Source: an uncultured bacterium (GTDB taxonomy: Bacteria; Patescibacteriota; Minisyncoccia; Phycocordibacterales; UBA2100). Taken from it: a stretch of 56,222 bases of DNA. Positions within the stretch are counted from its first letter, which is position 1. Every line of letters begins with the position of its first letter. A program made the position numbers and the translations under genes. The notes below the pieces were generated by a model. That model saw only the letters and a program-made list of their open reading frames with translations, searched no databases and was not told the DNA's origin. Location of the stretch: positions 1-56,222 of the forward strand of contig CAIJXH010000008.1 in assembly GCA_903824595.1 (NCBI GenBank), given 5' to 3'. Of this stretch, positions 1-56,222 are shown in pieces.

Positions 1-51
1 GTCGGACACGTCCGAATCATACGCGGTGCGCATGCGCGTGGATTGTGAACT

Positions 52-90
52 CATATGGGTATATCAAGTGAACTCTGGTATACCCATATG
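52..90. repeat. Perfect 12-bp inverted repeat CATATGGGTATA-N15-TATACCCATATG (possible operator)
   Basis: Read directly at 52-63 and 79-90. The left arm contains a minus-strand ATG (52-54) that opens a reading frame (MSSQSTRMRTAYDSDVSD...) running off the left edge of the window. Confidence 0.5.
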
Positions 91-136
91 ATATCGCAAC
101 ATTTCTCACCGCACGGGAAGGGTTTTCAGACAGGCT

Positions 137-319
137 CTAGACCCCTTTCCCCTCCGCACCCTCTCCGACGAGGTATTTCACCAGGTCGAAGAGGGTCGCA
201 CTCTCGCACCGCTCCATAAAGCGGTCGAGTGCGCGATACCCTGAATCAAATTTCATGTTCTTTATCTCCATTTTCTCCATCAACCCACGACCATTCGCGA
301 GTTGAATAAAGAGGAGCAT
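137..319 (-). CDS. hypothetical small protein
   Basis: 60-aa ORF directly downstream of the 349..804 ORF on the same strand. No recognisable motif. Confidence 0.3.
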   Translation of the reverse strand: MLLFIQLANGRGLMEKMEIKNMKFDSGYRALDRFMERCESATLFDLVKYLVGEGAEGKGV

Positions 320-348
320 TTTGATGAGATGCTCCGGAACTCAAGACC

Positions 349-804
349 CTACCGCGCAAACTTGGCGCGGAGGGCACTGACCAACTCCGCGGCGCTTGGT
401 TGGGGCGCCGGAGGAGTCGCCTCCGGGGCGGGAGGCGACTCCTCTTTCACCTCCTTTGCTGCCTTTTCCGCCTCCTCTTTTTTCTTTTTTTCCAGTTTTT
501 CCAGGTACTCCTCCTCGAGGAGCACCTCGTCCCCCATAAGGAGGCAGCGGGCAAGCCCGCCATCCTCCATTTGGAGGAACAAATATGTGTCCCCCCTCTC
601 GCTGAAGCAGGTGGGGGGCGCCTGCTCCTGCGCCCGCACGACGAGACCGGCGTCCCCCGCCTTATAGGGGAACACACAAAGTGCACGCGCGGTAAGCCGC
701 GCCTTGCGCCCGATGAGGGCGCGGGCGCGCTCGTGCCTTTCGGCACCCTCCCGATGGGAGGCGCCGAGCGGGTCGTCTTCCGATCCATACCCCCAAAAAC
801 TCAT
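349..804 (-). CDS. hypothetical protein with Lys/Glu-rich and Pro/Ala-rich C-terminal tail
   Basis: ORF 349..837. An AGGAGG lies about 6 nt upstream of the internal ATG at 804 (MSFWGYGSEDD...), so that start is preferred. Confidence 0.55.
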   Translation of the reverse strand: MSFWGYGSEDDPLGASHREGAERHERARALIGRKARLTARALCVFPYKAGDAGLVVRAQEQAPPTCFSERGDTYLFLQMEDGGLARCLLMGDEVLLEEEYLEKLEKKKKEEAEKAAKEVKEESPPAPEATPPAPQPSAAELVSALRAKFAR

Positions 805-1276
805 TTTTTCCTCCTTGCGCCTCCGGCGCGTCTCCATTTGGGAAATCAGACCACCTGACCTCCCCTTTTAAGCACTCAAACGTTTGTCGCTTTTCATTTC
901 TTGTTTCAGTGCTTGAAAGGGGGGCGAATGACATGATTGCATGTATTCGCCCACAAGAGAGGCTCTGCTTCCTCGGGCTCTCCACTATCGCAGGGGACGC
1001 GTGCTTTTTTCTTTGCAGCATGTTCGGGCAATGTTGATCGCGCGAACAGAGGCTGTGTGGGGAAAGCAATGCCCCCAACCTTAGGTTTTACGGAGCAGGT
1101 TTTTGCTCCAAGTCTTTCGCGCTTGCCCCACCACGGACAGCAACGAAAAACGTGATTGTTCCGGTGTGCCGGTTTATCACCGTGCGGACGCCCCGCGTGC
1201 AGTGAAAGGTGCACAATGCACCTGCTTCGTATGTTGCCCTACGAAGCCGAGGGTCCCGCTCGGACAGCGATCGCCG

Positions 1277-1591
1277 TTAGGCGACGACCGTCACCAGGAG
1301 CCACTGGATGGTGGCTCCTGTCGGAAGGTGGGTGGCACCTTCCGGGAGACGCGGACCGCGGTACTGACCGACCAGTACCGTCTCACCCTTTGCAAGGGAG
1401 ACAGTGACACGGGCGGTAGCAATGGCAACGCCGAGCTGCTCGCTATACACGGCAGCTGTATCGGCATGACCAACAGCAGACACGAGATCTGCTGCGCAGG
1501 CACGCGCCTCGGTGAGCGGGATCTCCCTGACGCGCAGGTCGACGGTGAGGTCGGCCAGCATGTTCAGGGAGAAAGAGTTGAGCAGTTTCAT
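1277..1591 (-). CDS. DUF1874 / STIV B116-like protein
   Basis: MKLLNSFSLNML...SAVGHADTA...GETVLVGQYRGPRLPEG matches, from memory, the B116 pattern (LTNAFSINML...AIGHDST...GDEALII..QRLEEG). GGAGGAG lies upstream of the ATG at 1591. The longer track ORF (to 1765) is an unlikely start. Confidence 0.65.
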   Translation of the reverse strand: MKLLNSFSLNMLADLTVDLRVREIPLTEARACAADLVSAVGHADTAAVYSEQLGVAIATARVTVSLAKGETVLVGQYRGPRLPEGATHLPTGATIQWLLVTVVA

Positions 1592-1851
1592 TGTTGCTCT
1601 CCTCCCGCTCGTCATCCTGTATTCTCCGCACTTCAGCATGGGACACCACGCCTTATAGCGAATATTGAGGATGCCGAGGTTGGATATTTTGAAATAGGCA
1701 TATCCTGCCTTCGCGCACTCATGCGCACGAGTCGATGTGCGGTTAGTCCGCTCTCGCGCCACCAAGCACGCTCTGCATCCCCAGAGTAAGGGTCAATACT
1801 CTCCATCCTGGGATGGATTTCTTGACGTGTCCGCCGACACAGCCTTAGTCT

Positions 1852-2238
1852 CTAGCGTGCGAGGGGTCGAGTTTTGACTTCGATTCGCTCGATCACGTCA
1901 TAGTGACTGAAGCCAAAGACGTCGCGGCCGTTTGCGTCTTTCGACACAACCACCGCACGCCCATCTTTCCCGCGCTGAAATTCAGCACGAAGGATGAGCA
2001 CGTCTCCCAGCTCGCGCTTCGCGGTCGTGAGCTTCGCCAAGACCGGGACGGGAGCGACCGTTTCAATCGCGACCACGTTTCCGTGCTTGGCAATCAGCTC
2101 GACAACCGCACGCACAGGATCGTCGCCGTACGAAATGTCGTCGTCAACGACTTCGCAGTCGCTTCCAAACGCATTGCGCAACGCTTCGATCCGAGCAGCG
2201 TCTGCCGGATGGCGGGTAATCCGGATGACTTTTTTCAT
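1852..2238 (-). CDS. hypothetical protein
   Basis: 130-aa ORF. GGAG lies 6 nt upstream of the third-codon ATG (MKKVIRITRHP...). No motif recognised. Confidence 0.55.
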   Translation of the reverse strand: MKKVIRITRHPADAARIEALRNAFGSDCEVVDDDISYGDDPVRAVVELIAKHGNVVAIETVAPVPVLAKLTTAKRELGDVLILRAEFQRGKDGRAVVVSKDANGRDVFGFSHYDVIERIEVKTRPLAR

Positions 2239-2408
2239 CCGCATCTCCGCACAAACCGCTTATTTCCCTCACTTCGGTCCGGACTACCGACACCTTATAG
2301 AGAGTATTCGCGGCTGATGCTTGCCCTTCGATTGTTTCTCCGTCGGGCGCGGATAGCGCTCACTCATAGGCGTGACGCATGCCCAATGTTAGAGAAGAGT
2401 AGGGGATG

Positions 2409-2531
2409 TTATTCCTCGTCCTCTTCCAGATCGTCCGGATCATCGGAATATCCGCAAAGTGGACACTCCGACAAGCCGAGGCCGATATTTGCCCCGCATT
2501 TTGGGCAGAAGAGGTCTTCGTGGTCTCCCAT
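2409..2531 (-). CDS. zinc-ribbon small protein (40 aa)
   Basis: Manual translation gives MGDHEDLFCPKCGANIGLGLSECPLCGYSDDPDDLEEDEE*. It has CPxC...CPxC and an acidic tail. It is below the 60-aa cutoff of the ORF track. Confidence 0.45.
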   Translation of the reverse strand: MGDHEDLFCPKCGANIGLGLSECPLCGYSDDPDDLEEDEE

Positions 2532-2674
2532 GAGACTCTCCCATTTTTGTTTTGTCGCGCAGTTTATAGGTCACACGACTTCACCTGCCACCCGTGATTG
2601 TTTTGCCCCTACTGCCTCCAGAGGAGTACTCGGAGCTTCTGTTGCCACGCCGGAAATCAACCGGCACCGCGAAT

Positions 2675-3166
2675 CTAACGCCTAACCGCGGCATTCCCAC
2701 GTCTTGAGCCACGTTTCGACTGGCGCACACAGTCTTTATTAATGTGCCCCCGCACGAACGAGACTCGAGTCGGTGAGAAAACCACCTGGTATGGCATGAT
2801 GACACCTCTATGGCTGCAAACGACACAACCATCGTCCCATATCTCTACGGGACCTATGTGTCCGCCATGCCTTTTGGCGTTGAATCTCTCCGGCACAGGA
2901 GATTGTGCAGGGTACCCCATGACGAACAACTCCACGACAGAGAAGTTCAGGGCGTAGATATACCAACCCTTCGGCGGGCATACTACCTTGAACGGCATGT
3001 GGCGCTGTTCTTTCATAAGCAACTCCGCAACCTCCACGCTCTGGCATGGAAACGCGTGTATGATCTGTGGGATTTCTTTTCCCTCATGATCAAAGAACAC
3101 GAGCTTCCTTTCCACGCGTGAGCGGCAGTACTGCATGTACTGCTCGCAACGTACGAAGCAGTACAT
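2675..3166 (-). CDS. hypothetical Cys-rich protein
   Basis: ORF 2675..3289. A strong AAAGGAGG lies upstream of the internal ATG at 3166 (MYCFVRCEQYMQYC...). Confidence 0.5.
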   Translation of the reverse strand: MYCFVRCEQYMQYCRSRVERKLVFFDHEGKEIPQIIHAFPCQSVEVAELLMKEQRHMPFKVVCPPKGWYIYALNFSVVELFVMGYPAQSPVPERFNAKRHGGHIGPVEIWDDGCVVCSHRGVIMPYQVVFSPTRVSFVRGHINKDCVRQSKRGSRRGNAAVRR

Positions 3167-3701
3167 GAAAATGAACCTCCTTTGTTGGATGTGTCTGCAG
3201 GGTACTCGTCTCCTGCGTTGAGACGTTGCATGGTCCAGGTCCCGCTGGAATACAACGCGGTCATATAGACTGCTCTCAACAGAAGCCAACGAACCTCCGC
3301 TGGCAAAGTGCTTCTAGCAAGAAGAAGCGCGGTCGCTTTGAAGAGCCGACTACTCTCTTTACTAAAAACAAGGCCGACACCCATGCCTTGCTTCTAGCGG
3401 AGGCACCAGTCGAACGCCCACAGACCAAACTTCCACACCGTGTTCTTACGATGTAAAAGGGCTTCTGTGATCCAACTGACTCAACACACGAACGACCTCC
3501 TGACGAGTGTTTTCTTCTATCTATGCTATTTGTGTCAAAGATCAAACTCTTTGGGAATCCATTTCTGTCTTCCCTCGAATTGGGTAGTAAAGTAACTCAA
3601 GAAGAGTGTTATGTCAACATACACATATATAAATTGTCATGACAAAAACTGCCATACCTCTTGTTTTGGCGTATTTATTGCACTATTCCTGTCACAGGAA
3701 A

Positions 3702-3730
3702 TTGACAAAATAACAATAGTGGCATACAAT
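3702..3730 (+). promoter_or_regulatory. sigma70-type promoter of the trmB-like gene
   Basis: TTGACA (3702-3707), a 17-nt spacer, then TACAAT (3725-3730). The ATG is 8 nt downstream and no Shine-Dalgarno is present, so the transcript is probably leaderless. Confidence 0.55.
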
Positions 3731-3738
3731 GCAAACCT

Positions 3739-4536
3739 ATGTACACCGAAGGACTCGTTCAGGTCGGCTTTACCAAAGACCAGGCGCTCGTATACGAAGC
3801 GCTTCTCAAGCGCGGCCGCTGCCGTGTAAGTGAGCTCAAAAAGCACGTCCGACTTTCCCGTCCGCTCATCTATAAGGTGCTCGACCGGCTCGTAGAGGTG
3901 GGCATCGTGTCAAAAGAAGAAAAGCCCGGGTCGGTCGCCACCTTCGCCACTGCCCACCCACTCAAGGTGAAGACCCTCATCGACAAACAGCGAGAGCAGG
4001 CCGACAGCGCCAAAAATGCACTCGATGGCCTGCTGGGCAAGCTCATATCGGATTTCAACACCGTCTCCGGCCAGCCGGGTGTACGTATACTCGACGGAAT
4101 GAGAGGAGTGAAAGAACTGTACGAGGACATCCAAAACGAACGTCAGGACATGCGCATTATCCGCACGTCTCTTAGTTATGGCGATCTGAACATACGGGAA
4201 TTCATAACGCAGCAGGTATTGGAGCAAGCGGGACTCGGTATCCATACACGAGTACTGTCGCCGATTTCTGCCAAAATGACACCCTCGCACATCAAGCGCG
4301 ATCCGGAAAAGCTCATCGAGCGCCGCATCATTCGTATGTCAACGCCGGCGCAGGTGCTCATCTACGCCAACAAAGTCGCACTTATCTCCTTTGCGGAACC
4401 TATCATGACGACCATTATCGAAAACGTACCGATCAAGGAGACATTCGCTGCGTTATTTGAGTACCTGTGGGAAATGAGTGCGGCAGAGCATGAAAAATTG
4501 TATGCCGAAGTGATGGCGCGGCCAGAGGCAGAGTAA
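3739..4536 (+). CDS. TrmB-family transcriptional regulator
   Basis: N-terminal wHTH (GFTKDQALVYEALLKRGRCRVSELKKHVRLSRPLIYKVLDRLVEVGIV) typical of TrmB-type regulators. Confidence 0.85.
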   Translation: MYTEGLVQVGFTKDQALVYEALLKRGRCRVSELKKHVRLSRPLIYKVLDRLVEVGIVSKEEKPGSVATFATAHPLKVKTLIDKQREQADSAKNALDGLLGKLISDFNTVSGQPGVRILDGMRGVKELYEDIQNERQDMRIIRTSLSYGDLNIREFITQQVLEQAGLGIHTRVLSPISAKMTPSHIKRDPEKLIERRIIRMSTPAQVLIYANKVALISFAEPIMTTIIENVPIKETFAALFEYLWEMSAAEHEKLYAEVMARPEAE

Positions 4537-4561
4537 GAGCGATGGGCGTATACTTCCCCGC

Positions 4562-5689
4562 ATGGAACCGCTCGCCAGTAGAATACGACCGAAAAAGCTC
4601 GAGGAGTTTGTGGGGCAGGAACACTTGGTGGGAGAAAATAAGCCACTGCGGGTGGCGATTGAGAAAAAAGAGCTGTTTTCGTTCATTCTCTGGGGACCAC
4701 CGGGAAGCGGCAAGACGACACTGGCGCGGATCTATGCCGCTTCGGTAGGCGCGGATTTTTTCGAGCTCTCGGCGGTAGACGCGGGGAAAGACGACATCCG
4801 CAAGATCATTGGCTCTGGCAAGCCGCTGCGTCCGCGTGTGCTTTTTATCGACGAAATTCATCGTTTCAACAAAGCACAGCAGGATTTTCTGCTTCCCTTC
4901 GTGGAGCGCGGCGACATCACCTTTATCGGTGCGACGACCGAAAATCCGAGCTTCGAGGTGATCGCGCCACTGCTTTCGCGCTGTCGCGTGTTCGTGCTGC
5001 AAGAGCACGCCGACGGAGATATGACGAAAATTCTCGCGCGCACCAAGATCAAAATGCCAAAAGCCGCACGCGAATGGCTCACCCGCATGGCGGCTGGCGA
5101 TGCGCGTCAGGCGCTTACCGCACTTGAAACAGCAGAGAAATTGTACGGAGCGATTACCGTCGACTCACTCAAAGAATCCATCCAATCCAAACACCTGCGC
5201 TACGACAAACAGGGCGACGAGCACCACAATACCGTATCGGCATTCATCAAGAGCATGCGCGCAAGCCAGCCCGACGCCGCGCTCTACTACCTGGCACGCA
5301 TGGTAGAAGCGGGTGAGGATCCGCTTTTCATCGCGCGGCGCATGGTTATTTTCGCGAGCGAAGACGTGGGACTTGCGGCACCGACCGCACTCGTCGTCGC
5401 CAACGCCGTCTTCCGCGCCTGCGAAACCATCGGCTACCCCGAATGCGCGATCAACCTCGCCCACGGCGTTGCCTACCTCGCGGAGTCCAAAAAGAGTCGC
5501 GCCTCCTACGACGCCTTCCGATCAGCCCAAGACGATGTCGCGAAACACGGCAACCTCCCCATTCCCCTCCACATCCGCAACACCCCCACCAAGCTCATGA
5601 AGGAACAGGGGTACGGAAAAGGATATGAAATGTATTCGAAAGAAAGCTATTTGCCGGAAAAATTGAAGAGGAGGAGGTATTTGGAGTAG
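4562..5689 (+). CDS. rarA: replication-associated recombination protein A (AAA+ ATPase)
   Basis: RPKKLEEFVGQEHL, Walker A GPPGSGKTT, and the C-terminal MgsA-type region (ALYYLARMVEAGEDPLFIARR). Confidence 0.95.
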   Translation: MEPLASRIRPKKLEEFVGQEHLVGENKPLRVAIEKKELFSFILWGPPGSGKTTLARIYAASVGADFFELSAVDAGKDDIRKIIGSGKPLRPRVLFIDEIHRFNKAQQDFLLPFVERGDITFIGATTENPSFEVIAPLLSRCRVFVLQEHADGDMTKILARTKIKMPKAAREWLTRMAAGDARQALTALETAEKLYGAITVDSLKESIQSKHLRYDKQGDEHHNTVSAFIKSMRASQPDAALYYLARMVEAGEDPLFIARRMVIFASEDVGLAAPTALVVANAVFRACETIGYPECAINLAHGVAYLAESKKSRASYDAFRSAQDDVAKHGNLPIPLHIRNTPTKLMKEQGYGKGYEMYSKESYLPEKLKRRRYLE

Positions 5690-5724
5690 ATACGTCGCAC
5701 AATATTTACTGATACAATTCGGGA

Positions 5725-6642
5725 ATGACCGACCTCACATCCCTCAAGACCCAATTCCTTGAATACATCGAGATCGAAAAAGGGCGTGGCGTGAAGACTG
5801 TGGAGAATTATGATCGCTACCTCACCCGCTTTTTTACCGCTGCAAAAGTCACCTCCCCCTCCGCAATCACCGAGACGATGGTGCGCGAATTCCGTATCAA
5901 TCTGAATCGCTCCCCAGGCACCGCCGGCACCATGAAAAAGAATACGCAAAATTACCACCTCATCGCGCTCCGCGCGTTTCTAAAATTCCTCCGCAAACGC
6001 GACATTGCTTCCCTCAATCCCGAGCGCATCGAATTGGCAAAAGTAGGCGGACGTGACCTCGACCTCATCACCGCTGACGAACTCAATCGCCTCATGAACG
6101 CACCCAAAGGCGATACGCTCACCGCGCTGCGCGACCGCGCCATGCTGGAGCTTCTCTTCTCCACCGGTCTGCGCGTCTCCGAGCTGTGCAACCTCAATCA
6201 GGATCTCGATCTCTCGCGCGACTCATTTTCCGTGCGCGGCAAGGGCGAGAAAGTGCGCGTCGTGTTCCTCTCGGCTTCCGCAAAAAAAGCAGTCGCGGAC
6301 TATCTCAAAAAACGCGGCGATTTCGGCGAGGCGCTCTTCGTAAGCAATGGAACGATAGGTAAGAAGAAAGACCATGACAAATATGTGCCACGCCTCACTC
6401 CCCGCTCCGTCGAGCGCATCGTCAAACAGTACGCCACCCACGCCGGCATCACGCGCAAAGTCACGCCGCATGTCATCCGCCACAGCTTCGCCACCGACCT
6501 TCTCGAAAACGGCGCCGACCTTCGATCCGTGCAAGCACTTCTCGGACACTCCAGCATCACCACCACACAAGTGTACACTCACGTCACCGACAAACATCTT
6601 CTCGAAGTCCACAAAGCATTCCATGGGAAACGACGGGAGTGA
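5725..6642 (+). CDS. tyrosine site-specific recombinase, XerC/XerD family
   Basis: N-terminal SAM-like domain plus the catalytic C-terminus (HVIRHSFATDLLENGADLRSVQALLGHSSITTTQVYTHV). Confidence 0.9.
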   Translation: MTDLTSLKTQFLEYIEIEKGRGVKTVENYDRYLTRFFTAAKVTSPSAITETMVREFRINLNRSPGTAGTMKKNTQNYHLIALRAFLKFLRKRDIASLNPERIELAKVGGRDLDLITADELNRLMNAPKGDTLTALRDRAMLELLFSTGLRVSELCNLNQDLDLSRDSFSVRGKGEKVRVVFLSASAKKAVADYLKKRGDFGEALFVSNGTIGKKKDHDKYVPRLTPRSVERIVKQYATHAGITRKVTPHVIRHSFATDLLENGADLRSVQALLGHSSITTTQVYTHVTDKHLLEVHKAFHGKRRE

Positions 6643-6690
6643 CTCAATATCCAACCACCTTGCGACACGGTACAATAGCTCGATATCGCT

Positions 6691-7488
6691 ATGAAACTTG
6701 TTTCGTGGAACGTAAACGGCATCCGAAGTATTCACAAGAAAGGCGCTTTGGCACCGCTCATCGAAACCTTGAAACCCGATATTCTCTGCCTACAAGAGAC
6801 CAAAGCAGAGCAGGGACAATCCCCCATCGACATGCCTGACTATGAGGAATATTGGAATTCTGCACAAAAGAAAGGCTACAGCGGCACCGCAATATGTACA
6901 AAAGTGACACCAATAACCGTACACAATAATCTTCCTTCACACATCGTGAAACAATTCGATCTAATGCCCGATACATACGGCAACCCCAATACCGAAGGAC
7001 GTGTAATTGCTGCAGAATACAAGAATTTCTTCTTAGTCACTGTCTACACCCCAAATTCTAAAGGCGATCTTTCGCGCCTTTCCATGCGCCATTCACACTG
7101 GGATCCGGCTTTTTTGGCATACTGCAAAGAACTCGAGAGAGAAAAGCCAGTCATTTTTTGCGGAGATCTCAACGTCGCTCATACCCCAGATGATCTGGCT
7201 AATCCTAGGGGAAATGAAGGTTCTCACGGATTCACCACAGAAGAGCGTGGTGGATTAGATGCCATAATCACCGCAGGATTCGTCGATACATTCCGCCTTT
7301 TTACGAAAGGTGCGGGACACTACACCTGGTGGAGCAATTTTTCCAACGCCCGCGCACGCAACATCGGTTGGCGTATCGACTATTTTTTCGTAAGCAGCTG
7401 TCTCGCATCAAATATCGTCTCAGCACGCATCATGTCTGACCTATACGGCTCCGATCACTGCCCTATTATTCTCGAGCTGGATCTATAA
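6691..7488 (+). CDS. xth: exodeoxyribonuclease III
   Basis: MKLVSWNVNGIRS..., CLQETK, and the GSDHCPI C-terminus. Confidence 0.95.
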   Translation: MKLVSWNVNGIRSIHKKGALAPLIETLKPDILCLQETKAEQGQSPIDMPDYEEYWNSAQKKGYSGTAICTKVTPITVHNNLPSHIVKQFDLMPDTYGNPNTEGRVIAAEYKNFFLVTVYTPNSKGDLSRLSMRHSHWDPAFLAYCKELEREKPVIFCGDLNVAHTPDDLANPRGNEGSHGFTTEERGGLDAIITAGFVDTFRLFTKGAGHYTWWSNFSNARARNIGWRIDYFFVSSCLASNIVSARIMSDLYGSDHCPIILELDL

Positions 7489-7870
7489 AGGACAAGTTAT
7501 CCACACTCATGTCCTTTACAATGTCCGATATACCTATATTATTTCCACTAGGGATGCAGTCATTGGATTGTCATCCAGAAAGCCAAGCGCATTGTTCTTT
7601 GTAGTGTTTGTCCGTTATACATGAGGACAAACAAGGGCACAGCCCACGAATAAGCAGGTACAAAAACCTACAATATGGTGCATAGCACCAAAAACACTAA
7701 AGGACACGTACCGTTAGCTCGATTCGCACATACACCCCAAGCGCGAGGCATACATGCAGGCCGTTCCTATTGCTGGGTACACGTCAAAGAGAAACAAAAG
7801 ACGCGTACCCTCTATGGGAGCGGCCTTTTCTTTTGAGCCTCAGGCTCATACACACCACGACCCAATTGCC

Positions 7871-9343
7871 TTACCTCACGTGATATTTTTCACGTAATTG
7901 CTGTATATCAGCCTCATCTTCTTCTTCTTTACGCTCCTTTCCCGCTTTTCCTCGTTGCTCAAGCTCATGTTCAGGAAGCGCACGGAGTTCTTGAGTACGC
8001 TGCGTGAGATACTCAATAGAATTTTTATCTGGATTCTCAAGCACCTCTTCGAGCAACGCATGAAGTATCCATCCTACTCGAGGTCCTGGACGTTCTCCCA
8101 TTTCAATAATATCCAGCCCATGAATCTTTAGCATCCCTACCGAAATAGGATCGCGCAACGCCTCGTCAACCATCGACATGTACTTGCGCAGCCGAAATGG
8201 CTGCTCTTTCGGTCTCCCCGTTCCAACACGGTCGCATATACGTACATTCAGAAGATTTTTAATATGATCGGTCCCCACGTTGCATATCGTGCGACGTACG
8301 GCGGAAAGCGTTACGTGATCTGGATCAGAGAAAAACATGTGCCACCGAACCAGTTTCCAGACCGTATCAGTCATTTCAGCTGAAAAACGCAAATCGCGCA
8401 TGATTTTCTTGACCATATGCGCCCCCACAACCTCATGACCATGAAACGTCCAGTCTTTCTTATCTTCCGACCACGCTCGCACCACAGGCTTCCCTATATC
8501 ATGCAATAATGCCGCAAGCCTCACTTCGAGCGACCATCCTTTGTCGGCAGCGCATTGCAGTGAGCGCAACACATGCTCGAATACATCAAATGAATGCGCT
8601 TGATTTTGCTCTACGCCGATCGTCGCCTCCAGTTCAGGAATAATATGCTTCAAAACACCTAGCTTTTGAGCCACAAAAATAGCCTGGAGCGGTCGATCAC
8701 TCATAAGAATACGTACCCATTCATCACGAACGCGTTCGCGTGATATCTTCTCAAGCAGCACTGCGTTGGCTGCAATCGCATGCGCCGTACCACTTTCAAT
8801 AACAAAATCGAGCTCGGCCGCGAGACGCACAGCCCGCAACATACGAAGCGCATCTTCTTGAAAGCGCTCCGCGGGATTGCCCACAGCAACAATAACCCGC
8901 TTCACCATGTCTTCCCTGCCCCCATGCTCATCAACAAGCACTGAATGTCGCGGATCATATGCCATCGCATTTATAGTAAAATCTCGACGTTTTAGATCAT
9001 CTTCAAGATGCGTACTGAAACACACCGTATCGGGATGCCGAGCATTGGAATATGCGCCTTCTACTCGATAGGGAGTGATCTCTATCACCTTCATGCGAGC
9101 ATCTTTTGCGTCGGTCACCACACCCACGGTACCAAACGTATTTTCATAGAACGTTTCTGGAAATAGCGCTTGAATCTGATCGGGGTTCGCGCTCGTAGCA
9201 ACATCCCAATCCTTCGGCTCGCGCCCAGCGATAAGATCGCGTACGCAGCCACCGACGAGATACGCTTCATGTCCCCCGTCACGCAACACAGCGCAACACG
9301 TATCGATCTCTGCAGGAATTATTAGATGAATAGTCGATTCCAT
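7871..9343 (-). CDS. cca: CCA-adding enzyme (tRNA nucleotidyltransferase with HD domain)
   Basis: GGCVRD motif, RRDFTINA, and an HD domain (LLHDIGKP). Confidence 0.9.
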   Translation of the reverse strand: MESTIHLIIPAEIDTCCAVLRDGGHEAYLVGGCVRDLIAGREPKDWDVATSANPDQIQALFPETFYENTFGTVGVVTDAKDARMKVIEITPYRVEGAYSNARHPDTVCFSTHLEDDLKRRDFTINAMAYDPRHSVLVDEHGGREDMVKRVIVAVGNPAERFQEDALRMLRAVRLAAELDFVIESGTAHAIAANAVLLEKISRERVRDEWVRILMSDRPLQAIFVAQKLGVLKHIIPELEATIGVEQNQAHSFDVFEHVLRSLQCAADKGWSLEVRLAALLHDIGKPVVRAWSEDKKDWTFHGHEVVGAHMVKKIMRDLRFSAEMTDTVWKLVRWHMFFSDPDHVTLSAVRRTICNVGTDHIKNLLNVRICDRVGTGRPKEQPFRLRKYMSMVDEALRDPISVGMLKIHGLDIIEMGERPGPRVGWILHALLEEVLENPDKNSIEYLTQRTQELRALPEHELEQRGKAGKERKEEEDEADIQQLREKYHVR

Positions 9344-9402
9344 ACCGATATTGTACGGTACGCGTTGTGTTTCTGCGAACCGCCGCGTATTATTGCCTTA
9401 TT

Positions 9403-9474
9403 GCTCTCGTGGTGAAATGGATATCACAGCAGTCTTCGGAACTGCTATTCCAGGTTCGAATCCTGGCGAGAGCA
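9403..9474 (+). tRNA. tRNA-Arg (anticodon TCG)
   Basis: Manual cloverleaf: acceptor GCTCTCG/CGAGAGC, anticodon stem GCAGT/ACTGC, loop CTTCGGA, T-arm CCAGG-TTCGAAT-CCTGG. No CCA is encoded. Confidence 0.9.
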
Positions 9475-9485
9475 CTAGCATCATG

Positions 9486-9556
9486 TGCGGATACGGGGAA
9501 TCGAACCCCGATCTCGTCCTTGGCAAGGACGCGTTCTACCACTAAACCATATCCGC
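9486..9556 (-). tRNA. tRNA-Gly (anticodon GCC)
   Basis: The reverse complement folds with acceptor GCGGATA/TATCCGC, anticodon loop TTGCCAA and T-arm CGGGG-TTCGATT-CCCCG. Confidence 0.9.
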
Positions 9557-9673
9557 TACGCATAGTATGTTCGCATACTATCGACACTTATTCAACTTGC
9601 CCGCTCAATACACCAATCAAAATCACCATAAAAGACATGTCCTTTGTGGTCGTTAGGATGCGGCTCGATCGCC

Positions 9674-9721
9674 GTATCCACATGAGAGAAACTGTGGATA
9701 ACTCGGGGGATATGTGGATTA
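9674..9721. promoter_or_regulatory. cluster of DnaA-box-like 9-mers
   Basis: GTATCCACA (9674-9682), TGTGGATAA (9693-9701, the perfect complement of TTATCCACA) and TGTGGATTA (9713-9721), all in a 293-nt non-coding gap. Confidence 0.4.
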
Positions 9722-9849
9722 CGGACAAACACAAGCTGTCCTATGTGTGTCTTTTGGCGTATACACACCCCGTTTATGTCGTGACTGTATGGGAAAATTA
9801 GGGTACTAAGTAACATTTCACGTGAAATGTCGTCCAAAATTCCTATATA

Positions 9850-10251
9850 ATGCACAATATGCAAGTATCTGACACAAAATCAATAGGCAATCTGGGTGAA
9901 TCGATCGCAGTCAGGTTTTTACAGAGGAAGGGGTTTGTTATTATTGAAAGGAACTACAGAAAACCGTGGGGTGAAATCGATATTATCGCAGAAAAGGCTG
10001 GTGTGGTGAGGTTTGTCGAAGTAAAGGCAGTTTCACGTGAAATACCCGCAGCAGACATTTCACGTGAAATCGAATATCGACCAGAGGAACTCGTACATAG
10101 CAAAAAATTACGAAACATATCAAGAACAGCATCATTGTACATGGAAAACGCGAGGGATTCTCGAGAATATCAGATAGATGTGGTAGGGGTTATCTTGGAC
10201 ACAAAGAAATCGCTGGCACGGTGCAGATTGTTTGAGCAAGTTCTTGAATAG
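9850..10251 (+). CDS. yraN: YraN-family (UPF0102) endonuclease-like protein
   Basis: GNLGESIAVRFLQRKGFVIIERNYRKPWGEIDIIA...VRFVEVK signature. Confidence 0.85.
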   Translation: MHNMQVSDTKSIGNLGESIAVRFLQRKGFVIIERNYRKPWGEIDIIAEKAGVVRFVEVKAVSREIPAADISREIEYRPEELVHSKKLRNISRTASLYMENARDSREYQIDVVGVILDTKKSLARCRLFEQVLE

Positions 10252-10365
10252 GATGGAAATTACGTGCGCGATTGCATACATCCTGTAAAGGACAGTGATG
10301 ACCGTTACAGAATACGTGTCTTTATCGTATAGAAAATATATGTACACGTGCTATGATGCGGGAAT

Positions 10366-10436
10366 CGGGCCGTCGTATACCGGTAGTACGCATGCTTTGG
10401 GAGCATGTAGACTGGGTTCAATTCCCAGCGGCCCGA
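10366..10436 (+). tRNA. tRNA-Pro (anticodon TGG)
   Basis: Acceptor CGGGCCG/CGGCCCG, anticodon stem CATGC/GCATG, loop TTTGGGA, T-arm CTGGG-TTCAATT-CCCAG. Confidence 0.85.
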
Positions 10437-11593
10437 CTAGGATTTTGACGATCGTGAACAAACGCAAGAAGCAATGCTTCTAATTCCGGCGCCACACCTG
10501 TCTTGAATGCGGACGCTTCCGCAGCAATATCTCCATTCAACCACCCTGCAAGATTCGTGCCGCTTTGCGTACTCAAGTCGCGATTTATGTAGCTCAATGT
10601 CAGCGCATGCAGATCACGATCGGCAGTTGTCTTTCCTTCAGTAGCTGTCGTCACAATGCCAACTAAGTAATTCCATGCGTTGATCACTGCGCCACCAGAA
10701 GATCCTCCCTGCGCCTGAATAACTCCACCAAGAGACATGACATCTATCGTAGAACTCGCAAATGTAAGCATTTCCTTGACTGTCGTGACAGAAGTGACGG
10801 GAAATAGGTTGGATTCTGTATTTATTCCACCAATAAACTCCGCAGGATATCCCGCTATGAGCACTGAATCATCAGTAAACGCAACTCCTTCCCGCACATC
10901 AAGTGATTGAGCAGGAAAGACCGGCAGGGAAGAGCCGTCGAGTGATCCGGTGATACGAACAAGCGCATAGTCATGTTCTCCAGTGCCCACAGGGTGCTCC
11001 ACACGTATATCAGCTGCATGTTGAGAAATCCATACAGGCGGTACGTATAGAGCTTCAACCTTCCACAATGCTCGCGCCGGCGCACCAGCCCTCACAAAAC
11101 AAGAAAAGTCGATTTTGCCACTGTCAGCAATGAGTATATATTGTGCGACATGAGCGTTCGTCAATATTACTCCACGAGAATCGATCAATACACCCGATCC
11201 TGATATGGCATTCATTCCGCTTGAATGCGGCTCACAGAGGATGTTGACGAGTGTTGTGCGAGAATATGTATTAATATCACTAAACGAGCGTTGTGCGTGA
11301 GAATATGGGCTTTCAGCACGATATATGTCGGATGTGTTGACGTGTGCAGACGGCTTCGTGATAGGAACCGCCACAACCCGCGCTTTCTTGCGGACAGGAG
11401 GTTGCGCTTCATGCTTCGACGGCAACGATTGGCTGGCGCTCTGTCCCGCGACAGAAGCAATCTGATGTTGTGCGACCGCATCAGTATTGACACGCCCCGG
11501 TGAAGAGTAGTGTGTCATGGCAGCATGGAACCCACTGATCACCATACTTATGGCACATAGGTGAACAAGTGCCGATCTCATATTCGAGGACAT
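10418..11593 (-). CDS. trypsin-like (S1 family) serine protease, secreted or membrane-anchored
   Basis: N-terminal hydrophobic anchor, His region GVILTNAHV and Ser region GGSSGGAV. The last codons overlap the tRNA-Pro 3' end. Confidence 0.8.
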   Translation of the reverse strand: MSSNMRSALVHLCAISMVISGFHAAMTHYSSPGRVNTDAVAQHQIASVAGQSASQSLPSKHEAQPPVRKKARVVAVPITKPSAHVNTSDIYRAESPYSHAQRSFSDINTYSRTTLVNILCEPHSSGMNAISGSGVLIDSRGVILTNAHVAQYILIADSGKIDFSCFVRAGAPARALWKVEALYVPPVWISQHAADIRVEHPVGTGEHDYALVRITGSLDGSSLPVFPAQSLDVREGVAFTDDSVLIAGYPAEFIGGINTESNLFPVTSVTTVKEMLTFASSTIDVMSLGGVIQAQGGSSGGAVINAWNYLVGIVTTATEGKTTADRDLHALTLSYINRDLSTQSGTNLAGWLNGDIAAEASAFKTGVAPELEALLLAFVHDRQNPSRAAGN

Positions 11594-11674
11594 TACCTAG
11601 GAATATACAAGAATTTGCAGTATTGGTCGATAATGACTACTATGGGGTGGCGGGGGATACGGGTGTGAAATAAT

Positions 11675-11745
11675 GCGGGATTAGTTTAGTGGTAAAACAC
11701 GAGTTTTCCAAACTTGGGTCGGGAGTTCGATTCTCCCATCCCGCA
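11675..11745 (+). tRNA. tRNA-Gly (anticodon TCC)
   Basis: Acceptor GCGGGAT/ATCCCGC, anticodon loop TTTCCAA, T-arm GGGAG-TTCGATT-CTCCC. Confidence 0.9.
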
Positions 11746-11891
11746 CTAACGCGAAACGCAAGAAGGGATGAGCAAAGCGCCTGCGCGCTTTGCGTGGAGA
11801 ATCGAACGCCGAAGCGCTGTGAGGCGAGTACGCCGAACCGCGAGGCGGTGACCAGCCCGAGCCTTGTGTCGACAAGGCGAGAGGCGAGGGA

Positions 11892-11909
11892 GATTCTCCC
11901 ATCCCGCAC
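11892..11909 (+). repeat. 18-bp perfect duplicate of the tRNA-Gly(TCC) 3' end
   Basis: GATTCTCCCATCCCGCAC occurs at 11729-11746 and again at 11892-11909. The second copy continues as ...GCACCA. Confidence 0.7.
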
Positions 11910-11916
11910 CACATAC

Positions 11917-11946
11917 AAAAAACCGCCCACGAAGGGCGGTTTTTTG
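11917..11946. terminator. bidirectional intrinsic terminator
   Basis: A-run, then CCGCCC-ACGAA-GGGCGG, then a T-run, between tRNA-Gly (+) and hup (-). Confidence 0.75.
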
Positions 11947-11965
11947 TTTCCACATCGCAAGAGAT

Positions 11966-12241
11966 CTACTTTATTCCGTCCTTCAAAGTCTTGCTTGCGC
12001 GAAACTTGGGAACCTTTGTTGCTTTTATCTGAATCGTCGCCCCTGTACGAGGATTGCGCCCCACGCGACCCGCGCGTGTTTTGGCTTCAAAAATACCCAA
12101 TCCTGCTATTGAAACCTCGCCACCTGTTTTCAAGGTATGAGTAATGAATTCAATTATTGTCTCGACCGCGCGCTCGGCATCTGCCTTTGTAGATCCGACT
12201 GTCGCGGCAACTTTCTCAACCAAATCTGATTTGTTTGCCAT
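11966..12241 (-). CDS. hup: HU-family DNA-binding protein
   Basis: MANKSDLVEKVA...GFGIFE-type core and the RNPRTG arm motif. Confidence 0.95.
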   Translation of the reverse strand: MANKSDLVEKVAATVGSTKADAERAVETIIEFITHTLKTGGEVSIAGLGIFEAKTRAGRVGRNPRTGATIQIKATKVPKFRASKTLKDGIK

Positions 12242-12389
12242 AGTATGTGTGTACTAATACGTACTGATAATTACTCCTAAAAAGAGCATTCGACCTAATA
12301 GCAACCATTTTGAGCCGTTTTTCAACCATGTCAACGGCAATGCTGCGTTCTAACTAAACATCGTGAGTAAGTCAACCGACCGTATGATC

Positions 12390-13919
12390 TTATCGAGCAT
12401 ATTCGATCACCCTTGTTTCTCGGATGACTGATACTTTTATTTCCCCAGGATACTGCATGTCTTTCTCAATCTTATCGGCAATAGAGCGCCCCAGAAGACG
12501 CGCCTCAAGGTCAGAGACTGCTTCTGGCTTTACGATGACACGCACCTCTCTACCTGCCGCTATCGCGTAACTTTTCTCAACACCAGGTTCGCTGTTTGCG
12601 ATCGCTTCCAAATCTTCCAAACGCTTTATGTATTGCTCAACGGAGTCCCTTCTGGCGCCAGGACGCGCTCCAGAAACCGCATCTGCCACCTGTACAATCA
12701 TTGATTCAGGCGTTTCATACGGATATTCCTCGTGGTGAGCCTGCATCGCTTGCACAATACGCTCATCCACATTGAACTTCTGAAGAATGCGCCGCCCTAT
12801 TTCCACATGTGTACCCGTTACTTCATGATCAACAGCCTTTCCAATATCGTGGAACAACGCTCCCGCACGCGCAACAGCCACATCAGCACCCAATTCTTCA
12901 GCAAGCATTCCTGCAAGATGCGCCATTTCTATGGAGTGATCGAGTACGTTTTGTCCGTAGCTGGTGCGGAAATACAGACGCCCCAGAATCATGAGGAGTT
13001 TCGGATCCATATTCGACACTTTTGCCGCATACGCCGCTTCAACCCCTTTCTTTTTGATAATAGTATTGATCTCTTCTTCTGCTTTCTTCACTGCTTCTTC
13101 TATCTTTGCAGGCTGAATACGCCCGTCAATAATGAGGTTTTCGAGCGCAATACGAGCAACCTGACGACGCATTGGATCGTACGACGAGAGGGTAATGGTG
13201 CCCGGGGTGTCGTCGACTATCACATCGACGCCGGTCGCACGCTCAAAAGCGCGAATATTGCGCCCTTCTTTCCCAATAATCTTACCCTTTATTTCATCAT
13301 TTGGAATCGTGATCGTCGTCGCCAAGACGTCGGATACCACAGAATTACCGAGACGGTGCACGGCAGTGGTCAGTATTTCATTGGCGCGACGCTCAAGTTT
13401 CTCCTCGCCTGTAATTTCAAGTTTGCGCATTCTGCTTTCAATGTCTTGCTCATTCTGTTTCTCCAAAGACGCGATAAGCTGACTTTTTGCCTCTTCGACA
13501 GTCAATCCCGCAATCTTCTCAAGTTTTCCCTGTTCTGATTTTACAATTTCTTCAATTCTCAATTTTGCCGACTGCACATCATCAATCTTTTTTGCAAGAA
13601 CGTCTTGTTCCGCATCAAGATTTTCTTGCCTCTTGTCAAGCATTTCTTCCTTGCGGATGAGCCGTTCCTCGACTTGCTTCAAATCGCGCTCTTTTTGTTT
13701 GAACTCTCCTGAAAATTGCTCTTGTTTCTTGCGTGCCTCCGCCTCTGACTCTTCAATGATGCGCTTCGCCTTTTCTTCGGCATCAAGCTGCATTTGACGG
13801 ATCTCAAGCTCCATCGAGCCGCGTTTACCGATACTAATAATAAAACGTAGAAAATACCCGATACCAACTCCTGCCGCACCAACGCCAACGAGAAGGAGGA
13901 GGATGAATTTTAATGACAT
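12390..13919 (-). CDS. rny: ribonuclease Y
   Basis: N-terminal TM helix, coiled coil, KH domain (GKIIGKEGRNIRAFE) and HD domain (LFHDIGKA). Confidence 0.95.
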   Translation of the reverse strand: MSLKFILLLLVGVGAAGVGIGYFLRFIISIGKRGSMELEIRQMQLDAEEKAKRIIEESEAEARKKQEQFSGEFKQKERDLKQVEERLIRKEEMLDKRQENLDAEQDVLAKKIDDVQSAKLRIEEIVKSEQGKLEKIAGLTVEEAKSQLIASLEKQNEQDIESRMRKLEITGEEKLERRANEILTTAVHRLGNSVVSDVLATTITIPNDEIKGKIIGKEGRNIRAFERATGVDVIVDDTPGTITLSSYDPMRRQVARIALENLIIDGRIQPAKIEEAVKKAEEEINTIIKKKGVEAAYAAKVSNMDPKLLMILGRLYFRTSYGQNVLDHSIEMAHLAGMLAEELGADVAVARAGALFHDIGKAVDHEVTGTHVEIGRRILQKFNVDERIVQAMQAHHEEYPYETPESMIVQVADAVSGARPGARRDSVEQYIKRLEDLEAIANSEPGVEKSYAIAAGREVRVIVKPEAVSDLEARLLGRSIADKIEKDMQYPGEIKVSVIRETRVIEYAR

Positions 13920-14112
13920 ACGCTACGGTGCTATCCATCCGCGCGCCATCCACTAAACAACCGTGAAAAGACTAATATGGCTCTATATAGCCAAAATAAG
14001 TCCCTGTAAGGGGCGTGTGTGACAGTGCGAACGGGAAGCAAAAATGAATTTCATACCATACTAATGACTACACGGGAGAGTATACGCCCTCGTGTACATT
14101 TCTGCAAAAACG

Positions 14113-14853
14113 CTACGCCGACACACGTTCCCCAGAAAAACGACGTCCCGCGGCGTATTCCTGTGCAATCATAAAAAGATTGGCAGTGGTCCAATACAAA
14201 GGAACCGCGGCACATACGGAGTACCCAATAACACCAATCATACCCGGCAGAAAGAAACGCATTTGTACATCCATGCTCCGCGCCATATCATCTGAAAACG
14301 ATCCGTTGGATTTTTTTGAAGCCGCTCGTTTTCCCATGGTGAGCCGTATATATCCATACTGAGTGAGAGCAGCACACGCCGCCAATACCACACTATGCGT
14401 ACTCCCCATATCGATAAGCCCTAAAAACACCATAGTAATTGTATGAGGTGCTGCTACAAACGAGTACAGAAGCTGTGCATGAATTATGGGCAACCCACCT
14501 CGAGCAAACACGAGGTAAATCGCAAGCAAAACAGGGAACTGGAGCAGCGTAAGACCAAGACCCGAGAGAGGATGCACGTCGTTATGACGATATAACGCGA
14601 GAATTGCCCTGCTTTGTTCCACATTATTGTCTTTGTGAGTATTTTTGATTGCTTCAATTTCTGACGCCAGTTCTTTGATTTTGATCTGTGTTTTCACCAT
14701 TCTGCGCGCAAGCGGAAACAGTATGATACGCACGATGATCGTAAGCGCAATGATCGCAAGCCCCACATCATGCCTCGGCACAACCGTTATGAGAAATATA
14801 AGCCCGTTATACAGCGGGTTGTACACAAACAAATGAAACGCGGAAGAAATCAT
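14113..14853 (-). CDS. yidC: membrane protein insertase YidC
   Basis: YidC/Oxa1 core (IIALTIIVRIILFPL...). The ATG at 14853 overlaps the rnpA stop as ATGA. The track ORF start at 14898 is rejected. Confidence 0.9.
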   Translation of the reverse strand: MISSAFHLFVYNPLYNGLIFLITVVPRHDVGLAIIALTIIVRIILFPLARRMVKTQIKIKELASEIEAIKNTHKDNNVEQSRAILALYRHNDVHPLSGLGLTLLQFPVLLAIYLVFARGGLPIIHAQLLYSFVAAPHTITMVFLGLIDMGSTHSVVLAACAALTQYGYIRLTMGKRAASKKSNGSFSDDMARSMDVQMRFFLPGMIGVIGYSVCAAVPLYWTTANLFMIAQEYAAGRRFSGERVSA

Positions 14854-15197
14854 GTGCGCAAATTGTACCGCGAGAACGCTTGTTCGGCGAGCATACACAC
14901 ATCGCGTTGAATATCTTCATAAGAAGCCGTTACAGCCTCACGCCGAGCAAAAAAAACACATATAATCGGTGCGCGTATCGTTTGTAGCAGTGGTGCGATA
15001 GCCGCGCGGCACCTACGTTTGATACGATTGCGATCAACCGCGTGCGGAGACACTTTTTTCGACACAACACACGAAACCTTGGGAACAGAACCCGTGGGGG
15101 AAACAGCGACGGTGAGCGAAAAAATGGCACCATTCCTACGCATAGTGCGTCGCACTACTTCATAGTCAGCTCGACCAACCCAATGCGCGCGTGGCAT
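14850..15197 (-). CDS. rnpA: ribonuclease P protein component
   Basis: KKVSPHAVDRNRIKRRCR motif and a position between rpmH and yidC. Confidence 0.85.
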   Translation of the reverse strand: MPRAHWVGRADYEVVRRTMRRNGAIFSLTVAVSPTGSVPKVSCVVSKKVSPHAVDRNRIKRRCRAAIAPLLQTIRAPIICVFFARREAVTASYEDIQRDVCMLAEQAFSRYNLRT

Positions 15198-15337
15198 TAT
15201 GCCGAGAGTTTTGCGCGCCCCTTGCGACGGCGACTCACCAAAATTCGACGACCAGTAACGCTACGAGTGCGTGCGAGAAAACCATGCGTACGCGCTCGCT
15301 TGCGCTTTTTTGGCTGATAATTACGTTTTGTAGACAT
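15197..15337 (-). CDS. rpmH: 50S ribosomal protein L34
   Basis: Manual translation gives [46 protein letters not shown]. The stop overlaps the rnpA ATG (TAATG). Confidence 0.9.
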
Positions 15338-15452
15338 GCCTAACACTATACGATATCCGTCGCAAAAATCCAAATAATCACAAAACGCACTGATTTTTCA
15401 GCAGAAAAATCCCGACCTCGGAGAATAGTGTCGTGACGGGATACGCGTCGAG

Positions 15453-15461
15453 TTATCCACA
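15453..15461 (+). promoter_or_regulatory. consensus DnaA box TTATCCACA upstream of dnaA
   Basis: Exact 9-mer in the rpmH-dnaA intergenic region, upstream of a TATAAT hexamer (about 15515-15520). Confidence 0.6.
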
Positions 15462-15541
15462 CCTTGTGAACATCTCGATCGACTAACGCCGCATATATAC
15501 AAAAGTAGCGCGCGTATAATGCGCAGGGTATTCTTACCCCC

Positions 15542-16906
15542 ATGACTCAACTACCCAATCTCAATAATCACGAACTTTGGCAGAATGCGCTTGTTCAAAT
15601 AGAGCTCGGCACGTCGGAAGCATCGTTTCGGACGTGGTTTCGCAATACCGATATCACGACACGCGACAGTGCTGGTACCGTACACATCGCCGTTCCCTCA
15701 AAAATCGTAAAGGAGTGGTTGATGGACAAACATCATAAACTTATCTTGAAAGCGCTCCGTGGTCTTGATCCGAGTATTCGGGCAGCTGAATACATCATTC
15801 ATCGCACCGCAACACCGCCCATCAAACAAAACCGACAACCTTCAACGGAAAACACGGCACTCGATCTCAATGGACTCTACATAGATAAACGCGACAACCT
15901 CAACCCTCGCTATACATTCGATACGTTTGTGGTGGGGCCGTTCAATGAGCTAGCACACGCGGCTACACAAGTGGTGTTGCAACGCCCCGGTGGCGCATAC
16001 AATCCGTTGTTTATATACGGACTCACGGGTAGGGGAAAGACGCACCTCATTCAAGCGGTTGGCAATTATTTCAAAAAAAATCATGGCAACAAAAAAGTGT
16101 TTTATGTAAGCGCCGAACGTTTTGCCGTCGATTACATGAATGCCGTCCGTATTGGACGTGCCAATAATTTCAAAGACCAATATCGCCAATACGACGTTCT
16201 TATTATGGATGATGTGCAATTTATGGCTAAAACGGAACGCACACAAGATGAATTGTTTCACCTTTTCAATGCCATGCACGACAACAACAAACAAATCGTG
16301 TTTTCGTCCGATCAACATCCTGCAATGCTTCCCGGGTTTGAGGATCGTCTTCGCGGACGATTTTCTGCGGGCATGATTGCGGAAATACCAGAACCAGATA
16401 TCGAATCACGCAACGCGATTATCAAGGCAAAGCTTGAGAGTCATGGTTTTTCACTCCCCAGTGACGTGATGTCCTATATTGCTGAAAATGTCCGCGGAAA
16501 TATACGAGAACTTGAAGGTATTCTCAACATGATCGTCTGTAAATCTCAACTCAAGGGTAAGGGAGTAACGCAAACCGACGTACGAGCCCTCATAAAACAC
16601 AATATAAAGCCAAACAAAGGGGTTTCTATCGAGGAAATCGTACGACGTATCGCGCAATATTACGATATTCCAGAAAAAAATATTTACGAAAAAACACGCA
16701 AAAAAGAGGTTGTGAAACCTCGACAAATCATTATGTATGTACTTCGTGAAGAATTTGGTGTCTCCTACCCATCCATTGGGGAAAAACTAGGGGGGCGCGA
16801 CCACACAACCGTGATTCATTCATGCGAAAAAATAAAACAGGAGATCAAATCAAACCTATCACTCGAACAAGAACTTGACCACATCCGCACCCTTGTTCAT
16901 GTATAG
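15542..16906 (+). CDS. dnaA: chromosomal replication initiator DnaA
   Basis: Walker A GLTGRGKTHL, sensor motifs, and the C-terminal DNA-binding domain (GGRDHTTVIHSCEKI). Confidence 0.97.
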   Translation: MTQLPNLNNHELWQNALVQIELGTSEASFRTWFRNTDITTRDSAGTVHIAVPSKIVKEWLMDKHHKLILKALRGLDPSIRAAEYIIHRTATPPIKQNRQPSTENTALDLNGLYIDKRDNLNPRYTFDTFVVGPFNELAHAATQVVLQRPGGAYNPLFIYGLTGRGKTHLIQAVGNYFKKNHGNKKVFYVSAERFAVDYMNAVRIGRANNFKDQYRQYDVLIMDDVQFMAKTERTQDELFHLFNAMHDNNKQIVFSSDQHPAMLPGFEDRLRGRFSAGMIAEIPEPDIESRNAIIKAKLESHGFSLPSDVMSYIAENVRGNIRELEGILNMIVCKSQLKGKGVTQTDVRALIKHNIKPNKGVSIEEIVRRIAQYYDIPEKNIYEKTRKKEVVKPRQIIMYVLREEFGVSYPSIGEKLGGRDHTTVIHSCEKIKQEIKSNLSLEQELDHIRTLVHV

Positions 16907-17123
16907 TCTGTATACAACCCTGTGTACAGCATATGGAAAAAATCACCCTATCCACACCATGCAAAAAATCCACCGCACATATCCACGTCGTTCACACTCT
17001 ATGCACCACCTATACACCACTCGCTCAACCCCTAAAAATGACCAGAACACTGCTGTTTTTGTACTTATACACACTATACACAGCACTAATAGTAGTATTA
17101 GATAGGAGTACTACAATACAGAT
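16907..17123 (+). promoter_or_regulatory. oriC candidate: array of six same-orientation DnaA-box-like 9-mers plus an AT-rich tract
   Basis: CTATCCACA 16948, ATATCCACG 16979, CTATGCACC 16999, CTATACACC 17010, TTATACACA 17065 and CTATACACA 17074, followed by the AT-rich AATAGTAGTATTAGATAGG. Confidence 0.6.
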
Positions 17124-18224
17124 ATGAAATTCTCAACAACAAAAGAAAAATTATTGGGTGCCGTACTCATTGCTGAACGTATTGTCGGAAAGAAAGAATC
17201 ACTCCCTGTTTTGTCATGTGTTCTTTTGGATGCCAACACATCAGTGGCGATACGAGCTACCAATCTTGAGGCGGGTGTGGATGTGGTGGTGCCGTGTACG
17301 GTTGAGGAAAAGGGTGTTGCGGCGGTTGCGGCAAATATTCTCTCTCAAACACTTCGTTCGATCAGTGGTGATAAAGTGTCGATTCACACCGAGGATGGAA
17401 ATGTGGTGATAGAATCGAAAGGAACACGCACACTCATAAAAGCGCTTCCTCACGATGAGTTTCCTGCTTTTTCAAAAGAAGATTCGGGTGTGGGTATAAA
17501 AATCACCAAAAACGCTCTTTTGCGTGGTATTCAGAGTGTGTTGTATGCAGCGTCTCCCTCAATGATTCGTCCGGAGCTTGGAAGTGTATTTATTTCCATA
17601 AAAGGTACAGAGGTGGTGTGTGTGGCGACAGACTCGTTCCGTCTTGCAGAGCGAACGATTACCAGCGAGATGGGGCACCAGAAAGAAGGTGTTGAAATGC
17701 TGGTACCGCTCAAACATGCGTCAGAACTTGTTCATGTACTTGAGCGTGCTGGAAACGAAGTGGAGTGTGTGGTGAGTGAATCGCAGTTGGTGGTAACGGC
17801 GGGAGGGGTAAAATTTGTGTCGCGTGTGGTGGATGGTAATTTTCCGAACTACAAAGACGTGATTCCCAAAACATTCACAACAGAAGCGACGATTCTCAAA
17901 AACGACCTCGCCGAAATGCTCCGTAAGGCGCGCGTGTTCTCTGGTAATGATCAGCATATCGGACTCCATATCTACCCACAGAAAAAAATATTCACCGCGA
18001 CCGCACAAAGCGCCAATGTGGGGGAGATGTCAGACTCGGTCGATGCGGCTATGTCGGGTGAGGATCTTGATATGAATTTCCACATCGGTTATTTGGGTGA
18101 TTGTCTTTCGAGTATTGAATCGGATTCCGTCACGCTTTATTTTGCCGGCATCGGTCGCCCACTCGTCATTCGCGGCGTCTCCGACCCCGCATTCACGTAT
18201 TTAGTGATGCCGTTGAATCGGTAG
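17124..18224 (+). CDS. dnaN: DNA polymerase III beta sliding clamp
   Basis: Position after dnaA. Typical N-terminus (MKFSTTKEKLL...) and C-terminus (LVMPL). Confidence 0.95.
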   Translation: MKFSTTKEKLLGAVLIAERIVGKKESLPVLSCVLLDANTSVAIRATNLEAGVDVVVPCTVEEKGVAAVAANILSQTLRSISGDKVSIHTEDGNVVIESKGTRTLIKALPHDEFPAFSKEDSGVGIKITKNALLRGIQSVLYAASPSMIRPELGSVFISIKGTEVVCVATDSFRLAERTITSEMGHQKEGVEMLVPLKHASELVHVLERAGNEVECVVSESQLVVTAGGVKFVSRVVDGNFPNYKDVIPKTFTTEATILKNDLAEMLRKARVFSGNDQHIGLHIYPQKKIFTATAQSANVGEMSDSVDAAMSGEDLDMNFHIGYLGDCLSSIESDSVTLYFAGIGRPLVIRGVSDPAFTYLVMPLNR

Positions 18225-18250
18225 CGACAAACGTGCATGGTGTATTGAGG

Positions 18251-20650
18251 TTACTGAATCGTAAACGACACCGATGTGCTTTCGTCTCCTGATGATGTGT
18301 GTGTGGTTGCCCGAAGAGTGGATGGGCCGTGAGATTGTGGCACAAATGTGGTAGAGAACGGACTCTTTGTGGCAACGTCAATGAGTGCCCCGTTGAGGTA
18401 GTAGGAGACTTTTGTGAGTGAATCAAGATGCGGATGTTGTATCGTGAGGGTTATTGGAACGAACGGAGGTATCATGGTGCCATTCTGCGGGTTGGTAAAA
18501 GAAAATGACGTAGGCACATCGCGCGTGGGCGTAGCGGAATTTTTGTTTTGTGTCTGAAGTGCTTCTGGGTTGGATTGTGCCCACAGTGATACGGGATATT
18601 CCCAATACGCGAGCTGAGAATCGGACATATCAGGGGTGCCATGGCGAGGATCGTCTTTGTTGATCCAGTAGAGAATATCGTGAATCCCTTTTGACGGATC
18701 GACGTTCCATGTACCCACGAGAGAAGCGGGTAGTGCATCTGTTTCTGGCGCGGGGAGGGGAAATGGGTCTGATGGGTATTTTTGGATTGCATATGCCATC
18801 ACTTGGTGCCACATAGGAGCAACGATGAACGCGGCGATTTTCTTCACCATCGGAGTGTTGTCGTTGTTACCAGCCCACATGCCGATCGAAATCGAGGGTG
18901 TGTAGCCGATGATCCATGCGTCGCGGGAGTCGTTGGTGGTACCTGTTTTGTCAGCGACGGCGTATTCAGAGAAATTCAGCGGTGAATCGACCCCAAATTC
19001 TGGTATGCGGGCGTTGTTGTCAGACAATACATCGCTTATCGTGCGTGCAATTTGTGGGTCGAGCACGCGAGTGGGTTGGTCTTGATATTGTTCGAGTACC
19101 GTGCCGGAGCTGGTTTCTACACGCAGAATACCCACGGGAGGATTTTTGATGCCGTCATTAGCAAACACAGAGTATGCGCCTGTCATTTCAAGCAAACTCA
19201 CCTCGCCACCCCCAAGCACAAGCGTGAGTCCGTAGCGATCGGCACCGGCGAGTGAGGTGATGCCTAGATCCTGTGCAGTTTTGAGCGATTCATCAATGCC
19301 TGCAAGATACAGTGTTTTGACGGCGGGAATATTTTGCGATTGCGCAAGAGCGTCACGGAGCGTTATCGGCCCGTGAAATTTTCCATCGTAATTGCCCGGT
19401 GAGTAGCAGGGCGGCGTGTCGTTGGTGGTGTCAGATGGCTTACAGGAAGTTGAAAATTGTGTCTGGAGATCAAACAACACAGTGCTCGGGGTGTATCCTT
19501 TTTCAAACGCGGTTGCGTAGACAAATGGCTTGAATGCAGAGCCTGGTTGGCGCATGGCGAGTGTCGTGTTTACCTTTCCCTGTATCGTGTCATCAAAGTA
19601 TCCGCGCGAGCCGACCATAGCGAGAATTTGTCCGGTCTTTGGGTCGATTGCTACGAGTCCGGCGTTGGATGCGTTGAAATTTTTTTCGTTTTGCGCTGCT
19701 TCCTTGGAAACAACATCCTCGGCTTTTTGTTGTAGATCATAATCGAGTGTTGTGATAACGCGCAGCCCTCCATTTTCAACCGTATCGGCGCCATATTTTT
19801 GTTCTAGATACTCGCGAATGAAGAAAATAAAATGAGGAGCTTTTATTCCCGCCTCTGTCTCGTTCTTGAATTGCACGGTCTCGCTGGTTGCTGCGGCGTA
19901 TTCTTCCTGAGTAATATAGTTCTGATCGCGCATGCGGGCTAACACAAAGTTTTTTCGCGTATCGAGGGCGGCACGATGGTTGCCGTATGGAGAATAGTAG
20001 GTTGGGGCTTGTGGAAGTGCTGCCAAGTATGCGGCTTGGGCAAGATCAATGTCTTTTGCGTCCATGCCAAAAAAGTATTGACTCGCTTCTTGTGCTCCAT
20101 ATATGGTGCCCCCGTATGGAGTTTCGTTGAGGTATGTTTCGAGAATTTGATCCTTTGCATATGCTTTAGTAAGGCGAAGTGCGAGTACTATTTCCTCTAT
20201 TTTGCGGAATACGGTTTTCTCTTGCGTCAAAAGGGCATTTTTGACTACTTGTTGAGTGATGGTTGATCCGCCTTGAGCGTATCGTCCCGACACAATATTC
20301 GCAATCGCTGCTCGCGCAAAAGAAAGAGGGCGAAATCCCACGTTTGAATAAAATGTCGTGTCTTCTACGGCAATTGCGGCGTTTCGGAGATAAGGCGATA
20401 CTTCGGCGAGGGGTACGGCACTCCGACGCATTGCTCCATGCACGTCGTACAAGACGATATTGCCTGTTCGATCATATATTTTTGTAGATTCGGATACTTT
20501 GCGATTCTCAAAATTACTGATGGAGGGGATGGGTATAAGCGTTGCCCATATAATAGTACTTCCAATAGTTATGAAACACAGCGCAAGCACGGCAAGTGCG
20601 ACAATCTCTGTCCACAGTGAAAACGTGAGCTTTTTTCTGCGTGCCTGCAT
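18251..20650 (-). CDS. penicillin-binding protein 1A (glycosyltransferase + transpeptidase) with C-terminal extension
   Basis: GT51 motifs (AIAVEDTTFY, GGSTITQQ) and transpeptidase motifs (SAFKP, KTGTT). Confidence 0.92.
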   Translation of the reverse strand: MQARRKKLTFSLWTEIVALAVLALCFITIGSTIIWATLIPIPSISNFENRKVSESTKIYDRTGNIVLYDVHGAMRRSAVPLAEVSPYLRNAAIAVEDTTFYSNVGFRPLSFARAAIANIVSGRYAQGGSTITQQVVKNALLTQEKTVFRKIEEIVLALRLTKAYAKDQILETYLNETPYGGTIYGAQEASQYFFGMDAKDIDLAQAAYLAALPQAPTYYSPYGNHRAALDTRKNFVLARMRDQNYITQEEYAAATSETVQFKNETEAGIKAPHFIFFIREYLEQKYGADTVENGGLRVITTLDYDLQQKAEDVVSKEAAQNEKNFNASNAGLVAIDPKTGQILAMVGSRGYFDDTIQGKVNTTLAMRQPGSAFKPFVYATAFEKGYTPSTVLFDLQTQFSTSCKPSDTTNDTPPCYSPGNYDGKFHGPITLRDALAQSQNIPAVKTLYLAGIDESLKTAQDLGITSLAGADRYGLTLVLGGGEVSLLEMTGAYSVFANDGIKNPPVGILRVETSSGTVLEQYQDQPTRVLDPQIARTISDVLSDNNARIPEFGVDSPLNFSEYAVADKTGTTNDSRDAWIIGYTPSISIGMWAGNNDNTPMVKKIAAFIVAPMWHQVMAYAIQKYPSDPFPLPAPETDALPASLVGTWNVDPSKGIHDILYWINKDDPRHGTPDMSDSQLAYWEYPVSLWAQSNPEALQTQNKNSATPTRDVPTSFSFTNPQNGTMIPPFVPITLTIQHPHLDSLTKVSYYLNGALIDVATKSPFSTTFVPQSHGPSTLRATTHTSSGDESTSVSFTIQ

Positions 20651-20685
20651 GTCTGTCTCATTGTATATCGGGTATGGTGCAAGCG

Positions 20686-21162
20686 CTATGATCGCATTCT
20701 AGCAAGGTGTGTAATGCCAACCGCAATCGCGTCGTACTCGTCGTCGTGTGTGATGGGTTTCTGGATACGGAGCAGGACACGGATCATTTTGGCGACGGCG
20801 CGCTTGTCGGCATTGCCTGATCCTGCTGCTGCTGATTTCACTTCGCCGGGCGAGTATTCGAAGAGGGGAATGCCAAGCACGGAGGCGACGTTCATGAGTG
20901 CGCCGCGCACCTCGGCGACATGCATCGCGGTTTTTTGGTTTTTGGCGAAGTACAATTTTTCCATCGCGATTGCGTCTGGTTTATATTCGCGAGCAAGGCG
21001 GTCGCACGCATCGGCGACCGCCGCCAGCCGCTCTGGGAACTCATCTTTTGCCGACGTTTCGATGCAATCCGAGTAGAGTAGCCGCTCTTTCCCGCCCCGC
21101 TCCTTCTCCACCACTGCCACGCCGCAGCGACCGTATCCAGGATCAATGGCGAGGACTTTCAT
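20686..21162 (-). CDS. ruvC: crossover junction endodeoxyribonuclease RuvC
   Basis: MKVLAIDPGYGRCGVAV... and a DEYDAIA catalytic region. Confidence 0.93.
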   Translation of the reverse strand: MKVLAIDPGYGRCGVAVVEKERGGKERLLYSDCIETSAKDEFPERLAAVADACDRLAREYKPDAIAMEKLYFAKNQKTAMHVAEVRGALMNVASVLGIPLFEYSPGEVKSAAAGSGNADKRAVAKMIRVLLRIQKPITHDDEYDAIAVGITHLARMRS

Positions 21163-21258
21163 TGCGGTATTGTAGCAGGTTGCGATTGGGGAAAACTTTT
21201 CGTATATTTCACTCCTCGCATCGTGTACACTTAGATGTGTGATGTGCGCGAAAGGCTT

Positions 21259-21837
21259 ATGAACAACACATCATCAAGTCAAACAACGGAAACGACGCCG
21301 GTCGTGTCTGTCGCTCCGCAGAGTCAGAGTTTTTTCGCATTCTCCTTGTACGATGTTCTCGTTCTCGTGGGCGTGTCCTCTATCATTGCCGCTCTCGTAT
21401 ACATAGGTCGCAAGCTTCAGATTCTCGATGATCTCAGGGCGACGGTGCACAAAATAAAAGTGAACGTGAAAGTCGTGAGCGATTATCTTGTAAAACATCA
21501 CAACAAATTCAATCCCGCGGAACTGCAGGCATATTCGCCGCTCGCGTTGACCATGCAAGGCAAGGAATTTGTACAGCAAATCGGCTTCGATAATGCGCTG
21601 TCTCAGCATAAGGCAGAATTTATGGATTTTATTGGCGGCGAAAATCCCAGATTGAAATATGACGTAGAGGTCGCTGCGATAAAATCGATCCACGCGCTGT
21701 ACCAGAAACCGTTTATGGAGTTTCTAAAAGTGTTTCTGTACAACAATCCCACCCGCAGCATCGAAGACGTCGCGCCAACTCTCGGTGTGTACGTCAGGGA
21801 TATGTATCTTGGTGAGCATCCCGAGATTACCCAATAG
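21259..21837 (+). CDS. hypothetical single-pass membrane protein
   Basis: ORF 21235..21837. GAAAGG lies upstream of the ATG at 21259. One TM helix (FFAFSLYDVLVLVGVSSIIAALVYI). Confidence 0.6.
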   Translation: MNNTSSSQTTETTPVVSVAPQSQSFFAFSLYDVLVLVGVSSIIAALVYIGRKLQILDDLRATVHKIKVNVKVVSDYLVKHHNKFNPAELQAYSPLALTMQGKEFVQQIGFDNALSQHKAEFMDFIGGENPRLKYDVEVAAIKSIHALYQKPFMEFLKVFLYNNPTRSIEDVAPTLGVYVRDMYLGEHPEITQ

Positions 21838-21861
21838 CTCGCCCTATGACGGAGACATTAT

Positions 21862-21890
21862 AGCGACCGCATCCGGGATCAATGGCGAGG
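21862..21890 (-). repeat. 29-bp duplicate (27/29) of ruvC codons 4-13
   Basis: AGCGACCGCATCCGGGATCAATGGCGAGG here versus AGCGACCGTATCCAGGATCAATGGCGAGG at 21126-21154. There is no start codon and no downstream ruvC homology. Confidence 0.8.
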
Positions 21891-22029
21891 GTGTGTATGA
21901 GTGAGTGTAACAATAAAGTACCACCTGTCGCCAAATCAGTAGAAATGCGTGAATGGAGGCCATAAAATGCCTGTCATTCACGGGATTTTGGCAAAAAGAC
22001 GTGAATGGTCGTCCTGACTACGTCCTCAC

Positions 22030-22112
22030 AATTGGTGACCAACGCCGCCTGCCGCCAAAGCATCCCCGTCTTTCGCGAGAAAGGGGTGTGGAGGATTGGG
22101 GTGGGGCAATAG
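22030..22112 (+). repeat. 83-nt repeat, copy R1
   Basis: Manual alignment with 24039-24121 gives 73/83 identical, and all 10 differences are transitions. Confidence 0.85.
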
Positions 22113-22320
22113 AGTCTCCGTGCGAGTTACGAACACGTACATACGACCTGTTTCGCGGCTCACTTTTTCTCGCAAAGAATCGGTGTATTATGTGTGGGTG
22201 TGGGTTTTGATTCTGCTAGGGAGAAAATTGCGACGCATGTTTGAATAAAATAAAAATAGCAAATATTTCACTTGCACGTATTTTTGAAATTTTAATAGTA
22301 CTACGATTAATAGCCATTTT

Positions 22321-23826
22321 ATGGAAAAATTTAAAAGGGGGGGCAAGGAGATGCGAATGCTGGTTACTCAAGATTGCAATTATAATTGCGTCATGTGTCA
22401 TGGTGAGGGGTTGCAAGAAGAAAAAGAGGCAACGCTTTCGCCTGATGATTTTGCTTTTATTTTTCGTGTTGGAAAAGAGCGACTCGGTATGGACACCACG
22501 ACTCTCACTGGTGGCGAGCCTTTGTTTAGAAAAGATATTGTAGAAATAGCAAAGAATCTTCACGAAGAGGGTGCAAAAATAACATTGACTACAAATGGGC
22601 GTTTACTGACACGGAGGATGGAGGTAGGTAAGTACTTAGATAGGATCAATGTTTCTGTACACACTATGAACGAGGAAAAGTATGAAGATCTTGTTCAGGT
22701 GAAAAATAGCTTTCATTCAGCGATGCATAATCTGAGGGCTTTTAGGCAAGCGTATCCAGAGGTGTCGATTGTTTTAAACACCACTTGTATTCGCGGATTT
22801 AATTCTGAACCTGATGATTTTAAGTCGCTGGTCGAGTTTGCGAAATCAATACGGGCATCTATCAAATTGATAGAATTATTTCCGCCAGACCGCACTGACG
22901 TAGTAAGTCTCGAAGAGGTGACCACTATACTTACTGCCCTGGGTTTTGTACCAACGGAGACAGAACTGCGCAAAAGAAAATTAAGTGATGGTCAAACAAC
23001 TGTCTCATTGACCCGGATATTTTGTGCGGAAGCCGTTAATAGTGGTGATCCTGCCGCTTTTTGTAATCAACAGAATGATGTGTTCATCTCTCCAGATGGA
23101 TTTGCAAAGCCGTGTCGCTCAGATAGTATGGAGGTGGACTTGAATTCGGCATTACGTAGTAGAAATGAGGACGAGATGGAAAGGCTTATCAAACACGCAT
23201 TTGCTGAAACAGGCCGCAGATGTGTTTACGATAGGAATAACCTATCGGAAATGGAGGCGCCCGAGACATTGACCGAAAAGTACGGCGAGCGTGCGTATGT
23301 GTTGGAAAAACTGGAAGCGTATCGAGGTGTTGACGCAGAAGAAGATGTGATGCGTTTAGATGTGGTTCAGTTTGTTAAGGATCACGAGAACTGTTTCGAT
23401 AGGAGTCTATCGACCGGACATGTCACTGGCTCGGCGCTTGTTGTTGATCCGGGTTTCAATCAAACCTTGCTTACCCACCATATGAAGCTGGATCGATGGT
23501 TTCAATTTGGCGGACATTCCGATGGTGACTGGAACACATTGCGCGTTGCGATGCGAGAGGCGCTGGAGGAGTCTGGGTTGAAGTCACTTCGTCCATATTC
23601 GGGTAACATCTTTAGTATTGATGTTCACCCGATTCCCGAGCGAGGAGATGAACCGGAGCACAAGCATTATGATGTTCGGTTTTTACTCATCGGAGACCCA
23701 CGCGAACCCTCAACGACTAGCAGTGAATCAAAAGAGTTGCGCTGGGTGAATCTTGATGATGCGGCACGTTTGAATCCAAGTGATGCAATGCGCAGAATGG
23801 TTGAAAAGGCGAAACGTCTCAAATAA
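22321..23826 (+). CDS. MoaA-like radical-SAM domain fused to a C-terminal Nudix hydrolase domain
   Basis: N-terminal half: CNYNCVMC (CX3CX2C), TGGEPLF, TLTTNG, NVSVHT and a distal Cys triad (FCAEAV...AFCNQQNDVFISPDGFAKPC). C-terminal half: Nudix box GGHSDGDWNTLRVAMREALEESGL. Alternative starts at 22351 or 22357 lie behind AAGGAG. Confidence 0.85.
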   Translation: MEKFKRGGKEMRMLVTQDCNYNCVMCHGEGLQEEKEATLSPDDFAFIFRVGKERLGMDTTTLTGGEPLFRKDIVEIAKNLHEEGAKITLTTNGRLLTRRMEVGKYLDRINVSVHTMNEEKYEDLVQVKNSFHSAMHNLRAFRQAYPEVSIVLNTTCIRGFNSEPDDFKSLVEFAKSIRASIKLIELFPPDRTDVVSLEEVTTILTALGFVPTETELRKRKLSDGQTTVSLTRIFCAEAVNSGDPAAFCNQQNDVFISPDGFAKPCRSDSMEVDLNSALRSRNEDEMERLIKHAFAETGRRCVYDRNNLSEMEAPETLTEKYGERAYVLEKLEAYRGVDAEEDVMRLDVVQFVKDHENCFDRSLSTGHVTGSALVVDPGFNQTLLTHHMKLDRWFQFGGHSDGDWNTLRVAMREALEESGLKSLRPYSGNIFSIDVHPIPERGDEPEHKHYDVRFLLIGDPREPSTTSSESKELRWVNLDDAARLNPSDAMRRMVEKAKRLK

Positions 23827-23929
23827 GCCACAGCTCACAAATAAGAGGCGACACAAACTGTCGCCTCTTTGCTTATAAAAGCAAGGTTGTTTACAGAACA
23901 AATACACTGGCCGTGCTACCATTTCGGCT

Positions 23930-23998
23930 ATGTCCATTCCCGACAAATACTCCGCGGTGTGGGTGTCGCATTCGTCGATGGATATGAAGTGTTGGTGA
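23930..23998 (+). pseudogene. displaced 5' fragment of the PD-(D/E)XK nuclease gene
   Basis: 23930-23981 matches 30731-30782 at 50/52. It reads MSIPDKYSAVWVSHSSMDMKCW*, and an indel after codon 17 breaks the frame. Confidence 0.8.
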
Positions 23999-24038
23999 GG
24001 TTGTTTGTGAGAAAAGGGTTTGCTGTTCGCCCGTAATT

Positions 24039-24121
24039 AATTGGTAGCCAACACCACCCGCCGCCAAAGCATCTCCGCCTTCCGCGAGAAGGGGGTGTGG
24101 AAGATTGGGGTGGGGCAATAG
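24039..24121 (+). repeat. 83-nt repeat, copy R2
   Basis: See copy R1 at 22030-22112. Confidence 0.85.
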
Positions 24122-24227
24122 TAATGTGTGCGGGATGAGTGTGGCATATTGTGTCGCACGGGATTCATTACGAGCTTCATAATATCTAAACTTTGGATAT
24201 TGACTTATTCAATACACGCTGTAGTGT

Positions 24228-24449
24228 ATGAAGAAGTCGACCCAGACCAAGGAATATGCCGTGTTTGTACAGATGCTTCGTGCGGCGCGGATTGATGCGG
24301 GGTTGACCCAGGCGCAAGCGGCAAAGAAACTCGATCGCCCGCAGTCCCATATTTCCAACGTGGAAACGGGGCAGCAGAGAGTAGATGTGATAGAACTGAA
24401 GCGGTTTGCAAAAATGTACGGGAAAGATATCAATTACTTTATAAAATAG
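24228..24449 (+). CDS. XRE-family helix-turn-helix regulator
   Basis: LTQAQAAKKLDRPQSHISNVETGQQRVDVIEL is a classic Cro/C1-type HTH. Confidence 0.85.
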   Translation: MKKSTQTKEYAVFVQMLRAARIDAGLTQAQAAKKLDRPQSHISNVETGQQRVDVIELKRFAKMYGKDINYFIK

Positions 24450-24452
24450 TTT

Positions 24453-25133
24453 ATGTTTTGGAACAAAAAAACTGAAAATAATTTAGACTCAACAATGATT
24501 GAGCTTGGACGTGAAATTGAAAGGGGGCTGCTTGCCTTAAGTGCAATAATAATTCAACATTGGGAGTATGAAGAAAATGACTACTATAAAGCTGTATCCA
24601 TAACGATGGATAATTTGCTGAAGGATAAAACATTGACTGATGCAGGCAGATTGGAAAAAGCAAAAGATATACTCGATTGGTCAAAGGCGTATAGAAAATT
24701 TATAGACGCTTCGTCAGCTAAATACGGGGATTTTATTCTTACAAGATTGAACCAGTTTGAGGAGATGTTAGAGCGCCTGCCAAAAACAAAGCCGCATGAA
24801 AAAGTTCAGGAATGGATAAAGCTTACTCGCGATTTGTGTAAAATTCGTGCTAGCGAAATTATCGCTATTGAACTTCATATAGAAAAAAATGAATTTATAC
24901 CGAAACTTGTCATTAGAGACGGGGGAAATTCTGAACAAAACATAACCGAGGAAGAAACAAATCAATTTGCACATCTAGTAGCTACTTACGGTTCTGAGCG
25001 ACAGCTTGCTTATGAAGCCAAAAAGAAAATCGAGCCAATGAGATCCAATTTAGCTGAGAGTATGTTTGGAAAACTTAATGATTACATGGAAGGTGGTAGT
25101 TATTCTAGTCTGTCTAGTCTGTTCATGAAATAA
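24453..25133 (+). CDS. hypothetical protein (predicted all-helical), AT-rich gene
   Basis: 226-aa ORF that starts 3 nt after the XRE stop. No motif recognised. Confidence 0.65.
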   Translation: MFWNKKTENNLDSTMIELGREIERGLLALSAIIIQHWEYEENDYYKAVSITMDNLLKDKTLTDAGRLEKAKDILDWSKAYRKFIDASSAKYGDFILTRLNQFEEMLERLPKTKPHEKVQEWIKLTRDLCKIRASEIIAIELHIEKNEFIPKLVIRDGGNSEQNITEEETNQFAHLVATYGSERQLAYEAKKKIEPMRSNLAESMFGKLNDYMEGGSYSSLSSLFMK

Positions 25134-25144
25134 ATTTAAACACT

Positions 25145-25711
25145 ATGAGTGGAGTGTTGAGATCAAGCCTCAATGGTGTGAATTTGCAAACCATGACAAG
25201 AGAGGTGCTAAGGATTACGGACGGATTTTTTTCGATGAGACAAAGAATTATATCTTTGTTGAAAGATCTTGAGTATGAAAAAGAGCTTTTAAACGTTACT
25301 TATACGTACGAAGATTATGAAACAGGAAACGGAGAATGTTGTGTTGAGGAGTTATTAACATTTCCAAACTATCAACTCATTTTCGATAAGTATTACGACA
25401 GATACCTCCAGACATATATTGGAAGCAAATCGATAGTTCCTCGCAATAACATTTTAGCCGAACTCCAGAGAATGGAATCTGATGGCTTAGTAATGGTTCG
25501 TATTCAAGAATGTGAGAAAGTATTTAGTCCCGATGTTATTGATTTTCGACCTGAAAAAAGAGAAAATTTCAAGACAGAAAGTATTGTTTTAACAACGAGA
25601 GGTAAAAGCAAATGGGGATACTCTTTGCATAAAGCATGGGAAAACCCGATTTCAACCGGTATAGCTATAAGCGCCCTTCTTGTGTCTATTATTGCGCTAT
25701 GGTGCAGATAG
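25145..25711 (+). CDS. hypothetical protein with possible winged-helix region and C-terminal TM anchor
   Basis: NNILAELQRMESDGLVMVR...IVLTTRGKSKW resembles a wHTH. The C-terminus ISTGIAISALLVSIIALW is hydrophobic. Confidence 0.6.
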   Translation: MSGVLRSSLNGVNLQTMTREVLRITDGFFSMRQRIISLLKDLEYEKELLNVTYTYEDYETGNGECCVEELLTFPNYQLIFDKYYDRYLQTYIGSKSIVPRNNILAELQRMESDGLVMVRIQECEKVFSPDVIDFRPEKRENFKTESIVLTTRGKSKWGYSLHKAWENPISTGIAISALLVSIIALWCR

Positions 25712-25762
25712 GGGTAATTGATGTTGGGGTCTGACCCCACTATCCATTATGCTGCCCGTGTA

Positions 25763-26059
25763 TCATCCTCTCCCAACTCCAAAAAAGAAATATGCAATGA
25801 GTGTCGCAGCCAGACCAGTCGAGAATGTGATTAGTGCCCCTCCCCACCATGTACTGTGCCAGTCGTCTACATGCGATTGATGGGGAATAACATGTTTGTT
25901 ATTTCTAAGGGCTGCATCTGTAATCTCACCCTGATTATCAAGAAAATCTGCTTCGCCTATTAGTGTATTGTTTTTCGCGTCCATGCCGTTTATAGCTGCG
26001 CCATGTGTCACTCTAACGAACGCGGGTCTTTCATGTTTTGAATCCTCATCTTCTTTCAT
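25763..26059 (-). CDS. hypothetical small tail-anchored membrane protein
   Basis: 98-aa ORF with C-terminal WWGGALITFSTGLAATLIAYFFFGV. It converges on the hairpin GGGGTCTGACCCC at about 25725-25737. Confidence 0.5.
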   Translation of the reverse strand: MKEDEDSKHERPAFVRVTHGAAINGMDAKNNTLIGEADFLDNQGEITDAALRNNKHVIPHQSHVDDWHSTWWGGALITFSTGLAATLIAYFFFGVGRG

Positions 26060-26114
26060 GGGGCATATTATGTATCAAAAATCAAAGGAAACAAGAATGC
26101 ATACACTTGCGGAG

Positions 26115-26142
26115 TTGACCTTGTGCGCACATTGTATATACT
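26115..26142 (+). promoter_or_regulatory. promoter of the dinJ-like gene
   Basis: TTGACC, a 16-nt spacer, then TATACT. The ATG is 6 nt downstream with no SD. Confidence 0.45.
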
Positions 26143-26148
26143 AGATGC

Positions 26149-26397
26149 ATGACCACACTCAATGTCAGAATAGAAGAGAAAACGAAACTTGCGGCGAGTA
26201 AGGCATTGGCAGATATTGGGCTCGATTTGTCGTCGGGTGTGAAGTTGTTTCTCCATCAGGTGGTAACGGAAAAAGGATTGCCGTTTACGCCCACCAAGAA
26301 TGCCGCCGTTATTCGTGCCAAGTGGGACGCCGAAGTTGTGCAAGCTCGCGCAGGGCGAAGGTATGCGAATGCCAAGGATGTTTTGAGAGAGGTGTAG
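26149..26397 (+). CDS. RelB/DinJ-family antitoxin (no adjacent toxin gene)
   Basis: LNVRIEEKTKLAASKALADIGLDLSSGVKLFLHQVVTEKGLPF matches the DinJ ribbon-helix-helix pattern. Confidence 0.75.
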   Translation: MTTLNVRIEEKTKLAASKALADIGLDLSSGVKLFLHQVVTEKGLPFTPTKNAAVIRAKWDAEVVQARAGRRYANAKDVLREV

Positions 26398-26426
26398 GTG
26401 TTTACAGGTGAGCCAGAAAGTAATTT

Positions 26427-26444
26427 GCCCCGCTTTCGCGGGGC
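26427..26444 (+). terminator. GC-rich hairpin after dinJ
   Basis: GCCCCGC-TTTC-GCGGGGC. There is no clear T-run. Confidence 0.4.
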
Positions 26445-26539
26445 GAGGCCGAAGCCATATATACCAATATAGTAACAACTGAAAGCGGGAAGTCAATCTC
26501 ACTTGAAAACCGTCCGAAAAAGCCCATACTTGGGCGAAT

Positions 26540-29299
26540 ATGGCAATCAATTGGCGCGACATTCAGGAGAGGGCGACGATTTTCGCTCACAAGTATGCCG
26601 ATGCCAAAGATGAGGATCGTGATGCGAAGCCTTTTTGGAAAGACTTGCTTGAACTCTACGGTGTGGACCCGCGTCAAATCGGAGCGTTTGAGGAGCGCGT
26701 ACGTATTCACGGCAGGCCTGGGGTGGGGAAGATAGACTACTTCGCGCCGCATAAGTTTATCATCGAGCATAAGTCGCGCGGCAAGGATCTTGGTGTTGCG
26801 TATCGACAAGCGATGGACTATTTCGACGCGCTTTCGAAGACAGATCGTCCACGCTACATTATCGTTTCTGATTTTGCGCGTTTCCATGTGTACGATCTTG
26901 AAGCTTCCGAAGAAAATCGTTTCGTTGAATTCTCTCTTGAAGAACTTCCGAAGCGCGTGCGCCAATTCGCATTCTTTGCCGACGAAGATGTGCGCGTGTA
27001 CAAACCCGAAGAGCCAATCGACGTGAAAGCCGTTCGCTCTATCGGTAGGCTCCATGATGCGCTCCGTTCTTCCAACTATTCCACGGCGCACCTCTCGCCG
27101 CTTCTCACGCGTCTCGTCTTCCTGTTTTTCGCCGACGACACCGGTATTTTTGAGAACAACGCTATTCGCGAGTATCTCGATGCAAACACCAATCCCGACG
27201 GCTCTGACATTGGCGACAAGCTCAATGGCATATTCCAGGTACTTGATACGCCACAAGAAATGCGACAGACGACGCTCCATCCAGTGCTCGCGAATCTACC
27301 ATATGTGAACGGGGGATTGTTTGCCGCTCCGCTTCCCGTGGTCTTTGTGTCACGCGAAGTGCGCGAGACTATCCTTGCATGCGCCGCCTTCGACTGGTCG
27401 CGTGTGTCTCCTGCCATCTTCGGTTCGATGTTTCAGTCGGTGATGAACGAAAAAGAGCGACACGATCTCGGTGCACACTACACGAGCGAAACCAACATTC
27501 TCAAGGTTATCAACGGCCTTTTTCTCGAAGAACTACGCACCGAGCTCGAAGCCGCAAAGACCAACCGCGAAAAACTCCTTGCGCTCCAAGAACGATTGGC
27601 CAAAATAACCCTGCTTGATCCTGCGTGTGGTTGCGGCAACTTCCTCGTGGTTGCGTATCGCGAATTGCGCAAGGTTGAGAATGATGTCATTGCGCGACTT
27701 TACAACAAGACGAGTACCACTAAAGTGGAGGCGGGTCACACGGTGTTGCCGCTCGGTGTCAATCTCAAAACTATCTCCAAAATGTCGGTCGAGCGCATGT
27801 ACGGCATCGAAATCGATTCGTTCCCCGCCGAAGTCGCTAAACTCTCGCTCTGGCTCGTCGATCACCTAATGAACGTCGAGCTCGGCAAGCTCTTCGGTCA
27901 GCCACTCACCAAGCTCCCGCTTACCGAAGCGCCGCACATCGTTCAAGGCAATGCTCTGCGCCTCGATTGGGAATCGGTCGTGCCCAAAGATAAACTCACC
28001 TACATTCTTGGAAACCCACCGTTTCTCGGTTCGCGGGTGATGAGTCTAGAACAAAAGGGAGATATTGAAACAATATTTGGGGATACGCGCGGTGTAGGAA
28101 ATTTAGACTATGTTGCTGGTTGGTATTTAAAAGCAGGAGACTATATACAAAACACTCGCATAACATGTGCGTTTGTTTCTACCAACAGTATCACGCAAGG
28201 CGAACAAGTTAATGTTTTGTGGAAATTTCTCATCGAACAACGTGGTGTACATATCCGCTTTGCGCACCGTACGTTCAAATGGAGCAATGAAGCGACAGGG
28301 AAAGCCGCCGTGTTTTGCGTAATTGTTGGTTTTGGACTGAGTGAAATTAAACAACCTAGAATATATGAATATGCTGATATCGGCGGCGAGGCAAAAGAAG
28401 TTAAAACACAGCACATCAATCCTTACATGGTCGATGCTCCCGATGTTTTTATAGAAAGCAGAAACAAACCATTGAATGGTAATGTGCCCCGGATGAGTGT
28501 TGGTAACTTACCAATTGATGGCGGCATCTATTTGTTCACGACCGAGGGAAAAGCAGAGTTTCTGAAACGAGAGCCACAATCGAAGAAATATTTCCGAAGG
28601 TGGATCGGCTCCGACGAATTTTTGAATGGCTGGGAGCGTTGGTGTCTGTGGCTCGGAGATGCGAGTCCGAGCGATCTTAGAGATATGCCAGAAATAATGA
28701 GGCGTATTGATGCGGTAAAACAGTTTCGTCTATCCAGCAAGAGACCTGCTACCAGAAAATTAGCTGAAACACCAACGCATTTCCATCTTGAAAATATGCC
28801 GACCGGAAACTATTTAGTCGTACCAAAAGTCTCATCAGAGCGTCGTCGCTACATTCCCATTGGTTTTGAACATCCTTCAACGTTTGCTAGCGATCTTGTT
28901 TTTATCGTGCCGGAAGCAACTCTCTATCACTTCGGCGTTCTCGAAAGTGAAATGCATATGGCGTGGATGCGGGTGATCGCAGGTCGTTTGAAATCGGACT
29001 ATCGGTACTCAAATACCATCGTCTACAACAACTTTCCATGGTCGGAGGACTCAACCGACGAGCAGAAAAGGGAAGTGGAAACGGCGGCACAGGCGGTACT
29101 CGACGCGCGCGCGGCTCACGCGGGCGCGACACTTGCCGATCTCTACGATCCGCTCACCATGCCCAAGGATTTGCTCGATGCTCACCACCACCTCGACCGC
29201 GCCGTAGATGCCTGCTACGGCAAACGCAAATTCAAGAACGAGCCGGAGCGGCTTGAGTACTTGTTCGAGAAGTATAAAGAATTGATAGCCAAGAAATAA
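26540..29299 (+). CDS. MmeI-like type IIL restriction-modification enzyme (nuclease + N6-adenine methyltransferase + TRD in one chain)
   Basis: 919 aa. N-terminus MAINWRDIQERA...AKPFWKDLLELYGV...DYFAPHKFIIEHKSRGKDL (D...EXK). Methyltransferase motifs LDPACGCGNFL and GNPPFLG. Confidence 0.88.
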   Translation: MAINWRDIQERATIFAHKYADAKDEDRDAKPFWKDLLELYGVDPRQIGAFEERVRIHGRPGVGKIDYFAPHKFIIEHKSRGKDLGVAYRQAMDYFDALSKTDRPRYIIVSDFARFHVYDLEASEENRFVEFSLEELPKRVRQFAFFADEDVRVYKPEEPIDVKAVRSIGRLHDALRSSNYSTAHLSPLLTRLVFLFFADDTGIFENNAIREYLDANTNPDGSDIGDKLNGIFQVLDTPQEMRQTTLHPVLANLPYVNGGLFAAPLPVVFVSREVRETILACAAFDWSRVSPAIFGSMFQSVMNEKERHDLGAHYTSETNILKVINGLFLEELRTELEAAKTNREKLLALQERLAKITLLDPACGCGNFLVVAYRELRKVENDVIARLYNKTSTTKVEAGHTVLPLGVNLKTISKMSVERMYGIEIDSFPAEVAKLSLWLVDHLMNVELGKLFGQPLTKLPLTEAPHIVQGNALRLDWESVVPKDKLTYILGNPPFLGSRVMSLEQKGDIETIFGDTRGVGNLDYVAGWYLKAGDYIQNTRITCAFVSTNSITQGEQVNVLWKFLIEQRGVHIRFAHRTFKWSNEATGKAAVFCVIVGFGLSEIKQPRIYEYADIGGEAKEVKTQHINPYMVDAPDVFIESRNKPLNGNVPRMSVGNLPIDGGIYLFTTEGKAEFLKREPQSKKYFRRWIGSDEFLNGWERWCLWLGDASPSDLRDMPEIMRRIDAVKQFRLSSKRPATRKLAETPTHFHLENMPTGNYLVVPKVSSERRRYIPIGFEHPSTFASDLVFIVPEATLYHFGVLESEMHMAWMRVIAGRLKSDYRYSNTIVYNNFPWSEDSTDEQKREVETAAQAVLDARAAHAGATLADLYDPLTMPKDLLDAHHHLDRAVDACYGKRKFKNEPERLEYLFEKYKELIAKK

Positions 29300-29306
29300 A
29301 TTCAAA

Positions 29307-29324
29307 CCCCGCCTTTCGGCGGGG
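29307..29324. terminator. shared hairpin between convergent genes
   Basis: CCCCGCC-TTTC-GGCGGGG, between the MmeI-like gene (+) and the 46-aa ORF (-). Confidence 0.5.
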
Positions 29325-29331
29325 TCGTGTG

Positions 29332-29472
29332 CTACTTTGCTGTTCCGTAGCCGCGTCTCGGCATATGCTCGACAACATAACGTTCGGGATTGCCACTTCG
29401 AGCTTTCCTAACCGGGACAAGTTCCCCGGTCTTCGCATCTCTGCCTATTTTGAATGACTTTGATTTCGCCAT
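29332..29472 (-). CDS. small basic protein (46 aa)
   Basis: Manual translation gives MAKSKSFKIGRDAKTGELVPVRKARSGNPERYVVEHMPRRGYGTAK*. It resembles a small conserved protein family recalled from plasmid and TA contexts. Confidence 0.4.
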   Translation of the reverse strand: MAKSKSFKIGRDAKTGELVPVRKARSGNPERYVVEHMPRRGYGTAK

Positions 29473-29567
29473 ACGATTTGTTTATCCAGTAATTCTCCGG
29501 AGCGCACGCCAGATTGAACATTATTGTATGGTGAGGATTTATCCATGTCAATATTGTGGACAATTTG

Positions 29568-29595
29568 TTGACAAGAATCCTGACGTATGGATAAT
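29568..29595 (+). promoter_or_regulatory. promoter of the HTH-Panacea gene
   Basis: TTGACA, a 16-nt spacer, then GATAAT. The ATG at 29602 is 6 nt downstream, which suggests a leaderless start at MSQSTLL.... Confidence 0.5.
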
Positions 29596-30369
29596 AAAAA
29601 CATGTCTCAATCTACATTGCTTCGGGAGTTGCGGGAGGGGGAGGGGTTGGCGCAGGAAGCGGTCGCCAAGGAGCTTGGTGTGTCGCGCCCGACCTATATC
29701 GCGCTCGAACAAGGGAAGCGGGAGCTTACGCTTGGCGAGGCGCAGAGTGTGGCGCGGATGTACGGCGTCCCGCTCGATGTGATCGCGTCGGGCAAGAAGC
29801 CGGCGGAAATAGCGCTTCCCAAAGGCAAGGAGAAAAAAGAGAAGCCGTACGTGCGTATTAGTGTGCCGCAGGAGCGGATCGACAAATTCAAGCAGGTGCT
29901 TTTGTATCTTTTGGGGAAGACGGCGGGCAAGCCCAATGTGGGCGAGACGGTGCTGTACAAGCTCCTCTACTTTATCGATTTTGACTACTACGAAAAGTAC
30001 GGGGAACAGCTCATGGGGTTGCGGTATATTCGCAACCATTTTGGTCCGTCGCCGCGTGCGTTTGGGGCGGTTGTGCGTGAGATGGAGAAGGCGAACGAGA
30101 TAGAAAAAGTGAAAAGCACCTATTTTGCGCACGACCAAAAGAAATATTTGCCGCACAAGGTTGCCGACTTGTCTGTTCTTTCGGGGCGAGAAGTGGAAAT
30201 GATTGATGATGTGCTCTCGCGGTATGGCGACAAAAACGCGTCGGAACTTTCCGCGCTCACACACGAAGATATGCCGTGGATGGCGGCAAAGCAAGGCCAA
30301 GATATCCGGTATGAGCATGTGTTCTATCGCTCCGACAAGCTATCGGTTGGTACCTATGACGAGCTATAA
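29587..30369 (+). CDS. XRE-HTH fused to a DUF4065 (Panacea/SocA-like) antitoxin domain
   Basis: The HTH is LAQEAVAKELGVSRPTYIALEQGKREL. The Panacea-type core is VLYKLLYFIDFDYYEKYGEQLMGLRYIRNHFGPSP. The alternative start is 29602. Confidence 0.8.
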   Translation: MDNKNMSQSTLLRELREGEGLAQEAVAKELGVSRPTYIALEQGKRELTLGEAQSVARMYGVPLDVIASGKKPAEIALPKGKEKKEKPYVRISVPQERIDKFKQVLLYLLGKTAGKPNVGETVLYKLLYFIDFDYYEKYGEQLMGLRYIRNHFGPSPRAFGAVVREMEKANEIEKVKSTYFAHDQKKYLPHKVADLSVLSGREVEMIDDVLSRYGDKNASELSALTHEDMPWMAAKQGQDIRYEHVFYRSDKLSVGTYDEL

Positions 30370-30381
30370 ACGCGACCGACT

Positions 30382-30726
30382 ATGGAATTTGGCGAGACAT
30401 CCGAGTTTGCGCACGATTTGAAGCGGTTGAGAAAGAAATATCTGTCACTCGACGAAGATGTGACTGCTCTGCGAGAGGCGATCGAAGTGTCTCCGAGTGG
30501 AGATGGGGCAAAACATTGCAACTGCATGCGTCGTGCGGGAGATGTCATCGTCTACAAAATCCGTCTCGCATGTCGGTACTTACAGGCATCGCGCATGCGC
30601 GTGATATACGCGCATCATGTGAAAGAGCGAAAAGTCGTATTCATCGAGCTGTATTACAAAGGCGAACATGTGCACGAGGATGGTGGCAGGATTACGGCGT
30701 ACCTGAAATCGAATATGCTACAGTAA
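30382..30726 (+). CDS. RelE/ParE-superfamily toxin
   Basis: FAHDLKRLRKKY...VYKIRLA...RMRVIYAHHVKERKVVFIELYYKGE follows the RelE/HigB-like pattern. It starts 12 nt after the antitoxin stop. Confidence 0.7.
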   Translation: MEFGETSEFAHDLKRLRKKYLSLDEDVTALREAIEVSPSGDGAKHCNCMRRAGDVIVYKIRLACRYLQASRMRVIYAHHVKERKVVFIELYYKGEHVHEDGGRITAYLKSNMLQ

Positions 30727-30730
30727 TTCC

Positions 30731-31576
30731 ATGTCCATCCCCGACAAATACTCCGCCGTGTGGGTGTCGCATTCGTCGATGGGGGATTTTTTGAAGTGTC
30801 CAAGGGCGTACTTTTTGCACAATGTCTATAAGAATCCGAAGACGGGCAGGAAGATGACGCTCGTCGCGCCGCCGCTTTCGCTAGGGGCTGCGGTGCATAC
30901 GACGCTCGAAGATTTGAAACACCTTCCCGTGGAAGAGCGCATGAAGCGCGATTTGTTGGCGGATTTTGAGAAAGCGTGGGAGGCGGTGTCGGGCAAAAAG
31001 GGAGGATTTACGAGCGAGGAAGAGGAGGCAGCGACCAAGGCGCGCGGCAAGGCGATGGTCGAGCGTGTGGTGCAAAATCCCGGACCAATCGCGCGAAAGA
31101 CGGTCAAGCTTCCCGCCGCACACAACAACATGCCGCCCAATTTCTACCTCTCCGAAGAAGACAACATTATCCTCTGCGGACTCATCGACTGGATCGAATA
31201 TGTGGAAGCCGACGACAGTATCCGCGTCTTGGATTTCAAGACAGGCAAGCATGAAGAGTCGGGTGATTCGCTCCAATTGCCGATCTATCTTCTGCTTTTG
31301 AATGCGCTCCAGAGGCGCCGCGTCAGCGGCGCCTCGTACTGGTATTTGGAAAAAGACGACGCGCCGATTGTGGTGGATTTGCCTGATGCGGCGGAAGCGC
31401 GTGAAGCAGTGCTCGCGGTGGCGAGGCGCGTGAAAGAGGCGCGGGAGAAAAAAGAGTTTGCGTGTCCGCGCGGCGAGCAGCAGTGTTTCGCGTGTCGCCC
31501 GTATGAAAAAATCTTGGCAGACGAAGCGGAATACATCGGCGTGGGCGGGTACGGACAGGATGTATACCTCGTGTAA
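30731..31576 (+). CDS. PD-(D/E)XK (RecB/Cas4-like) nuclease with four-Cys cluster
   Basis: N-terminal CPRAYF, core IDWIEY...VLDFKTGK, QLPIYLLL, and C-terminal CPRGEQQCFAC. Confidence 0.8.
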   Translation: MSIPDKYSAVWVSHSSMGDFLKCPRAYFLHNVYKNPKTGRKMTLVAPPLSLGAAVHTTLEDLKHLPVEERMKRDLLADFEKAWEAVSGKKGGFTSEEEEAATKARGKAMVERVVQNPGPIARKTVKLPAAHNNMPPNFYLSEEDNIILCGLIDWIEYVEADDSIRVLDFKTGKHEESGDSLQLPIYLLLLNALQRRRVSGASYWYLEKDDAPIVVDLPDAAEAREAVLAVARRVKEAREKKEFACPRGEQQCFACRPYEKILADEAEYIGVGGYGQDVYLV

Positions 31577-31616
31577 CAAAAAGGAGATTGGCGGTGCCAA
31601 TCTCCCGTAATTATGG

Positions 31617-31817
31617 TTATGGCTTTTTTTTCCACTTGGCGTTTGGTTGTTTACGCCAATCTGTGCTCCATTCGGTGATGTTTATTCGTCTGCCCTTTCC
31701 TACGCCTGTTTTAGCGGGCGGTGGCGCAACTCCTGATCCGTTGCATTGTTTGCAGTCGATCCCCGCGCTGTCGCGTCCCGTCCCGCCACAAAATGCGCAT
31801 GCACTCGCTTCATCCAT
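31617..31817 (-). CDS. small DnaJ-type zinc-finger protein
   Basis: CAFCGGTG and CKQCNGSG repeats (CxxCxGxG) with a basic tail. Confidence 0.5.
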   Translation of the reverse strand: MDEASACAFCGGTGRDSAGIDCKQCNGSGVAPPPAKTGVGKGRRINITEWSTDWRKQPNAKWKKKP

Positions 31818-31881
31818 CTTTCACACGTCCATAATTCACTGGTGAACTTGTCTCACTGCATTGTACCATTGTGTTTTGCTG

Positions 31882-32412
31882 CTATTCCGCATTTGTATAC
31901 ACTTCCTCCACGTCGTCGTGCGCGTCGAGCTGCTCCAAAATCTCCATGAGACGTGTGTGGTCGGAGGGCGAGAGTGGTACTGTCGTGGCGGGCTCGTAGC
32001 CGTCGTGCGTTTTGGTGAACGCCCACAGCGCGCTTCCTTGTGCAGCGAGCGCGAGACCATTTTCGGTAAGTAGATGCTTGATTTCTTGCGCCGTGCGATT
32101 GCGACTGTCTGTCAGTGTCTCGATGATGATCGCTGCGCCGCCTGGACCGTACGTCTCATAGGTAATCGCTTCCATTGTCGCGGCGTCTGCTGAAATTCCC
32201 TTAGCGACCGCACGCTCGATGTTCTCCTTCGGCATGTTGGTTTTCTTGGCGGTCTCGATGATTGCGCGGAGGCCCGGCAGTGTCACGTCGCCATTGGCTT
32301 TCTTGCTTTCCACGGCGATGCGTTTGCCGAGTTTGCCCCATACTTGGCTTTTGGCACCGTCATTCGCACCCTTCTGCCTCTTTATCTGCGACCATTTATT
32401 ATGTCCTCCCAT
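31882..32412 (-). CDS. yebC: YebC/PmpR-family transcriptional regulator
   Basis: MGGHNKWSQIKRQKGANDGAKS... is the canonical YebC N-terminus. The start is set at 32412, not at the track ORF start of 32475. Confidence 0.88.
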   Translation of the reverse strand: MGGHNKWSQIKRQKGANDGAKSQVWGKLGKRIAVESKKANGDVTLPGLRAIIETAKKTNMPKENIERAVAKGISADAATMEAITYETYGPGGAAIIIETLTDSRNRTAQEIKHLLTENGLALAAQGSALWAFTKTHDGYEPATTVPLSPSDHTRLMEILEQLDAHDDVEEVYTNAE

Positions 32413-32448
32413 GCGGCGCATTCTATAAGAAATCGGGCGAAAAGGAAA

Positions 32449-32467
32449 CGGCCGCTCGTGGCGGCCG
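32449..32467 (-). terminator. intrinsic terminator after the kinase gene
   Basis: CGGCCGC-TCGTG-GCGGCCG, followed on the minus strand by a U-rich tract. It lies just upstream of the TATAGAAT hexamer in front of yebC. Confidence 0.6.
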
Positions 32468-32471
32468 CTTT

Positions 32472-33017
32472 TCACAAGGCAAGAATGTCGGAGGGAACTG
32501 GATCACATGGGTTGATGTGGCGAACGACATCGAACACACCCTCTTCTTGGAGATGGAGCGCCGCGAATAATCCGTGGATGCGTGTGCATGTCCCAATGCG
32601 TTGCTCACGCGCATATGCAGTGTAAATCGGTTTCTTGCACTCGATCGGCTTCCGATCGAAACTCCACGCGATATTGGTATCGAGTGGGGTCACAAAGTGC
32701 CAAGCTGCAAGACAGTCGACGCGCATTTCCCGCACCTTTTGCGCGATGCGCACGCGTTCTTCTGGAGGTCCGTTCCATGCGTCTAGAATAATGGTGACGT
32801 CGGGATTCTCAAGGCGAGCCGCAAGCTTCCGCCATAGAATATCCCAGGCGGCCTCATGGGTACCTGAATAGGCATCGGCGTAGATGCTCCCACATAGTTC
32901 CATCAGAATGGCATCTCGACTTACAATGTGCACGTCAGGGTGCGCGCGCACCACACTCTGGGCAAACGTAGATTTTCCCGCACACTGCGGACCCACTGTC
33001 AGGATGACTCTTCTCAT
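32472..33017 (-). CDS. P-loop kinase, AAA_33 / polynucleotide-kinase-like
   Basis: Walker A GPQCAGKST and SRD about 20 residues later, as in T4 Pnk-type and zeta-like kinases. Confidence 0.75.
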   Translation of the reverse strand: MRRVILTVGPQCAGKSTFAQSVVRAHPDVHIVSRDAILMELCGSIYADAYSGTHEAAWDILWRKLAARLENPDVTIILDAWNGPPEERVRIAQKVREMRVDCLAAWHFVTPLDTNIAWSFDRKPIECKKPIYTAYAREQRIGTCTRIHGLFAALHLQEEGVFDVVRHINPCDPVPSDILAL

Positions 33018-33165
33018 TTCTCCACACTCCTTTCATGTTTTCCGTCGAGCACAGTAGCACGCCGCTAGCATAGATTCAACGATGCGCCGAAGCGACGCTC
33101 AATTCCTTGTGCGCTCTGCGATTTAGTGCTTTATAGGCATCTACAGGTCACCATAAGTAGGGGAT

Positions 33166-34407
33166 TTAGAAATTCCCAATCTGGTCGGCGTCAATAGGCG
33201 AGCGCAGAGCGAGTCGTGGTGCGAGTGCGGCGAGTCGGCTGTCGGCATCGTCGGGAATGTGCGGCAGGTCGGCAAGCATGAGCCCGGGGTCGTTGCAACT
33301 TTCCAGCGCGATTTGCGCGATGCGGCGTATTTCTTTTTCATACGCGGGCTCACTCTTGAGGAATGTGGTCTTGCGGCGGATTTGCGCATCGGTGCATCCG
33401 GGCTGGTATGCCGGATCGCCCGTGCATGAAATGAGTCGCGCGACGCCGAGCATGATAAGTGCGGTCTCTCGCGGCGGTCGCGCAATAATCTCGCGCACGT
33501 CGGTGAGTGCGAGCCAGTCGAGAATATGGTGCGCGGATTCGTGAAGCGTAATGTCTGCGCGTATGGTCGTGTGCGTTTTCTGTATGTTCTGATGTGTCTT
33601 GATGAGCGCGTCGAGCACAGAAAGCGGCTCGATCATTTCGTGAAGATTGTCGTCGGGAGTGTTGGTGGTCAGGCGACTGGTGTTCAGGTTCATTGTTTGT
33701 TCGACGATGGTTTGAAACATGCGTGAGTTGCGGTGGTTGTTGGGCATGATGCTGATCGTGTGATTCTCGCACGCGGCGAGCGCGCGCACGGCGGGCTGGA
33801 TGTCTTCCATGGTGACGATCTTCGGGCGCTTCGTTTTTCGCGCACGGACGCAATCAAAAAGTTTGATAAGTGCGTCGTCGGGTTTGCAGGTGGGGTCGGA
33901 GAGAAACGCGACAAGTGTCCGCGCGTCTTTCGCCGTGCATCCTATTTTTTCCAAATGGCGCGCCAATGTCTTTTCCGACACCTCCGCGAGATATTCCAGC
34001 TTTTCATCGACAGCGTTGAAATAGGCATCAAGATCAATCGTCGCATCTCCGTTTTCGTTAGTCGTTATTGTCTTCGATTTCTCCTCGCGTATCGCCTCAA
34101 TAGGCGACATGCCGAGATCTTTGTGCGGAAAATAATTCCACACCGCGCCGAGGATTTGCAGGTTGGTGGTGAGAATGTTGTTGGGCAGTTGTTTATGGAT
34201 GAGTACATCACATACGTCATTCTGAAATTTCTTGAACGGATAGTCCTTGCGCGAATTCACGCCGACGTGTACGACGCGAATCGCCGCCTCAAAAGAAAGC
34301 GTGCTTGGGAAATCGTACTCCCGCGCCATGGTCTCGTAGTCGCGGCGTATCGCGGTGCGCAGCTCTTCAATCGGGGTGGTCATGTCGGGGTCTTGGTATT
34401 TGTACAT
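33166..34407 (-). CDS. hypothetical 413-aa protein
   Basis: Long uninterrupted ORF carrying the WNYFPHKDLGMSPIE motif, which is shared with ORF 55531..55827. Confidence 0.75.
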   Translation of the reverse strand: MYKYQDPDMTTPIEELRTAIRRDYETMAREYDFPSTLSFEAAIRVVHVGVNSRKDYPFKKFQNDVCDVLIHKQLPNNILTTNLQILGAVWNYFPHKDLGMSPIEAIREEKSKTITTNENGDATIDLDAYFNAVDEKLEYLAEVSEKTLARHLEKIGCTAKDARTLVAFLSDPTCKPDDALIKLFDCVRARKTKRPKIVTMEDIQPAVRALAACENHTISIMPNNHRNSRMFQTIVEQTMNLNTSRLTTNTPDDNLHEMIEPLSVLDALIKTHQNIQKTHTTIRADITLHESAHHILDWLALTDVREIIARPPRETALIMLGVARLISCTGDPAYQPGCTDAQIRRKTTFLKSEPAYEKEIRRIAQIALESCNDPGLMLADLPHIPDDADSRLAALAPRLALRSPIDADQIGNF

Positions 34408-34482
34408 AGTGGCATTTTAGTGTGTATGTGGTGTCTTCTCAAATCGTTTGCGGTAGGTGGGCAGGTTTGGTACGCTACGTAT

Positions 34483-34773
34483 ATGGAGCATCTTTTGGTG
34501 AATCTGCCGGTGAGTATTGCGAAGCAAGGAAGACGGTTTGTCGCATACTCTCCCGCGCTTGATATTTCGACGAGCGGCAAAAGCGAAACCGACGCAAAGC
34601 GAATGTTCGGAGAACTGGCGCGGCTTTTCATTGAAGAATTGAAAGAAGCTGGGACGCTCGATCAAGTATTGACGGAACTGGGTTGGCGCAAAATAACAAC
34701 TCGTCCGTGTGCTTCACAGTGGACGCCGCCGCGCGCGTACAGCGTGCCGGTGCGGATGCCAGTGGCGGCATAG
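34483..34773 (+). CDS. HicB-like (UPF0150) antitoxin-family protein
   Basis: LPVSIAKQGRRFVAYSPALDISTSGKSETDAKRMFGELARLFIEELKEAGTLDQVL follows the HicB-fold pattern. Only the last 96 codons of track ORF 33733..34773 are plausible. Confidence 0.6.
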   Translation: MEHLLVNLPVSIAKQGRRFVAYSPALDISTSGKSETDAKRMFGELARLFIEELKEAGTLDQVLTELGWRKITTRPCASQWTPPRAYSVPVRMPVAA

Positions 34774-34868
34774 TTATATTGTCGCCTGGCATCATCACCA
34801 ACAATCTCCGCACGCTCGGCATTTCCCGTGAGGAGTATTTGGATTTTTTGAAGCGGTAGTGATTATCG

Positions 34869-35219
34869 CTACGACTGTTTCACTCCCACTCCCGCAAACC
34901 GCGTGTCGATCCTCTCAATCTTTCTCTTCAGTGCGTCGTTCACATCCACACCGAGGCGATGGGCGAGGATGAGGGTGGTGATGATGACGTCGGCGACTTC
35001 GAGTGCGACGGCGTCTTTGGTGTCGGTAGAAGTTTTCTCGGCGCGTTGGAATCCATAGAGCGCGATGATGGCATCAGCGAGTTCGCCGGTTTCTTCGGAG
35101 AGTTTGGCGACTTGCCAAAAGACACGCTCTCGCCCATTTGTTTTGATGAGATTTATGTGTTCAAGTTTTGCATCTTATTGTGCGATCCATTGCACGAGAT
35201 CATCAGAAATCGGTTTCAT
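34869..35219 (-). pseudogene. MazG-like NTP pyrophosphohydrolase with in-frame TAA at codon 15
   Basis: Manual translation gives MKPISDDLVQWIAQ*DAKLEH...KLSEETGELADAI...ALEVADVIITTLILAHRLGVDV.... The stop is at 35175-35177. Confidence 0.65.
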
Positions 35220-35229
35220 AGCAGCAGCG

Positions 35230-35261
35230 TTATCTGCGACCATTTATTATGTCCTCCCATG
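35230..35261 (-). repeat. 32-bp perfect duplicate of the yebC 5' end
   Basis: TTATCTGCGACCATTTATTATGTCCTCCCATG is identical at 32382-32413 and 35230-35261. This copy reads MGGHNKWSQITLLL*, and its TGA overlaps the mazG-like ATG. Confidence 0.9.
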
Positions 35262-35335
35262 GGGGTATTCTAGTGCGGAGGCGAGAATTACTCAAATATT
35301 TCAATTGTGCACAAAGATGTTACAGTGTTGCTTCA

Positions 35336-36799
35336 ATGGCAAAAAATGACAGCATTGTATCTTTTGAAGATGTGTCCTTTGAGTACGGGTACACGAAGTC
35401 AATCCTCGATGAGGTGAATTTTTCTATTCGTCGCGGGTCCAAGACGACGCTGATGGGACAAAACGGCGCGGGCAAGAGCACCATCTTTCAGCTCATCATC
35501 GATGCGCTCGAACCAGAGTCTGGTGCTATTCACAAAGAACACGCTCTCACAATCGCGCTTTCTAAGCAGGTGATACCGCGCGATCAGCTCGATCTCACGG
35601 TGCGCGATTTCTTCCAAACGTGTTTCGAAAAAAAGATATACGACATTGATCCTAGGATCGACGAAGTGCTTGAAATAGTGCACCTTCGCGGACACGAAAA
35701 GATTCACGATCGTGTGGTGCGATCGTTTTCGGGCGGACAACAGGCACGGCTCCTTCTTGCCTCGGCACTCATCCAAAACCCCGATTTGTTGCTTCTCGAC
35801 GAGCCGACCAACAACCTCGACAAAGCAGGCATTGCACACCTCACGGATTTTCTCGTCCACTATCCGAAAACCGTTATGGTGATTTCGCACGATGCGGAGT
35901 TTCTCAACGCCTTCAGCGACGGCGTTTTGTACCTCGATGTACATACGCGCAAGGTGGAGCAATACGCGGGCAACTATCATGATGTGGTGGAGCAAATTTC
36001 AGCACGCATCGAGAAGGAAAACATGAAGAACGCGCAGCTCGCCAAAGACATTCAAGCCAACAAGGACAAGGCAAATTTCTTTGCGCAAAAGGGCGGCGGC
36101 ATGCGCATGGTAGCCAAACGAATGCGTCTCAAAGCCGAGGCAATGGAGGAAGAAAAAGTCGACGTTCGCCGCGAAGACAAAACCATCCGACCGTTCACCA
36201 TTCCCGCGCAGGAGTGCCTCGGAAGCGTCGTGGAAATTTCGTCGTTCAAGGTGGTGGGGAAGAATCACAAGCCTGTCGTAAAGAAGGCGGCGCTTGTACT
36301 CAAGCGCCGCACCCATCTCCTTTTGCGCGGCCCCAATGGCATCGGCAAAACGACGCTACTCGAATCCATCGCCCGCAACAAAGCAGAAGGTGCGGTAATC
36401 GCGCCCGACGTGAAGGTGGGCTATTACCGCCAGGATTTTTCGACACTCGATTTCAGTGCGACCGTACACCAGTCGCTCATGCGCGCATCAATCCATCGCC
36501 GCGAAGAGGAGTTTGTGCGCAGTGTCGCCGCCGGATTCCTCATCACGGGCGACATGATGCAGACGCTGGTCGGCAGCTTGTCGGAAGGACAGAAAGGACT
36601 CGTTGCCTTCGCGTGTCTCGTCTTGGAACGCCCCGGTCTCCTCATTCTCGACGAGCCGACCAACCACATCAATTTCCGCCATCTTCCCGTCATCGCAAAA
36701 GCGCTCGACCAGTACGAAGGTGCCATGATCCTCGTCAGTCACGTCCCCGATTTTGTGAAGCAAATCAGGATAGATGAGGTGCTGGATCTCGAAAAATAA
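35336..36799 (+). CDS. ABC-F family ATPase (two ABC domains, no TM domain)
   Basis: Two Walker A sites (GQNGAGKST, GPNGIGKTT) and two signature motifs (SGGQQ, SEGQK). The start is set at MAKNDSIV. Confidence 0.9.
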   Translation: MAKNDSIVSFEDVSFEYGYTKSILDEVNFSIRRGSKTTLMGQNGAGKSTIFQLIIDALEPESGAIHKEHALTIALSKQVIPRDQLDLTVRDFFQTCFEKKIYDIDPRIDEVLEIVHLRGHEKIHDRVVRSFSGGQQARLLLASALIQNPDLLLLDEPTNNLDKAGIAHLTDFLVHYPKTVMVISHDAEFLNAFSDGVLYLDVHTRKVEQYAGNYHDVVEQISARIEKENMKNAQLAKDIQANKDKANFFAQKGGGMRMVAKRMRLKAEAMEEEKVDVRREDKTIRPFTIPAQECLGSVVEISSFKVVGKNHKPVVKKAALVLKRRTHLLLRGPNGIGKTTLLESIARNKAEGAVIAPDVKVGYYRQDFSTLDFSATVHQSLMRASIHRREEEFVRSVAAGFLITGDMMQTLVGSLSEGQKGLVAFACLVLERPGLLILDEPTNHINFRHLPVIAKALDQYEGAMILVSHVPDFVKQIRIDEVLDLEK

Positions 36800-36804
36800 A
36801 AATG

Positions 36805-36830
36805 AACCCTCGCGACAATGTGCGAGGGTT
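36805..36830. terminator. hairpin between convergent genes
   Basis: AACCCTCGC-N8-GCGAGGGTT. A T-rich tract follows on the minus-strand side. Confidence 0.5.
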
Positions 36831-36845
36831 CGACGGGCGCTCGGA

Positions 36846-37685
36846 TTATTTTCCGGAGCCCGTATTTCCAAGTGCGTCGGCGTCGATGTAGGCAACGAAT
36901 AGCGACTCGTCGACGTTTGGTCTTGTGATGCTTGCAATGAACGGGGGTTTGAGTGTGTAAATAGTCAGAAATGATCGTACTCCGCGAATGGTGGCAGTTG
37001 CGGTCACAACGTCAGTTTGTGCGCCGCGCTCGTTCACCTTGAAACTAACTCGTTGCAGTGCTTGCGCGATACTGTTGTTACCCAGATGCATGCCGATAAT
37101 CCATGTTATATCGGCATCTCGTTCGAGGCTGATCATGGGGATGATTGCGGTCACAAGTTGTCCGACATGAGGCGGTGCATGTTGCATTGCGTGTGCCGCA
37201 TCGCGTAGCGCGAATATGTTTGTGTCGCGCATCTCAGTGTGCCAGAACGCATAGATGTCACCATTGGTTGCTTTCATGGTGACAACGGGCTCGGGAGAGT
37301 TTGGCATATCCCTGAACTCAAGCCCATGTTCCGTTTGTACCCGAAACGCAGGTCTCCCATCGGATTCCGTGACCTGTCCTTGTACGCGCCACGATGCTGC
37401 TAGTGTACAAATGGACACAGCGCCCACATGTGTGCCGTCGTTGTGCCATGGGCGCAATCGTACCGATGAGTTTGCTTTTGCGAGTTTCTCGTTCAAATTG
37501 CGTGCGTTATATGACGCAAATCCTTGGCATTCCGGTATGCGCCCAAGGTTTCGCGTGATACTTGGTAGTATCGTGAGTAATTGTTGCTGAATAGCGGTAC
37601 CGCCATTCCAATTACCATCGCCAACCAGTGTCGATACGGCAAGCAATGCTTGCACGATACCAATCAGACTTCCCACGATGCTCAT
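36846..37685 (-). CDS. short serpin-like protein with N-terminal signal/anchor
   Basis: IPMISLERDADI...QRVSFKVNERGAQTDVVTATATIRG...KPPFIASI...SLFVAYI resembles the serpin s5A/reactive-centre-loop/s1C region. At 279 aa it is about 100 aa shorter than typical serpins. Confidence 0.55.
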   Translation of the reverse strand: MSIVGSLIGIVQALLAVSTLVGDGNWNGGTAIQQQLLTILPSITRNLGRIPECQGFASYNARNLNEKLAKANSSVRLRPWHNDGTHVGAVSICTLAASWRVQGQVTESDGRPAFRVQTEHGLEFRDMPNSPEPVVTMKATNGDIYAFWHTEMRDTNIFALRDAAHAMQHAPPHVGQLVTAIIPMISLERDADITWIIGMHLGNNSIAQALQRVSFKVNERGAQTDVVTATATIRGVRSFLTIYTLKPPFIASITRPNVDESLFVAYIDADALGNTGSGK

Positions 37686-37794
37686 GATTCACCTCTCCTC
37701 TTCGTGCATTTGAACTATGTTCCGATGATGTGTATACCACGTGATGCGGCATAAAACAATCGGCGTATAATCCGTGTTCTGCTATACTCTCGTC

Positions 37795-38268
37795 ATGCAA
37801 ACAACACTTCATACGAATAAGGGCGACATTACGATCGAGCTTTCGGAAGCGACGCCTCATACAGTGGCGAATTTTGTGAAGCTTGCCAAGAGTGGATTTT
37901 ACGACGGCACGAAATTCCACCGCGTGATAAAAGATTTCATGATCCAAGGAGGCGATCCGCTCACGAAAGACGACGCCATGGTGGCGCGTTGGGGGACGGG
38001 CGGTCCTGGCTACTCGTTTGCCGATGAAATAGCATCGACGAATCGCAACGACATCGGCACCATCTCGATGGCGAATGCCGGACCGAATACCAACGGCAGT
38101 CAATTTTTCATCAACGTCGCGTCAAACAATTTTCTCGATACCAAACACACGGTCTTTGGCAACGTTGTTGCGGGCATGGAAGTCGTTGCAGCGATCGAAA
38201 ACGTCGAGACTAATGCGTCAGATCGTCCGTTGGAGGCGGTCGTGATCGAGCGGGTCGAGGTTTGTTAG
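37795..38268 (+). CDS. ppiB: cyclophilin-type peptidyl-prolyl cis-trans isomerase
   Basis: FHRVIKDFMIQGGDP and SMANAGPNTNGSQFFI. Confidence 0.93.
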   Translation: MQTTLHTNKGDITIELSEATPHTVANFVKLAKSGFYDGTKFHRVIKDFMIQGGDPLTKDDAMVARWGTGGPGYSFADEIASTNRNDIGTISMANAGPNTNGSQFFINVASNNFLDTKHTVFGNVVAGMEVVAAIENVETNASDRPLEAVVIERVEVC

Positions 38269-38270
38269 TT

Positions 38271-39281
38271 TCATAACATTGACCCCTGTGCACGTGGCGC
38301 GTCGACACCAATGTGTTCGTAGCCCTTGGGGGTGACGGTGCGACCGCGTGGTGTGCGCTCGATGAGTCCGAGTTGGAGCAAATAGGGCTCGTTGACCTCC
38401 TCGATCGTCGCGTCTTCCTCGGAGAGTGAGGCGGCGATGGTTTTGAGCCCCACCGGGCCGCCGCGGAATTTCTCGACGATGAGTGAAAGGATGTCGCGGT
38501 CGGTCTGGTTGAGTCCGCCCTCGTCAATCTCAAGAAGTGCGAGTGCTTTCCTGACAGTTTTGAGATCGAGCGTGGTTTCATTGACCTCGGCAAAGTCGCG
38601 AGCGCGTTTGAGAAGGTAGTTGGCGGTACGCGGCGTGGCGCGTGAGCGTTTGCTGATTTCGTGCACGGATTCCTTGTCGGCTTCAATGTTGAGAATCTTT
38701 GCCGAACGCGAGAGTATCTCGGCGATTTCTGGGTCGGTGTAATAATTGAGACGGAACGTGCCGCCGGAAAAGCGCGAACGCAGCGGCGCGGAGAGCATGG
38801 AGATGCGGGTGGTTGCAGCGATGAGGGTGAATGGGGGCAAGTCGAGCTGTACCGTGCGTGCCGACGGACCCTTGCCGATTACGATGTCCAACACACCCGA
38901 CTCCATCGCGGGGTAGAGAATTTCTTCGATGGTGCGATTGAGGCGATGGATTTCGTCGATGAAGAGCACGTCGCCGGGGGAGAGGTTGGTAAGAATGGCG
39001 GCAAGGTCGCCCACGCGCTCGATCGCAGGACCGGAGGTGGATCGCAGCGACGCACCGATTTCTTTTGCCATCAAGTGCGCCAGCGTCGTCTTGCCCAAGC
39101 CCGGCGGGCCGTAGAGAAGGACGTGTTCGGGCTGCTGCTGTCGACCCTTGGCGGCAGTGAGCAAAATACGCAGGTTTTCCTTGATGGTTTCTTGACCCAC
39201 GTACTCTTTCCACGAATCTGGGCGGAGCGCCTGATCGAGTGAGCGCGGGCTTTTTTCTATGCTGTCTTTTGGTGATGTCAT
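38271..39281 (-). CDS. ruvB: Holliday junction branch migration helicase RuvB
   Basis: LRPDSWKEYVGQE, GPPGLGKTT, DEIHRL and the C-terminal winged helix. Confidence 0.95.
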   Translation of the reverse strand: MTSPKDSIEKSPRSLDQALRPDSWKEYVGQETIKENLRILLTAAKGRQQQPEHVLLYGPPGLGKTTLAHLMAKEIGASLRSTSGPAIERVGDLAAILTNLSPGDVLFIDEIHRLNRTIEEILYPAMESGVLDIVIGKGPSARTVQLDLPPFTLIAATTRISMLSAPLRSRFSGGTFRLNYYTDPEIAEILSRSAKILNIEADKESVHEISKRSRATPRTANYLLKRARDFAEVNETTLDLKTVRKALALLEIDEGGLNQTDRDILSLIVEKFRGGPVGLKTIAASLSEEDATIEEVNEPYLLQLGLIERTPRGRTVTPKGYEHIGVDAPRAQGSML

Positions 39282-39413
39282 GGTGATGTAGCCTGTTGGC
39301 GACCATTGGTGGACGGCAACGGGGCGCAAAAACGCTTGACTTTTATTTTCTATATGCTACAGTACTAGGAGATGGTGGAGATTCCTCCACTTTTTTCATA
39401 GCACATCTCTCAT

Positions 39414-39554
39414 GAGAGGCGCACAGCTTCGGGTGATGGCGATTTTTCCAAGGACGGTGGCGGTTATCCGCCACGCGCGGCTTTACTGCTCCTATCCTCA
39501 GGACCCGGTCGCAACTTTCCCCTAGAAAGCATCACCCGAAATTGCGCACCTCTC
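39414..39554 (-). ncRNA. candidate structured RNA, class unresolved
   Basis: Two nested helices. GAGAGGUGCGCA/UGUGCGCCUCUC is 12 bp; two of its positions are G-U on the minus-strand transcript but A-C mismatches on the plus strand. UUCGGGUGAUG/CAUCACCCGAA is 11 bp. Together they enclose three hairpins. The region is non-coding. Confidence 0.45.
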
Positions 39555-39699
39555 ACTTCTGCAAGCGTATCATCCATACGCGGCGCTGCAAGATATGAAT
39601 GTGGTGTGATGTATCTTGTGTTGCATAGTCGGAGAGTTTCGTGCAGTATGCGTTGGGCAATAGAGGTTGTCTCCATTGCATACAAACAAGGAGCGCGAA

Positions 39700-40827
39700 A
39701 TGAGTGAATATGCATGTGCAGGTGTTGATTACGGCAAAATTGAACCTTTCAAGAAAGCGATGATTGATGTTGCGCGACAAACCGCGACGTTTCCCAATCG
39801 TCGCGATGTGTATATCGCGACACGCCTACTCGGCAAACATGGGGGAGTGTATGCGTATCGCGGAAATAAACCGCATGCGTGGTGCGCTACCCTTGAGGGA
39901 CTTGGCAACAAGAGTTGGATTGCCGAATTATTGCGCGGAAATCCTCTTTCTGGATCGAACTATCAGAATATTGCATACGACACCATGATGATGGCGTTCA
40001 ATGACTGCGCGGCGCAAGGTGCTCTGCCCGTCATTGCTTTGGATGATGTCGTCGCAAGCGATAGCGGATGGTTTTCTGATCATGCGCGGTCGCAGGATTT
40101 TGCTCGCGGTATTTTGAAGGCATGTCGAGACGCTGGTGCGGCACTCGTCGCGGGAGAGTCTCCCGTGTACCGATATTTAGTGCGTCCGCAGCCGCCCGTT
40201 GAAAGCGCGGCTGTTTTCACGGGAAGTGTGGTGGGGATCATTGCTCCAGACACTCGATTGATCACGGGTGAGTTGCTCGTGCCAGACAGTCGCATCATCG
40301 GTATCGGGTCGTCAGGTCCGCATGCTAACGGAATTTCTTTGATGATTCGTCGTGTCGTTGGCGACGAGACAATCAAAGGTCTCCCGTATGGGTTTGATAC
40401 GAGGCTTCCGAGCGGTGCTACGATTGGTGGTGCCATCATGACGCCAACGGTATGCTACGTTCCTTTAGTAGAACGCCTGCTTGATGAAGGTGTTTGTGTT
40501 CGCGCCATTGTGCCTGGCACGGGCAGTGGTGTTGCAAAGCTCGCCTATGATACGCGACCGTATCGCTATTGCATACACTCATGGCCCGATGTGCCAGAGA
40601 TATTTTTGTTCTTTCGTGAGCGTGGTGTGTCATGTGAGGACTGTCTCACCACGTTCAATTGGGGTGTGGGGTACTACATCTTCGTGGGAAAGGAAGACGT
40701 CAACGCGGTGCTTGATTGTGCATATGCGACGGGGTTTTCTGCCAAGGAGATCGGAGTGGTGGAGGAGGGTAGACGGGGTACATTTTTCGGTCCCGAAAAT
40801 ATCGTTCTTCCGCCGCCTGGCGGTTGA
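39700..40827 (+). CDS. PurM-like (AIR synthase family) protein
   Basis: YACAGVDYGKIEPFK N-terminus and PurM-type ATP-grasp-like repeats. AAGGAG lies upstream of the ATG at 39700. Confidence 0.8.
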   Translation: MSEYACAGVDYGKIEPFKKAMIDVARQTATFPNRRDVYIATRLLGKHGGVYAYRGNKPHAWCATLEGLGNKSWIAELLRGNPLSGSNYQNIAYDTMMMAFNDCAAQGALPVIALDDVVASDSGWFSDHARSQDFARGILKACRDAGAALVAGESPVYRYLVRPQPPVESAAVFTGSVVGIIAPDTRLITGELLVPDSRIIGIGSSGPHANGISLMIRRVVGDETIKGLPYGFDTRLPSGATIGGAIMTPTVCYVPLVERLLDEGVCVRAIVPGTGSGVAKLAYDTRPYRYCIHSWPDVPEIFLFFRERGVSCEDCLTTFNWGVGYYIFVGKEDVNAVLDCAYATGFSAKEIGVVEEGRRGTFFGPENIVLPPPGG

Positions 40828-40876
40828 GTAGGCTTGAATCCTGCACGGATAGTTCCGTGCAGGATATTTTTGTGTG

Positions 40877-40979
40877 CTATGCAATCGTCTCGAGCATCGC
40901 TTCGTCGAGCAGATTGACGACGCGACCGAGTTCGTCGAGGGAGGTGACTCCTTGGAGGACTTTCACGGCGCCGTCTTGC
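40877..40979 (-). repeat. 103-bp duplicate (99/103) of the pilB 3' end
   Basis: Matches 41814-41916, which covers the last 33 codons plus the stop of pilB (...QDGAVKVLQGVTSLDELGRVVNLLDEAMLETIA*). Confidence 0.9.
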
Positions 40980-41116
40980 CGACCGCACCACACGATCCAC
41001 GATATTGATATGGGCGACGACTTTCTTTTTCGCTGCACACGCGAGCCGTTGATCGAGAAAATAAAAAGGACGGAGATGGTGTGATGACAAGTTCAAGAAG
41101 TGTCGCTTCTTGAGTG

Positions 41117-41494
41117 TTAGGTTGTTTCGTATCTCGCGGCGAGCGTCTTGAGGTGCGGGACGTACGCGGGGATGCGAGCGCGGATTTCGTTCGCGAGTTC
41201 TTGGTTATACGAATGGCTTGCGAGATTGCGGTCGTCTATCATTGCCAGCCATACTTCCGCTTCAGTAATGAGATTGTTTTCGTATGCGAGGCGAATTGCG
41301 GTCTTTGGGGAGTTGGGGCGGATGCCAAAATCGTGTTCGAGTGTTTCCTGTAACGTCTTCCATGCGAGGTCGGTTGTGAATTCAAAACGCTGTATGACGC
41401 TGTCGCGCATGAAATCGGTCGTTGGCTCGGCGAGAGATTCTTCGAGGCGAGCAAGCGCGCAGACGAATTCTTCTGATCGAGCGGAATCGGTCAT
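41117..41494 (-). CDS. HI0074-family (HEPN-like) nucleotidyltransferase substrate-binding protein
   Basis: RFEFTTDLAWKTLQETLE...DDRNLASHSY pattern. The ATGA overlaps the upstream MNT gene. Confidence 0.8.
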   Translation of the reverse strand: MTDSARSEEFVCALARLEESLAEPTTDFMRDSVIQRFEFTTDLAWKTLQETLEHDFGIRPNSPKTAIRLAYENNLITEAEVWLAMIDDRNLASHSYNQELANEIRARIPAYVPHLKTLAARYETT

Positions 41495-41787
41495 ACGGCT
41501 ATGGCGTGTTCGAGGGCTTTGGCTTTGAACGAAGGTGCGGCGCGAGCGAAATCGACGACGTCAACACGCTCCACAATACTCGAATCTTCAAACGCGTCTT
41601 TTGTATCTTCAAGCATGCCGGGCGAAAGCGGTTTGCCGTCGAGTCGCTCGATACCGATATCAATATCAGAACCGAATCTAGCGGTGCCGCGCGCCTGCGA
41701 GCCAAACACGTACACGCGCACCTGTCCGCGCCCAACAACACGCTCCACAATCTCCCGTATCTTCTGTTGCGAATCCTGTGCAATCAT
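41491..41787 (-). CDS. minimal nucleotidyltransferase (MNT, HI0073-like)
   Basis: VYVFGSQARGTARFGSDIDIGI is the GSxxRG...DxD motif. The track ORF extends spuriously into pilB. Confidence 0.8.
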   Translation of the reverse strand: MIAQDSQQKIREIVERVVGRGQVRVYVFGSQARGTARFGSDIDIGIERLDGKPLSPGMLEDTKDAFEDSSIVERVDVVDFARAAPSFKAKALEHAIAV

Positions 41788-41813
41788 GCGTAAAGTATAG
41801 GCGTTTTGCATCA

Positions 41814-43505
41814 CTATGCAATCGTCTCGAGCATCGCTTCGTCGAGCAAATTGACAACGCGACCGAGTTCGTCGAGGGAAGTGACTCCTTGGAGTACTTT
41901 CACGGCGCCGTCTTGCGCCATGCGGCGGATGCCTTGGTGACGTGCGGCTTTCCAGATATCGCGCTCGGACGAAGAGTGTCGCACGCACTCCTCGATCTCT
42001 TTGTCCATGAGAATGACCTCGACGACGGCGACGCGTCCTTTGTAGCCGATGCCACGGCAGGCAGGGCAGCCTTTTGCCACATACATGGTGTCGCGATTTT
42101 GCGGCAGTTCTTCGCTGTGCGGCATGTTTTTGAGAAGAACGTCCATAATCTTTTTGTCGTCACCCTCGATTGGTTTTGCCTCGCGGCATGCGGGGCAGAG
42201 TTTGCGGACGAGACGCTGTGCCATCGCGCAGGTGACGGCAGCGCCCAAGACGTCGGCGTTGATACCCATGTCGAGGAGGCGGGGGAAGGTGCCTCCAGCA
42301 TCGTTGGTGTGGAGGGTGGAGAAGACGAGATGACCAGTGAGTGATGCTTGGATCGCAGTCGTTGCTACTTCGGCATCGCGGATTTCGCCGACCATGATGA
42401 TGTCGGGGTCTTGGCGCAGAGTGGAGCGGAGCCCTTCGGCAAAGGTGTAGTCTTTCGACACCTGCGTCTGCACGATGCCGGGAAGGTGATATTCGATCGG
42501 GTCTTCGATGGTGATTATCTTGATGCCCGGGTCGTACACCTTGCGCAAAAAGGCGTAGAGCGTGGTCGTCTTGCCGCTTCCAGTCGGGCCGGTATTCAAA
42601 ATCATGCCGTTGGGCTTTGCGATTTCTTTGTTGAAAATGTCCATGAGGTACGTGTCGAAGCCGAGTTTGTCCATGGGGACGGCGATGGTGTTGGGATCGA
42701 GGACGCGCATGACGATGGTCTCGGCGTACGCGCCGGGGAGAATACTCGAGCGGATCTCGATCTCTTTTTCTTGCACGACGATCGAAAAACGTCCGTCTTG
42801 CGCCGCGTTTTTGATGTTGAGTTTGAGTCCGGAGAGGAGTTTGATGCGCGAAGATATGAGCGCGTAGGTAGATGCGTCGAACGTCGCCGCTTCGATGAGG
42901 ACGCCGTCGAGTCGGTAGCGCATGCGCACCGCGGTGTCGCTCGGCTCGAGATGGATGTCGGACGCACCGAGCGAGAGTGCGCCTGCCATGACGATCTCCA
43001 AAATGCGCGACACGCGATGCGTATCTTTGCTTGCCGCAAACGCACTGATCTCTACGCGCACGTCCTCGATGGTTTTGAGCTTTTGGAGCATCTGCACGAT
43101 CGTCTCGGTGGAGAGTGTGAGGATGCCGGCTTCGGTCTCGGTGGCGTAGGAGATGTCGCGGTAGCGTTCCCATGCGTGTTCGAGCGAGGCGCGCGAAGCC
43201 ATGAACCGCTGCGTGGTGTAGCCAAGATTCTCGAGACTGACTATGGATTGAAGGGCGTTTGGATTTTCTGGAGCACGCATGGCAACAAACACTTTCTTAT
43301 TTATCTTGCGAAACGCAGCGATTTCATTGGTGTGCGCTTCTTGCTCGGGAATGAGACGTAGCGCGTCGGTGTCGATGGATTTGGAGGTGAGGTCGACGTA
43401 CTCAACACCGTATTTTTTTGAAAGCATCTCGGCGAGCTGCTCTTCCTCGTGCAAGCGCAAATCATGTAGGCGCTCATCCTGCTTGCGTTCATTGAATTGA
43501 GTCAT
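41814..43505 (-). CDS. pilB: type IV pilus assembly ATPase PilB/GspE family
   Basis: Walker A GPTGSGKTT, Asp box, Walker B, His box, and a tetra-Cys motif (CPAC...CPAC). Confidence 0.93.
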   Translation of the reverse strand: MTQFNERKQDERLHDLRLHEEEQLAEMLSKKYGVEYVDLTSKSIDTDALRLIPEQEAHTNEIAAFRKINKKVFVAMRAPENPNALQSIVSLENLGYTTQRFMASRASLEHAWERYRDISYATETEAGILTLSTETIVQMLQKLKTIEDVRVEISAFAASKDTHRVSRILEIVMAGALSLGASDIHLEPSDTAVRMRYRLDGVLIEAATFDASTYALISSRIKLLSGLKLNIKNAAQDGRFSIVVQEKEIEIRSSILPGAYAETIVMRVLDPNTIAVPMDKLGFDTYLMDIFNKEIAKPNGMILNTGPTGSGKTTTLYAFLRKVYDPGIKIITIEDPIEYHLPGIVQTQVSKDYTFAEGLRSTLRQDPDIIMVGEIRDAEVATTAIQASLTGHLVFSTLHTNDAGGTFPRLLDMGINADVLGAAVTCAMAQRLVRKLCPACREAKPIEGDDKKIMDVLLKNMPHSEELPQNRDTMYVAKGCPACRGIGYKGRVAVVEVILMDKEIEECVRHSSSERDIWKAARHQGIRRMAQDGAVKVLQGVTSLDELGRVVNLLDEAMLETIA

Positions 43506-43581
43506 GGCACCATTCTATCTCATCGCGCGCAATCTGCATCCATGCGCACGCATTCTTTCGCTCGTGCGGTATACTTTATCC

Positions 43582-44880
43582 ATGTCAACGTTGTTCACTG
43601 GGCACAGTCGAGGTGTCTCAATACTCGAAGGCGTCATTATTACCGCGCTTCTGGGCGGCGGGGTGAGCGCCGTGGCGCCGCTGTCGCAGGTGGGTGCGGT
43701 TGGTGAGGTTACGAACAGTACCCCACAGGCTGAAGAAATAAAGAAACTTTGTGAGCAGCAGATCAGTGAGGCTATGAGCCATGCTGGTGCGAGTTTGCCG
43801 CACACGCAAATCGTTGGGTCTGGCGCTTCTGCTGCCGTGACGGAAACGTCGAAATGCGTCGGAGCTGCCCTTGATCCAGTAAAAGTTGGGCAAAACATGC
43901 CTCTTGACGCATATGCAAAACTCAAACAAGATAAAAGCTCGTACCGATGTACCGGAAGAATCGCGACAGTTACGTTCAGTCGCGTCGCGGGTACGCTTAC
44001 GATTGAAACAAGACCGGATGAATCCAAAGCATCTCCCGTGCCGCCCGGCACATGCAAGACGCAAGTGTGCGAGAGTGGCGTGTGTCACGCGATTAGTTTT
44101 GGCGGGAACGCTCTCATGAATACCTGGTTCAAAAATTCTGGTTCGTTGTCGTCGAATCCTGCTGCGGGTGCCGTCGGTACGGCAGACAATCCTATTTCAT
44201 CGGGCGCCACATCAAATCTCAACGACGGTCTCGCAAATCTGGAGAATACAATCAAAACAAAAAAACAGGGGTTTTGCAGCGATGCCGATGCGACATGCTA
44301 TTTCAACATTCCACAGGAAGACATAACAAAAGCGGGTCTCTCCGGCACCAATTGTTCGGACGGGACATGCCGGGTGAGTCCCGACGCTGCATTGCAGGCG
44401 ATCGCACAAGCAAAGAAAGGCGAGCCAATAGCGCCCGCCGCGACGTTTGCGCCTGATTCCGGGCTTACGAAAGCTGCTGACGGCATCGTGACACCAAAGC
44501 CGATAAAGCCGGTGGACATCGTGGCTCTCTCATCGACAAACAACCCCGCTCCAGGGCTTGGCGCAAACGGCGCCAGCATCGTCCCGGATCTCAAGAGTCA
44601 ATTCAATCCAAAAACAAATACGAGCGGTTTTGTGCAAAACCCTGCTAATCAGGGATCTGGCGCGTCGGGTGGCGGACTATCCTCGGAGCTGACTCCGGGA
44701 GATAAGGCGGCGCAGGCACAAGCTTTCGGCTTTCTCACGTCGTCGGGTGCCGCTGGCGGCGCCGCGAATGCCTCGCGATCGACACTTGGCAACCTCCCCG
44801 TCAGTTCGCTGTTCTCGTCGGTCGGCAAATTCCTCGGTTGTATCGTCTCACTCGGCTTTTACTGTCACGCCAATCCATAG
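43582..44880 (+). CDS. pilin-like protein with class III (prepilin-type) signal
   Basis: MSTLFTGHSRG|VSILEGVIITALLGG resembles G|xxxxE prepilin processing. The rest is Ser/Gly/Ala-rich. The gene is divergent from pilB. Confidence 0.55.
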   Translation: MSTLFTGHSRGVSILEGVIITALLGGGVSAVAPLSQVGAVGEVTNSTPQAEEIKKLCEQQISEAMSHAGASLPHTQIVGSGASAAVTETSKCVGAALDPVKVGQNMPLDAYAKLKQDKSSYRCTGRIATVTFSRVAGTLTIETRPDESKASPVPPGTCKTQVCESGVCHAISFGGNALMNTWFKNSGSLSSNPAAGAVGTADNPISSGATSNLNDGLANLENTIKTKKQGFCSDADATCYFNIPQEDITKAGLSGTNCSDGTCRVSPDAALQAIAQAKKGEPIAPAATFAPDSGLTKAADGIVTPKPIKPVDIVALSSTNNPAPGLGANGASIVPDLKSQFNPKTNTSGFVQNPANQGSGASGGGLSSELTPGDKAAQAQAFGFLTSSGAAGGAANASRSTLGNLPVSSLFSSVGKFLGCIVSLGFYCHANP

Positions 44881-44883
44881 GCG

Positions 44884-45948
44884 TTACGAGAGCTTTTCGA
44901 GCATGGCGATGACGGCTTCATTGCGAAGTGCGTGGGTAATATGGGCGCGAACTGCTTCTTGATCGGCGTTGGGGTAGCGTGTATGCGCGCGCTCGATCTC
45001 TTTAGCGAGTCGTTCCTTATCCGCCTCGATTGATTCTTTGCGGGCTATTTCGGAAAGAAGGAGGCGGATTTTTGCACGTTTGTCGCCCGCGTCGCGGATG
45101 CTCTCGCGAAATGATTCAGGAGTCTTCTTGATTTGGGCAAGATAGGCGTCCCATGTTGTGCCCGCACGAGCCACGTCGTCTTTCATTTGTGCTTCAATAT
45201 CGTCAATCTCATATTCTCGAAGCACGGCAGGGTAGGAGATGGTGGAATGTTTGAGTAATGCCTCAAGTATGGCGACGCGACGCTTCTCTTCGGCTTGCAT
45301 GTTTTTTTCTGCGCGTATGTTGGCGCGCACGGCATCGGTAAATGTTTCTGTCGTGTTGTATCCGAGAGATTGCACAAATGCGTCGTCGAGCTCGGGAAGA
45401 TCTTTCGTGTCGGCAGATCGCGCTTCCTCGAGTGCCTGTGTCGGATCGATTCCTGCTTCTATTTTCTCGATACGGGCGCGCTCGCGACGAATGTGCGTGA
45501 GGGTATCAGCGTGATCAGCGTCGGATACGGTTACTTCTTCGCGCGCTTGTTGCATGGCGAGTGTGCGGTAGTCTGGGAGCGTGATGACGGGTGAGCGAGG
45601 AGCGCGTGCAGTAAAAGACACGGGTTTTCCTTGTTCTGGCGGCGTTGTTGTGACGCGTGGTGATGCGATGATAAGTAATTTCTCTGCTGCCAGCAGCTCG
45701 GGAAGCTCGTGCTGAATAGCGTGCTCCACTGTCTGTGTGAGAATCGCGTCTTCGCCGTATAGGTCGATGATCTTCGCGGTGGGCACGTGTCCAGCACGAA
45801 ATCCATCGACGCGCGCCGTCTTTTGTATGTCTTTGATCGTCTCTGTCCTGAAACGTTCAATCGTTGCAGGAGGGATCTCGGCGCGTATTTCTACCTCCCA
45901 CGCCTTGTCATCGTTGGTAATAGATATGTTTTGTAACGTATGGTGCAT
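44884..45948 (-). CDS. tig: trigger factor (short form, no obvious PPIase domain)
   Basis: N-terminal ribosome-binding domain (VDGFRAGHVP) and a C-terminal helical arm domain. Confidence 0.8.
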   Translation of the reverse strand: MHHTLQNISITNDDKAWEVEIRAEIPPATIERFRTETIKDIQKTARVDGFRAGHVPTAKIIDLYGEDAILTQTVEHAIQHELPELLAAEKLLIIASPRVTTTPPEQGKPVSFTARAPRSPVITLPDYRTLAMQQAREEVTVSDADHADTLTHIRRERARIEKIEAGIDPTQALEEARSADTKDLPELDDAFVQSLGYNTTETFTDAVRANIRAEKNMQAEEKRRVAILEALLKHSTISYPAVLREYEIDDIEAQMKDDVARAGTTWDAYLAQIKKTPESFRESIRDAGDKRAKIRLLLSEIARKESIEADKERLAKEIERAHTRYPNADQEAVRAHITHALRNEAVIAMLEKLS

Positions 45949-45985
45949 CGCGGGAGTGTAGCATTGCGCGCGATTTTCTCAAAAA

Positions 45986-46213
45986 CTACAACGCGGTTTG
46001 TGATGATGTGTCAGCTGGGATGAGGGGAAGCGGCGATACATTGTGCTGCTGATTGAGAAATGAGCCCCAGAAATAGAGACCTCCAAAGATAACCAGTGCG
46101 ATGACGATGAGTGCGCCTATGAGGGGAGCGATGCTCGACGCTGGATGAGCAGGAAGCAGTTTCTCATTGAAAGTTTGCGGCGGACTGATTTGTTTCGGAG
46201 GTAGTGGTGGCAT
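45986..46213 (-). CDS. small Pro-rich single-TM membrane protein
   Basis: 75-aa ORF with the TM segment IAPLIGALIVIALVIFGGLYFW. Confidence 0.5.
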   Translation of the reverse strand: MPPLPPKQISPPQTFNEKLLPAHPASSIAPLIGALIVIALVIFGGLYFWGSFLNQQHNVSPLPLIPADTSSQTAL

Positions 46214-46312
46214 GTCGTAAGTATACCTCTCGACAATAGTGCCGATTCTTGACCTTGGTGGATAACTGGATGCCTATCCCCTCACGACAGGATTTCTCGA
46301 GATCGGGGTTTG

Positions 46313-46849
46313 TTAGGAGCTGAACTTTTCTTGGTATAGACGCACTGATTTCTCTACAGCCGCGAGTGCGTCGGAGCGCCCTTTGATGCCGTTGATCTGC
46401 ACGGGAGCTGGCTTGCCCTTTAGATGCTTGTATGTTTCGAAAAAATGCTGATACTCTTTGAGATTGTGCTTGTTGATGTCGGCGAGGTCTTTGACGTCAT
46501 CCCAGCGCTTGTCGTCTACGGGCACGGCGATCACCTTGTAGTCGGATTCGCCGCTGTCGATCATTTCCATGACGGCCACCGGGCGCACCGCCACCAAAAT
46601 GCCCGTCTGCAATGGGAATGTGGAGAGTACCATCACGTCGAGTGCGTCGCCATCTTCCCAGAGCGTTCGCGGCGCAAATCCGTAATCGATAGGGTAGGGA
46701 GCTGAAGAATAGTTGGCGCGATCGAGCTTGATCAATCCTGTCGTTTTGTCGATCTCGTACTTGTTGTTGGATCCGCGAGGTATCTCGATAATGACATTGA
46801 TCTCTTCGGGGGCATTATCACCAAGAGGAACATCGTGCCAAAGGTTCAT
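46313..46849 (-). CDS. ppa: inorganic pyrophosphatase (family I)
   Basis: NVIIEIPRGSNNKYEID and DGDALDV motifs. The start is set at MNLWHDVP. Confidence 0.93.
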   Translation of the reverse strand: MNLWHDVPLGDNAPEEINVIIEIPRGSNNKYEIDKTTGLIKLDRANYSSAPYPIDYGFAPRTLWEDGDALDVMVLSTFPLQTGILVAVRPVAVMEMIDSGESDYKVIAVPVDDKRWDDVKDLADINKHNLKEYQHFFETYKHLKGKPAPVQINGIKGRSDALAAVEKSVRLYQEKFSS

Positions 46850-46960
46850 GCTATGTAGTGTATAGCGTCTGTGTATTCTGTGCAAATTTTCATTCATGAA
46901 CACTCTTTCCACAAGAAAACCGCCGGTCGACACGGCGGTTTTTTCTTCTCAATTATCAGA

Positions 46961-47617
46961 CTAATTCGTCGTTCTAAATGTGGTCGGCCATGTGACGCTC
47001 ACGTTGCCTGCTTGATCGGTAGTGTAGATCAAATAGTAGTACGTGGTGTTTGCTTGCAGATTCGACAGGGTGACGTTTTGCGAGTTGTTGAAGTTCGTGT
47101 TTGCCATCGCTGTCTGACCGCTCACGGTAACAGAGTTGTTGTTCTCGTAGGTCGTAAGAGGGTTTGTGCTGTAGTAGACGATCCCTTGGGCGGATTCATT
47201 GGTGTACCAGCTCACTGCGGCGTTGTTTGCGCTTGTGTTGACCGTGACGCTCGTGATGATGGGAGCGTACGCGCCATTGAGCGAAGTGCCACCTGCCATT
47301 TGAAGATTGAGAACAGGTAATGTGACGGGGCCAACGCGACCGACCGCAGCGATCCCGTTGCGATTCTGGAAATTAGACACCGCTGCTTTCGTGAGAAATC
47401 CGTAGTAACTGGTGACGAGTCCTTGGGGGTAGAGCGTTTTATCACTTGCGAGAAATGTCTGAAGTGCGGAGACATCCGTGCCAGACATGCCAATATCGAG
47501 CTGGCGGTTGAGGATGTCGGCGTGCACGTTGCCGATAGCAAAGAACAGTGCAAGTGCAAGCGCTGTGGAAACGCCGTACACCCGCATGGTGGCGATGAGA
47601 TTTTTTGTAGTTTTCAT
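46961..47617 (-). CDS. secreted peptidoglycan-binding-domain protein with FN3-like C-terminus
   Basis: Signal peptide MKTTKNLIATMRVYGVSTALALALFFAIGNVHA and a PG_binding_1-like segment (GTDVSALQTFLASDKTLY...FGFLTKAAVSNFQ). Confidence 0.75.
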   Translation of the reverse strand: MKTTKNLIATMRVYGVSTALALALFFAIGNVHADILNRQLDIGMSGTDVSALQTFLASDKTLYPQGLVTSYYGFLTKAAVSNFQNRNGIAAVGRVGPVTLPVLNLQMAGGTSLNGAYAPIITSVTVNTSANNAAVSWYTNESAQGIVYYSTNPLTTYENNNSVTVSGQTAMANTNFNNSQNVTLSNLQANTTYYYLIYTTDQAGNVSVTWPTTFRTTN

Positions 47618-47924
47618 ATAATTGTGACTAGTGGAGTAATTGTTCGTGCGGTTGACTATCCGACCAACCAAGCGTCTCTGCATAATTGGCCGGGGAGTGA
47701 GGCCCTTGATTGAAGCACGTATGGTGAGTCTGCATCTTCTCGGATCAAGCGATCCTCTGAAGCAAAATCTCGTTCCTAAGCGCGCACTAGATATTTTTCC
47801 CCTGCGGTGCTTCGAGAAATAACCGCGGTCGACTCTTGGATACAAACGAGTCTAAAGTGCACTACGATAAGATACTCTTGCTACACAGTAAGCGTACTCT
47901 TTTTATCAATAAAAGCAATGGCAC

Positions 47925-48821
47925 TCACGCGATCAAGGGAAGACGAACGGTAAATGAAGCGCCCTTGTCGATGCCTTCTGATTTCGCATCGATGATACCC
48001 TTGTGTGCAACGACGATACTGCGCGCAATAAACAGACCAAGACCAGAGCCGTTGACCCAAATTTTATTGGCTTCTTCGCCTCGTACAAACCGAGTAAACA
48101 GTGTCTTCAGTGTTTGTTCGGTGATTCCGATGCCGGAGTCGCGCACCTCAAGTATTGCCTCGGCAGCATTGAGTGTAGAGCGTGTAAGGTACACGTGCAC
48201 CGAACCTCCTTTTGGTGTGTAGCGAAGCGAGTTGTCCACCAATACTGCAAATGCCATTTTCATGCGCTCGATATCCACCGACGCATTTAGCTCTCCTTCG
48301 TCGATGTGTTTGTGTATCTCTATTCCTTTCTCTACGGCAAGTGCCTTTGCGTCGAGAATTACTTCTTGTACAAGACCTCGAATATCGACAGGAACCATGG
48401 AGTAACGGATCAAATCCGAGGAAATTTCTGTCGCTCTGGTAAATTCAGTGAAAATGGTATTCATGTCTTTGCAAGACAATACCGCTTTGTTGAGCATATC
48501 TTTTGCTTTTGTCGGTATGTCTCCGTAATCACCGTCTGCAACCACAGAAATACTCGCACTGATCGCGGAGAGCGGACCTCGTAAGCGATTTGCCGTGATC
48601 CATAGCAATTCAGATTTGAGCTTATCGAGCTCGGATATTTTGGCACTCTGCCTATGAAGCTCTTCCAATATGTCTTGCTGCATCTTGTTTTTGGCGGCAA
48701 GCTCGACGCCCCGTTTATAGAGCTCTTCCGTTACAAAGCGGAGCTGTGCCTCCAGAGAAATCTCTCGACTGTTGGGTGCGCTCGGCGTTGTGGGTGCAGG
48801 GAGGTTGTCGGTCATAATCAT
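47925..48821 (-). CDS. histidine kinase catalytic module (HisKA + HATPase_c), no TM segment
   Basis: A coiled-coil segment followed by a HisKA-like dimerisation region (the phospho-accepting His was not pinpointed by eye). N box VLVDNSLRYTP, G1 DSGIGI and G2 GSGLGL. Confidence 0.85.
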   Translation of the reverse strand: MIMTDNLPAPTTPSAPNSREISLEAQLRFVTEELYKRGVELAAKNKMQQDILEELHRQSAKISELDKLKSELLWITANRLRGPLSAISASISVVADGDYGDIPTKAKDMLNKAVLSCKDMNTIFTEFTRATEISSDLIRYSMVPVDIRGLVQEVILDAKALAVEKGIEIHKHIDEGELNASVDIERMKMAFAVLVDNSLRYTPKGGSVHVYLTRSTLNAAEAILEVRDSGIGITEQTLKTLFTRFVRGEEANKIWVNGSGLGLFIARSIVVAHKGIIDAKSEGIDKGASFTVRLPLIA

Positions 48822-49954
48822 TGCAGGCTTTCGGGGATCTCTGCGGAAATATCGTGCAGCATATCCGCTATTGCTTTTTTACTCACCGCCACTGCCGCAT
48901 TGCCAAACATCGTCTTGTATTCCGTCACGAGCGTTTCGATCGTGTTGCGAACATTGATCCCTGCGGCGATATGCGCTTTTTCGTGATGTTCATCGACAGA
49001 GATTCCTTCTATCTTTTGAGCCATGACCCACGCCAGATCGCCAATAACCTCTTGTTGTGCAAAAATAATTCTGGTTACGATCGTATCGGGGGTTGGTGCT
49101 GTGTTCTCGACAAGAGGCGATTCGCACACTCGTTCTGCTACAGTTTTCGACATCGAACCAATGCGTATGAGAGCCATTGTCATGCAGAAATATGATACGA
49201 GATACAAAAAATCACTCGTTCCTCCTGAATAAAATGTTTCAACATGAGCTTGATAGAGAAATATAAAATCAGCAAAATATTGAACAACAAGAGCTATGAT
49301 AAGAAATATGATTGGCTGTCGTATCATGCCGCCCGATGTCTTCCACGAAAGCGATAGCGCAAGAATTGCAATAGATACATACATGGCCTGACCAAGCGGA
49401 TAACCTATATCAAGGAATGTCTTTAGTGGTTGCGACCAGTCGTATTGATAATCTCCGAGAAAAACAATAAACGAGAAACTCAACATGAAAATCGGAACAA
49501 ATAGCACCTGAATCCGGCCAGCAAATGATTTTATCGATATTTCAGCACCAGATAATTGTGCAAGCATATATGCACCAGATAAATAAAACGGGATGCTCCC
49601 AAAAAATCCAATATCAGCTAATGACGGATATGGGATATCAATATGCAAAATTGTCGTGTAAAAACTGAATACAGTCTGCCCGATGCCTTGAAGTAAAAGA
49701 CCTGCCCCGAAACATATCATGCTCATGCCGAGTCGACTATGAACATCTCCCCATACATGAGAATTTTTGAGAGCATATATAGCTCCAAACCAAGCCAAAA
49801 ATTGATATGTAGCAGCCCACACAAGGTTCTGCTCTATCAGTCGAGATTCAAAGAAGAAATATAAAACAGCCCACCAACCTGTCAACATTAAAAAATAAGA
49901 GAAAACAAAAATTGACGAAACATCATGCTTTACTTTGTCAAGAATTTTCAACAT
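48818..49954 (-). CDS. polytopic membrane protein, probable sensor module coupled to the kinase
   Basis: About 8 predicted hydrophobic segments plus a soluble C-terminal domain. The stop overlaps the kinase ATG (ATGA). Confidence 0.7.
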   Translation of the reverse strand: MLKILDKVKHDVSSIFVFSYFLMLTGWWAVLYFFFESRLIEQNLVWAATYQFLAWFGAIYALKNSHVWGDVHSRLGMSMICFGAGLLLQGIGQTVFSFYTTILHIDIPYPSLADIGFFGSIPFYLSGAYMLAQLSGAEISIKSFAGRIQVLFVPIFMLSFSFIVFLGDYQYDWSQPLKTFLDIGYPLGQAMYVSIAILALSLSWKTSGGMIRQPIIFLIIALVVQYFADFIFLYQAHVETFYSGGTSDFLYLVSYFCMTMALIRIGSMSKTVAERVCESPLVENTAPTPDTIVTRIIFAQQEVIGDLAWVMAQKIEGISVDEHHEKAHIAAGINVRNTIETLVTEYKTMFGNAAVAVSKKAIADMLHDISAEIPESLQ

Positions 49955-49991
49955 AAAACATATGGTACACCAACCGCCATATTTGTCGATT

Positions 49992-50942
49992 CTATTTACT
50001 TCGTATTTTGTATTTTTTCAAATAATCAACGGGTCGATAAGATAATTTCATCCTTCTTAGTGAATCGATGCCTAAATCTTGTTCATAATTGATGAGCTCG
50101 ATCCCGTCTTCATAAAGGAGTCTTGCTTTTGATTGCATAAGAAAGTCGAAGACACCAACATATGCAACATCAGCTTTCCAGAAATGGCAAATACTATATT
50201 TATTTGGCAATACCTCATCGAAACTAAAAGCGACCGTCTCGTTGCTTGCTTGGACGGTGGTCAGTCGCACGTTATGAGAATCGAAAGTGTTACATAATCG
50301 TTTGATGCAATGACGTTCATGTTCAATATTAAATTCTTTGTGTTGCTCCAGTTTTCTCAGTTCCCACACGTCTAAAATATGCTCAAGAGTTTCCTCGATA
50401 ATTTTGTCTATCGAATCATGTGTTTCAACACGTATGTCTAGATTTTCTTTGGAAAACTTTCTAGATCTCCCACGTTTAGTCTGAAATTTCAGACCACTCA
50501 TCATAGTTAACTCACGAATTGAATATATGTAATCAAAATTATCATTGTCGTCTTCGAACTTCAAGTGCAATGATTGGAAATTTTCGACTGATATTTCAGG
50601 TACAAGCCTCAGTATTGGGGGCAACCCATTCTTAATGCAGTATTCCAATAGCAAAATAGAAGTCTTCTCTTGTTCGTTATCTCCAAGAAAAGAAAGAAAC
50701 GGCTCACCAGAATGATAATCTGTAAATAACACCACTAAGTTTCCGTTGAGTTCACTAATTTGTCGCTTTCCTTCTGTGTCCCACGCCCAGAGACTTGTGA
50801 AATTAAAATCAGAGTACGGAGCATATTTACTCGTGTATGATTCAATACTTGTCCTATCAGACAGCTCCAATGGTTTAAAGTTAGGGAATGTAGGGATCAT
50901 GTTCAATTTTAGTAACATACTTGAAAGTAGTGACTTTGGCAA
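49992..50942 (-). CDS. DUF2156 protein (MprF C-terminal-like aminoacyl-tRNA-dependent transferase fold)
   Basis: YSDFNFTSLWAWD and DYIY...L...G.KFQTKRGRSRKF are typical of DUF2156 / lysyl-PG synthase C-terminal domains. Confidence 0.7.
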   Translation of the reverse strand: MPKSLLSSMLLKLNMIPTFPNFKPLELSDRTSIESYTSKYAPYSDFNFTSLWAWDTEGKRQISELNGNLVVLFTDYHSGEPFLSFLGDNEQEKTSILLLEYCIKNGLPPILRLVPEISVENFQSLHLKFEDDNDNFDYIYSIRELTMMSGLKFQTKRGRSRKFSKENLDIRVETHDSIDKIIEETLEHILDVWELRKLEQHKEFNIEHERHCIKRLCNTFDSHNVRLTTVQASNETVAFSFDEVLPNKYSICHFWKADVAYVGVFDFLMQSKARLLYEDGIELINYEQDLGIDSLRRMKLSYRPVDYLKKYKIRSK

Positions 50943-51508
50943 GCAAAATGGGTATGCACACCAGTATGTTAGTTAGGAATACATACATGGGATATAGAGC
51001 CAGAGTAAATGTGAAATTTTCCAGAGCGAAGAGATTCAGAAAACTTGCAAATAGTGTAATAAACCATGCCACACTGTCCTCGGAGTGAGAGGCAACCCAT
51101 GCTTTGTGAAATAGTTGGTGCAATCCCGAATGCGTCTACGACTATCTCACTATAGAGACCGATTTGTGCCGATCCTGTTTTTACCCATAGGCAAAATCCA
51201 AAGAGAGCGCCAACGAGACAAGCTATATTGAAAAGAGATAGTGAAAAAGCCTGTCCGTAACGCATCGATAGTATTGCAATAAAGAAACAATCAATTGTAT
51301 ATGTGAAGGGAAGCCATGCGGTGGCACGAGCACCTACACTGAGATAGCTAGCCGTGATTATCAATGACGTAAGAGCAAATATCCACCATGTTATCTTGTG
51401 TGGCTGTGTTGTTCCTCGAAATATTGCAAATATATATCTTGCACTTGCAAAAATCGCACACAAACCTGCGGCAACTCCAAAGCCAGACGAAATAGTCATT
51501 ATTCCCAA
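50881..51508 (-). pseudogene. membrane protein, paralog of 51944..52621, interrupted by a frameshift
   Basis: Frame A (50969..51508) aligns to the paralog up to APTISQS. Frame B (50881..51123) continues as WVASHSEDSVAWFITLFASFLN...LYPMYVFLTN. The shift is near 51113. Confidence 0.6.
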
Positions 51509-51567
51509 TTATACACGTTTTCCTTGTTCCAGCCTTTAGAAAAGCGTCAATATCTATATATTGACAA

Positions 51568-51807
51568 TTACCCCTCAAGGTCTATTGTCTTCTTAGGAGA
51601 CAATCCGGTCTCTGGCGCCCAGCTCAATACTGGGTGAATCGATCTTTGGAATAAGGGTAAAACATGGCTTTCAGACCACGGTTCACCAAAGTCTCGGTTT
51701 GTCGTCTCACACACCGTGTCCAACACCGCCCCTTTCTCCACATTCGATCCTCTCCAATACTCGCCCTTGAATCGCTCAAAAACCTCTCGTATTGCTTTCA
51801 TGGTCAT
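51568..51807 (-). mobile_element. possible truncated transposase/integrase N-terminal fragment
   Basis: MTMKAIREVFERFKGEYWRGSNVEKGAVLDTVCETT resembles the N-terminal HTH region (..Y..A.KKEKG.ILDEFC..TGY.RK) of rve-type transposases. No catalytic domain follows. Confidence 0.3.
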
Positions 51808-51943
51808 ATGAAAGCGACGGTAACCGAATTTTGATCTATCCGCAGGGGTTTGGGTAACAGTTATTTTGATCTATATCGGATCATTGACAAATATGGCGAA
51901 ACATTATATTCTATAACCTTGTTCATTGACATAGAGGGGATGA

Positions 51944-52621
51944 ATGATGGACATTGCCGCAACGATGTTGAGCGAATTATCCCGTATGGCGGGATTCGCT
52001 CATCCGTCGTCACTCCGTGAATATACGGGAGTGACGGCGTTCTACTTCGGGCTCTTCGAGATCGTACCCTACATCATGGCGATGGTGGGGAGAGATCTCT
52101 TCCAATTCGGAAGTAAACTGGCGCAGCGCACGGTGCCAAACCGTGCGACATGGCTCATCTGGGCGTTTGAGGGAGCCGTGGTGGCGCCGGCAAATATCGC
52201 TGCTGGTGCAGTAGAAACGGCCGGCGTGCCCGTTGCCTATGAGATCGGGTACGTGATTGTGTTCCTGCTGTCGATCAGGTATGGCGAGGGCGGATTGACC
52301 CGCACTGATCTCACCTGCATCGGGCTGGCAGTGGCAAGTGGCGTGGCTGGTTTCATCTGGCATACGCCCGAGGTTGCCATTATGGTGCCGCTTGCTGTTG
52401 ATTTGTTTGGCGCGGCGCCGACAATCAAAAAGTGCTGGCAGGAACCGGAAAAAGAATACCTGCCGGCGTGGTCACTCACGTTCGCCGTCAGTATTCTGAA
52501 TTTTTCGGCAATTGATTGGGAGGCGGCGCAGTTTGGAGTGCTGTTGTTCCCTATGTACATGATCGTCGTCAACACGGCGATCGTGGCGCCGCTCTGGGCG
52601 AATTGGTGGCGCAAAAAGTGA
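51944..52621 (+). CDS. polytopic membrane protein (family unknown)
   Basis: 225-aa ORF with multiple hydrophobic segments. It is the paralog of the frameshifted gene at 50881..51508. Confidence 0.7.
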   Translation: MMDIAATMLSELSRMAGFAHPSSLREYTGVTAFYFGLFEIVPYIMAMVGRDLFQFGSKLAQRTVPNRATWLIWAFEGAVVAPANIAAGAVETAGVPVAYEIGYVIVFLLSIRYGEGGLTRTDLTCIGLAVASGVAGFIWHTPEVAIMVPLAVDLFGAAPTIKKCWQEPEKEYLPAWSLTFAVSILNFSAIDWEAAQFGVLLFPMYMIVVNTAIVAPLWANWWRKK

Positions 52622-52718
52622 TGCGGATAGCCCGCGTCGCGCATGCTTCGGCTCGGTGGCAATCCCAAAAGGAACCACCGAGCCGTTTTTGTTTCGCTGC
52701 AGTTCAAGGAGGTGGCGC

Positions 52719-53546
52719 ATGTGTTATTATCGCCCCATGCAGGAGAAGTTCCGTCATCCCGAGCGAATATCCCATAAGGCAGAAGTGATTACCGATCCGG
52801 AGTCTCAAACCGTCCAGGATTTTCACGAATTTCTTTGTAAGCATTTCAAGCAAGAAGAGGTTGAGCCTGTTGACGTCTTCAGGCGCGAGCTTGCGTCCAA
52901 TAGCAATTCTGACGCGAATGCGCGTTACTTATGTACCGCTCTTCGAGGTGAGAAAAACAACCTAATAAGTGCTGCGTATGGTTCCGTCCAGGGTGGCGTA
53001 TTGGCCATACGATTTACTCTCACCGAGATTTCTGATCGTGGTACGGGAGTGAGCCAAAAAGCCGATGCTCTTCTTGTTGATGAGGCGGAAAAGTTTTGTA
53101 CGGCGAAAGGATTGGATCTTCGAGCGTATGTTGGAGAGGCCGTCGATCGTTCCGAGAGTTATTGGAACAACATGGAGATAGAGAGTGGTAACGGAATGAG
53201 AAGGCTGTATGCTACTGGTAGTGAAATCCATTATGAAATTCCTCCGCTTGCGTGGAATAGTGACGGAACCCCCGCGCAGGATGGTATCGACGAGCATCTT
53301 CAGGTCGCGGTGAAAGGATGTTCGGAGAGAGTTCCTGTTGAGGTTTTGCAGCAAATTCTCAAAGATTGGTGGAGTCAGTGGTACATTCGTCCGCGAGATC
53401 AGTTTGAAAGTGATGCTGCTTGGTATGACCATCAGCGCGTTGTTTGGGATATTCTCGAAATAAAAATCTTGGCACCAATACGAGGTGCGGGCGAATTAGT
53501 GCTTATGTCGAAGAAAGTCAGGGAAGCTTCGAGGCAGGTTTCTTGA
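52719..53546 (+). CDS. hypothetical protein, weak GNAT-acyltransferase-like features
   Basis: AAGGAGG lies 6 nt upstream of the ATG at 52719. The segment LAIRFTLTEISDRGTGVSQKADALLV resembles GNAT motif A. Confidence 0.55.
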   Translation: MCYYRPMQEKFRHPERISHKAEVITDPESQTVQDFHEFLCKHFKQEEVEPVDVFRRELASNSNSDANARYLCTALRGEKNNLISAAYGSVQGGVLAIRFTLTEISDRGTGVSQKADALLVDEAEKFCTAKGLDLRAYVGEAVDRSESYWNNMEIESGNGMRRLYATGSEIHYEIPPLAWNSDGTPAQDGIDEHLQVAVKGCSERVPVEVLQQILKDWWSQWYIRPRDQFESDAAWYDHQRVVWDILEIKILAPIRGAGELVLMSKKVREASRQVS

Positions 53547-53846
53547 GATGGGAAATTGGAATTTTCGAAGTAGCTAGTAATAAAAAGGCACCAAGAATTT
53601 CAGGCGGATTTTGATAATTTGTTCTGGTTCCCGTGTCGCCGCTGGACATCATGCACGCGCATGGTCAGCCGATCAATCTCTTTTTTCATCGTTGCGGGAT
53701 TCAGTGTTGCGTGTTCGAGACGAAGTTTGTTCTTCACGTCCTCGGAAACATCGAGTTAAAGAAACTTCCGGGCGCATGGAAAATTTTCCATTCGCTGAAC
53801 GGAGAGTCGCGGTGTGTGTAACTTTATACCCACTGGTTCCAGGGGG

Positions 53847-54122
53847 TTACCTTATAATCCCCCGATCTCCTCTTAGAAAATCCTCAATGAGGGTCCTGTG
53901 CCGACCAGTCAATTTGGATAAGTTTGGATGGGGTAATTTGTATATACTCCCAAGAGTCCTGTTGGGGTTACCTGAAGACCAGTTTCTTCTTTCATTTCTC
54001 GTTTTAGAGTTTCTTCTGCAGTCTCTCCCATTTCCATTTAGGATAGCTTTCAGAAAGTGTGTCCTTGGTTGTGATGCTCGTGAGCTTACGCTGCTGGTTT
54101 TCGTTTCCAGTATGCCTATCAT
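53847..54122 (-). pseudogene. decayed Nudix hydrolase gene
   Basis: A canonical Nudix box (GETAEETLKREMKEETGLQV) is readable only in a 42-codon frame (53909..54037). Flanking homology continues in the other two frames. Confidence 0.45.
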
Positions 54123-54167
54123 CAGAGGTGGTCTTTGGTGAGGGCTTCTGAAAATGAGGGAAGGGAA

Positions 54168-54563
54168 ATGAAATTGTTTCTTGTCTCACTGGTCGCATGT
54201 GCCTTGTCTTGCGCTTGCGCTCTTTCCAGTGCGAAAGCGCAACAGCGTGCCGATCAGCGTAATTTAGCTGGACCAATGCAGGGATCGACGCCACAGTACA
54301 TTCTGCAAGTGCCTCGCCCGCTCCACGGAGCATATATAGGACGTTCGTGGGAGCCATCAACTTACTCTGTGCCGCCTCAAATATATTACAATGGCATCAG
54401 TCCGGGGTACGTTATGGGGGCTCGCATAAATGGTGGACTTGGTAAGGAACCAGTGGAACGAAATATTGCGAGAATTGGCCGAATGGAATCAGCTCAAGAT
54501 CGCTCACGAAGCCCTGCTTGCTACCAGATAATGACAGTTTATCCCATTTCAACGAGTTTGTGA
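54168..54563 (+). CDS. small secreted protein or lipoprotein
   Basis: MKLFLVSLVACALSCACALSSAKA is a signal peptide with a lipobox-like LSC. GAGGGAAGGGAA lies upstream. Confidence 0.5.
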   Translation: MKLFLVSLVACALSCACALSSAKAQQRADQRNLAGPMQGSTPQYILQVPRPLHGAYIGRSWEPSTYSVPPQIYYNGISPGYVMGARINGGLGKEPVERNIARIGRMESAQDRSRSPACYQIMTVYPISTSL

Positions 54564-54729
54564 ATGGAACTAGCCGGACCCAAACCTAACTCACCGATTT
54601 TCGCCCACTGTTTGCCCTTGAGGCAAGCTTTGTACCAAGAGTAAACGTTTGACACCTGTTGCAACCAAGGCGAGCCGTAAAACGAAATTTGAGAGCTTGG
54701 GACGATTTGCTTAACTTAAGCAAATAGGA

Positions 54730-55353
54730 CTACTTACCAGACTTCTGACCCTCGACCATTTTCTTTTTATAATCCTCGGCCCATTTAGCAACCTGCTTAT
54801 CATAGTCTTCCAGATCACTAATCGGTGCCTCTTTTTCAATCTTAAGAAATTTATAGTTATCTTCTCGCAAGAAAACGGTAAAGTGTGGCTTGCCGGTGTC
54901 GTTTAAAATAACCCGAGCATTAAGCTCTCCCTTCCTGACAAGCGATCTGGCTGTAGTTGAATGAATACCAAACTTCTCTTTGAGCGTTTCAAAGGAAAAC
55001 CACTTTTCCTTATTCCGACAAACCGTGCCAGGAATAATTCCTTCGTTTACTGCCTTCTGGCAAAACTTGCACTTAAAGCCAAACCTATCAAACCAAAATC
55101 CCTTTACAGACATGTAATAACCACAAAAACCACACGTGCCATATTCGTCGCTTATCGCCCATCCATTGGGCTCTTTTTCGAGGCGTAAATAATCATCAAT
55201 ATCTCTAGTGGCCATTTTTGTCAATGTGCCATAAAAACCAGTTAGATTAAAAGCGGCGTCGTGTAGTTCCTGATCAGTTAGATCAGCCTTAAAATCCTCT
55301 TTAAATATTTTCCTCAATTCTTCAAGTCTTTCCTGGGAGATTTTCATAATCAT
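54730..55353 (-). CDS. hypothetical protein with Cys4 zinc finger and HTH-like segment
   Basis: CGFCG...CKFC, followed by FSFETLKEKFGIHSTTARSLVRKGEL (an excisionase/MerR-like HTH). Confidence 0.65.
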   Translation of the reverse strand: MIMKISQERLEELRKIFKEDFKADLTDQELHDAAFNLTGFYGTLTKMATRDIDDYLRLEKEPNGWAISDEYGTCGFCGYYMSVKGFWFDRFGFKCKFCQKAVNEGIIPGTVCRNKEKWFSFETLKEKFGIHSTTARSLVRKGELNARVILNDTGKPHFTVFLREDNYKFLKIEKEAPISDLEDYDKQVAKWAEDYKKKMVEGQKSGK

Positions 55354-55529
55354 TTATCTTTTTTAGCTTCTGCCTCAGCCTTAGCTTTTAATTTCTGTTC
55401 GTGTTGGTGATCTAAAAGCATAACAATAAGATTGGCCAAGCGATCGCTAAAGGCCTCTTCCATCTGCTCTACAGTCATTCCTTTTGGAAGTGTTCTTGGC
55501 TTTATTTCTTTTTTAACTCCTTTTGCCAT
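55350..55529 (-). CDS. small hypothetical protein (59 aa)
   Basis: Manual translation gives MAKGVKKEIKPRTLPKGMTVEQMEEAFSDRLANLIVMLLDHQHEQKLKAKAEAEAKKDK*. The stop overlaps the next ATG (ATGA). Confidence 0.45.
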   Translation of the reverse strand: MAKGVKKEIKPRTLPKGMTVEQMEEAFSDRLANLIVMLLDHQHEQKLKAKAEAEAKKDK

Positions 55530-55530
55530 A

Positions 55531-55827
55531 TTAATTTTTATGCTTCAGTATCTGCTCGGCTGGAGAAATACCACCGAGGACTTTGTGCGGAAAATAATTC
55601 CAAGCGTCAGTTACGAGTTCGAGAACATCGCTCAATTCCGAAGCATCTCCGCCACGATCAAACATAGCAACGGCCTTCATCATGTCGTCGTTATCTTCTT
55701 CGTGGAAAATAACATCTCGGATATGATCCAGAGTAGAATCGTTCTCGGTTTCTTTGAGCATATCCACGAGTTCCTGTTCAATCTCTTTCCGGCGTTCCAA
55801 AATTTGTTGTTTTGATTCGGTTTCCAT
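55531..55827 (-). CDS. small acidic protein with WNYFPHKVLGGISPAE motif
   Basis: 98-aa ORF. Its motif, and 22 nt of its DNA, are identical to part of ORF 33166..34407. Confidence 0.6.
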   Translation of the reverse strand: METESKQQILERRKEIEQELVDMLKETENDSTLDHIRDVIFHEEDNDDMMKAVAMFDRGGDASELSDVLELVTDAWNYFPHKVLGGISPAEQILKHKN

Positions 55828-55832
55828 AATAT

Positions 55833-56180
55833 TTATTTCTTAAAATATTTTTGCCGACATAATAAATAAGCGATACTCAATATCAAAGCTATGCCGACTG
55901 GCGGTAAAGCATACAGCACGAGATTCGCAATGTTGAATAATATCGACATGCTTGCATTTAGAACATTAAAAAGCCACGGCACAAGATAGGTATAGGAAAT
56001 GTACATCAAGAATGCCCAGAGCACTGCTTTGATGAAATTGTAGAGGTCCCACATACCAAAAGCTTTAACCACGATATCATGCAAGACTTTATAAAATTTG
56101 ATCACGTATAGAAACAGTCCGATCGTACAAAAAGTAAAGGCACTATAAAACACCCGGACAAAAACGCTTGGTGCAGACAA
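55833..56180 (-). CDS. small polytopic membrane protein
   Basis: 115-aa ORF with three to four hydrophobic segments. Confidence 0.55.
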   Translation of the reverse strand: MSAPSVFVRVFYSAFTFCTIGLFLYVIKFYKVLHDIVVKAFGMWDLYNFIKAVLWAFLMYISYTYLVPWLFNVLNASMSILFNIANLVLYALPPVGIALILSIAYLLCRQKYFKK

Positions 56181-56222
56181 AGGACTGATTGTTTGCCATT
56201 CAAACTTAATCCCTAAGGCAAA

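Follow-up and report, generated by a model that had tools for sequence, protein, structure and literature searches.

Why are housekeeping genes that are normally adjacent held apart by ~14 kb of DNA with defence and toxin-antitoxin (TA) genes, and by which route did this DNA get there? We addressed this question for an origin-proximal accessory island of an uncultivated member of Candidatus Kaiserbacteria (CPR), using a contig of 56,222 nt (CAIJXH010000008.1, assembly GCA_903824595.1), which we call the window, and the corresponding loci of 167 relatives.

A split neighbourhood and its cargo

The backbone order pilB>ruvB>yebC>ruvC>PBP1 is kept among the relatives compared. In these relatives the median distance between yebC and ruvC is 45 bp, with 106 of 144 loci below 150 bp; in the window the two genes are 10,719 bp apart (21163-31881), the largest gap in this comparison. 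Gene calls bear out the statement of an earlier note on this DNA that both genes lie on the minus strand about 10.7 kb apart, their adjacency split by accessory DNA. The empty-site check proposed there succeeds at the family level, where the relatives provide empty sites, and not within the species, for which no empty-site genome turned up (YebC of the closest relative is ~80% identical). The further 2.8-kb insert described at the yebC 5′ end is also present, as piece 4 between the two yebC repeat copies (Table 1).

Two genes change their role. ABC-F, which had been counted as part of the conserved neighbourhood, is not next to yebC in relatives: together with the 279-aa orphan and the PPIase (35336-38268) it lies between ruvB and yebC without flanking repeats, and these lineage-specific genes are absent at the ruvB-yebC junction of relatives. 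The Cas4-like nuclease, previously listed as cargo, is a resident, highly conserved lineage gene and the landing site of piece 3. It has >5300 homologs, the best 120 of which share 69-84% identity, occurs in three or four different contexts, and in one relative (L101) lies antisense between yebC and ruvC, 38 nt from the latter.

The remaining defence and addiction content named in the earlier note (RM, TA, kinase, MazG-like and radical-SAM-Nudix genes) is confirmed. The bounded cargo is mostly orphan, TA, RM or nucleotide-modifying, mostly without counterpart in the relatives' loci, and part of it has a foreign composition (GC3 of 0.32-0.42 versus 0.45-0.71 in backbone genes). The radical-SAM-Nudix gene (GC3 0.42) matches MoaA models at 1e-46 (below cutoff) and pVip models at 2e-18. 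For the 200-aa orphan of piece 1, searches of Pfam, PADLOC, NCBIfam and PHROGs gave no match and the 167 relatives' loci no homolog; the largest cargo orphan, an all-alpha protein, has no fold match in the PDB. The order of RM, Panacea and partner genes in piece 3 is found again in L027, at a different junction.

Table 1. Positions of genes, pieces, repeats and remnants in the window
Feature	Position	Strand	Remarks
Xer-type gene	5725-6642
tRNA-Gly(TCC) 3′ 18-mer pair	11729-11746 / 11892-11909
ruvC	20686-21162	-	intact backbone gene; Pfam RuvC 5e-38
ruvC 5′ repeat	21126-21154 / 21862-21890		27/29 identical; first copy functional (ruvC nt 9-37)
Piece 1 (0.7 kb)	21163-21861	+	promoter-like TACAAT for ruvC; 200-aa orphan ORF
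200-aa orphan ORF (piece 1)	21235-21837	+	antisense to ruvC
Truncated ruvC 5′ remnant	21830-21904	-	core 21862-21890
D1 repeat	22030-22112 / 24039-24121		83 nt; 88% identical
D1a	22030-22112	+	83-nt element; sharp borders; long hairpin 22048-22105
MoaA-like radical-SAM fused to Nudix (piece 2 cargo)	22321-23826	+	Pfam Radical_SAM 1e-22, NUDIX 2e-6
Truncated nuclease 5′ remnant	23930-23995	+	codons 1-23 with 6-nt deletion
Nuclease 5′ repeat	30731-30782 / 23930-23981		50/52; extends to ~23995 over the 6-nt deletion
D1b	24039-24121	+	second 83-nt hairpin copy, 43 nt past nuclease remnant
Piece 3 cargo	24122-30730	+
HTH (piece 3)	24228-24449	+
Orphans (piece 3)	24453-25133 and 25145-25711	+	GC3 0.32-0.34
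RelB (piece 3)	26149-26397	+
MmeI-type RM (piece 3)	26540-29299	+
HTH-Panacea antitoxin (piece 3)	29587-30369	+
Partner ORF of HTH-Panacea (piece 3)	30382-30726	+
Cas4-like PD-(D/E)XK nuclease	30731-31576	+	PDDEXK_1 2e-25
Bidirectional terminator hairpin	31582-31606		downstream of yebC
66-aa CxxC ORF	31617-31817	-	downstream of yebC; no Pfam match
yebC	31882-32412	-	176 aa, starts MGGHNKWSQIK
yebC 5′ repeat	32382-32425 / 35230-35272		93% identical, includes -10 box (TAGAAT in functional first copy)
Piece 4 cargo	32426-35229	-	every gene co-oriented with yebC
Terminator hairpin (piece 4)	~32440-32470
AAA_33 kinase (piece 4)	32472-33017	-
All-alpha orphan (piece 4)	33166-34383/34407	-	largest orphan of cargo
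MazG-like (piece 4)	~34880-35215	-	in-frame TAA
yebC 5′ remnant	35230-35272	-	native -10 box, ATG, 10 codons; reads MGGHNKWSQITLLL*
Promoter-like site	35295-35267		by yebC remnant
ABC-F	35336-36799	+
279-aa orphan	36846-37685	-
PPIase	37774-38268	+
ruvB	38271-39329	-	backbone gene
pilB 3′ repeat	41814-41916 / 40877-40979		99/103 identical; first copy functional
pilB 3′ remnant	40877-40979	-	last 33 codons and stop codon
Piece 5 cargo	40980-41813	-	TA pair: HEPN 41117-41494, MNT 41491-41787
pilB (T2SSE ATPase)	41814-43505	-	backbone gene

Gene-end duplicates as diverged alleles

Five direct-repeat pairs of 29-103 nt occur in the region, and four of them duplicate a terminus of a gene that is itself intact (ruvC 5′, nuclease 5′, yebC 5′ and pilB 3′). 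The earlier observation that the inserts are bounded by short duplicates of host-gene ends, and that this pattern recurs at pilB and tRNA-Gly, thus holds for each gene named. These repeats are genuine and greatly exceed chance expectation: with minima of 28 nt and 87% identity, six direct repeats are found in the window and none in 20 dinucleotide-preserving shuffles.

The outer borders of the repeats coincide with gene borders (the pilB stop codon, the nuclease ATG and the yebC -10 box), whereas the inner borders are arbitrary (codon 10, 12, 23 or ~530). In all five cases the remnant is oriented as predicted by an insertion that brings a replacement end. The MNT/HEPN pair is co-oriented with pilB, and the stop codon of the yebC remnant overlaps the ATG of the MazG-like gene (ATGA). 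The ruvC remnant reads (I)HTLAIDPGCGR, with a start codon decayed to ATA and with codons 2-3 that differ from ruvC.

Of the eight coding differences between the copies, seven are synonymous (Poisson-binomial P = 9e-4, on eight substitutions only), including all four in pilB, where 33/33 amino acids are identical, and both in the nuclease gene; homology breaks off precisely at the stop codon of pilB and at the start codon of the nuclease gene. This pattern argues that the copies diverged as functional alleles and did not arise by duplication in situ followed by decay, and it bears out the proposal that the incoming DNA carried a replacement gene end.

The two copies of D1 differ at seven sites, all of them paired in the hairpin and all preserving pairing; D1 was not found in the relatives' loci. 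The copies of the D1 and nuclease repeats follow one another in an interleaved, not a nested, order, which indicates that the later piece had sequence homologous to the resident DNA on both sides, as expected of an alternative allele for that slot.

Possible routes of integration

We give an even chance to a reading in which DNA of related strains was added in series, through partly nested and homology-anchored insertions, either by Campbell-type single crossover or by homology-facilitated illegitimate recombination. An incoming fragment, entering by DNA uptake, would match the chromosome over a short stretch only (the first 10-23 or the last 33 codons of a conserved gene) and would be joined there by homologous recombination, (i) after circularisation, by a single crossover, or (ii) by homologous pairing at one end and an illegitimate joint at the other. 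The resident gene end would stay intact and a truncated second copy would lie beyond the cargo. Gene ends would be hit because the similarity of divergent genomes begins and ends where conserved genes do, and not through recognition by an enzyme. Of the machinery concerned, pilB alone is seen within the window; recA and DNA-uptake genes lie outside it.

The order of events may have been as follows. An ancestral divergent pair of ruvC and nuclease genes, ~40 nt apart as in L101, would have been separated by D1 and the radical-SAM-Nudix gene; the 0.7-kb piece would then have joined the ruvC 5′ end, and a 6.7-kb piece from D1b to the partner ORF, an alternative allele of the D1-to-nuclease slot, the nuclease 5′ end. 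Separate events would have brought the kinase/orphan/MazG piece into the yebC 5′ end and the MNT-HEPN pair into the pilB 3′ end. Small circular cassettes mobilised in trans, as the earlier note had proposed, found no evidence on either count, and a search for alternative junctions, junction polymorphism and circular forms found none.

The repeat lengths of 29-103 nt are near the minimum usually quoted for RecA-dependent recombination, and the ruvC repeat, at 29 nt, is short for homologous recombination. Single-crossover inserts between direct repeats should also revert easily; five are retained here.

Homology-facilitated illegitimate recombination usually has anchors of >150 bp. It is known from laboratory selections, where it usually leads to substitution or deletion, whereas the inserts read from the sequence here are additive and retain their duplicates. 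The likeness lies in one short anchor that adds foreign DNA without an element-encoded recombinase, the donor allele replacing the anchor region, as described for single-homology (Campbell-type) and homology-facilitated integration in natural transformation (PMC3240628).

A site-specific route, one of the two that the earlier note had named, is unlikely. The pieces would then be degenerate integrative elements with attL/attR at a gene end, the integrase having been lost or acting in trans (an integrase encoded elsewhere, or host Xer). Islands at tRNA 3′ ends or the dusA 5′ end carry a replacement end, encode a dedicated tyrosine integrase and use one target. The pieces share with these islands a direct repeat that is a gene end, an insert that restores the gene and a truncated copy that remains; their targets, by contrast, are several and unrelated, and no integrase was found. 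No bounded segment matched a recombinase or transposase in Pfam, NCBIfam, PADLOC or PHROG models, and no integrase, transposase or relaxase was found in any piece or among the 193 gap ORFs of relatives, which likewise yielded no Xer homolog; this agrees with what the earlier note had stated for the bounded segments. The Xer-type gene, the sole recombinase detected in the window, would be a candidate, but its gene context is of the housekeeping kind and its score falls short of the integron-integrase cutoff, and the island lies at the origin rather than at dif or the terminus. The 18-nt tRNA-Gly 3′ duplicate has the classic form of an att scar and indicates that integrases have acted in this genome. 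However, the six repeat families, 18-103 nt long, share no motif of ≥7 nt above chance, so that a small CPR genome would have to accommodate several distinct specificities. D1, with its sharp borders and conserved hairpin, would also fit an enzyme recognition site, although its interleaving with the nuclease repeats fits poorly with att pairs that are independent.

Among known phenomena, the integrase-free insertion with long target duplication of RM genes comes closest. As described by Furuta, Abe & Kobayashi (2010, NAR 38:2428, PMC2853133, citing Nobusato 2000), the inserts are <20 kb long, contain RM or other selfish genes and lack mobility genes, the direct repeats of tens to ~100 bp are single-copy in empty-site genomes, and the hosts are mostly naturally competent bacteria. 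Were this the process here, both copies would stem from the recipient's target, duplicated in situ by a selfish RM/TA insert, and one would have decayed; we judge this quite improbable. By the published criteria (PMC2853133) several features agree: the repeats are mostly >30 bp and flank inserts of <20 kb without mobility genes, an MmeI-type RM is present in one insert and TA genes in others, and the organism has pilus or competence-type machinery. The same criteria call for a same-species empty site, and none was found here. A dead copy should gather mostly non-synonymous differences, whereas seven of eight are synonymous, as between diverged alleles; the repeats are gene termini whose outer borders fall at a start or stop codon, as expected of two alleles with different neighbours; and codons 2-3 of the ruvC remnant differ. 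Further differences are the stacking and interleaving of five events within 20 kb, the RM gene in one piece only and the CPR host.

Comparably improbable are scars of chromosomal rearrangement, in which origin-region inversions or translocations broke gene ends, the duplicates are repair by-products and the cargo is relocated DNA. The varied contexts of the conserved nuclease gene would suit this, as would the resemblance of ABC-F, the PPIase and a PurM-like gene to housekeeping genes in backbone gaps, and one relative (L178) is colinear with the window at 9.8-13.9, 30.7-31.6 and 44.9-46.9 kb without everything between. The bounded cargo, mostly of orphan, TA, RM and nucleotide-modifying genes, partly foreign in composition and mostly absent from relatives' loci, speaks against it, as does the orientation of all five remnants; the synonymous divergence of the alleles would be left unexplained.

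An assembly artefact stringing coexisting strain variants together via shared sequence is barely credible: other assemblies of the population are fragmented at the locus, two breaking at the D1a edges (22028 and 22100), but the 29-103-nt repeats with mismatches are too short and imperfect to mislead k=141 assemblies, and for each junction at least one contig of another assembly or sample runs across it at 99.98-100% identity (16124-22737, 22100-25734 and 28412-42412, with the link from nuclease remnant to D1b spanned in L089).

The hot spot across the family

A scan for gene-end duplicates in the relatives revealed similar remnants at the same junctions in four relatives, of the pilB 3′ end (L017 and L115, the latter accompanied by a two-gene HTH module) and of the ruvB 3′ end (L068 and L098); control scans with internal gene segments returned true paralogs only. 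Most inserts of the relatives have no flanking duplicates, and other routes may therefore also fill the hot spot. Its position is fixed across the family and its content varies (VIT1, Fic/DOC, YafQ, RelB, RM and others in relatives). The locus would be a flexible-gene hot spot within the origin-proximal backbone: it resembles flexible and defence islands in its fixed position, variable content and enrichment in defence and TA genes, and differs from them in that the footprints of single insertion events are preserved, which is unusual.

Setting and reproducibility of the locus

The source of the DNA is a genome of Candidatus Kaiserbacteria (Paceibacteria, CPR) recovered from lake metagenomes. 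The locus lies 4–25 kb from dnaA and from the GC-skew switch, where the skew changes sign near 17 kb, and adjoins the replication origin. Across 167 loci around relatives of yebC, retrieved from metagenomes and GTDB genomes, the order pilB > ruvB > yebC > ruvC > PBP1 is conserved class-wide, with dnaN and dnaA next on the opposite strand. The gap between yebC and ruvC has a median of 45 bp in 144 loci, is shorter than 150 bp in 106, reaches at least 500 bp in 23 and 7.2 kb at maximum, compared to 10.7 kb in the window, where both genes are intact and 10,719 bp apart on the minus strand, as the earlier note had read them. Gaps of at least 500 bp occur between ruvB and yebC in 49 of 115 loci (window, 5.9 kb) and between pilB and ruvB in 21 of 97 (window, 2.5 kb). 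All three junctions are hot spots, chiefly in Kaiserbacteria proper, and their content in relatives is mixed (VIT1, Fic/DOC, YafQ, RelB, HTH regulators, ABC proteins, Type ISP-like RM). ABC-F, which the earlier note had included in the split neighbourhood, is not conserved beside yebC in relatives.

Over 16124-22737, 22100-25734 and 28412-42412, contigs from different samples and assemblies are 99.98–100% identical to the window. Since these matches span all junctions, including the link from the nuclease remnant (the truncated second copy of the nuclease gene's end) to D1b, each junction is independently reproduced, and an assembly artefact, the objection that the earlier note had raised against itself, is very unlikely as the origin of the duplicated gene ends. 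The feature is real, well documented and reproducible. Gene-identical contigs occur in BUCK21 lake assemblies, GCA_903933615.1 and JGI 3300023311. The nearest YebC relatives are Kaiserbacteria MAGs at ≤81% identity, and a single YebC scan of GTDB genomes and another of metagenome contigs returned no relative above this value. Contigs with the exact ruvC, yebC, nuclease or 226-aa ORF are all identical to the window and contain neither empty sites nor alternative junctions, so that the look-ups returned the integrated form only; exact-protein look-ups with the full-length radical-SAM–Nudix, MmeI and o164 products returned no matching contig. The sole hint of population variation is that two assemblies end exactly at the edges of D1a.

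Two further observations concern the surroundings of the locus. A structured non-coding element upstream of ruvB is conserved in at least 12 Kaiserbacteria (among the fetched loci, L011 6457-6608, L013 8720-8870, L015 6846-6980, L024 8673-8823 and others), with a consensus fold of 34 pairs, 13 of them with compensatory changes; no Rfam family matches it at the gathering score or at E ≤ 1, and it is a candidate new ncRNA or leader. Positions 1-3600 (GC 55–58%) hold mechanically called ORFs with low-complexity, implausible translations and no match to rRNA or any other Rfam family.

Coordinates of genes, repeats, inserted pieces and further elements (for repeats, the position is that of the intact-gene copy)
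Feature	Position	Second copy	Strand	Identity, content or context
Xer-type gene	5725-6642			between mgsA and an exonuclease III-type gene (Exo_endo_phos domain)
tRNA-Gly(TCC), last 18 nt	11729-11746	11892-11909		163 nt downstream, 145 nt between copies
dnaA	15542-16906
dnaN	17124-18224
ruvC	20686-21162		minus	intact
ruvC 5' repeat	21126-21154	21862-21890		27/29
Piece 1	21163-21861			one orphan ORF; TACAAT box immediately upstream of ruvC
D1 (83-nt hairpin element; D1a, D1b)	22030-22112	24039-24121		88%
Piece 2	D1a to nuclease remnant			MoaA-like radical-SAM–Nudix gene
Radical-SAM–Nudix gene	22321-23826
Nuclease 5' repeat	30731-30782	23930-23981		50/52
Piece 3	43 nt before D1b to 30730			HTH, two low-GC orphans (GC3 0.32-0.34), RelB; MmeI-type RM enzyme; HTH-Panacea antitoxin and partner ORF
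Nuclease gene	30731-31576
yebC	31882-32412		minus	intact, 176 aa
yebC 5' repeat including TAGAAT box	32382-32425	35230-35272		93%
Piece 4	32426-35229			MazG-like gene with in-frame TAA, orphan 413-aa protein, AAA_33 kinase
29-nt DNA match	34112-34140	55574-55602		413-aa orphan gene at 33166-34407 (minus) and 98-aa ORF
MazG-like gene	34880-35215		minus
ruvB-upstream element	39408-39560		minus	~140 nt upstream of ruvB, between pilB/AIRS and ruvB
pilB 3' repeat	41814-41916	40877-40979		99/103
Piece 5	40980-41813			MNT/HEPN pair downstream of pilB
98-aa ORF	55531-55827		minus	low-GC region, right end of window

The resident nuclease gene and the cargo

The PD-(D/E)XK "Cas4-like" protein, very abundant in Paceibacteria, counts more than 5300 homologs; the top 120 are ~280 aa long with 69–84% identity, and the protein is thus as conserved as YebC. 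In a relative's locus, L101, its gene (57% identity) lies exactly between yebC and ruvC, antisense, with 38 nt separating the nuclease and ruvC start codons. This arrangement provides a family-level empty site for the 9.6 kb between ruvC and the nuclease gene in the window. The gene, taken for cargo in the earlier note, is a conserved resident and not cargo. The empty sites that the note had proposed to look for were found at the family level, in L101 and in the short median gap, and no junction variants turned up in the exact-protein look-ups. The nuclease gene is often near a PIF1-type helicase, directly beside it in two lineages, and its abundance, conservation and proximity to this helicase suggest a housekeeping DNA-repair role rather than defence.

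In a second relative's locus, L178, the nuclease gene lies between RNase Y and trigger factor. Positions 0.8–12.8 kb of L178 are colinear with 9.8–13.9, 30.7–31.6 and 44.9–46.9 kb of the window, with UPF0102, trypsin-like protease, HU, RNase Y, nuclease, trigger factor and pyrophosphatase contiguous in this order. Neither of the two origin-backbone halves that border the window's nuclease gene is present there. RNase Y beside yidC and trigger factor beside pilB were not seen in other relatives. No single rearrangement connects the three layouts, so larger rearrangements also shaped the region.

Within the cargo, the MoaA-like radical-SAM domain fused to a Nudix hydrolase is hit by MoaA models at 1e-46, under their cutoff, and by prokaryotic viperin models at 2e-18, and the protein could be a nucleotide-modifying defence enzyme. 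A search of IMG/VR returned no relative of the nuclease and no close relative of this protein. The MazG-like gene carries its TAA at codon 15 and is a pseudogene unless its translation begins at a downstream Met. The order of RM enzyme, Panacea antitoxin and partner is found again at another junction in the relative L027. Four mechanically called ORFs are probably spurious: 26068-26562(-), where the real gene is RelB on the plus strand; 21953-22210(+), where there is no real gene; 31588-31845(+), where a 66-aa ORF on the minus strand is real; and 40824-41800(+), where the real genes are MNT/HEPN on the minus strand. Consensus scans for promoters and terminators yielded no more than shuffled sequence did and served solely for locating individual sites.

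Duplicated gene ends

Five direct-repeat pairs lie in or next to the flagged region, and six direct repeats with a length of 28 nt or more and ≥87% identity occur in the window, versus none in 20 dinucleotide-preserving shuffles. The claim that duplicates of host-gene ends bound the inserts (ruvC, nuclease gene, yebC) is confirmed, and the pattern recurs, as also claimed, at pilB and at tRNA-Gly. The outer repeat borders are gene borders (for pilB precisely the stop codon, for the nuclease gene precisely the ATG, for yebC the -10 box), as expected if the similarity of donor and recipient ends where neighbouring genes differ, and the inner borders are arbitrary; that of the nuclease repeat reaches ~23995 past a 6-nt deletion (52 nt; 67 with the indel). 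The truncated copy always lies across the cargo from the intact gene: a 5' fragment precedes the cargo and the complete gene, and a 3' fragment comes after the complete gene and the cargo. At piece 4, the yebC remnant reads MGGHNKWSQITLLL*, with its stop codon overlapping the MazG-like ATG, and all genes of the piece have the orientation of yebC and lie downstream of its kept native promoter.

Differences between the duplicate copies in coding sequence are synonymous in 7 of 8 cases (pilB 4/4, nuclease 2/2, ruvC 1/2; Poisson-binomial P = 9e-4 versus random substitution, a small sample of eight substitutions). A dead copy formed in situ should gain mostly non-synonymous changes, so the copies diverged within working genes. 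Judged from these eight substitutions, the incoming DNA brought in the gene end as an allele of a related lineage. The repeats of D1 and of the nuclease gene are interleaved (22030 < 23930 < 24039 < 30731), which implies that the later-arriving piece brought homologues of both resident flanks; this piece would look like another strain's alternative allele of the slot between D1 and the nuclease gene.

D1 has sharp borders and folds as a long hairpin, in which 7 of 7 differences at paired positions preserve pairing, one via changes on both sides. It was not found in the relatives' loci. A coding gene end is unsupported for D1, with synonymous and non-synonymous changes at 5/5 in the best open frame and a stop codon in the one frame that gives six synonymous changes; the hairpin fits better. 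The tRNA-Gly duplicate looks like an att scar left by an integrative element that was lost or has degenerated.

Remnants also occur in relatives, of the pilB 3' end in L017 and L115 (in L115 after a two-gene HTH module) and of the ruvB 3' end in L068 and L098, and control searches with internal gene segments returned true paralogs only. At most inserts in relatives, flanking duplicates were undetected.

Routes of integration and comparison with known systems

Searches of Pfam, NCBIfam, PADLOC and PHROGs gave no recombinase, transposase or relaxase match for any cargo protein in 21163-35229 and 40980-41813, in agreement with the earlier note, which had seen no integrase, transposase or relaxase in the bounded segments. 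The only recombinase gene in the window is the Xer-type gene, whose protein scores 128 bits against an integron-integrase cutoff of 265 bits and resembles none of the 193 ORFs in the relatives' gaps. The 413-aa orphan was considered as a hidden recombinase and rejected: its AlphaFold model is all-alpha (pLDDT 82) with no PDB match at E < 0.25, and its motif WNYFPHK.LG..SP.E, similar to a DDE transposase tail, differs in spacing and comes without a beta sheet. The five homologs in this family of six contain no Pfam domain and have unrelated contexts. The N-terminal domain of the family (invariant WNYFPH.D.G..P.E) recurs as the separate 98-aa ORF.

Homology-anchored additive integration of DNA from related genomes is the best-supported explanation, as insert and resident DNA have a short anchor in common and show donor-allele differences. 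Integration could have occurred by (i) a Campbell-type single crossover of a circularised fragment or (ii) homology-facilitated illegitimate recombination of a linear fragment, and both routes produce the observed structure equally. Of the host RecA and DNA-uptake machinery, pilB alone lies inside the window; recA and the uptake genes lie outside. The earlier interpretation is partly supported, with its Campbell-type crossover at gene ends as one of these two routes. Its site-specific or trans-mobilised circular cassettes are less likely, as no motif of at least 7 nt common to the six repeat families rises above chance, which argues against one sequence-specific enzyme. We consider it improbable that a dedicated CPR cassette-exchange route operates without a cassette-borne recombinase, in which gene termini and D1-like hairpins would be landing pads, small defence or addiction cassettes would arrive with a promoter of their own and a replacement gene end, and a trans enzyme or competence/RecA would join them. 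If true, the origin-proximal backbone would be a programmable accretion site, loosely like an integron platform.

The closest published phenomenon to homology-anchored integration at this locus is insertion with long target duplication, described for RM genes without mobility genes, mostly in naturally competent bacteria (PMC2853133). It is defined by direct repeats >30 bp that are single-copy at a same-species empty site, an insert <20 kb with both R and M genes and no mobility genes, and two repeat copies derived from the recipient's target (Furuta 2010, PMC2853133). The window's repeats of 44, 52 (67 with the indel), 83 and 103 nt exceed 30 bp, and the ruvC repeat is slightly below at 29 nt. 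The relatives found are at the family level only (YebC ≤81% identity) and have single gene ends and short gaps. The 6.7-kb piece, with a fused MmeI-type R-M enzyme, agrees in size, RM content and lack of mobility genes; the other pieces carry TA or other genes in place of RM. Unlike in long target duplication, the window's duplicates look allelic and not formed in situ.

Islands bounded by attL/attR likewise have direct repeats overlapping the target gene end at both ends, but carry a recombinase gene in or beside the element, and none was detected in the window's pieces. IMEX use host XerCD at dif and have dif-like flanks near the terminus; a host Xer-type gene is present in the window, whereas the repeats have no common motif and the locus is origin-proximal. 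Integron cassette arrays combine IntI with attC hairpins; in the window, the Xer-type protein scores below the integron-integrase cutoff, and D1 is present in two copies only and by inspection contains no attC-like terminal core sequences.

The novelty is modest: integrase-free insertion of this kind is known, and here the insertions are stacked and the host is a CPR bacterium; the evidence suggesting allelic gene-end copies is new. To our knowledge, there is little documentation of how CPR/Patescibacteria acquire defence genes in their very small genomes, in which classical mobile-element genes are rare. At least five separate gains have left footprints in the locus that can be read to the base pair, and these point to homology at conserved gene ends rather than to an integrase. 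Should this apply generally, DNA uptake and recombination at core-gene borders would be a main route of gene gain in CPR, and the clustering of variable genes between certain conserved genes would be explained as well.

Follow-up and report, generated by a model that had tools for sequence, protein, structure and literature searches.

To our knowledge, the radical-SAM enzymes that remodel nucleotides are few, and include viperin, MoaA, QueE, OxsB, AbmM and ThmA. Each such enzyme has given new chemistry, and several have given antiviral or antibiotic nucleoside analogues. MoaA abstracts H-3'. Viperins are not known to have an auxiliary cluster or a pyrophosphatase partner, the triphosphate they make being itself the effector. 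In BtrN, a radical-SAM dehydrogenase of the twitch/SPASM type, the electron probably passes to an auxiliary cluster ligated by Cys. AbmM belongs to the albomycin system and OxsB/OxsA to that of oxetanocin; the producers are Streptomyces (albomycin) and Bacillus (oxetanocin), not CPR bacteria. In puromycin biosynthesis, a Nudix enzyme prevents the build-up of a toxic triphosphate. The genes adgB–E, homologues of pur10, pur4, pur7 and pur3, have been proposed to convert GTP to 3'-amino-3'-deoxyguanosine (PMC9239236), and 4'-thiothymidine is made by thmA (a radical-SAM enzyme), thmB (a kinase) and thmC (an NTPase for self-resistance) (PMC12691670).

We analysed a stretch of 56,222 nucleotides, referred to as the window. 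In the product of one of its genes, a MoaA-fold radical-SAM domain and a Nudix domain, both complete, are joined in a single polypeptide. This fusion is a compact member of an uncharacterised family whose gene associations specify a testable pathway: a kinase, a radical-SAM enzyme, an optional aminotransferase and a pyrophosphatase.

The fused protein and its two domains

Translation gave the open reading frame and all the motifs that had been listed in a sequence-only reading of this DNA (Table 1). A library protein of 489 residues (P0001) is 100% identical to the product. A strong AAGGAG precedes the ATG at 22357; the conserved R12 is lost if that codon is used, and the start codon is therefore ambiguous. 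The gene looks monocistronic, because a terminator-like hairpin follows its stop codon. It had been described as AT-richer than its flanks. The direction of this claim held (GC 0.449, compared with 0.498 for the window), but the bias is only modest and the window is itself heterogeneous.

Table 1. Features of the radical-SAM–Nudix gene and its surroundings (positions in the window)
Feature	Position	Strand	Details and basis
Variable insert ruvC–yebC, 10.7 kb	21163..31881		Holds the radical-SAM–Nudix gene
83-nt direct repeat, copy 1	22030..22112		209 nt before the ATG
Radical-SAM–Nudix fusion gene	22321..23826	+	501 aa (ORF translation); alternative starts 22351, 22357
MoaA-fold radical-SAM domain, residues 1–305	22321..23235	+	Profile, AF2, Foldseek
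CX3CX2C cluster motif CNYNCVMC (C19/C23/C26), residues 19–26	22375..22398	+	Followed by family-conserved H27-G-E29-G
Auxiliary-cluster region, C235/C248/C265/C301 and N252-D253-x-F255	23023..23223	+	Alignments, family signature
Interdomain linker, short, residues 306–317	23236..23271	+	Alignment: stand-alone radical-SAM proteins end, Nudix proteins P0035/P0036 start
Nudix domain with N-terminal helical extension, residues 318–501	23272..23823	+	Pfam, PDB, relatives
Nudix box G398-x5-W-x7-REALEESGL	23512..23580	+	Translation, alignments
Terminator-like hairpin	23867..23886	+	40 nt 3' of the stop codon; consensus match only
83-nt direct repeat, copy 2	24039..24121		213 nt past the stop codon; 88% identical to copy 1

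The remaining radical-SAM motifs are GGEP (residues 64–67), TLTTNG (88–93) and NVSVH (110–114). Profile searches gave a match to Pfam Radical_SAM (E 1e-22), while Mob_synth_C, at 19.7 bits, fell below its cut-off of 37.4. The best sequence profile was that of archaeal MoaA (NCBIfam TIGR02668), which covered residues 2–296. In the full-length AF2 model the radical-SAM domain alone was usable, with pLDDT mostly above 90 across about residues 11–300. The top Foldseek match was MoaA (1tv7/2fb2; target-normalised TM 0.74, E 1e-15 to 1e-17), with DesII, BlsE and AbmM among the next-best structures. The MoaA-like nature claimed for the N-terminal half is thus borne out by both fold and profile. R12 (R17 of MoaA, placed through alignment to the 2fb2 mutant), GGEPxxR70, TTNG, NxS and K182 (at the position of the MoaA RFIE motif) are retained; we take the MoaA equivalents to be triphosphate-binding residues.

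The same two best matches would favour a true MoaA, a GTP 3',8-cyclase for the molybdenum cofactor (Moco) fused to a Nudix domain by chance. This explanation is effectively refuted and hardly credible. The archaeal profile scored 158.8 bits against a cut-off of 325.25, and the other two MoaA profiles gave 145.4 and 128.4 bits against 231 and 284.05. The CX2C, both arginines that bind guanine and the C-terminal GG tail are all missing, the domain ending in ...GRRC and running into the Nudix domain. Moreover, E. coli MoaB, MoaC, MoeA and MoeB used as tblastn queries had no match in 37 family loci or the window; for the window, this agrees with the absence of Moco genes reported earlier.

The second Cys triad had been likened to the auxiliary-cluster region of MoaA. 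That likeness stands for two of the three cysteines; one is new, there is a fourth conserved Cys (C301), and the pattern is not CX2CX13C. The spacing is C235-x12-C248-x16-C265, with FISPDGFAKPC at residues 255–265. The second Cys of the MoaA motif corresponds to Q251, a position that is non-Cys in 127 of 127 family members. N252-D253-x-F255, invariant in the family, stands where MoaA has C-x-R-x-R, and the guanine-binding pair (R266/R268 in S. aureus MoaA) aligns to D253 and F255; CX2C and both Arg are missing from all 127 members. C235, which lies inside a 9-residue insertion, and C301 are new relative to MoaA and conserved in the family. By sequence, the set 235/248/265/301 is compatible with a fully Cys-ligated auxiliary [4Fe-4S] cluster acting as an electron acceptor.

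The C-terminal Nudix domain with its intact core was upheld by Pfam (NUDIX, residues 380–489, 28.2 bits, cut-off 21.1) and by PDB entry 3fcm, which matched residues 340–484 (E 3e-12). Identity of this domain is 45–46% to P0035/P0036 and 45% to a 186-aa Nudix protein from a family locus (L022). REALEESGL (residues 412–420) forms the metal-binding REUxEE core, but Trp takes the place of the first Glu of the box (GX5EX7REUXEEXGU), a position at which 3fcm and the closest relatives likewise lack Glu. Given this substitution and an AF2 model that is poor for the domain, with most of residues 334–486 at a pLDDT below 50, Nudix activity is an assumption.

The family and its partner genes

Family members were retrieved from a library of 1.84 billion representatives and from a first search. 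About 127 of the retrieved proteins carry the signature R12, CX3CX2C-H-x-E, H114, K182, C235, C248, non-Cys 251, N252-D253-x-F255, C265 and C301; they belong mainly to Patescibacteria and to gut Clostridia MAGs. The window protein agrees at every signature position (RCCCHERHKCCQNDFCC, 456.6 bits). Hence the gene, which had been called an orphan, belongs to a conserved family. The literature searched gave no description of the family, and no curated model of it was found. The family, consisting of MoaA-derived four-Cys radical-SAM proteins with a phosphohydrolase partner, is previously undescribed. Its clusters currently go under 'radical SAM protein' or, wrongly, under 'cyclic pyranopterin phosphate synthase', and the substrate and product alone would annotate roughly 100 protein clusters.

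A Nudix gene or domain lies within about 2 kb at 23 of the 24 informative non-redundant loci, and the last one has a CYTH triphosphatase. Among 150 neighbours, NUDIX was the top Pfam family with 23 matches, the next families relevant to the module being DegT (5) and CYTH (3); no Moco family was recurrent. Further partners that recur, fused or as neighbours, are a (d)CMP kinase and a thymidylate-kinase-like domain, together with an HD phosphohydrolase and a DegT sugar aminotransferase. The radical-SAM domain is fused to (d)CMP kinase in P0073 (NCBIfam cmk, 140.7 against a cut-off of 135.55) and P0080, to HD in P0096, to DegT in about 10 proteins and, independently of the window protein, to a different Nudix type in P0108 and P0155; in all of these fusions it bears the family signature. 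Locus L008 has a Nudix–thymidylate-kinase-like fusion, and a 716-aa ORF of L050 has a DegT–Nudix domain match. DegT aminotransferase and Nudix occur together in L005, L008, L009, L013–L018, L020, L050 and L053. Relatives build the same module from separate genes, and it gains (d)CMP kinase upstream, DegT in the middle and HD or CYTH phosphohydrolases downstream. Counting how often the fusion recurs had been suggested as a check. Because the coupling recurs both as adjacent separate genes and in at least two independent fusions, it is functional rather than accidental.

The recurrent partners are nearly all nucleotide enzymes (Nudix, CYTH, HD, (d)CMP kinase and the thymidylate-kinase-like domain). 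Modification of a nucleotide is therefore favoured over Moco synthesis, a reading for which comparative genomics gives good support. The partner Nudix proteins are most like NTP pyrophosphatases (NudI, MutT and NudG), and the aminotransferase is of the DegT type, which acts on keto sugars linked to nucleotides; both agree with this reading. In the loci searched, family members neither co-occurred with Moco genes, nor formed a fixed syntenic core, nor grouped with an unrelated radical-SAM family of non-nucleotide substrate; these were the three outcomes set beforehand as contrary to the proposal.

The aminotransferase could also point elsewhere. Its closest curated families are PseC, LegC, ArnB, RfbH and DesI. 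Many Nudix enzymes cleave NDP-sugars, and an Eis-like GNAT lies near the radical-SAM gene in some Clostridia loci. Together with the DesII, BlsE and AbmM structures that rank behind MoaA, this would suit NDP-sugar tailoring: a DesII/BlsE-like radical-SAM enzyme acting on a CDP- or UDP-hexose, DegT aminating the resulting keto-sugar, and Nudix, as an NDP-sugar hydrolase, freeing the modified sugar phosphate for a surface glycan of the Pse/Leg or dideoxy-sugar type. We consider this unlikely. Nucleotidyltransferase, 4,6-dehydratase and glycosyltransferase families were not recurrent among the 150 neighbours; the CYTH, HD, (d)CMP kinase and thymidylate-kinase-like partners act on plain nucleotides, and the likeness of the partner Nudix proteins is to NTP pyrophosphatases. 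The minimal module, moreover, is radical-SAM plus Nudix, in the window one monocistronic gene, and its substrate must therefore be a ubiquitous metabolite.

The MutT/NudI-like type of the partner Nudix proteins is a house-cleaning one, and the family occurs in Patescibacteria and in Clostridia MAGs with small genomes. One family locus (L001) adjoins ribosomal-protein, adk and map genes, while those of L019 and L021 lie in LysR-regulated operons, suggesting metabolite-responsive control. Such facts favour housekeeping nucleotide metabolism in reduced genomes, that is, anaerobic salvage, conversion or sanitation (a route to deoxy- or canonical nucleotides, or repair of damaged ones) with no antimetabolite. 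This appears improbable for a family that is rare and patchy, with about 127 signature proteins from so large a library, and whose genomic contexts are non-syntenic. Gene copies are disrupted in two loci (L023 and L050), and, as described below, the gene of the window is dispensable. An alternative genetic code was considered for the two broken copies, and rejected: table 25 leaves in-frame stops.

Neither 50,697 phage records nor 72,556 plasmids contained a family member. A phage origin was rejected, the scan of viral contigs having given distant radical-SAM proteins only; the best phage match (H1) is a true MoaA (CADCRRTR..., ending in GG) on a high-GC contig. Separately, it may be noted that locus L003 looks mobile, with many small ORFs of no known family; its methyltransferase alone gave a strong PHROGs match.

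Locus, proposed reaction and role

The window gene is accessory and lies in a variable ruvC/yebC hotspot. In the relative L125, yebC and ruvC are adjacent, whereas other cargo lies between them in L126/L127 and in L123/L124. Because the hotspot is empty in this close relative, the gene is dispensable. Besides the fusion gene, the insert carries ORF200, an HTH gene with two ORFs of no known family, RelB, an MmeI-type RM enzyme, an HTH-Panacea antitoxin with a small ORF, and a PD-(D/E)XK (Cas4-like) nuclease, much as the sequence-only reading had listed for the RM, toxin–antitoxin and nuclease genes.

The 83-nt repeats do bracket the gene, as had been noted, in two copies; neither the window nor any fetched locus has a third. 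They were rejected as structured RNA, their + strands folding with z-scores of −0.6 and −1.5 and their − strands with values of about 0, and Rfam matched nothing in the window except 4 tRNAs. They were also rejected as integron attC sites, since by eye they have neither RYYYAAC/GTTRRRY cores nor a long imperfect hairpin, and a scan of island ORFs gave no integrase.

The island, shared with RM, TA and nuclease genes, would fit a strict viperin-type immunity, in which the modified NTP is a chain-terminating effector in the infected producer and Nudix limits self-damage or resets the system. PADLOC pVip models matched the radical-SAM core (65 bits), and the kinase fusions parallel known pVip ones. 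This type of immunity is nevertheless quite unlikely. The fused, near-obligatory pyrophosphatase would destroy the effector during synthesis; the NCBIfam viperin model (NF038283), whose cut-off is 180, gave 62.5 bits; an auxiliary-cluster domain is present in the family but is not known from viperins; and most family loci lie outside recognisable defence contexts. PADLOC was set aside as support for defence: its matches in total were the generic radical-SAM-core pVip for the window protein and a generic Nudix candidate for partners. The latter model (PDC-S07) matched 12 neighbours, which are generic MutT-like Nudix proteins, but not the window Nudix domain. Hence the defence role proposed earlier stands on the island context of this one genome, other members lying in housekeeping or metabolic contexts. 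With the phage and plasmid collections also devoid of family members, the case for conflict or defence is weak.

For the nucleotide-modifying reading, the fusion probably makes and then dephosphorylates a modified nucleotide, likely of cytidine, and does not serve Moco. In a first step, the N-terminal domain, derived from an archaeal-type MoaA, would bind an NTP, most likely CTP or another pyrimidine NTP. The 5'-deoxyadenosyl radical would take a hydrogen from the ribose, and without cyclisation onto guanine C8 the sugar would be oxidised or dehydrated, probably leaving a carbonyl. The four-Cys auxiliary [4Fe-4S] cluster may be the electron conduit, as in the twitch-type dehydrogenases. In a second step, the fused Nudix domain would split off pyrophosphate and so turn the modified NTP into its monophosphate. 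A toxic triphosphate would thereby be kept from the producer's own polymerases, and the product committed to the monophosphate or nucleoside form. In relatives, the DegT aminotransferase would turn the keto group into an amino group.

The earlier make-then-process proposal is partly supported: it keeps the modified nucleotide and the separation from Moco, but needs change on two points. GTP is an unlikely substrate, since the guanine-binding arginines have become Asp and Phe and the fusions to kinases speak for cytidine or another pyrimidine nucleotide. As for the end product, a phosphohydrolase that is almost obligatory suggests a monophosphate or nucleoside rather than a viperin-style triphosphate; to produce an NTP and then hydrolyse it would seem pointless unless one of these is the useful species. 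The substrate, the site of hydrogen abstraction and the product are all inferred from homology and gene association. As no kinase or aminotransferase lies beside the window gene, the cytidine and carbonyl assignments are transferred from relatives. Neither an exporter nor a monophosphatase was found beside it.

With less certainty, the role would be that of a nucleotide or nucleoside antimetabolite for conflict, against phage or other bacteria, gained in this Patescibacteria genome as a small cassette in the ruvC/yebC hotspot. We regard a two-step nucleotide-modifying enzyme, with the conflict role as its less certain part, as the best explanation of the sequence evidence, with our confidence evenly balanced. 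A more specific version is possible but doubtful. It would make the family a new, MoaA-derived and viperin-independent class of nucleotide-analogue synthase, in which MoaA's abstraction of the 3'-H from an NTP would be kept but redirected on a cytidine nucleotide, yielding its 3'-keto or 2'-deoxy-3'-keto form; the aminotransferase, where present, would lead to a 3'-amino-3'-deoxy chain terminator, and Nudix to a monophosphate or nucleoside prodrug used by ultra-small Patescibacteria against phages, hosts or competitors. If confirmed, the family's pathway would represent a second evolutionary path from a cofactor enzyme to nucleotide-analogue production and an anaerobic counterpart to the puromycin-type aminonucleoside pathway. 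It would also provide the Patescibacteria, a group of poorly known biology, with a chemical weapon or defence.

Comparison with known systems

Archaeal-type MoaA (TIGR02668; PDB 1tv7/2fb3) and the window protein have the same fold along about 310 residues, a stretch that takes in the C-terminal domain. They also share CX3CX2C with H-x-E after it, the GGEPxxR, TTNG and NxS motifs, the R17-equivalent Arg and two of three auxiliary cysteines. The window protein differs in scoring below every MoaA cut-off, in having lost the second CX2C Cys and the C-terminal GG, in an invariant Asp and Phe at the base-binding Arg pair, and in the new Cys235 (9-residue insertion) and Cys301. Unlike MoaA, the family was not found beside moaC, moaB or moeA in the window and 37 loci, and is nearly always beside Nudix.

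Viperins and pVips with CMPK2-type kinases would share radical-SAM action on an NTP ribose (inferred for the family), and they share small accessory modules and, at the family level only, association or fusion with a cytidylate kinase (P0073 and P0080). PADLOC includes models for kinase-associated and kinase-fused viperins. The alignment, however, is limited to the radical-SAM core, residues 14–178.

BtrN, DesII and BlsE resemble the family in pairing a keto-generating radical-SAM enzyme with a DegT-family PLP enzyme. They differ in their substrates (aminocyclitols, TDP-sugars or cytosyl-glucuronate) and in having no Nudix partner, and the sequence similarity is confined to the radical-SAM core.

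In the systems of ThmA/ThmB/ThmC, AbmM and OxsB/OxsA, too, a radical-SAM enzyme that remodels the sugar of a nucleotide works with a nucleotide kinase, a phosphohydrolase or both; self-resistance in the 4'-thiothymidine cluster comes from ThmC, which bears the annotation nucleoside triphosphatase. These radical-SAM enzymes belong to different subfamilies (AbmM, a lower-ranked structure, aligns over about 105 residues), the phosphohydrolases of their systems are non-Nudix, and the producer of 4'-thiothymidine is Photorhabdus, not a CPR bacterium.

The family order of kinase, radical-SAM enzyme, aminotransferase and Nudix resembles the logic of viperin/CMPK2 and of the puromycin-type Pur10/Pur4/Pur7. 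With Pur10/Pur4/Pur7/Pur3 and AdgB–E it would share an NTP substrate, sugar oxidation, DegT-type transamination, a Nudix pyrophosphatase and a monophosphatase, with Nudix directly after the modifying steps. In those pathways, oxidation is by an NAD-dependent dehydrogenase and not a radical-SAM enzyme, and the substrates are purine nucleotides; the window gene, in turn, has Nudix without an aminotransferase. A Pur10-type NAD-dependent NTP 3'-dehydrogenase is absent from the gene and its neighbours, and the radical-SAM domain fills that place.

Domain layout of the fusion protein

Translation of the radical-SAM (rSAM)-Nudix gene gave a 501-aa ORF, in which every motif named by the sequence-only reading was found in its place (see the table). 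In Pfam, Mob_synth_C was matched over residues 240-296 below threshold only. The linker between the two domains is short: stand-alone rSAM homologues stop at about residue 305, and the stand-alone Nudix proteins P0035 and P0036 align from about residue 318. An identical protein, P0001 (489 aa, later start), is encoded on a separate, independent 3.6-kb contig, which rules out an assembly accident of the window as the source of the fusion. The gene caller behind P0001 chose the last of three candidate starts, which has a strong Shine-Dalgarno sequence just upstream; this start would drop R12, a residue nearly invariant across the rSAM family.

Features of the window, the fusion protein and family loci
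Feature	Position	Remarks
rSAM-Nudix gene	22321-23826 (+)	GC 0.449
Candidate starts	22321, 22351, 22357	ATG at 22357
G-run and AAGGAG	22337-22359	within ORF 5' end
CNYNCVMC	res 19-26	
GGEP	res 64-67	
TLTTNG	res 88-93	
NVSVH	res 110-114	
Cys triad	C235-x12-C248-x16-C265	
REALEESGL	res 412-420	Nudix box
Radical_SAM	res 14-164	Pfam, E 1e-22
NUDIX	res 380-489	Pfam, 28.2 bits vs cut-off 21.1
ruvC-yebC interval	21163-31881	10.7 kb
29-nt RuvC N-terminus stretch (LAIDPGYGR)	21126-21154, 21862-21890 (minus strand)	93% identity
ORF200	21235-21837	no Pfam match
83-nt repeats	22030-22112, 24039-24121	
75-aa ORF	23891-24118 (minus strand)	starts with repeat copy 2
Three co-directional genes	24228-25711	GC 0.38
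PD-(D/E)XK gene	30755-31575	
AT-rich regions	49001-51000, 55001-56000	GC 0.37-0.39 vs 0.50 for window
Broken rSAM genes	L050 5001-5870, L023 6001-6823	in-frame stops or frameshifts
Second MoaA-like stretch	L053 4022-4513	E. coli MoaA res 12-175, 32% identity

Three NCBIfam MoaA models aligned end to end with residues 2-296, scoring 158.8, 145.4 and 128.4 bits; the respective cut-offs are 325, 231 and 284. The NCBIfam viperin score was 62.5 (cut-off 180), and the PADLOC models for prokaryotic viperins covered the rSAM core only. AlphaFold2 was confident for most of residues 11-300 (block-mean pLDDT mostly >90), while the predicted structure of the Nudix domain was poor; its Nudix box has Trp in place of the first Glu. 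The best PDB matches of the rSAM model were the MoaA structures 1tv7 and 2fb2 (MoaA-normalised TM 0.74, 316 columns), followed by DesII, SuiB, BlsE, AbmM and viperins.

On alignment with genuine MoaAs, the protein was found to keep GGEPxxR, TTNG and NxS, with Lys at the position of the RFIE Arg. R12 corresponds to MoaA R17, a column that shows Ala in the 2fb2 triple-mutant sequence. In the MoaA-GTP structure, the residues retained here bind the triphosphate. The MoaA segment F-C-x-x-C-x-R-x-R reads F-C-N-Q-Q-N-D-V-F here, a change that removes the second Cys of the cluster and the two base-binding Arg. C235 is a new Cys within a 9-residue insertion relative to MoaA; a fourth, C301, stands in place of the MoaA tail, and the terminal GG is absent. 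The domain has the MoaA fold, yet it fails four defining MoaA features.

The rSAM family and its partners

A profile of 26 homologues, searched against 1.84 billion representative proteins, gave 245 matches below 1e-30. The matches and the first-search proteins were aligned to the profile and the diagnostic columns read: 127 proteins share R12, CX3CX2C-H-x-E, H114, K182, C235, C248, a non-Cys residue at 251, N-D-x-F and C265, and usually, not always, C301. Under about 175 bits, the matches turn into archaeal-type MoaAs carrying C-x-x-C and R-x-R in the same columns. The sharp signature and this switch mark the family as a distinct offshoot of archaeal-type MoaA. Its hosts are Patescibacteria MAGs (Shapirobacteria, Moranbacteria, others) and gut Clostridia MAGs, and source annotations read 'radical SAM protein' or 'cyclic pyranopterin phosphate synthase'. 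No family-specific model was present in NCBIfam or Pfam. Two loci, L050 and L023, hold broken copies of the rSAM gene; translation table 25 did not rescue them, and they are probably pseudogenes or assembly errors. In L053, a second MoaA-like stretch immediately precedes the family rSAM gene.

Neighbours were examined in 37 family loci fetched from assemblies, GTDB genomes and metagenomes, most of them from MAGs. A Nudix gene or domain lay within about 2 kb of the rSAM in 23 of the 24 non-redundant loci with enough flank; the exception, L019, had a CYTH triphosphatase instead. The Nudix gene follows the rSAM directly in L001, L003, L010, L011, L022, L043, L044, L047 and L051, follows after one gene in L012 and is divergent in L024. 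DegT precedes rSAM, an unknown gene and Nudix in L005 and L009, and stands between rSAM and a Nudix or Nudix-kinase in L008 and L053. In L013-L018 and L020, a double Nudix comes after an rSAM-DegT fusion (~715 aa); in L050, a 716-aa ORF matching DegT and Nudix lies near the disrupted rSAM. L021 reads LysR, rSAM, CYTH, with a Nudix-like gene ~1.3 kb downstream. Among 150 neighbouring proteins, NUDIX was the top Pfam family (23 matches), with DegT (5) and CYTH (3) next among module-relevant families, and no molybdenum cofactor family recurred. The reported absence of cofactor genes from the window was borne out by tblastn with E. coli MoaB, MoaC, MoeA and MoeB, which gave 0 hits in the window and 0 in the 37 loci.

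The partners also occur as fusions: (d)CMP kinase-rSAM in P0073 (kinase 140.7 against the curated cmk cut-off of 135.55) and P0080, rSAM with a MutT-like Nudix in P0108 and P0155, rSAM-HD in P0096, and Nudix-thymidylate-kinase-like in L008. The family signature is present in every one of these fusion proteins. An HD gene adjoins in L011, L044 and L054. Fused and operonic arrangements alike run in the order kinase, rSAM, aminotransferase, phosphohydrolase. The gut Clostridia loci (L013-L018, L020) also carry an Eis-like GNAT acetyltransferase, a small AAA/dNK-like kinase, a DUF5131 protein and MgtE; by analogy with puromycin acetyltransferase, the GNAT could acetylate an amino-nucleoside.

The window Nudix subtype (GHVTGSA..., nearest PDB 3fcm) differs from the usual partner Nudix, with 24-28% identity only; in L022, both subtypes adjoin the rSAM. 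The window fusion and that of P0108/P0155 are therefore independent events, and the family seems to need some NTP pyrophosphatase, not one particular orthologue. Elsewhere, proteins of the window subtype (P0035-P0046) are fused to GNAT, DUF262 (GmrSD-like), APH-type kinase/GrpB and CofE domains, a number of them from families typical of xenobiotic or antibiotic modification.

The ruvC-yebC interval

YebC homologues assigned the window to Patescibacteria, among Paceibacterota/Kaiserbacteria-like genomes. In the relative L125 (YebC 82% identical), ruvB, yebC, ruvC, PBP, dnaN and dnaA lie in order with a yebC-ruvC gap of 65 nt. At this site L126 and L127 carry VIT1 and a fatty-acid desaturase, and L123 and L124 an N6/N4 methyltransferase and the same PD-(D/E)XK gene as the window (79% nucleotide identity), the only cargo common to the window and these relatives. 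With cargo that differs among relatives, the gap is a variable hotspot in this lineage, and the rSAM-Nudix gene counts as an accessory gene.

The island's cargo was as first described (an MmeI-type enzyme, RelB, HTH-Panacea and a Cas4-like nuclease), and the gene, which has its own terminator-like hairpin, is flanked by the two 83-nt repeats. It had also been called AT-richer than its flanks; the direction held, the difference from the window (GC 0.498) being only mild. The bracketing fits cassette-like acquisition; no recombinase for it was found. By eye, both repeats would encode on the minus strand a similar peptide, PHPN-PHP-LA--GDALAAGGVG-Q. Instead of a regulatory element, the repeat may be the duplicated 5' end of a gene.

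ORF200 lies between the 29-nt RuvC duplicates, which suggest a target-site duplication from insertion at the ruvC 5' end. The three genes with the island's lowest GC encode a 73-aa XRE-type HTH protein, then 226-aa and 188-aa proteins without Pfam match, the latter with a C-terminal hydrophobic segment by eye; they could form an uncharacterised defence or abortive-infection module. The AT-rich regions beyond the island may be further acquired DNA.

A role in defence or antagonism, as first proposed, is plausible in this genome from the window context. It is not general in the family: L001 adjoins ribosomal and adk/map genes, the Clostridia loci have LysR regulators, and PADLOC added a generic Nudix candidate only.

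Proposed reaction and known nucleotide-remodelling systems

The partners phosphorylate nucleotides (Cmk, Tmk-like) or dephosphorylate them (Nudix, CYTH, HD), and part of the family has a DegT enzyme, of a type that transaminates keto-sugars linked to nucleotides. MoaA abstracts H-3'. Here the substrate would be an NTP, and probably a pyrimidine one such as CTP, given the fusions to Cmk, the partners resembling NudI/NudG and the Asp replacing a MoaA Arg. The rSAM would abstract a ribose hydrogen and leave a carbonyl, by dehydrogenation or RNR-like dehydration, because only a carbonyl would offer the DegT enzyme a substrate. Four auxiliary Cys are conserved in the family, and a fully Cys-ligated auxiliary cluster may act as electron acceptor. 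The Nudix domain would turn the modified NTP into NMP and pyrophosphate. As the phosphohydrolase is almost obligatory, and covalently attached in the window protein, we therefore think that the useful product is a monophosphate or nucleoside, not a triphosphate.

This product would set the module apart from the viperins. We found no description of the family in the literature searched or in curated libraries (Pfam, NCBIfam, PADLOC); it joins a known class of nucleotide-remodelling radical-SAM modules as a previously undescribed member. The 4'-thiothymidine cluster combines the action of an rSAM with that of a kinase and an NTPase for self-resistance (PMC12691670), a logic shared with the proposed module. 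For homologues of pur10, pur4, pur7 and pur3, a conversion of GTP to 3'-amino-3'-deoxyguanosine has been proposed (PMC9239236); the same logic would hold here, with the NAD-dependent dehydrogenase of that pathway and of the puromycin pathway replaced by an rSAM. The rSAM-Nudix module would work like viperin/CMPK2 and Pur10/Pur4/Pur7, while belonging to neither family.

Follow-up and report, generated by a model that had tools for sequence, protein, structure and literature searches.

A duplicated yebC start in a Candidatus Kaiserbacteria genome, probably the scar of an illegitimate recombination event

The core of SXT, an element of the SXT/R391 type that occupies the conserved gene prfC, is about 17 bp long. 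Repeats of tRNA 3' ends flank genomic islands, or cis-mobilisable elements left by ICEs, and these are att sites made by an integrase that recur across genomes. Illegitimate recombination can also form the junctions of tandem duplications, in which the end of a unit becomes joined to the start of the same unit. A further established route is homology-facilitated illegitimate recombination (HFIR), which combines one homologous anchor with an illegitimate joint of 3-10 bp (PMC6382021). Experimental accounts of HFIR concern Acinetobacter, Streptococcus and Pseudomonas, and work on it in natural transformation (de Vries & Wackernagel 2002; Prudhomme 2002; Meier & Wackernagel 2003) is summarised in the same source. 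Here we consider a locus in an uncultured Candidatus Kaiserbacteria (Patescibacteria, CPR) where the start of yebC stands twice, bracketing 2.8 kb of DNA within a window of 56,222 nt (the whole stretch that was analysed). We think it probable that this repeat is the scar of one illegitimate, that is, non-site-specific, joint in a hypervariable interval of Kaiserbacteria chromosomes.

The 32-mer TTATCTGCGACCATTTATTATGTCCTCCCATG has exactly two matches in the window, on the same strand, 2848 nt apart and identical at 32 of 32 positions (Table 1); a third copy with up to three mismatches does not occur in the window, and chance would give none (0 in 100 shuffles). Read on the minus strand, the repeat is C followed by ATGGGAGGACATAATAAATGGTCGCAGATAA, which corresponds to one nucleotide 5' of the ATG and the first 31 nt of yebC, and it encodes the HNKWSQI start that is conserved in yebC across species. 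The identical 31 nt were found in no other sampled species, and in none of 80 related species is the yebC start present twice. The 32-mer was likewise not found elsewhere in the genome, metagenome and viral collections searched. YebC itself is common, with more than 3000 homologues at E <= 1e-40, and nearly all of the 120 matches listed have the same length as the protein encoded at the proximal copy. The distal copy opens a short reading frame, yebC', which encodes MGGHNKWSQITLLL and a stop. A 10-nt tail, CGCTGCTGCT (35220-35229), links this copy to the ATG of a mazG-like gene, which the TGA of the stub overlaps as ATGA. Exact matching and translation thus agree with the initial annotation of this DNA, which had described both the perfect duplicate and the short ORF ending in the mazG start.

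Table 1. Coordinates of the features at the yebC locus, counted from the first nucleotide of the window.
Feature	Coordinates	Strand	Basis
Intact yebC, 176 aa, short form typical of Paceibacterota	31882..32412	-	Pfam PF20772, PF01709 (TACO1/YebC); NCBIfam YebC/PmpR
Proximal repeat copy, start of intact yebC	32382..32413	-	Exact match
Predicted new promoter P', -10 box TATAGAAT, N7 to yebC ATG, weak -35	32420..32427	-	Sequence; fits genome-wide -10/ATG spacing
Intrinsic terminator 3' of kinase gene, core GC stem 32449-32467, T-rich tract	32437..32475	-	RNA fold
P-loop kinase (AAA_33; resembles polynucleotide kinase N-terminal domain)	32472..33017	-	Pfam PF13671 6e-12; PHROG 505; TIGR04075 weak
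413-aa ORF, very rare all-alpha family	33166..34407	-	Sequence; AF2 pLDDT 86
Own promoter of 413-aa ORF, TTGAGA-17-TAAAAT-N6-ATG	34442..34414	-	Promoter scan
ORF, 96 aa, overlaps 58-aa ORF, convergent with mazG	34483..34773	+	ORF list
ORF, 58 aa, overlaps 96-aa ORF, convergent with mazG	34683..34859	+	ORF list
mazG-like pseudogene	34869..35219	-	Translation; Pfam MazG-like and MazG
yebC' stub ORF (14 codons)	35216..35260	-	Translation and sequence
Distal repeat copy, start of yebC' stub	35230..35261	-	Exact match
Ancestral yebC promoter P, TTGAGT-17-TAGAAT-N6-ATG, now heads stub	35267..35295	-	Promoter scan; orthology to relative's yebC promoter
ABC-F ATPase, divergent from P over 75-nt intergenic region	35336..36799	+	Pfam ABC_tran x2
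279-aa ORF	36846..37685	-	Gene call; no Pfam match
PPIase	37774..38268	+	Gene call; Pfam PF00160
ruvB, ancestral upstream neighbour of yebC (in closest relative, of mazG)	38271..39329	-	Comparison with relatives

Each copy of the repeat is preceded by a promoter-like sequence, and comparison with the closest relative indicates which of the two is the older. The distal P, with its -10 hexamer TAGAAT at 35267-35272, matches the yebC promoter of that relative at 30 of 37 nt upstream, with the same -35/-10 spacing, and at 85% over 66 nt in all; no homologue of P' was seen upstream of yebC in about 80 related loci compared. The relative's yebC promoter is therefore orthologous to P and not to P', which supports the earlier proposal that the ancestral promoter and the first 10 codons of yebC have been displaced upstream. 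P' lies just after the terminator, in which UUUCCUUUU comes after a core hairpin that folds with -21.8 kcal/mol (z = -4.0), so that the terminator and the second promoter ahead of intact yebC were also correctly called. Of the -10/ATG spacings given with them, N7 holds for the proximal copy, but the distal one is N6 and not N5.

The likeness of the two -10 boxes had been taken as a further link between the copies. In this genome, however, a -10 box lies 5-9 nt before the start in 20 of 48 gene starts, compared with 7 of 228 internal ATGs. In sequence, P and P' both have the form of a leaderless-type start (a -10 hexamer 5-9 nt before the start codon and no SD), from which transcription would begin at or beside the ATG, and leaderless-type starts are also found at yebC of relatives. 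Because this start architecture is genome-wide, the similar boxes are no evidence of a shared origin.

The content of the bracket does not fit the suggestion that the displaced yebC promoter drives a cargo of mazG, the 413-aa ORF and the kinase. The mazG-like gene is dead, with an in-frame TAA at codon 15 (35175-35177) where the relative, whose mazG is intact (P0121, 116 aa), has a glutamine (Q15 to TAA). Two plus-strand ORFs come next, and with these lying between mazG and the 413-aa ORF the bracket is not one co-directional operon; neither they nor their read-through fusion has a match in Pfam, PADLOC, PHROG or NCBIfam. The 413-aa ORF then has a promoter of its own, and an SD-like site stands upstream of the kinase gene. 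Only 17 representatives of the 413-aa family occur among 1.84 billion, with no fold match in the PDB and no relatives in the genome collection, and the mazG family yielded only three members. Such extreme rarity of both families argues that this is not a spreading cassette.

The stretch between ruvB and yebC is a hot spot in which accessory, toxin and restriction cassettes are found. The two genes neighbour each other on one strand in 68 related species, with a gap of at most 100 nt in 22 of them, of 100-500 nt in 8 and of more than 500 nt in 38, up to a maximum of 7.4 kb; the gap in the window is 5858 nt. In other species the genes for Fic/DOC proteins, a type ISP restriction enzyme, DoxX and methyltransferases are among the cargo of this gap. 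In this lineage alone, the ABC-F, 279-aa and PPIase genes stand between ruvB and the yebC promoter; they are absent near yebC in 80 other species. In the closest relative (P0002), whose YebC is 91% identical in amino acids, the order is ruvB-mazG-(259 aa, 141 aa, PemK)-P-yebC, and ruvB meets mazG as TGA-C-ATG. Nucleotide identity to this relative is 82.9% in the 3' part of mazG (245 nt), 82.3% in ruvB and 78.7% in yebC. Since mazG follows ruvB in the relative and has diverged like the backbone (83% against 82%), it is resident DNA and not imported cargo, and the bracket is not the 2.8-kb insert for which it had been taken. Tetranucleotide composition is native (r = 0.83 for the bracket and 0.85 for segment A; null 0.76 +/- 0.10).

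These comparisons suggest an ancestral order, at the level of the genus, of ruvB-mazG-(variable cassette)-P-yebC. The window reads P-yebC(1-31)/tail-mazG...P'-yebC as against ruvB-mazG...P-yebC in the sister species, and the joint links two resident sequences that are otherwise unrelated, yebC at its position +31 and the DNA 10 nt ahead of the mazG ATG. A single illegitimate joint at this point would strand P and 31 nt of yebC in front of mazG, and would leave the full yebC preceded by another cassette (96-aa ORF, 413-aa ORF, kinase and terminator) that ends in P'. The tail in its reading frame, ACG CTG CTG CTA TGA, weakly resembles the end of ruvB in the relative, CCG CTC CTT TGA, and TATGAAAC, common to the tail of the joint and the ruvB end in the window, is a small clue of the same kind.

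Two routes to the joint can be envisaged, each requiring about three events in total. In the first, an allele ruvB-(PPIase, orf279, ABC-F)-P-yebC would have fused with an allele ruvB-mazG-(cassette)-P'-yebC, which could have come about through uptake of related DNA, with yebC as the homologous anchor and the illegitimate joint at the other end, as in HFIR. Such a fusion needs a donor in which the first 32 nt of yebC were identical or were converted. In the second, the segment from mazG to yebC +31 would have been tandemly duplicated and the cassette then replaced in each copy. A simple duplication within the genome fits poorly: the 10-nt tail differs from the ruvB tail of the window at about half of its positions, and the repeat matches at 32 of 32. 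Neither of the two parental alleles turned up in the same species, and the direction and the route of the event are ones that we infer.

The joint has implications for how the flanking genes may be expressed. From the sequence, yebC is predicted to be transcribed from P', and the strong ancestral P to give a leaderless transcript in which the 14-codon stub is ATGA-coupled to the dead mazG; the 413-aa ORF and the kinase would run from the promoter of the former. Genes of this organism seem usually to start with a -10 box placed 5-9 nt ahead of the ATG, so that a replacement promoter is easy to supply, and with replacement promoters this cheap, insertions at the 5' ends of genes would be tolerable. 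Rare RecA-mediated deletion of the bracket across the 32-bp direct repeat is conceivable; the analysed data contain no indication of an active excision system. The sharp end of identity just 1 nt ahead of the ATG and the good placement of the replacement promoter would also be expected of an element adapted to integration at the 5' end of a gene, which is a point against a scar.

We considered whether a circle carrying the cassette and the yebC start might instead have entered by a Campbell-type event, through a single RecA-dependent crossover over about 32 bp, and find this unlikely. A single crossover with a circle would leave the shared segment as a direct repeat on either side of the insert, exactly the topology seen, and makes a recombinase unnecessary, and 32 bp is close to the minimal length for RecA-dependent exchange. 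The homology carried by the circle would, however, have to end precisely at -1 and +31. Although the native composition fits a donor of the same lineage, for instance a circle looped out of a related chromosome, homology from a related yebC locus should reach further into yebC, and no circular or plasmid form was found in the genome, metagenome and viral collections. The position of mazG, normally fused to the ruvB stop and here at the other end of the segment, would be left unexplained.

That the 32-mer is an att core seems to us quite improbable. The bracket would then be a small integrase-less integrative element, or what is left of a larger, decayed one, that entered the 5' end of yebC site-specifically, brought a replacement promoter and start with it in the manner of SXT/R391 at prfC and was mobilised in trans. 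The perfect direct repeats do bound a discrete segment, and its right end consists of a terminator and a correctly spaced promoter that would keep yebC expressed, but the first gene inside is the ancestral neighbour of ruvB, with backbone-like divergence, and the composition is native. Identity begins exactly 1 nt before the ATG and the uninterrupted site is present in the sister species, yet the yebC start is duplicated in none of the 80 species, no match to the 32-mer turned up in the genome, metagenome and viral collections, and the cargo families are nearly unique to the lineage. A possible enzyme is at hand in the sole Phage_integrase-family protein, an XerC/D-like tyrosine recombinase encoded at 5725..6642. 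This gene is 26 kb from the bracket; neither a recombinase nor an excisionase lies in or next to the bracket, and no ORF from 20.6 to 39.3 kb has a recombinase domain (Pfam, PADLOC, PHROGs, NCBIfam). The empty sites that the initial annotation proposed to seek by comparative genomics were not seen in the assembled contigs of the same species, all of which are occupied and have the same arrangement (the runs with this locus are available as contigs of k = 31, and such contigs inevitably end at a repeat of 32 bp). Given that the bracket lacks a recombinase, that none of the 80 species shows a second instance and that every contig of the species has this one arrangement, the claim of an active att core is not borne out. 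A more general version, in which the yebC start is a bona fide att site of Kaiserbacteria where small integrase-less cassettes are exchanged in trans, for example by the lone Xer-type enzyme, each with a leaderless promoter and the first 10 yebC codons to keep yebC expressed, is very unlikely; if true, it would amount to a new minimal cassette-exchange system in CPR bacteria.

Direct repeats also flank recombinase-less segments in IMEX-type elements, and given the Xer-type gene one might ask whether the repeat is a dif-like Xer site or, alternatively, the target-site duplication of a transposase. Both are extremely unlikely. The repeat is simply the conserved coding start of yebC, no transposase or terminal inverted repeats occur in or beside the bracket, and 32 bp is well beyond the length of the known target duplications of transposons. 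With dnaA (15542..16906) and dnaN (17124..18224) about 15 kb away, the locus is next to the origin, whereas dif sites are found at the terminus; a match by hand to the E. coli dif consensus gave 11 of 28 positions, which serves as a lead only. The chance of an assembly artefact, whether by chimeric joining or by collapse of a strain mixture at the conserved 32-mer, is negligible: graphs built with short k do break precisely at the repeat, and the depth of the 32-nt unitig is 11.8x and not 2 x 8.7x (a deviation within sampling noise at such coverage), but depth is even over the flanks and the bracket (7.7-8.9x in X1), and different assemblers, at k values of up to 141, gave contigs that agree in sequence across both junctions. 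ENA BUCK21-1 scaffold_709 (L001/L095; 3 SNPs in 12 kb) and a MEGAHIT k141 contig (L092; 100% identical) contain the two copies with all four junctions, and L085 (GCA_903933615.1) additionally contains the distal junction; at least two independent assemblies thus span both repeat copies, and their recovery there in effect excludes such an artefact.

Taken by itself, the duplication is a one-off structural scar. Its wider interest is as a clean, datable case of accessory cassettes accumulating around the conserved ruvB-yebC-ruvC operon in CPR bacteria, whose genomes are tiny, while the conserved gene is not silenced. The bare -10 box a few bases before the ATG, as the usual start, suggests why this is tolerated, in that new promoters are cheap. 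Both the ruvB-yebC and the yebC-ruvC intervals are hot spots for toxin, restriction and unknown genes, and in Patescibacteria they could guide the search for new genes of defence or toxin-antitoxin type; one candidate of this sort is the pair formed by the rare 413-aa ORF and its kinase partner.

Compared with the known systems, the locus resembles SXT/R391 at prfC, where DNA likewise lies inside the 5' end of a conserved translation-related gene that is kept intact because the incoming DNA provides its promoter and start anew. There, too, the insert stands between short near-identical repeats, and the original 5' end is stranded upstream. In contrast, SXT is an ICE of about 100 kb with its own tyrosine integrase and Xis and many independent occurrences, whereas the bracket measures 2.8 kb, lacks a recombinase, begins with a resident gene and is confined to one lineage. 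Genomic islands share with it a fragment of a conserved flanking gene repeated at the far boundary of an accessory segment, in a locus of variable cargo, but the present locus lacks an integrase, does not recur, and has as its repeat a coding fragment from a 5' end. The joint between yebC +31 and the sequence upstream of mazG resembles a tandem-duplication junction in that P and mazG stand in the opposite order to the one seen in the sister species; the copies, however, share only 32 bp and the tail is unlike the present ruvB end, so that extensive later replacement would be required. In the described cases HFIR usually went with loss of recipient DNA and not with a duplication of 32 bp, but the present case would have the same overall form: one end of the segment anchored in a homologous gene, yebC, the other end non-homologous, and a unique event independent of any recombinase.

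The 32-mer TTATCTGCGACCATTTATTATGTCCTCCCATG, hereafter R, occurs exactly twice in the window, in direct orientation, and allowing up to three mismatches reveals no further copy there, where none would be expected by chance. On the minus strand it consists of one base upstream of the ATG followed by bases 1-31 of yebC. The proximal copy opens the intact gene, and the distal copy begins a 14-codon ORF, MGGHNKWSQITLLL and a stop, the TGA of which overlaps the start codon (ATG) of a mazG-like gene. A second ENA assembly (scaffold L001/L095, three SNPs in 12 kb) and a 100% identical MEGAHIT k141 contig (L092) both contain the two copies, and an NCBI MAG contig (L085) spans the distal junction. This excludes an assembly artefact; the perfect duplication of the yebC start described in the initial annotation is thus confirmed, and R was not found at unrelated positions in the window. 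The hairpin that had been called a terminator, upstream of the intact gene's promoter (P'), also holds up as a credible intrinsic terminator, with a predicted fold of -21.8 kcal/mol (z = -4.0) and a T-rich tail after it. The locus is present in four sequencing runs, available as k=31 contigs, which are interrupted at the 32-bp repeat (pond metagenomes with this genome: runs X1-X3; ENA BUCK21-1 samples SAMEA6872749 and SAMEA6872750). Read depth is even across the 2.8-kb bracket between the copies and its flanks (7.7-8.9x in X1), which indicates only that most cells carry the arrangement, as k=31 contigs cannot separate occupied, empty and circular forms.

Coordinates of features at and around the yebC locus
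Feature	Coordinates	Strand	Context
XerC/D-type tyrosine recombinase	5725..6642		
dnaA and dnaN	15542-18224		
Accessory genes	21200-31880		yebC-ruvC interval
Radical-SAM + NUDIX fusion	22321..23826		ruvC-yebC interval
Low-GC patch	24400-25750		
MmeI-type IIG restriction-modification enzyme	26540..29299		ruvC-yebC interval
HTH-SocA/Panacea antitoxin-like gene + 114-aa partner	29587..30726		ruvC-yebC interval
PD-(D/E)XK/Cas4-like nuclease	30731..31576		ruvC-yebC interval
Intact yebC	31882..32412	minus	176 aa, TACO1/YebC
R, proximal copy	32382-32413		intact yebC start
P'	32420..32427		promoter of intact yebC
Putative terminator hairpin	32449-32467		
orf413	33166..34407	minus	413 aa
mazG-like gene	34869-35219	minus	in-frame TAA at 35175-35177
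R, distal copy	35230-35261		start of 14-codon stub
P	35295..35267		promoter before distal R
Inverted repeat, 26-nt arms	39413-39438 / 39530-39555		upstream of ruvB

By its YebC relatives the window belongs to Candidatus Kaiserbacteria / Paceibacterota (Patescibacteria), with 80% identity to the best species representative. The clade has a short, 176-aa form of the protein: there are more than 3000 homologues, nearly all of this length among the 120 listed, and in the window YebC and in loci L002-L081 the Pfam model of the second and third domains is matched only as two separate pieces, which gives the impression that a portion of the usual ~240-aa protein is absent. Both genes were on the DNA retrieved for 68 related species, and in these ruvB precedes yebC in the same orientation. 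The two are separated by at most 100 nt in 22 species, by 100-500 nt in 8 and by more than 500 nt in 38, with a maximum of 7.4 kb; the gap in the window, 5858 nt, is the second largest. Among the cargo sampled in this gap elsewhere are Fic/DOC proteins, a type ISP restriction enzyme, DoxX, a methyltransferase and a peptidoglycan-binding protein. The order is ruvB-yebC-ruvC-PBP in a relative whose YebC is 84% identical, and in the window ruvC and PBP lie 10.7 kb past yebC, beyond an interval filled with accessory genes. With accessory DNA in both intervals, yebC is a conserved gene with insertion hot spots on either side. The sole clearly foreign-looking DNA in the region is a low-GC patch in the ruvC-yebC interval (36% against 50% for the backbone; tetranucleotide r = 0.34, null 0.76) whose ORFs, of 226 and 188 aa, have no Pfam match. 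The intergenic inverted repeat upstream of ruvB (85% complementary, arms 91 nt apart) matches no Rfam family, nor did an Rfam search of the region return a match. The window also contains dnaA and dnaN, placing the locus about 15 kb from the replication origin.

The closest relative found, a sister species, provides a view of the older arrangement. Its YebC (P0002) is 91% identical in amino acids and 79% in nucleotides, and its 6389-bp contig (ERZ1426832) reads ruvB(3' end)-mazG(116 aa)-[259 aa, 141 aa, PemK-like toxin]-yebC-[178 aa, MTase, PD-(D/E)XK], the first three bracketed genes all lying on the opposite strand. On four short contigs of this organism a single base separates the ruvB stop from the mazG ATG. 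The 53-nt stretch preceding the sister's intact yebC aligns to the distal flank of the window, not the proximal one: 30 of 37 nt upstream of the ATG are identical, and the sister promoter shares with P, the promoter before distal R, a -35 TTGAGT, a 17-nt spacer and a -10 TAGAAT. In addition, runs X1 and X4 contain a variant, at low coverage, in which P is joined straight to a yebC that continues past +31. Taken together, the sister alignment and this variant identify P as the orthologous, ancestral yebC promoter, stranded upstream as the initial annotation had proposed. Before the rearrangement, the ABC-F ATPase gene and yebC would have lain next to each other, pointing apart from a common 75-nt promoter region (35262-35335). 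Both families have been implicated in stalled-ribosome rescue; this adjacency is not conserved in 80 other species and may be a coincidence.

The same annotation had treated the bracket as a simple foreign insert, which is inconsistent with the mazG-like gene within it. The 3' 245 nt of mazG are 82.9% identical to the sister gene, and backbone identities are 82.3% for ruvB, 78.7% for yebC and about 79% for the PD-(D/E)XK gene. Since mazG has diverged as the backbone has, it did not arrive as imported cargo. Beyond these two organisms its family is almost absent (three matches at E <= 1e-10 among 5.8 billion proteins). An overlooked in-frame TAA at codon 15, common to all assemblies of the species, stands where the sister has Q, so that the window copy of this pyrophosphohydrolase gene is a pseudogene, and a fresh one, a single nonsense codon (Q15 to TAA) interrupting an otherwise intact frame. 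The composition of the bracket is native.

We considered whether the ancestral promoter drives the bracketed genes, as had been suggested. An ORF of at least 90 aa whose ATG or GTG start lies 4-10 nt downstream of TAnA[AC]T occurs 25 times in the window, against 2 in a reversed-sequence control; in 20 of 48 long frames the first in-frame ATG has TAnnnT at a distance of 5-9 nt on its upstream side, compared with 7 of 228 internal ATGs, and SD-like motifs precede only 9 of the 48. Examples of such leaderless-type starts are found at 3739, 4562, 5725, 9343, 17124, 20650, 21162, 34407, 43505 and 45948, and many related Paceibacterota have the same layout at yebC; a literature search for 'leaderless' with 'Patescibacteria' returned no paper addressing such starts there. 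Given this genome-wide layout, P, P' (TATAGAAT-N7-ATG) and the orf413 promoter (TTGAGA-17-TAAAAT-N6-ATG) are predicted to be three ordinary leaderless-type starts, and the similar hexamer context of the two R copies loses its status as a special sign. P would drive only the stub and the dead mazG, beyond which lie two previously overlooked plus-strand ORFs; orf413 and the kinase gene appear to have their own promoter, the latter with an SD-like site, and yebC transcription is predicted to rely on P'. Thus, the proposal that the displaced promoter drives the cargo is not borne out. The plus-strand ORFs have no family match, and a by-eye impression that they are HicA/HicB was dropped for want of Pfam support, read-through fusion included. 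The kinase, a P-loop protein of the AAA_33 type, is similar to polynucleotide kinase N-terminal domains. The family of the adjoining orf413 numbers 17 representatives among 1.84 billion; orf413 has a conserved WNYFPHxDLGxSPxE motif and, at the C terminus, a PSPF motif, and its AF2 model is confidently all-alpha (pLDDT 86), with no fold match in the PDB (best E = 0.3, TM <= 0.26) and no match in four HMM libraries. On the one short homologue contig checked (L093), no kinase partner was found.

The feature is probably the fixed scar of a recombination event at a hot spot for cassettes. Although P and mazG both seem to have been inherited vertically, they stand in the opposite order: the ancestral order is taken as ruvB-mazG-[variable]-P-yebC, and the window reads ruvB-[PPIase, orf279, ABC-F]-P-R-CGCTGCTGCT-mazG(pseudo)-[96-aa ORF, orf413, kinase, terminator]-P'-R-yebC. 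A single joint, linking yebC +31 to the position 10 nt ahead of the mazG ATG, would yield exactly this reversal and duplication. By one route, two versions of the locus would have fused, ruvB-[PPIase, orf279, ABC-F]-P-yebC, retaining P, and ruvB-mazG-...-kinase-P'-yebC, retaining mazG, carrying P' and expected to have a ruvB tail ending in ACGCTGCTGCTATGA. Uptake of related DNA, anchored by homology in yebC and joined illegitimately at its other end, could accomplish this, as in homology-facilitated illegitimate recombination (PMC6382021). By the other, a unit from mazG to yebC +31 would have been duplicated in tandem and the cassettes then replaced in each copy. In the stub frame the 10-nt tail reads ACG CTG CTG CTA TGA, weakly resembling the sister ruvB end, CCG CTC CTT TGA, and the window ruvB end ATGTTATGAAAC and the stub-mazG junction TGCTATGAAAC share the 8-mer TATGAAAC (38269-38276 and 35213-35220). 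Both likenesses fit an origin at a ruvB/mazG boundary and are too short for significance; the 8-mer may have been left by an earlier overlap of ruvB with mazG, or be a coincidence. Read as a target duplication of the PPIase-orf279-ABC-F segment, it lacks the inverted repeats and the transposase to go with it, and it remains an unexplained clue. About half the positions of the tail differ from the present ruvB end, against 32 of 32 identical in R, so that allele fusion fits better than simple duplication within the genome. Exact-protein look-ups in the same species (YebC, ABC-F, kinase, orf413, RuvB) returned contigs that have the same arrangement or are too short, and neither these nor collection scans found a parental allele of either type; the route is thus one that we infer. 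Such a scar is ordinary in kind, and the more useful by-products are the genome-wide leaderless architecture and the hot spots flanking yebC.

Of the alternatives to a recombination scar, a Campbell-type single crossover seems unlikely. The active att core raised in the initial annotation was an overstatement, and an att-type site is in our view unlikely as well, since recombinase and recurrence are both missing. No ORF between 20.6 and 39.3 kb has a recombinase, excisionase or transposase domain in four HMM libraries, and the only tyrosine recombinase of the window is of the XerC/D type. In none of 80 related species is the yebC start present a second time; the identical 31 nt occur in no other species compared, and among about 80 yebC upstream regions none resembles P'; and scans of genome, metagenome and viral collections for the 32-mer, and of the metagenome collection for a degenerate P-yebC pattern, returned no match. 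A dif/IMEX reading is rejected on the distance of about 15 kb from dnaA/dnaN, and a transposon target duplication on the absence of terminal inverted repeats and of any transposase domain. A known parallel is SXT/R391 at prfC, where integration in the 5' end of the gene supplies a substitute promoter (PMC2791158). Unlike that system, the yebC locus lacks the defining recombinase and recurrence; what the two share is the outcome, a change at the 5' end of a gene that comes with a substitute promoter.
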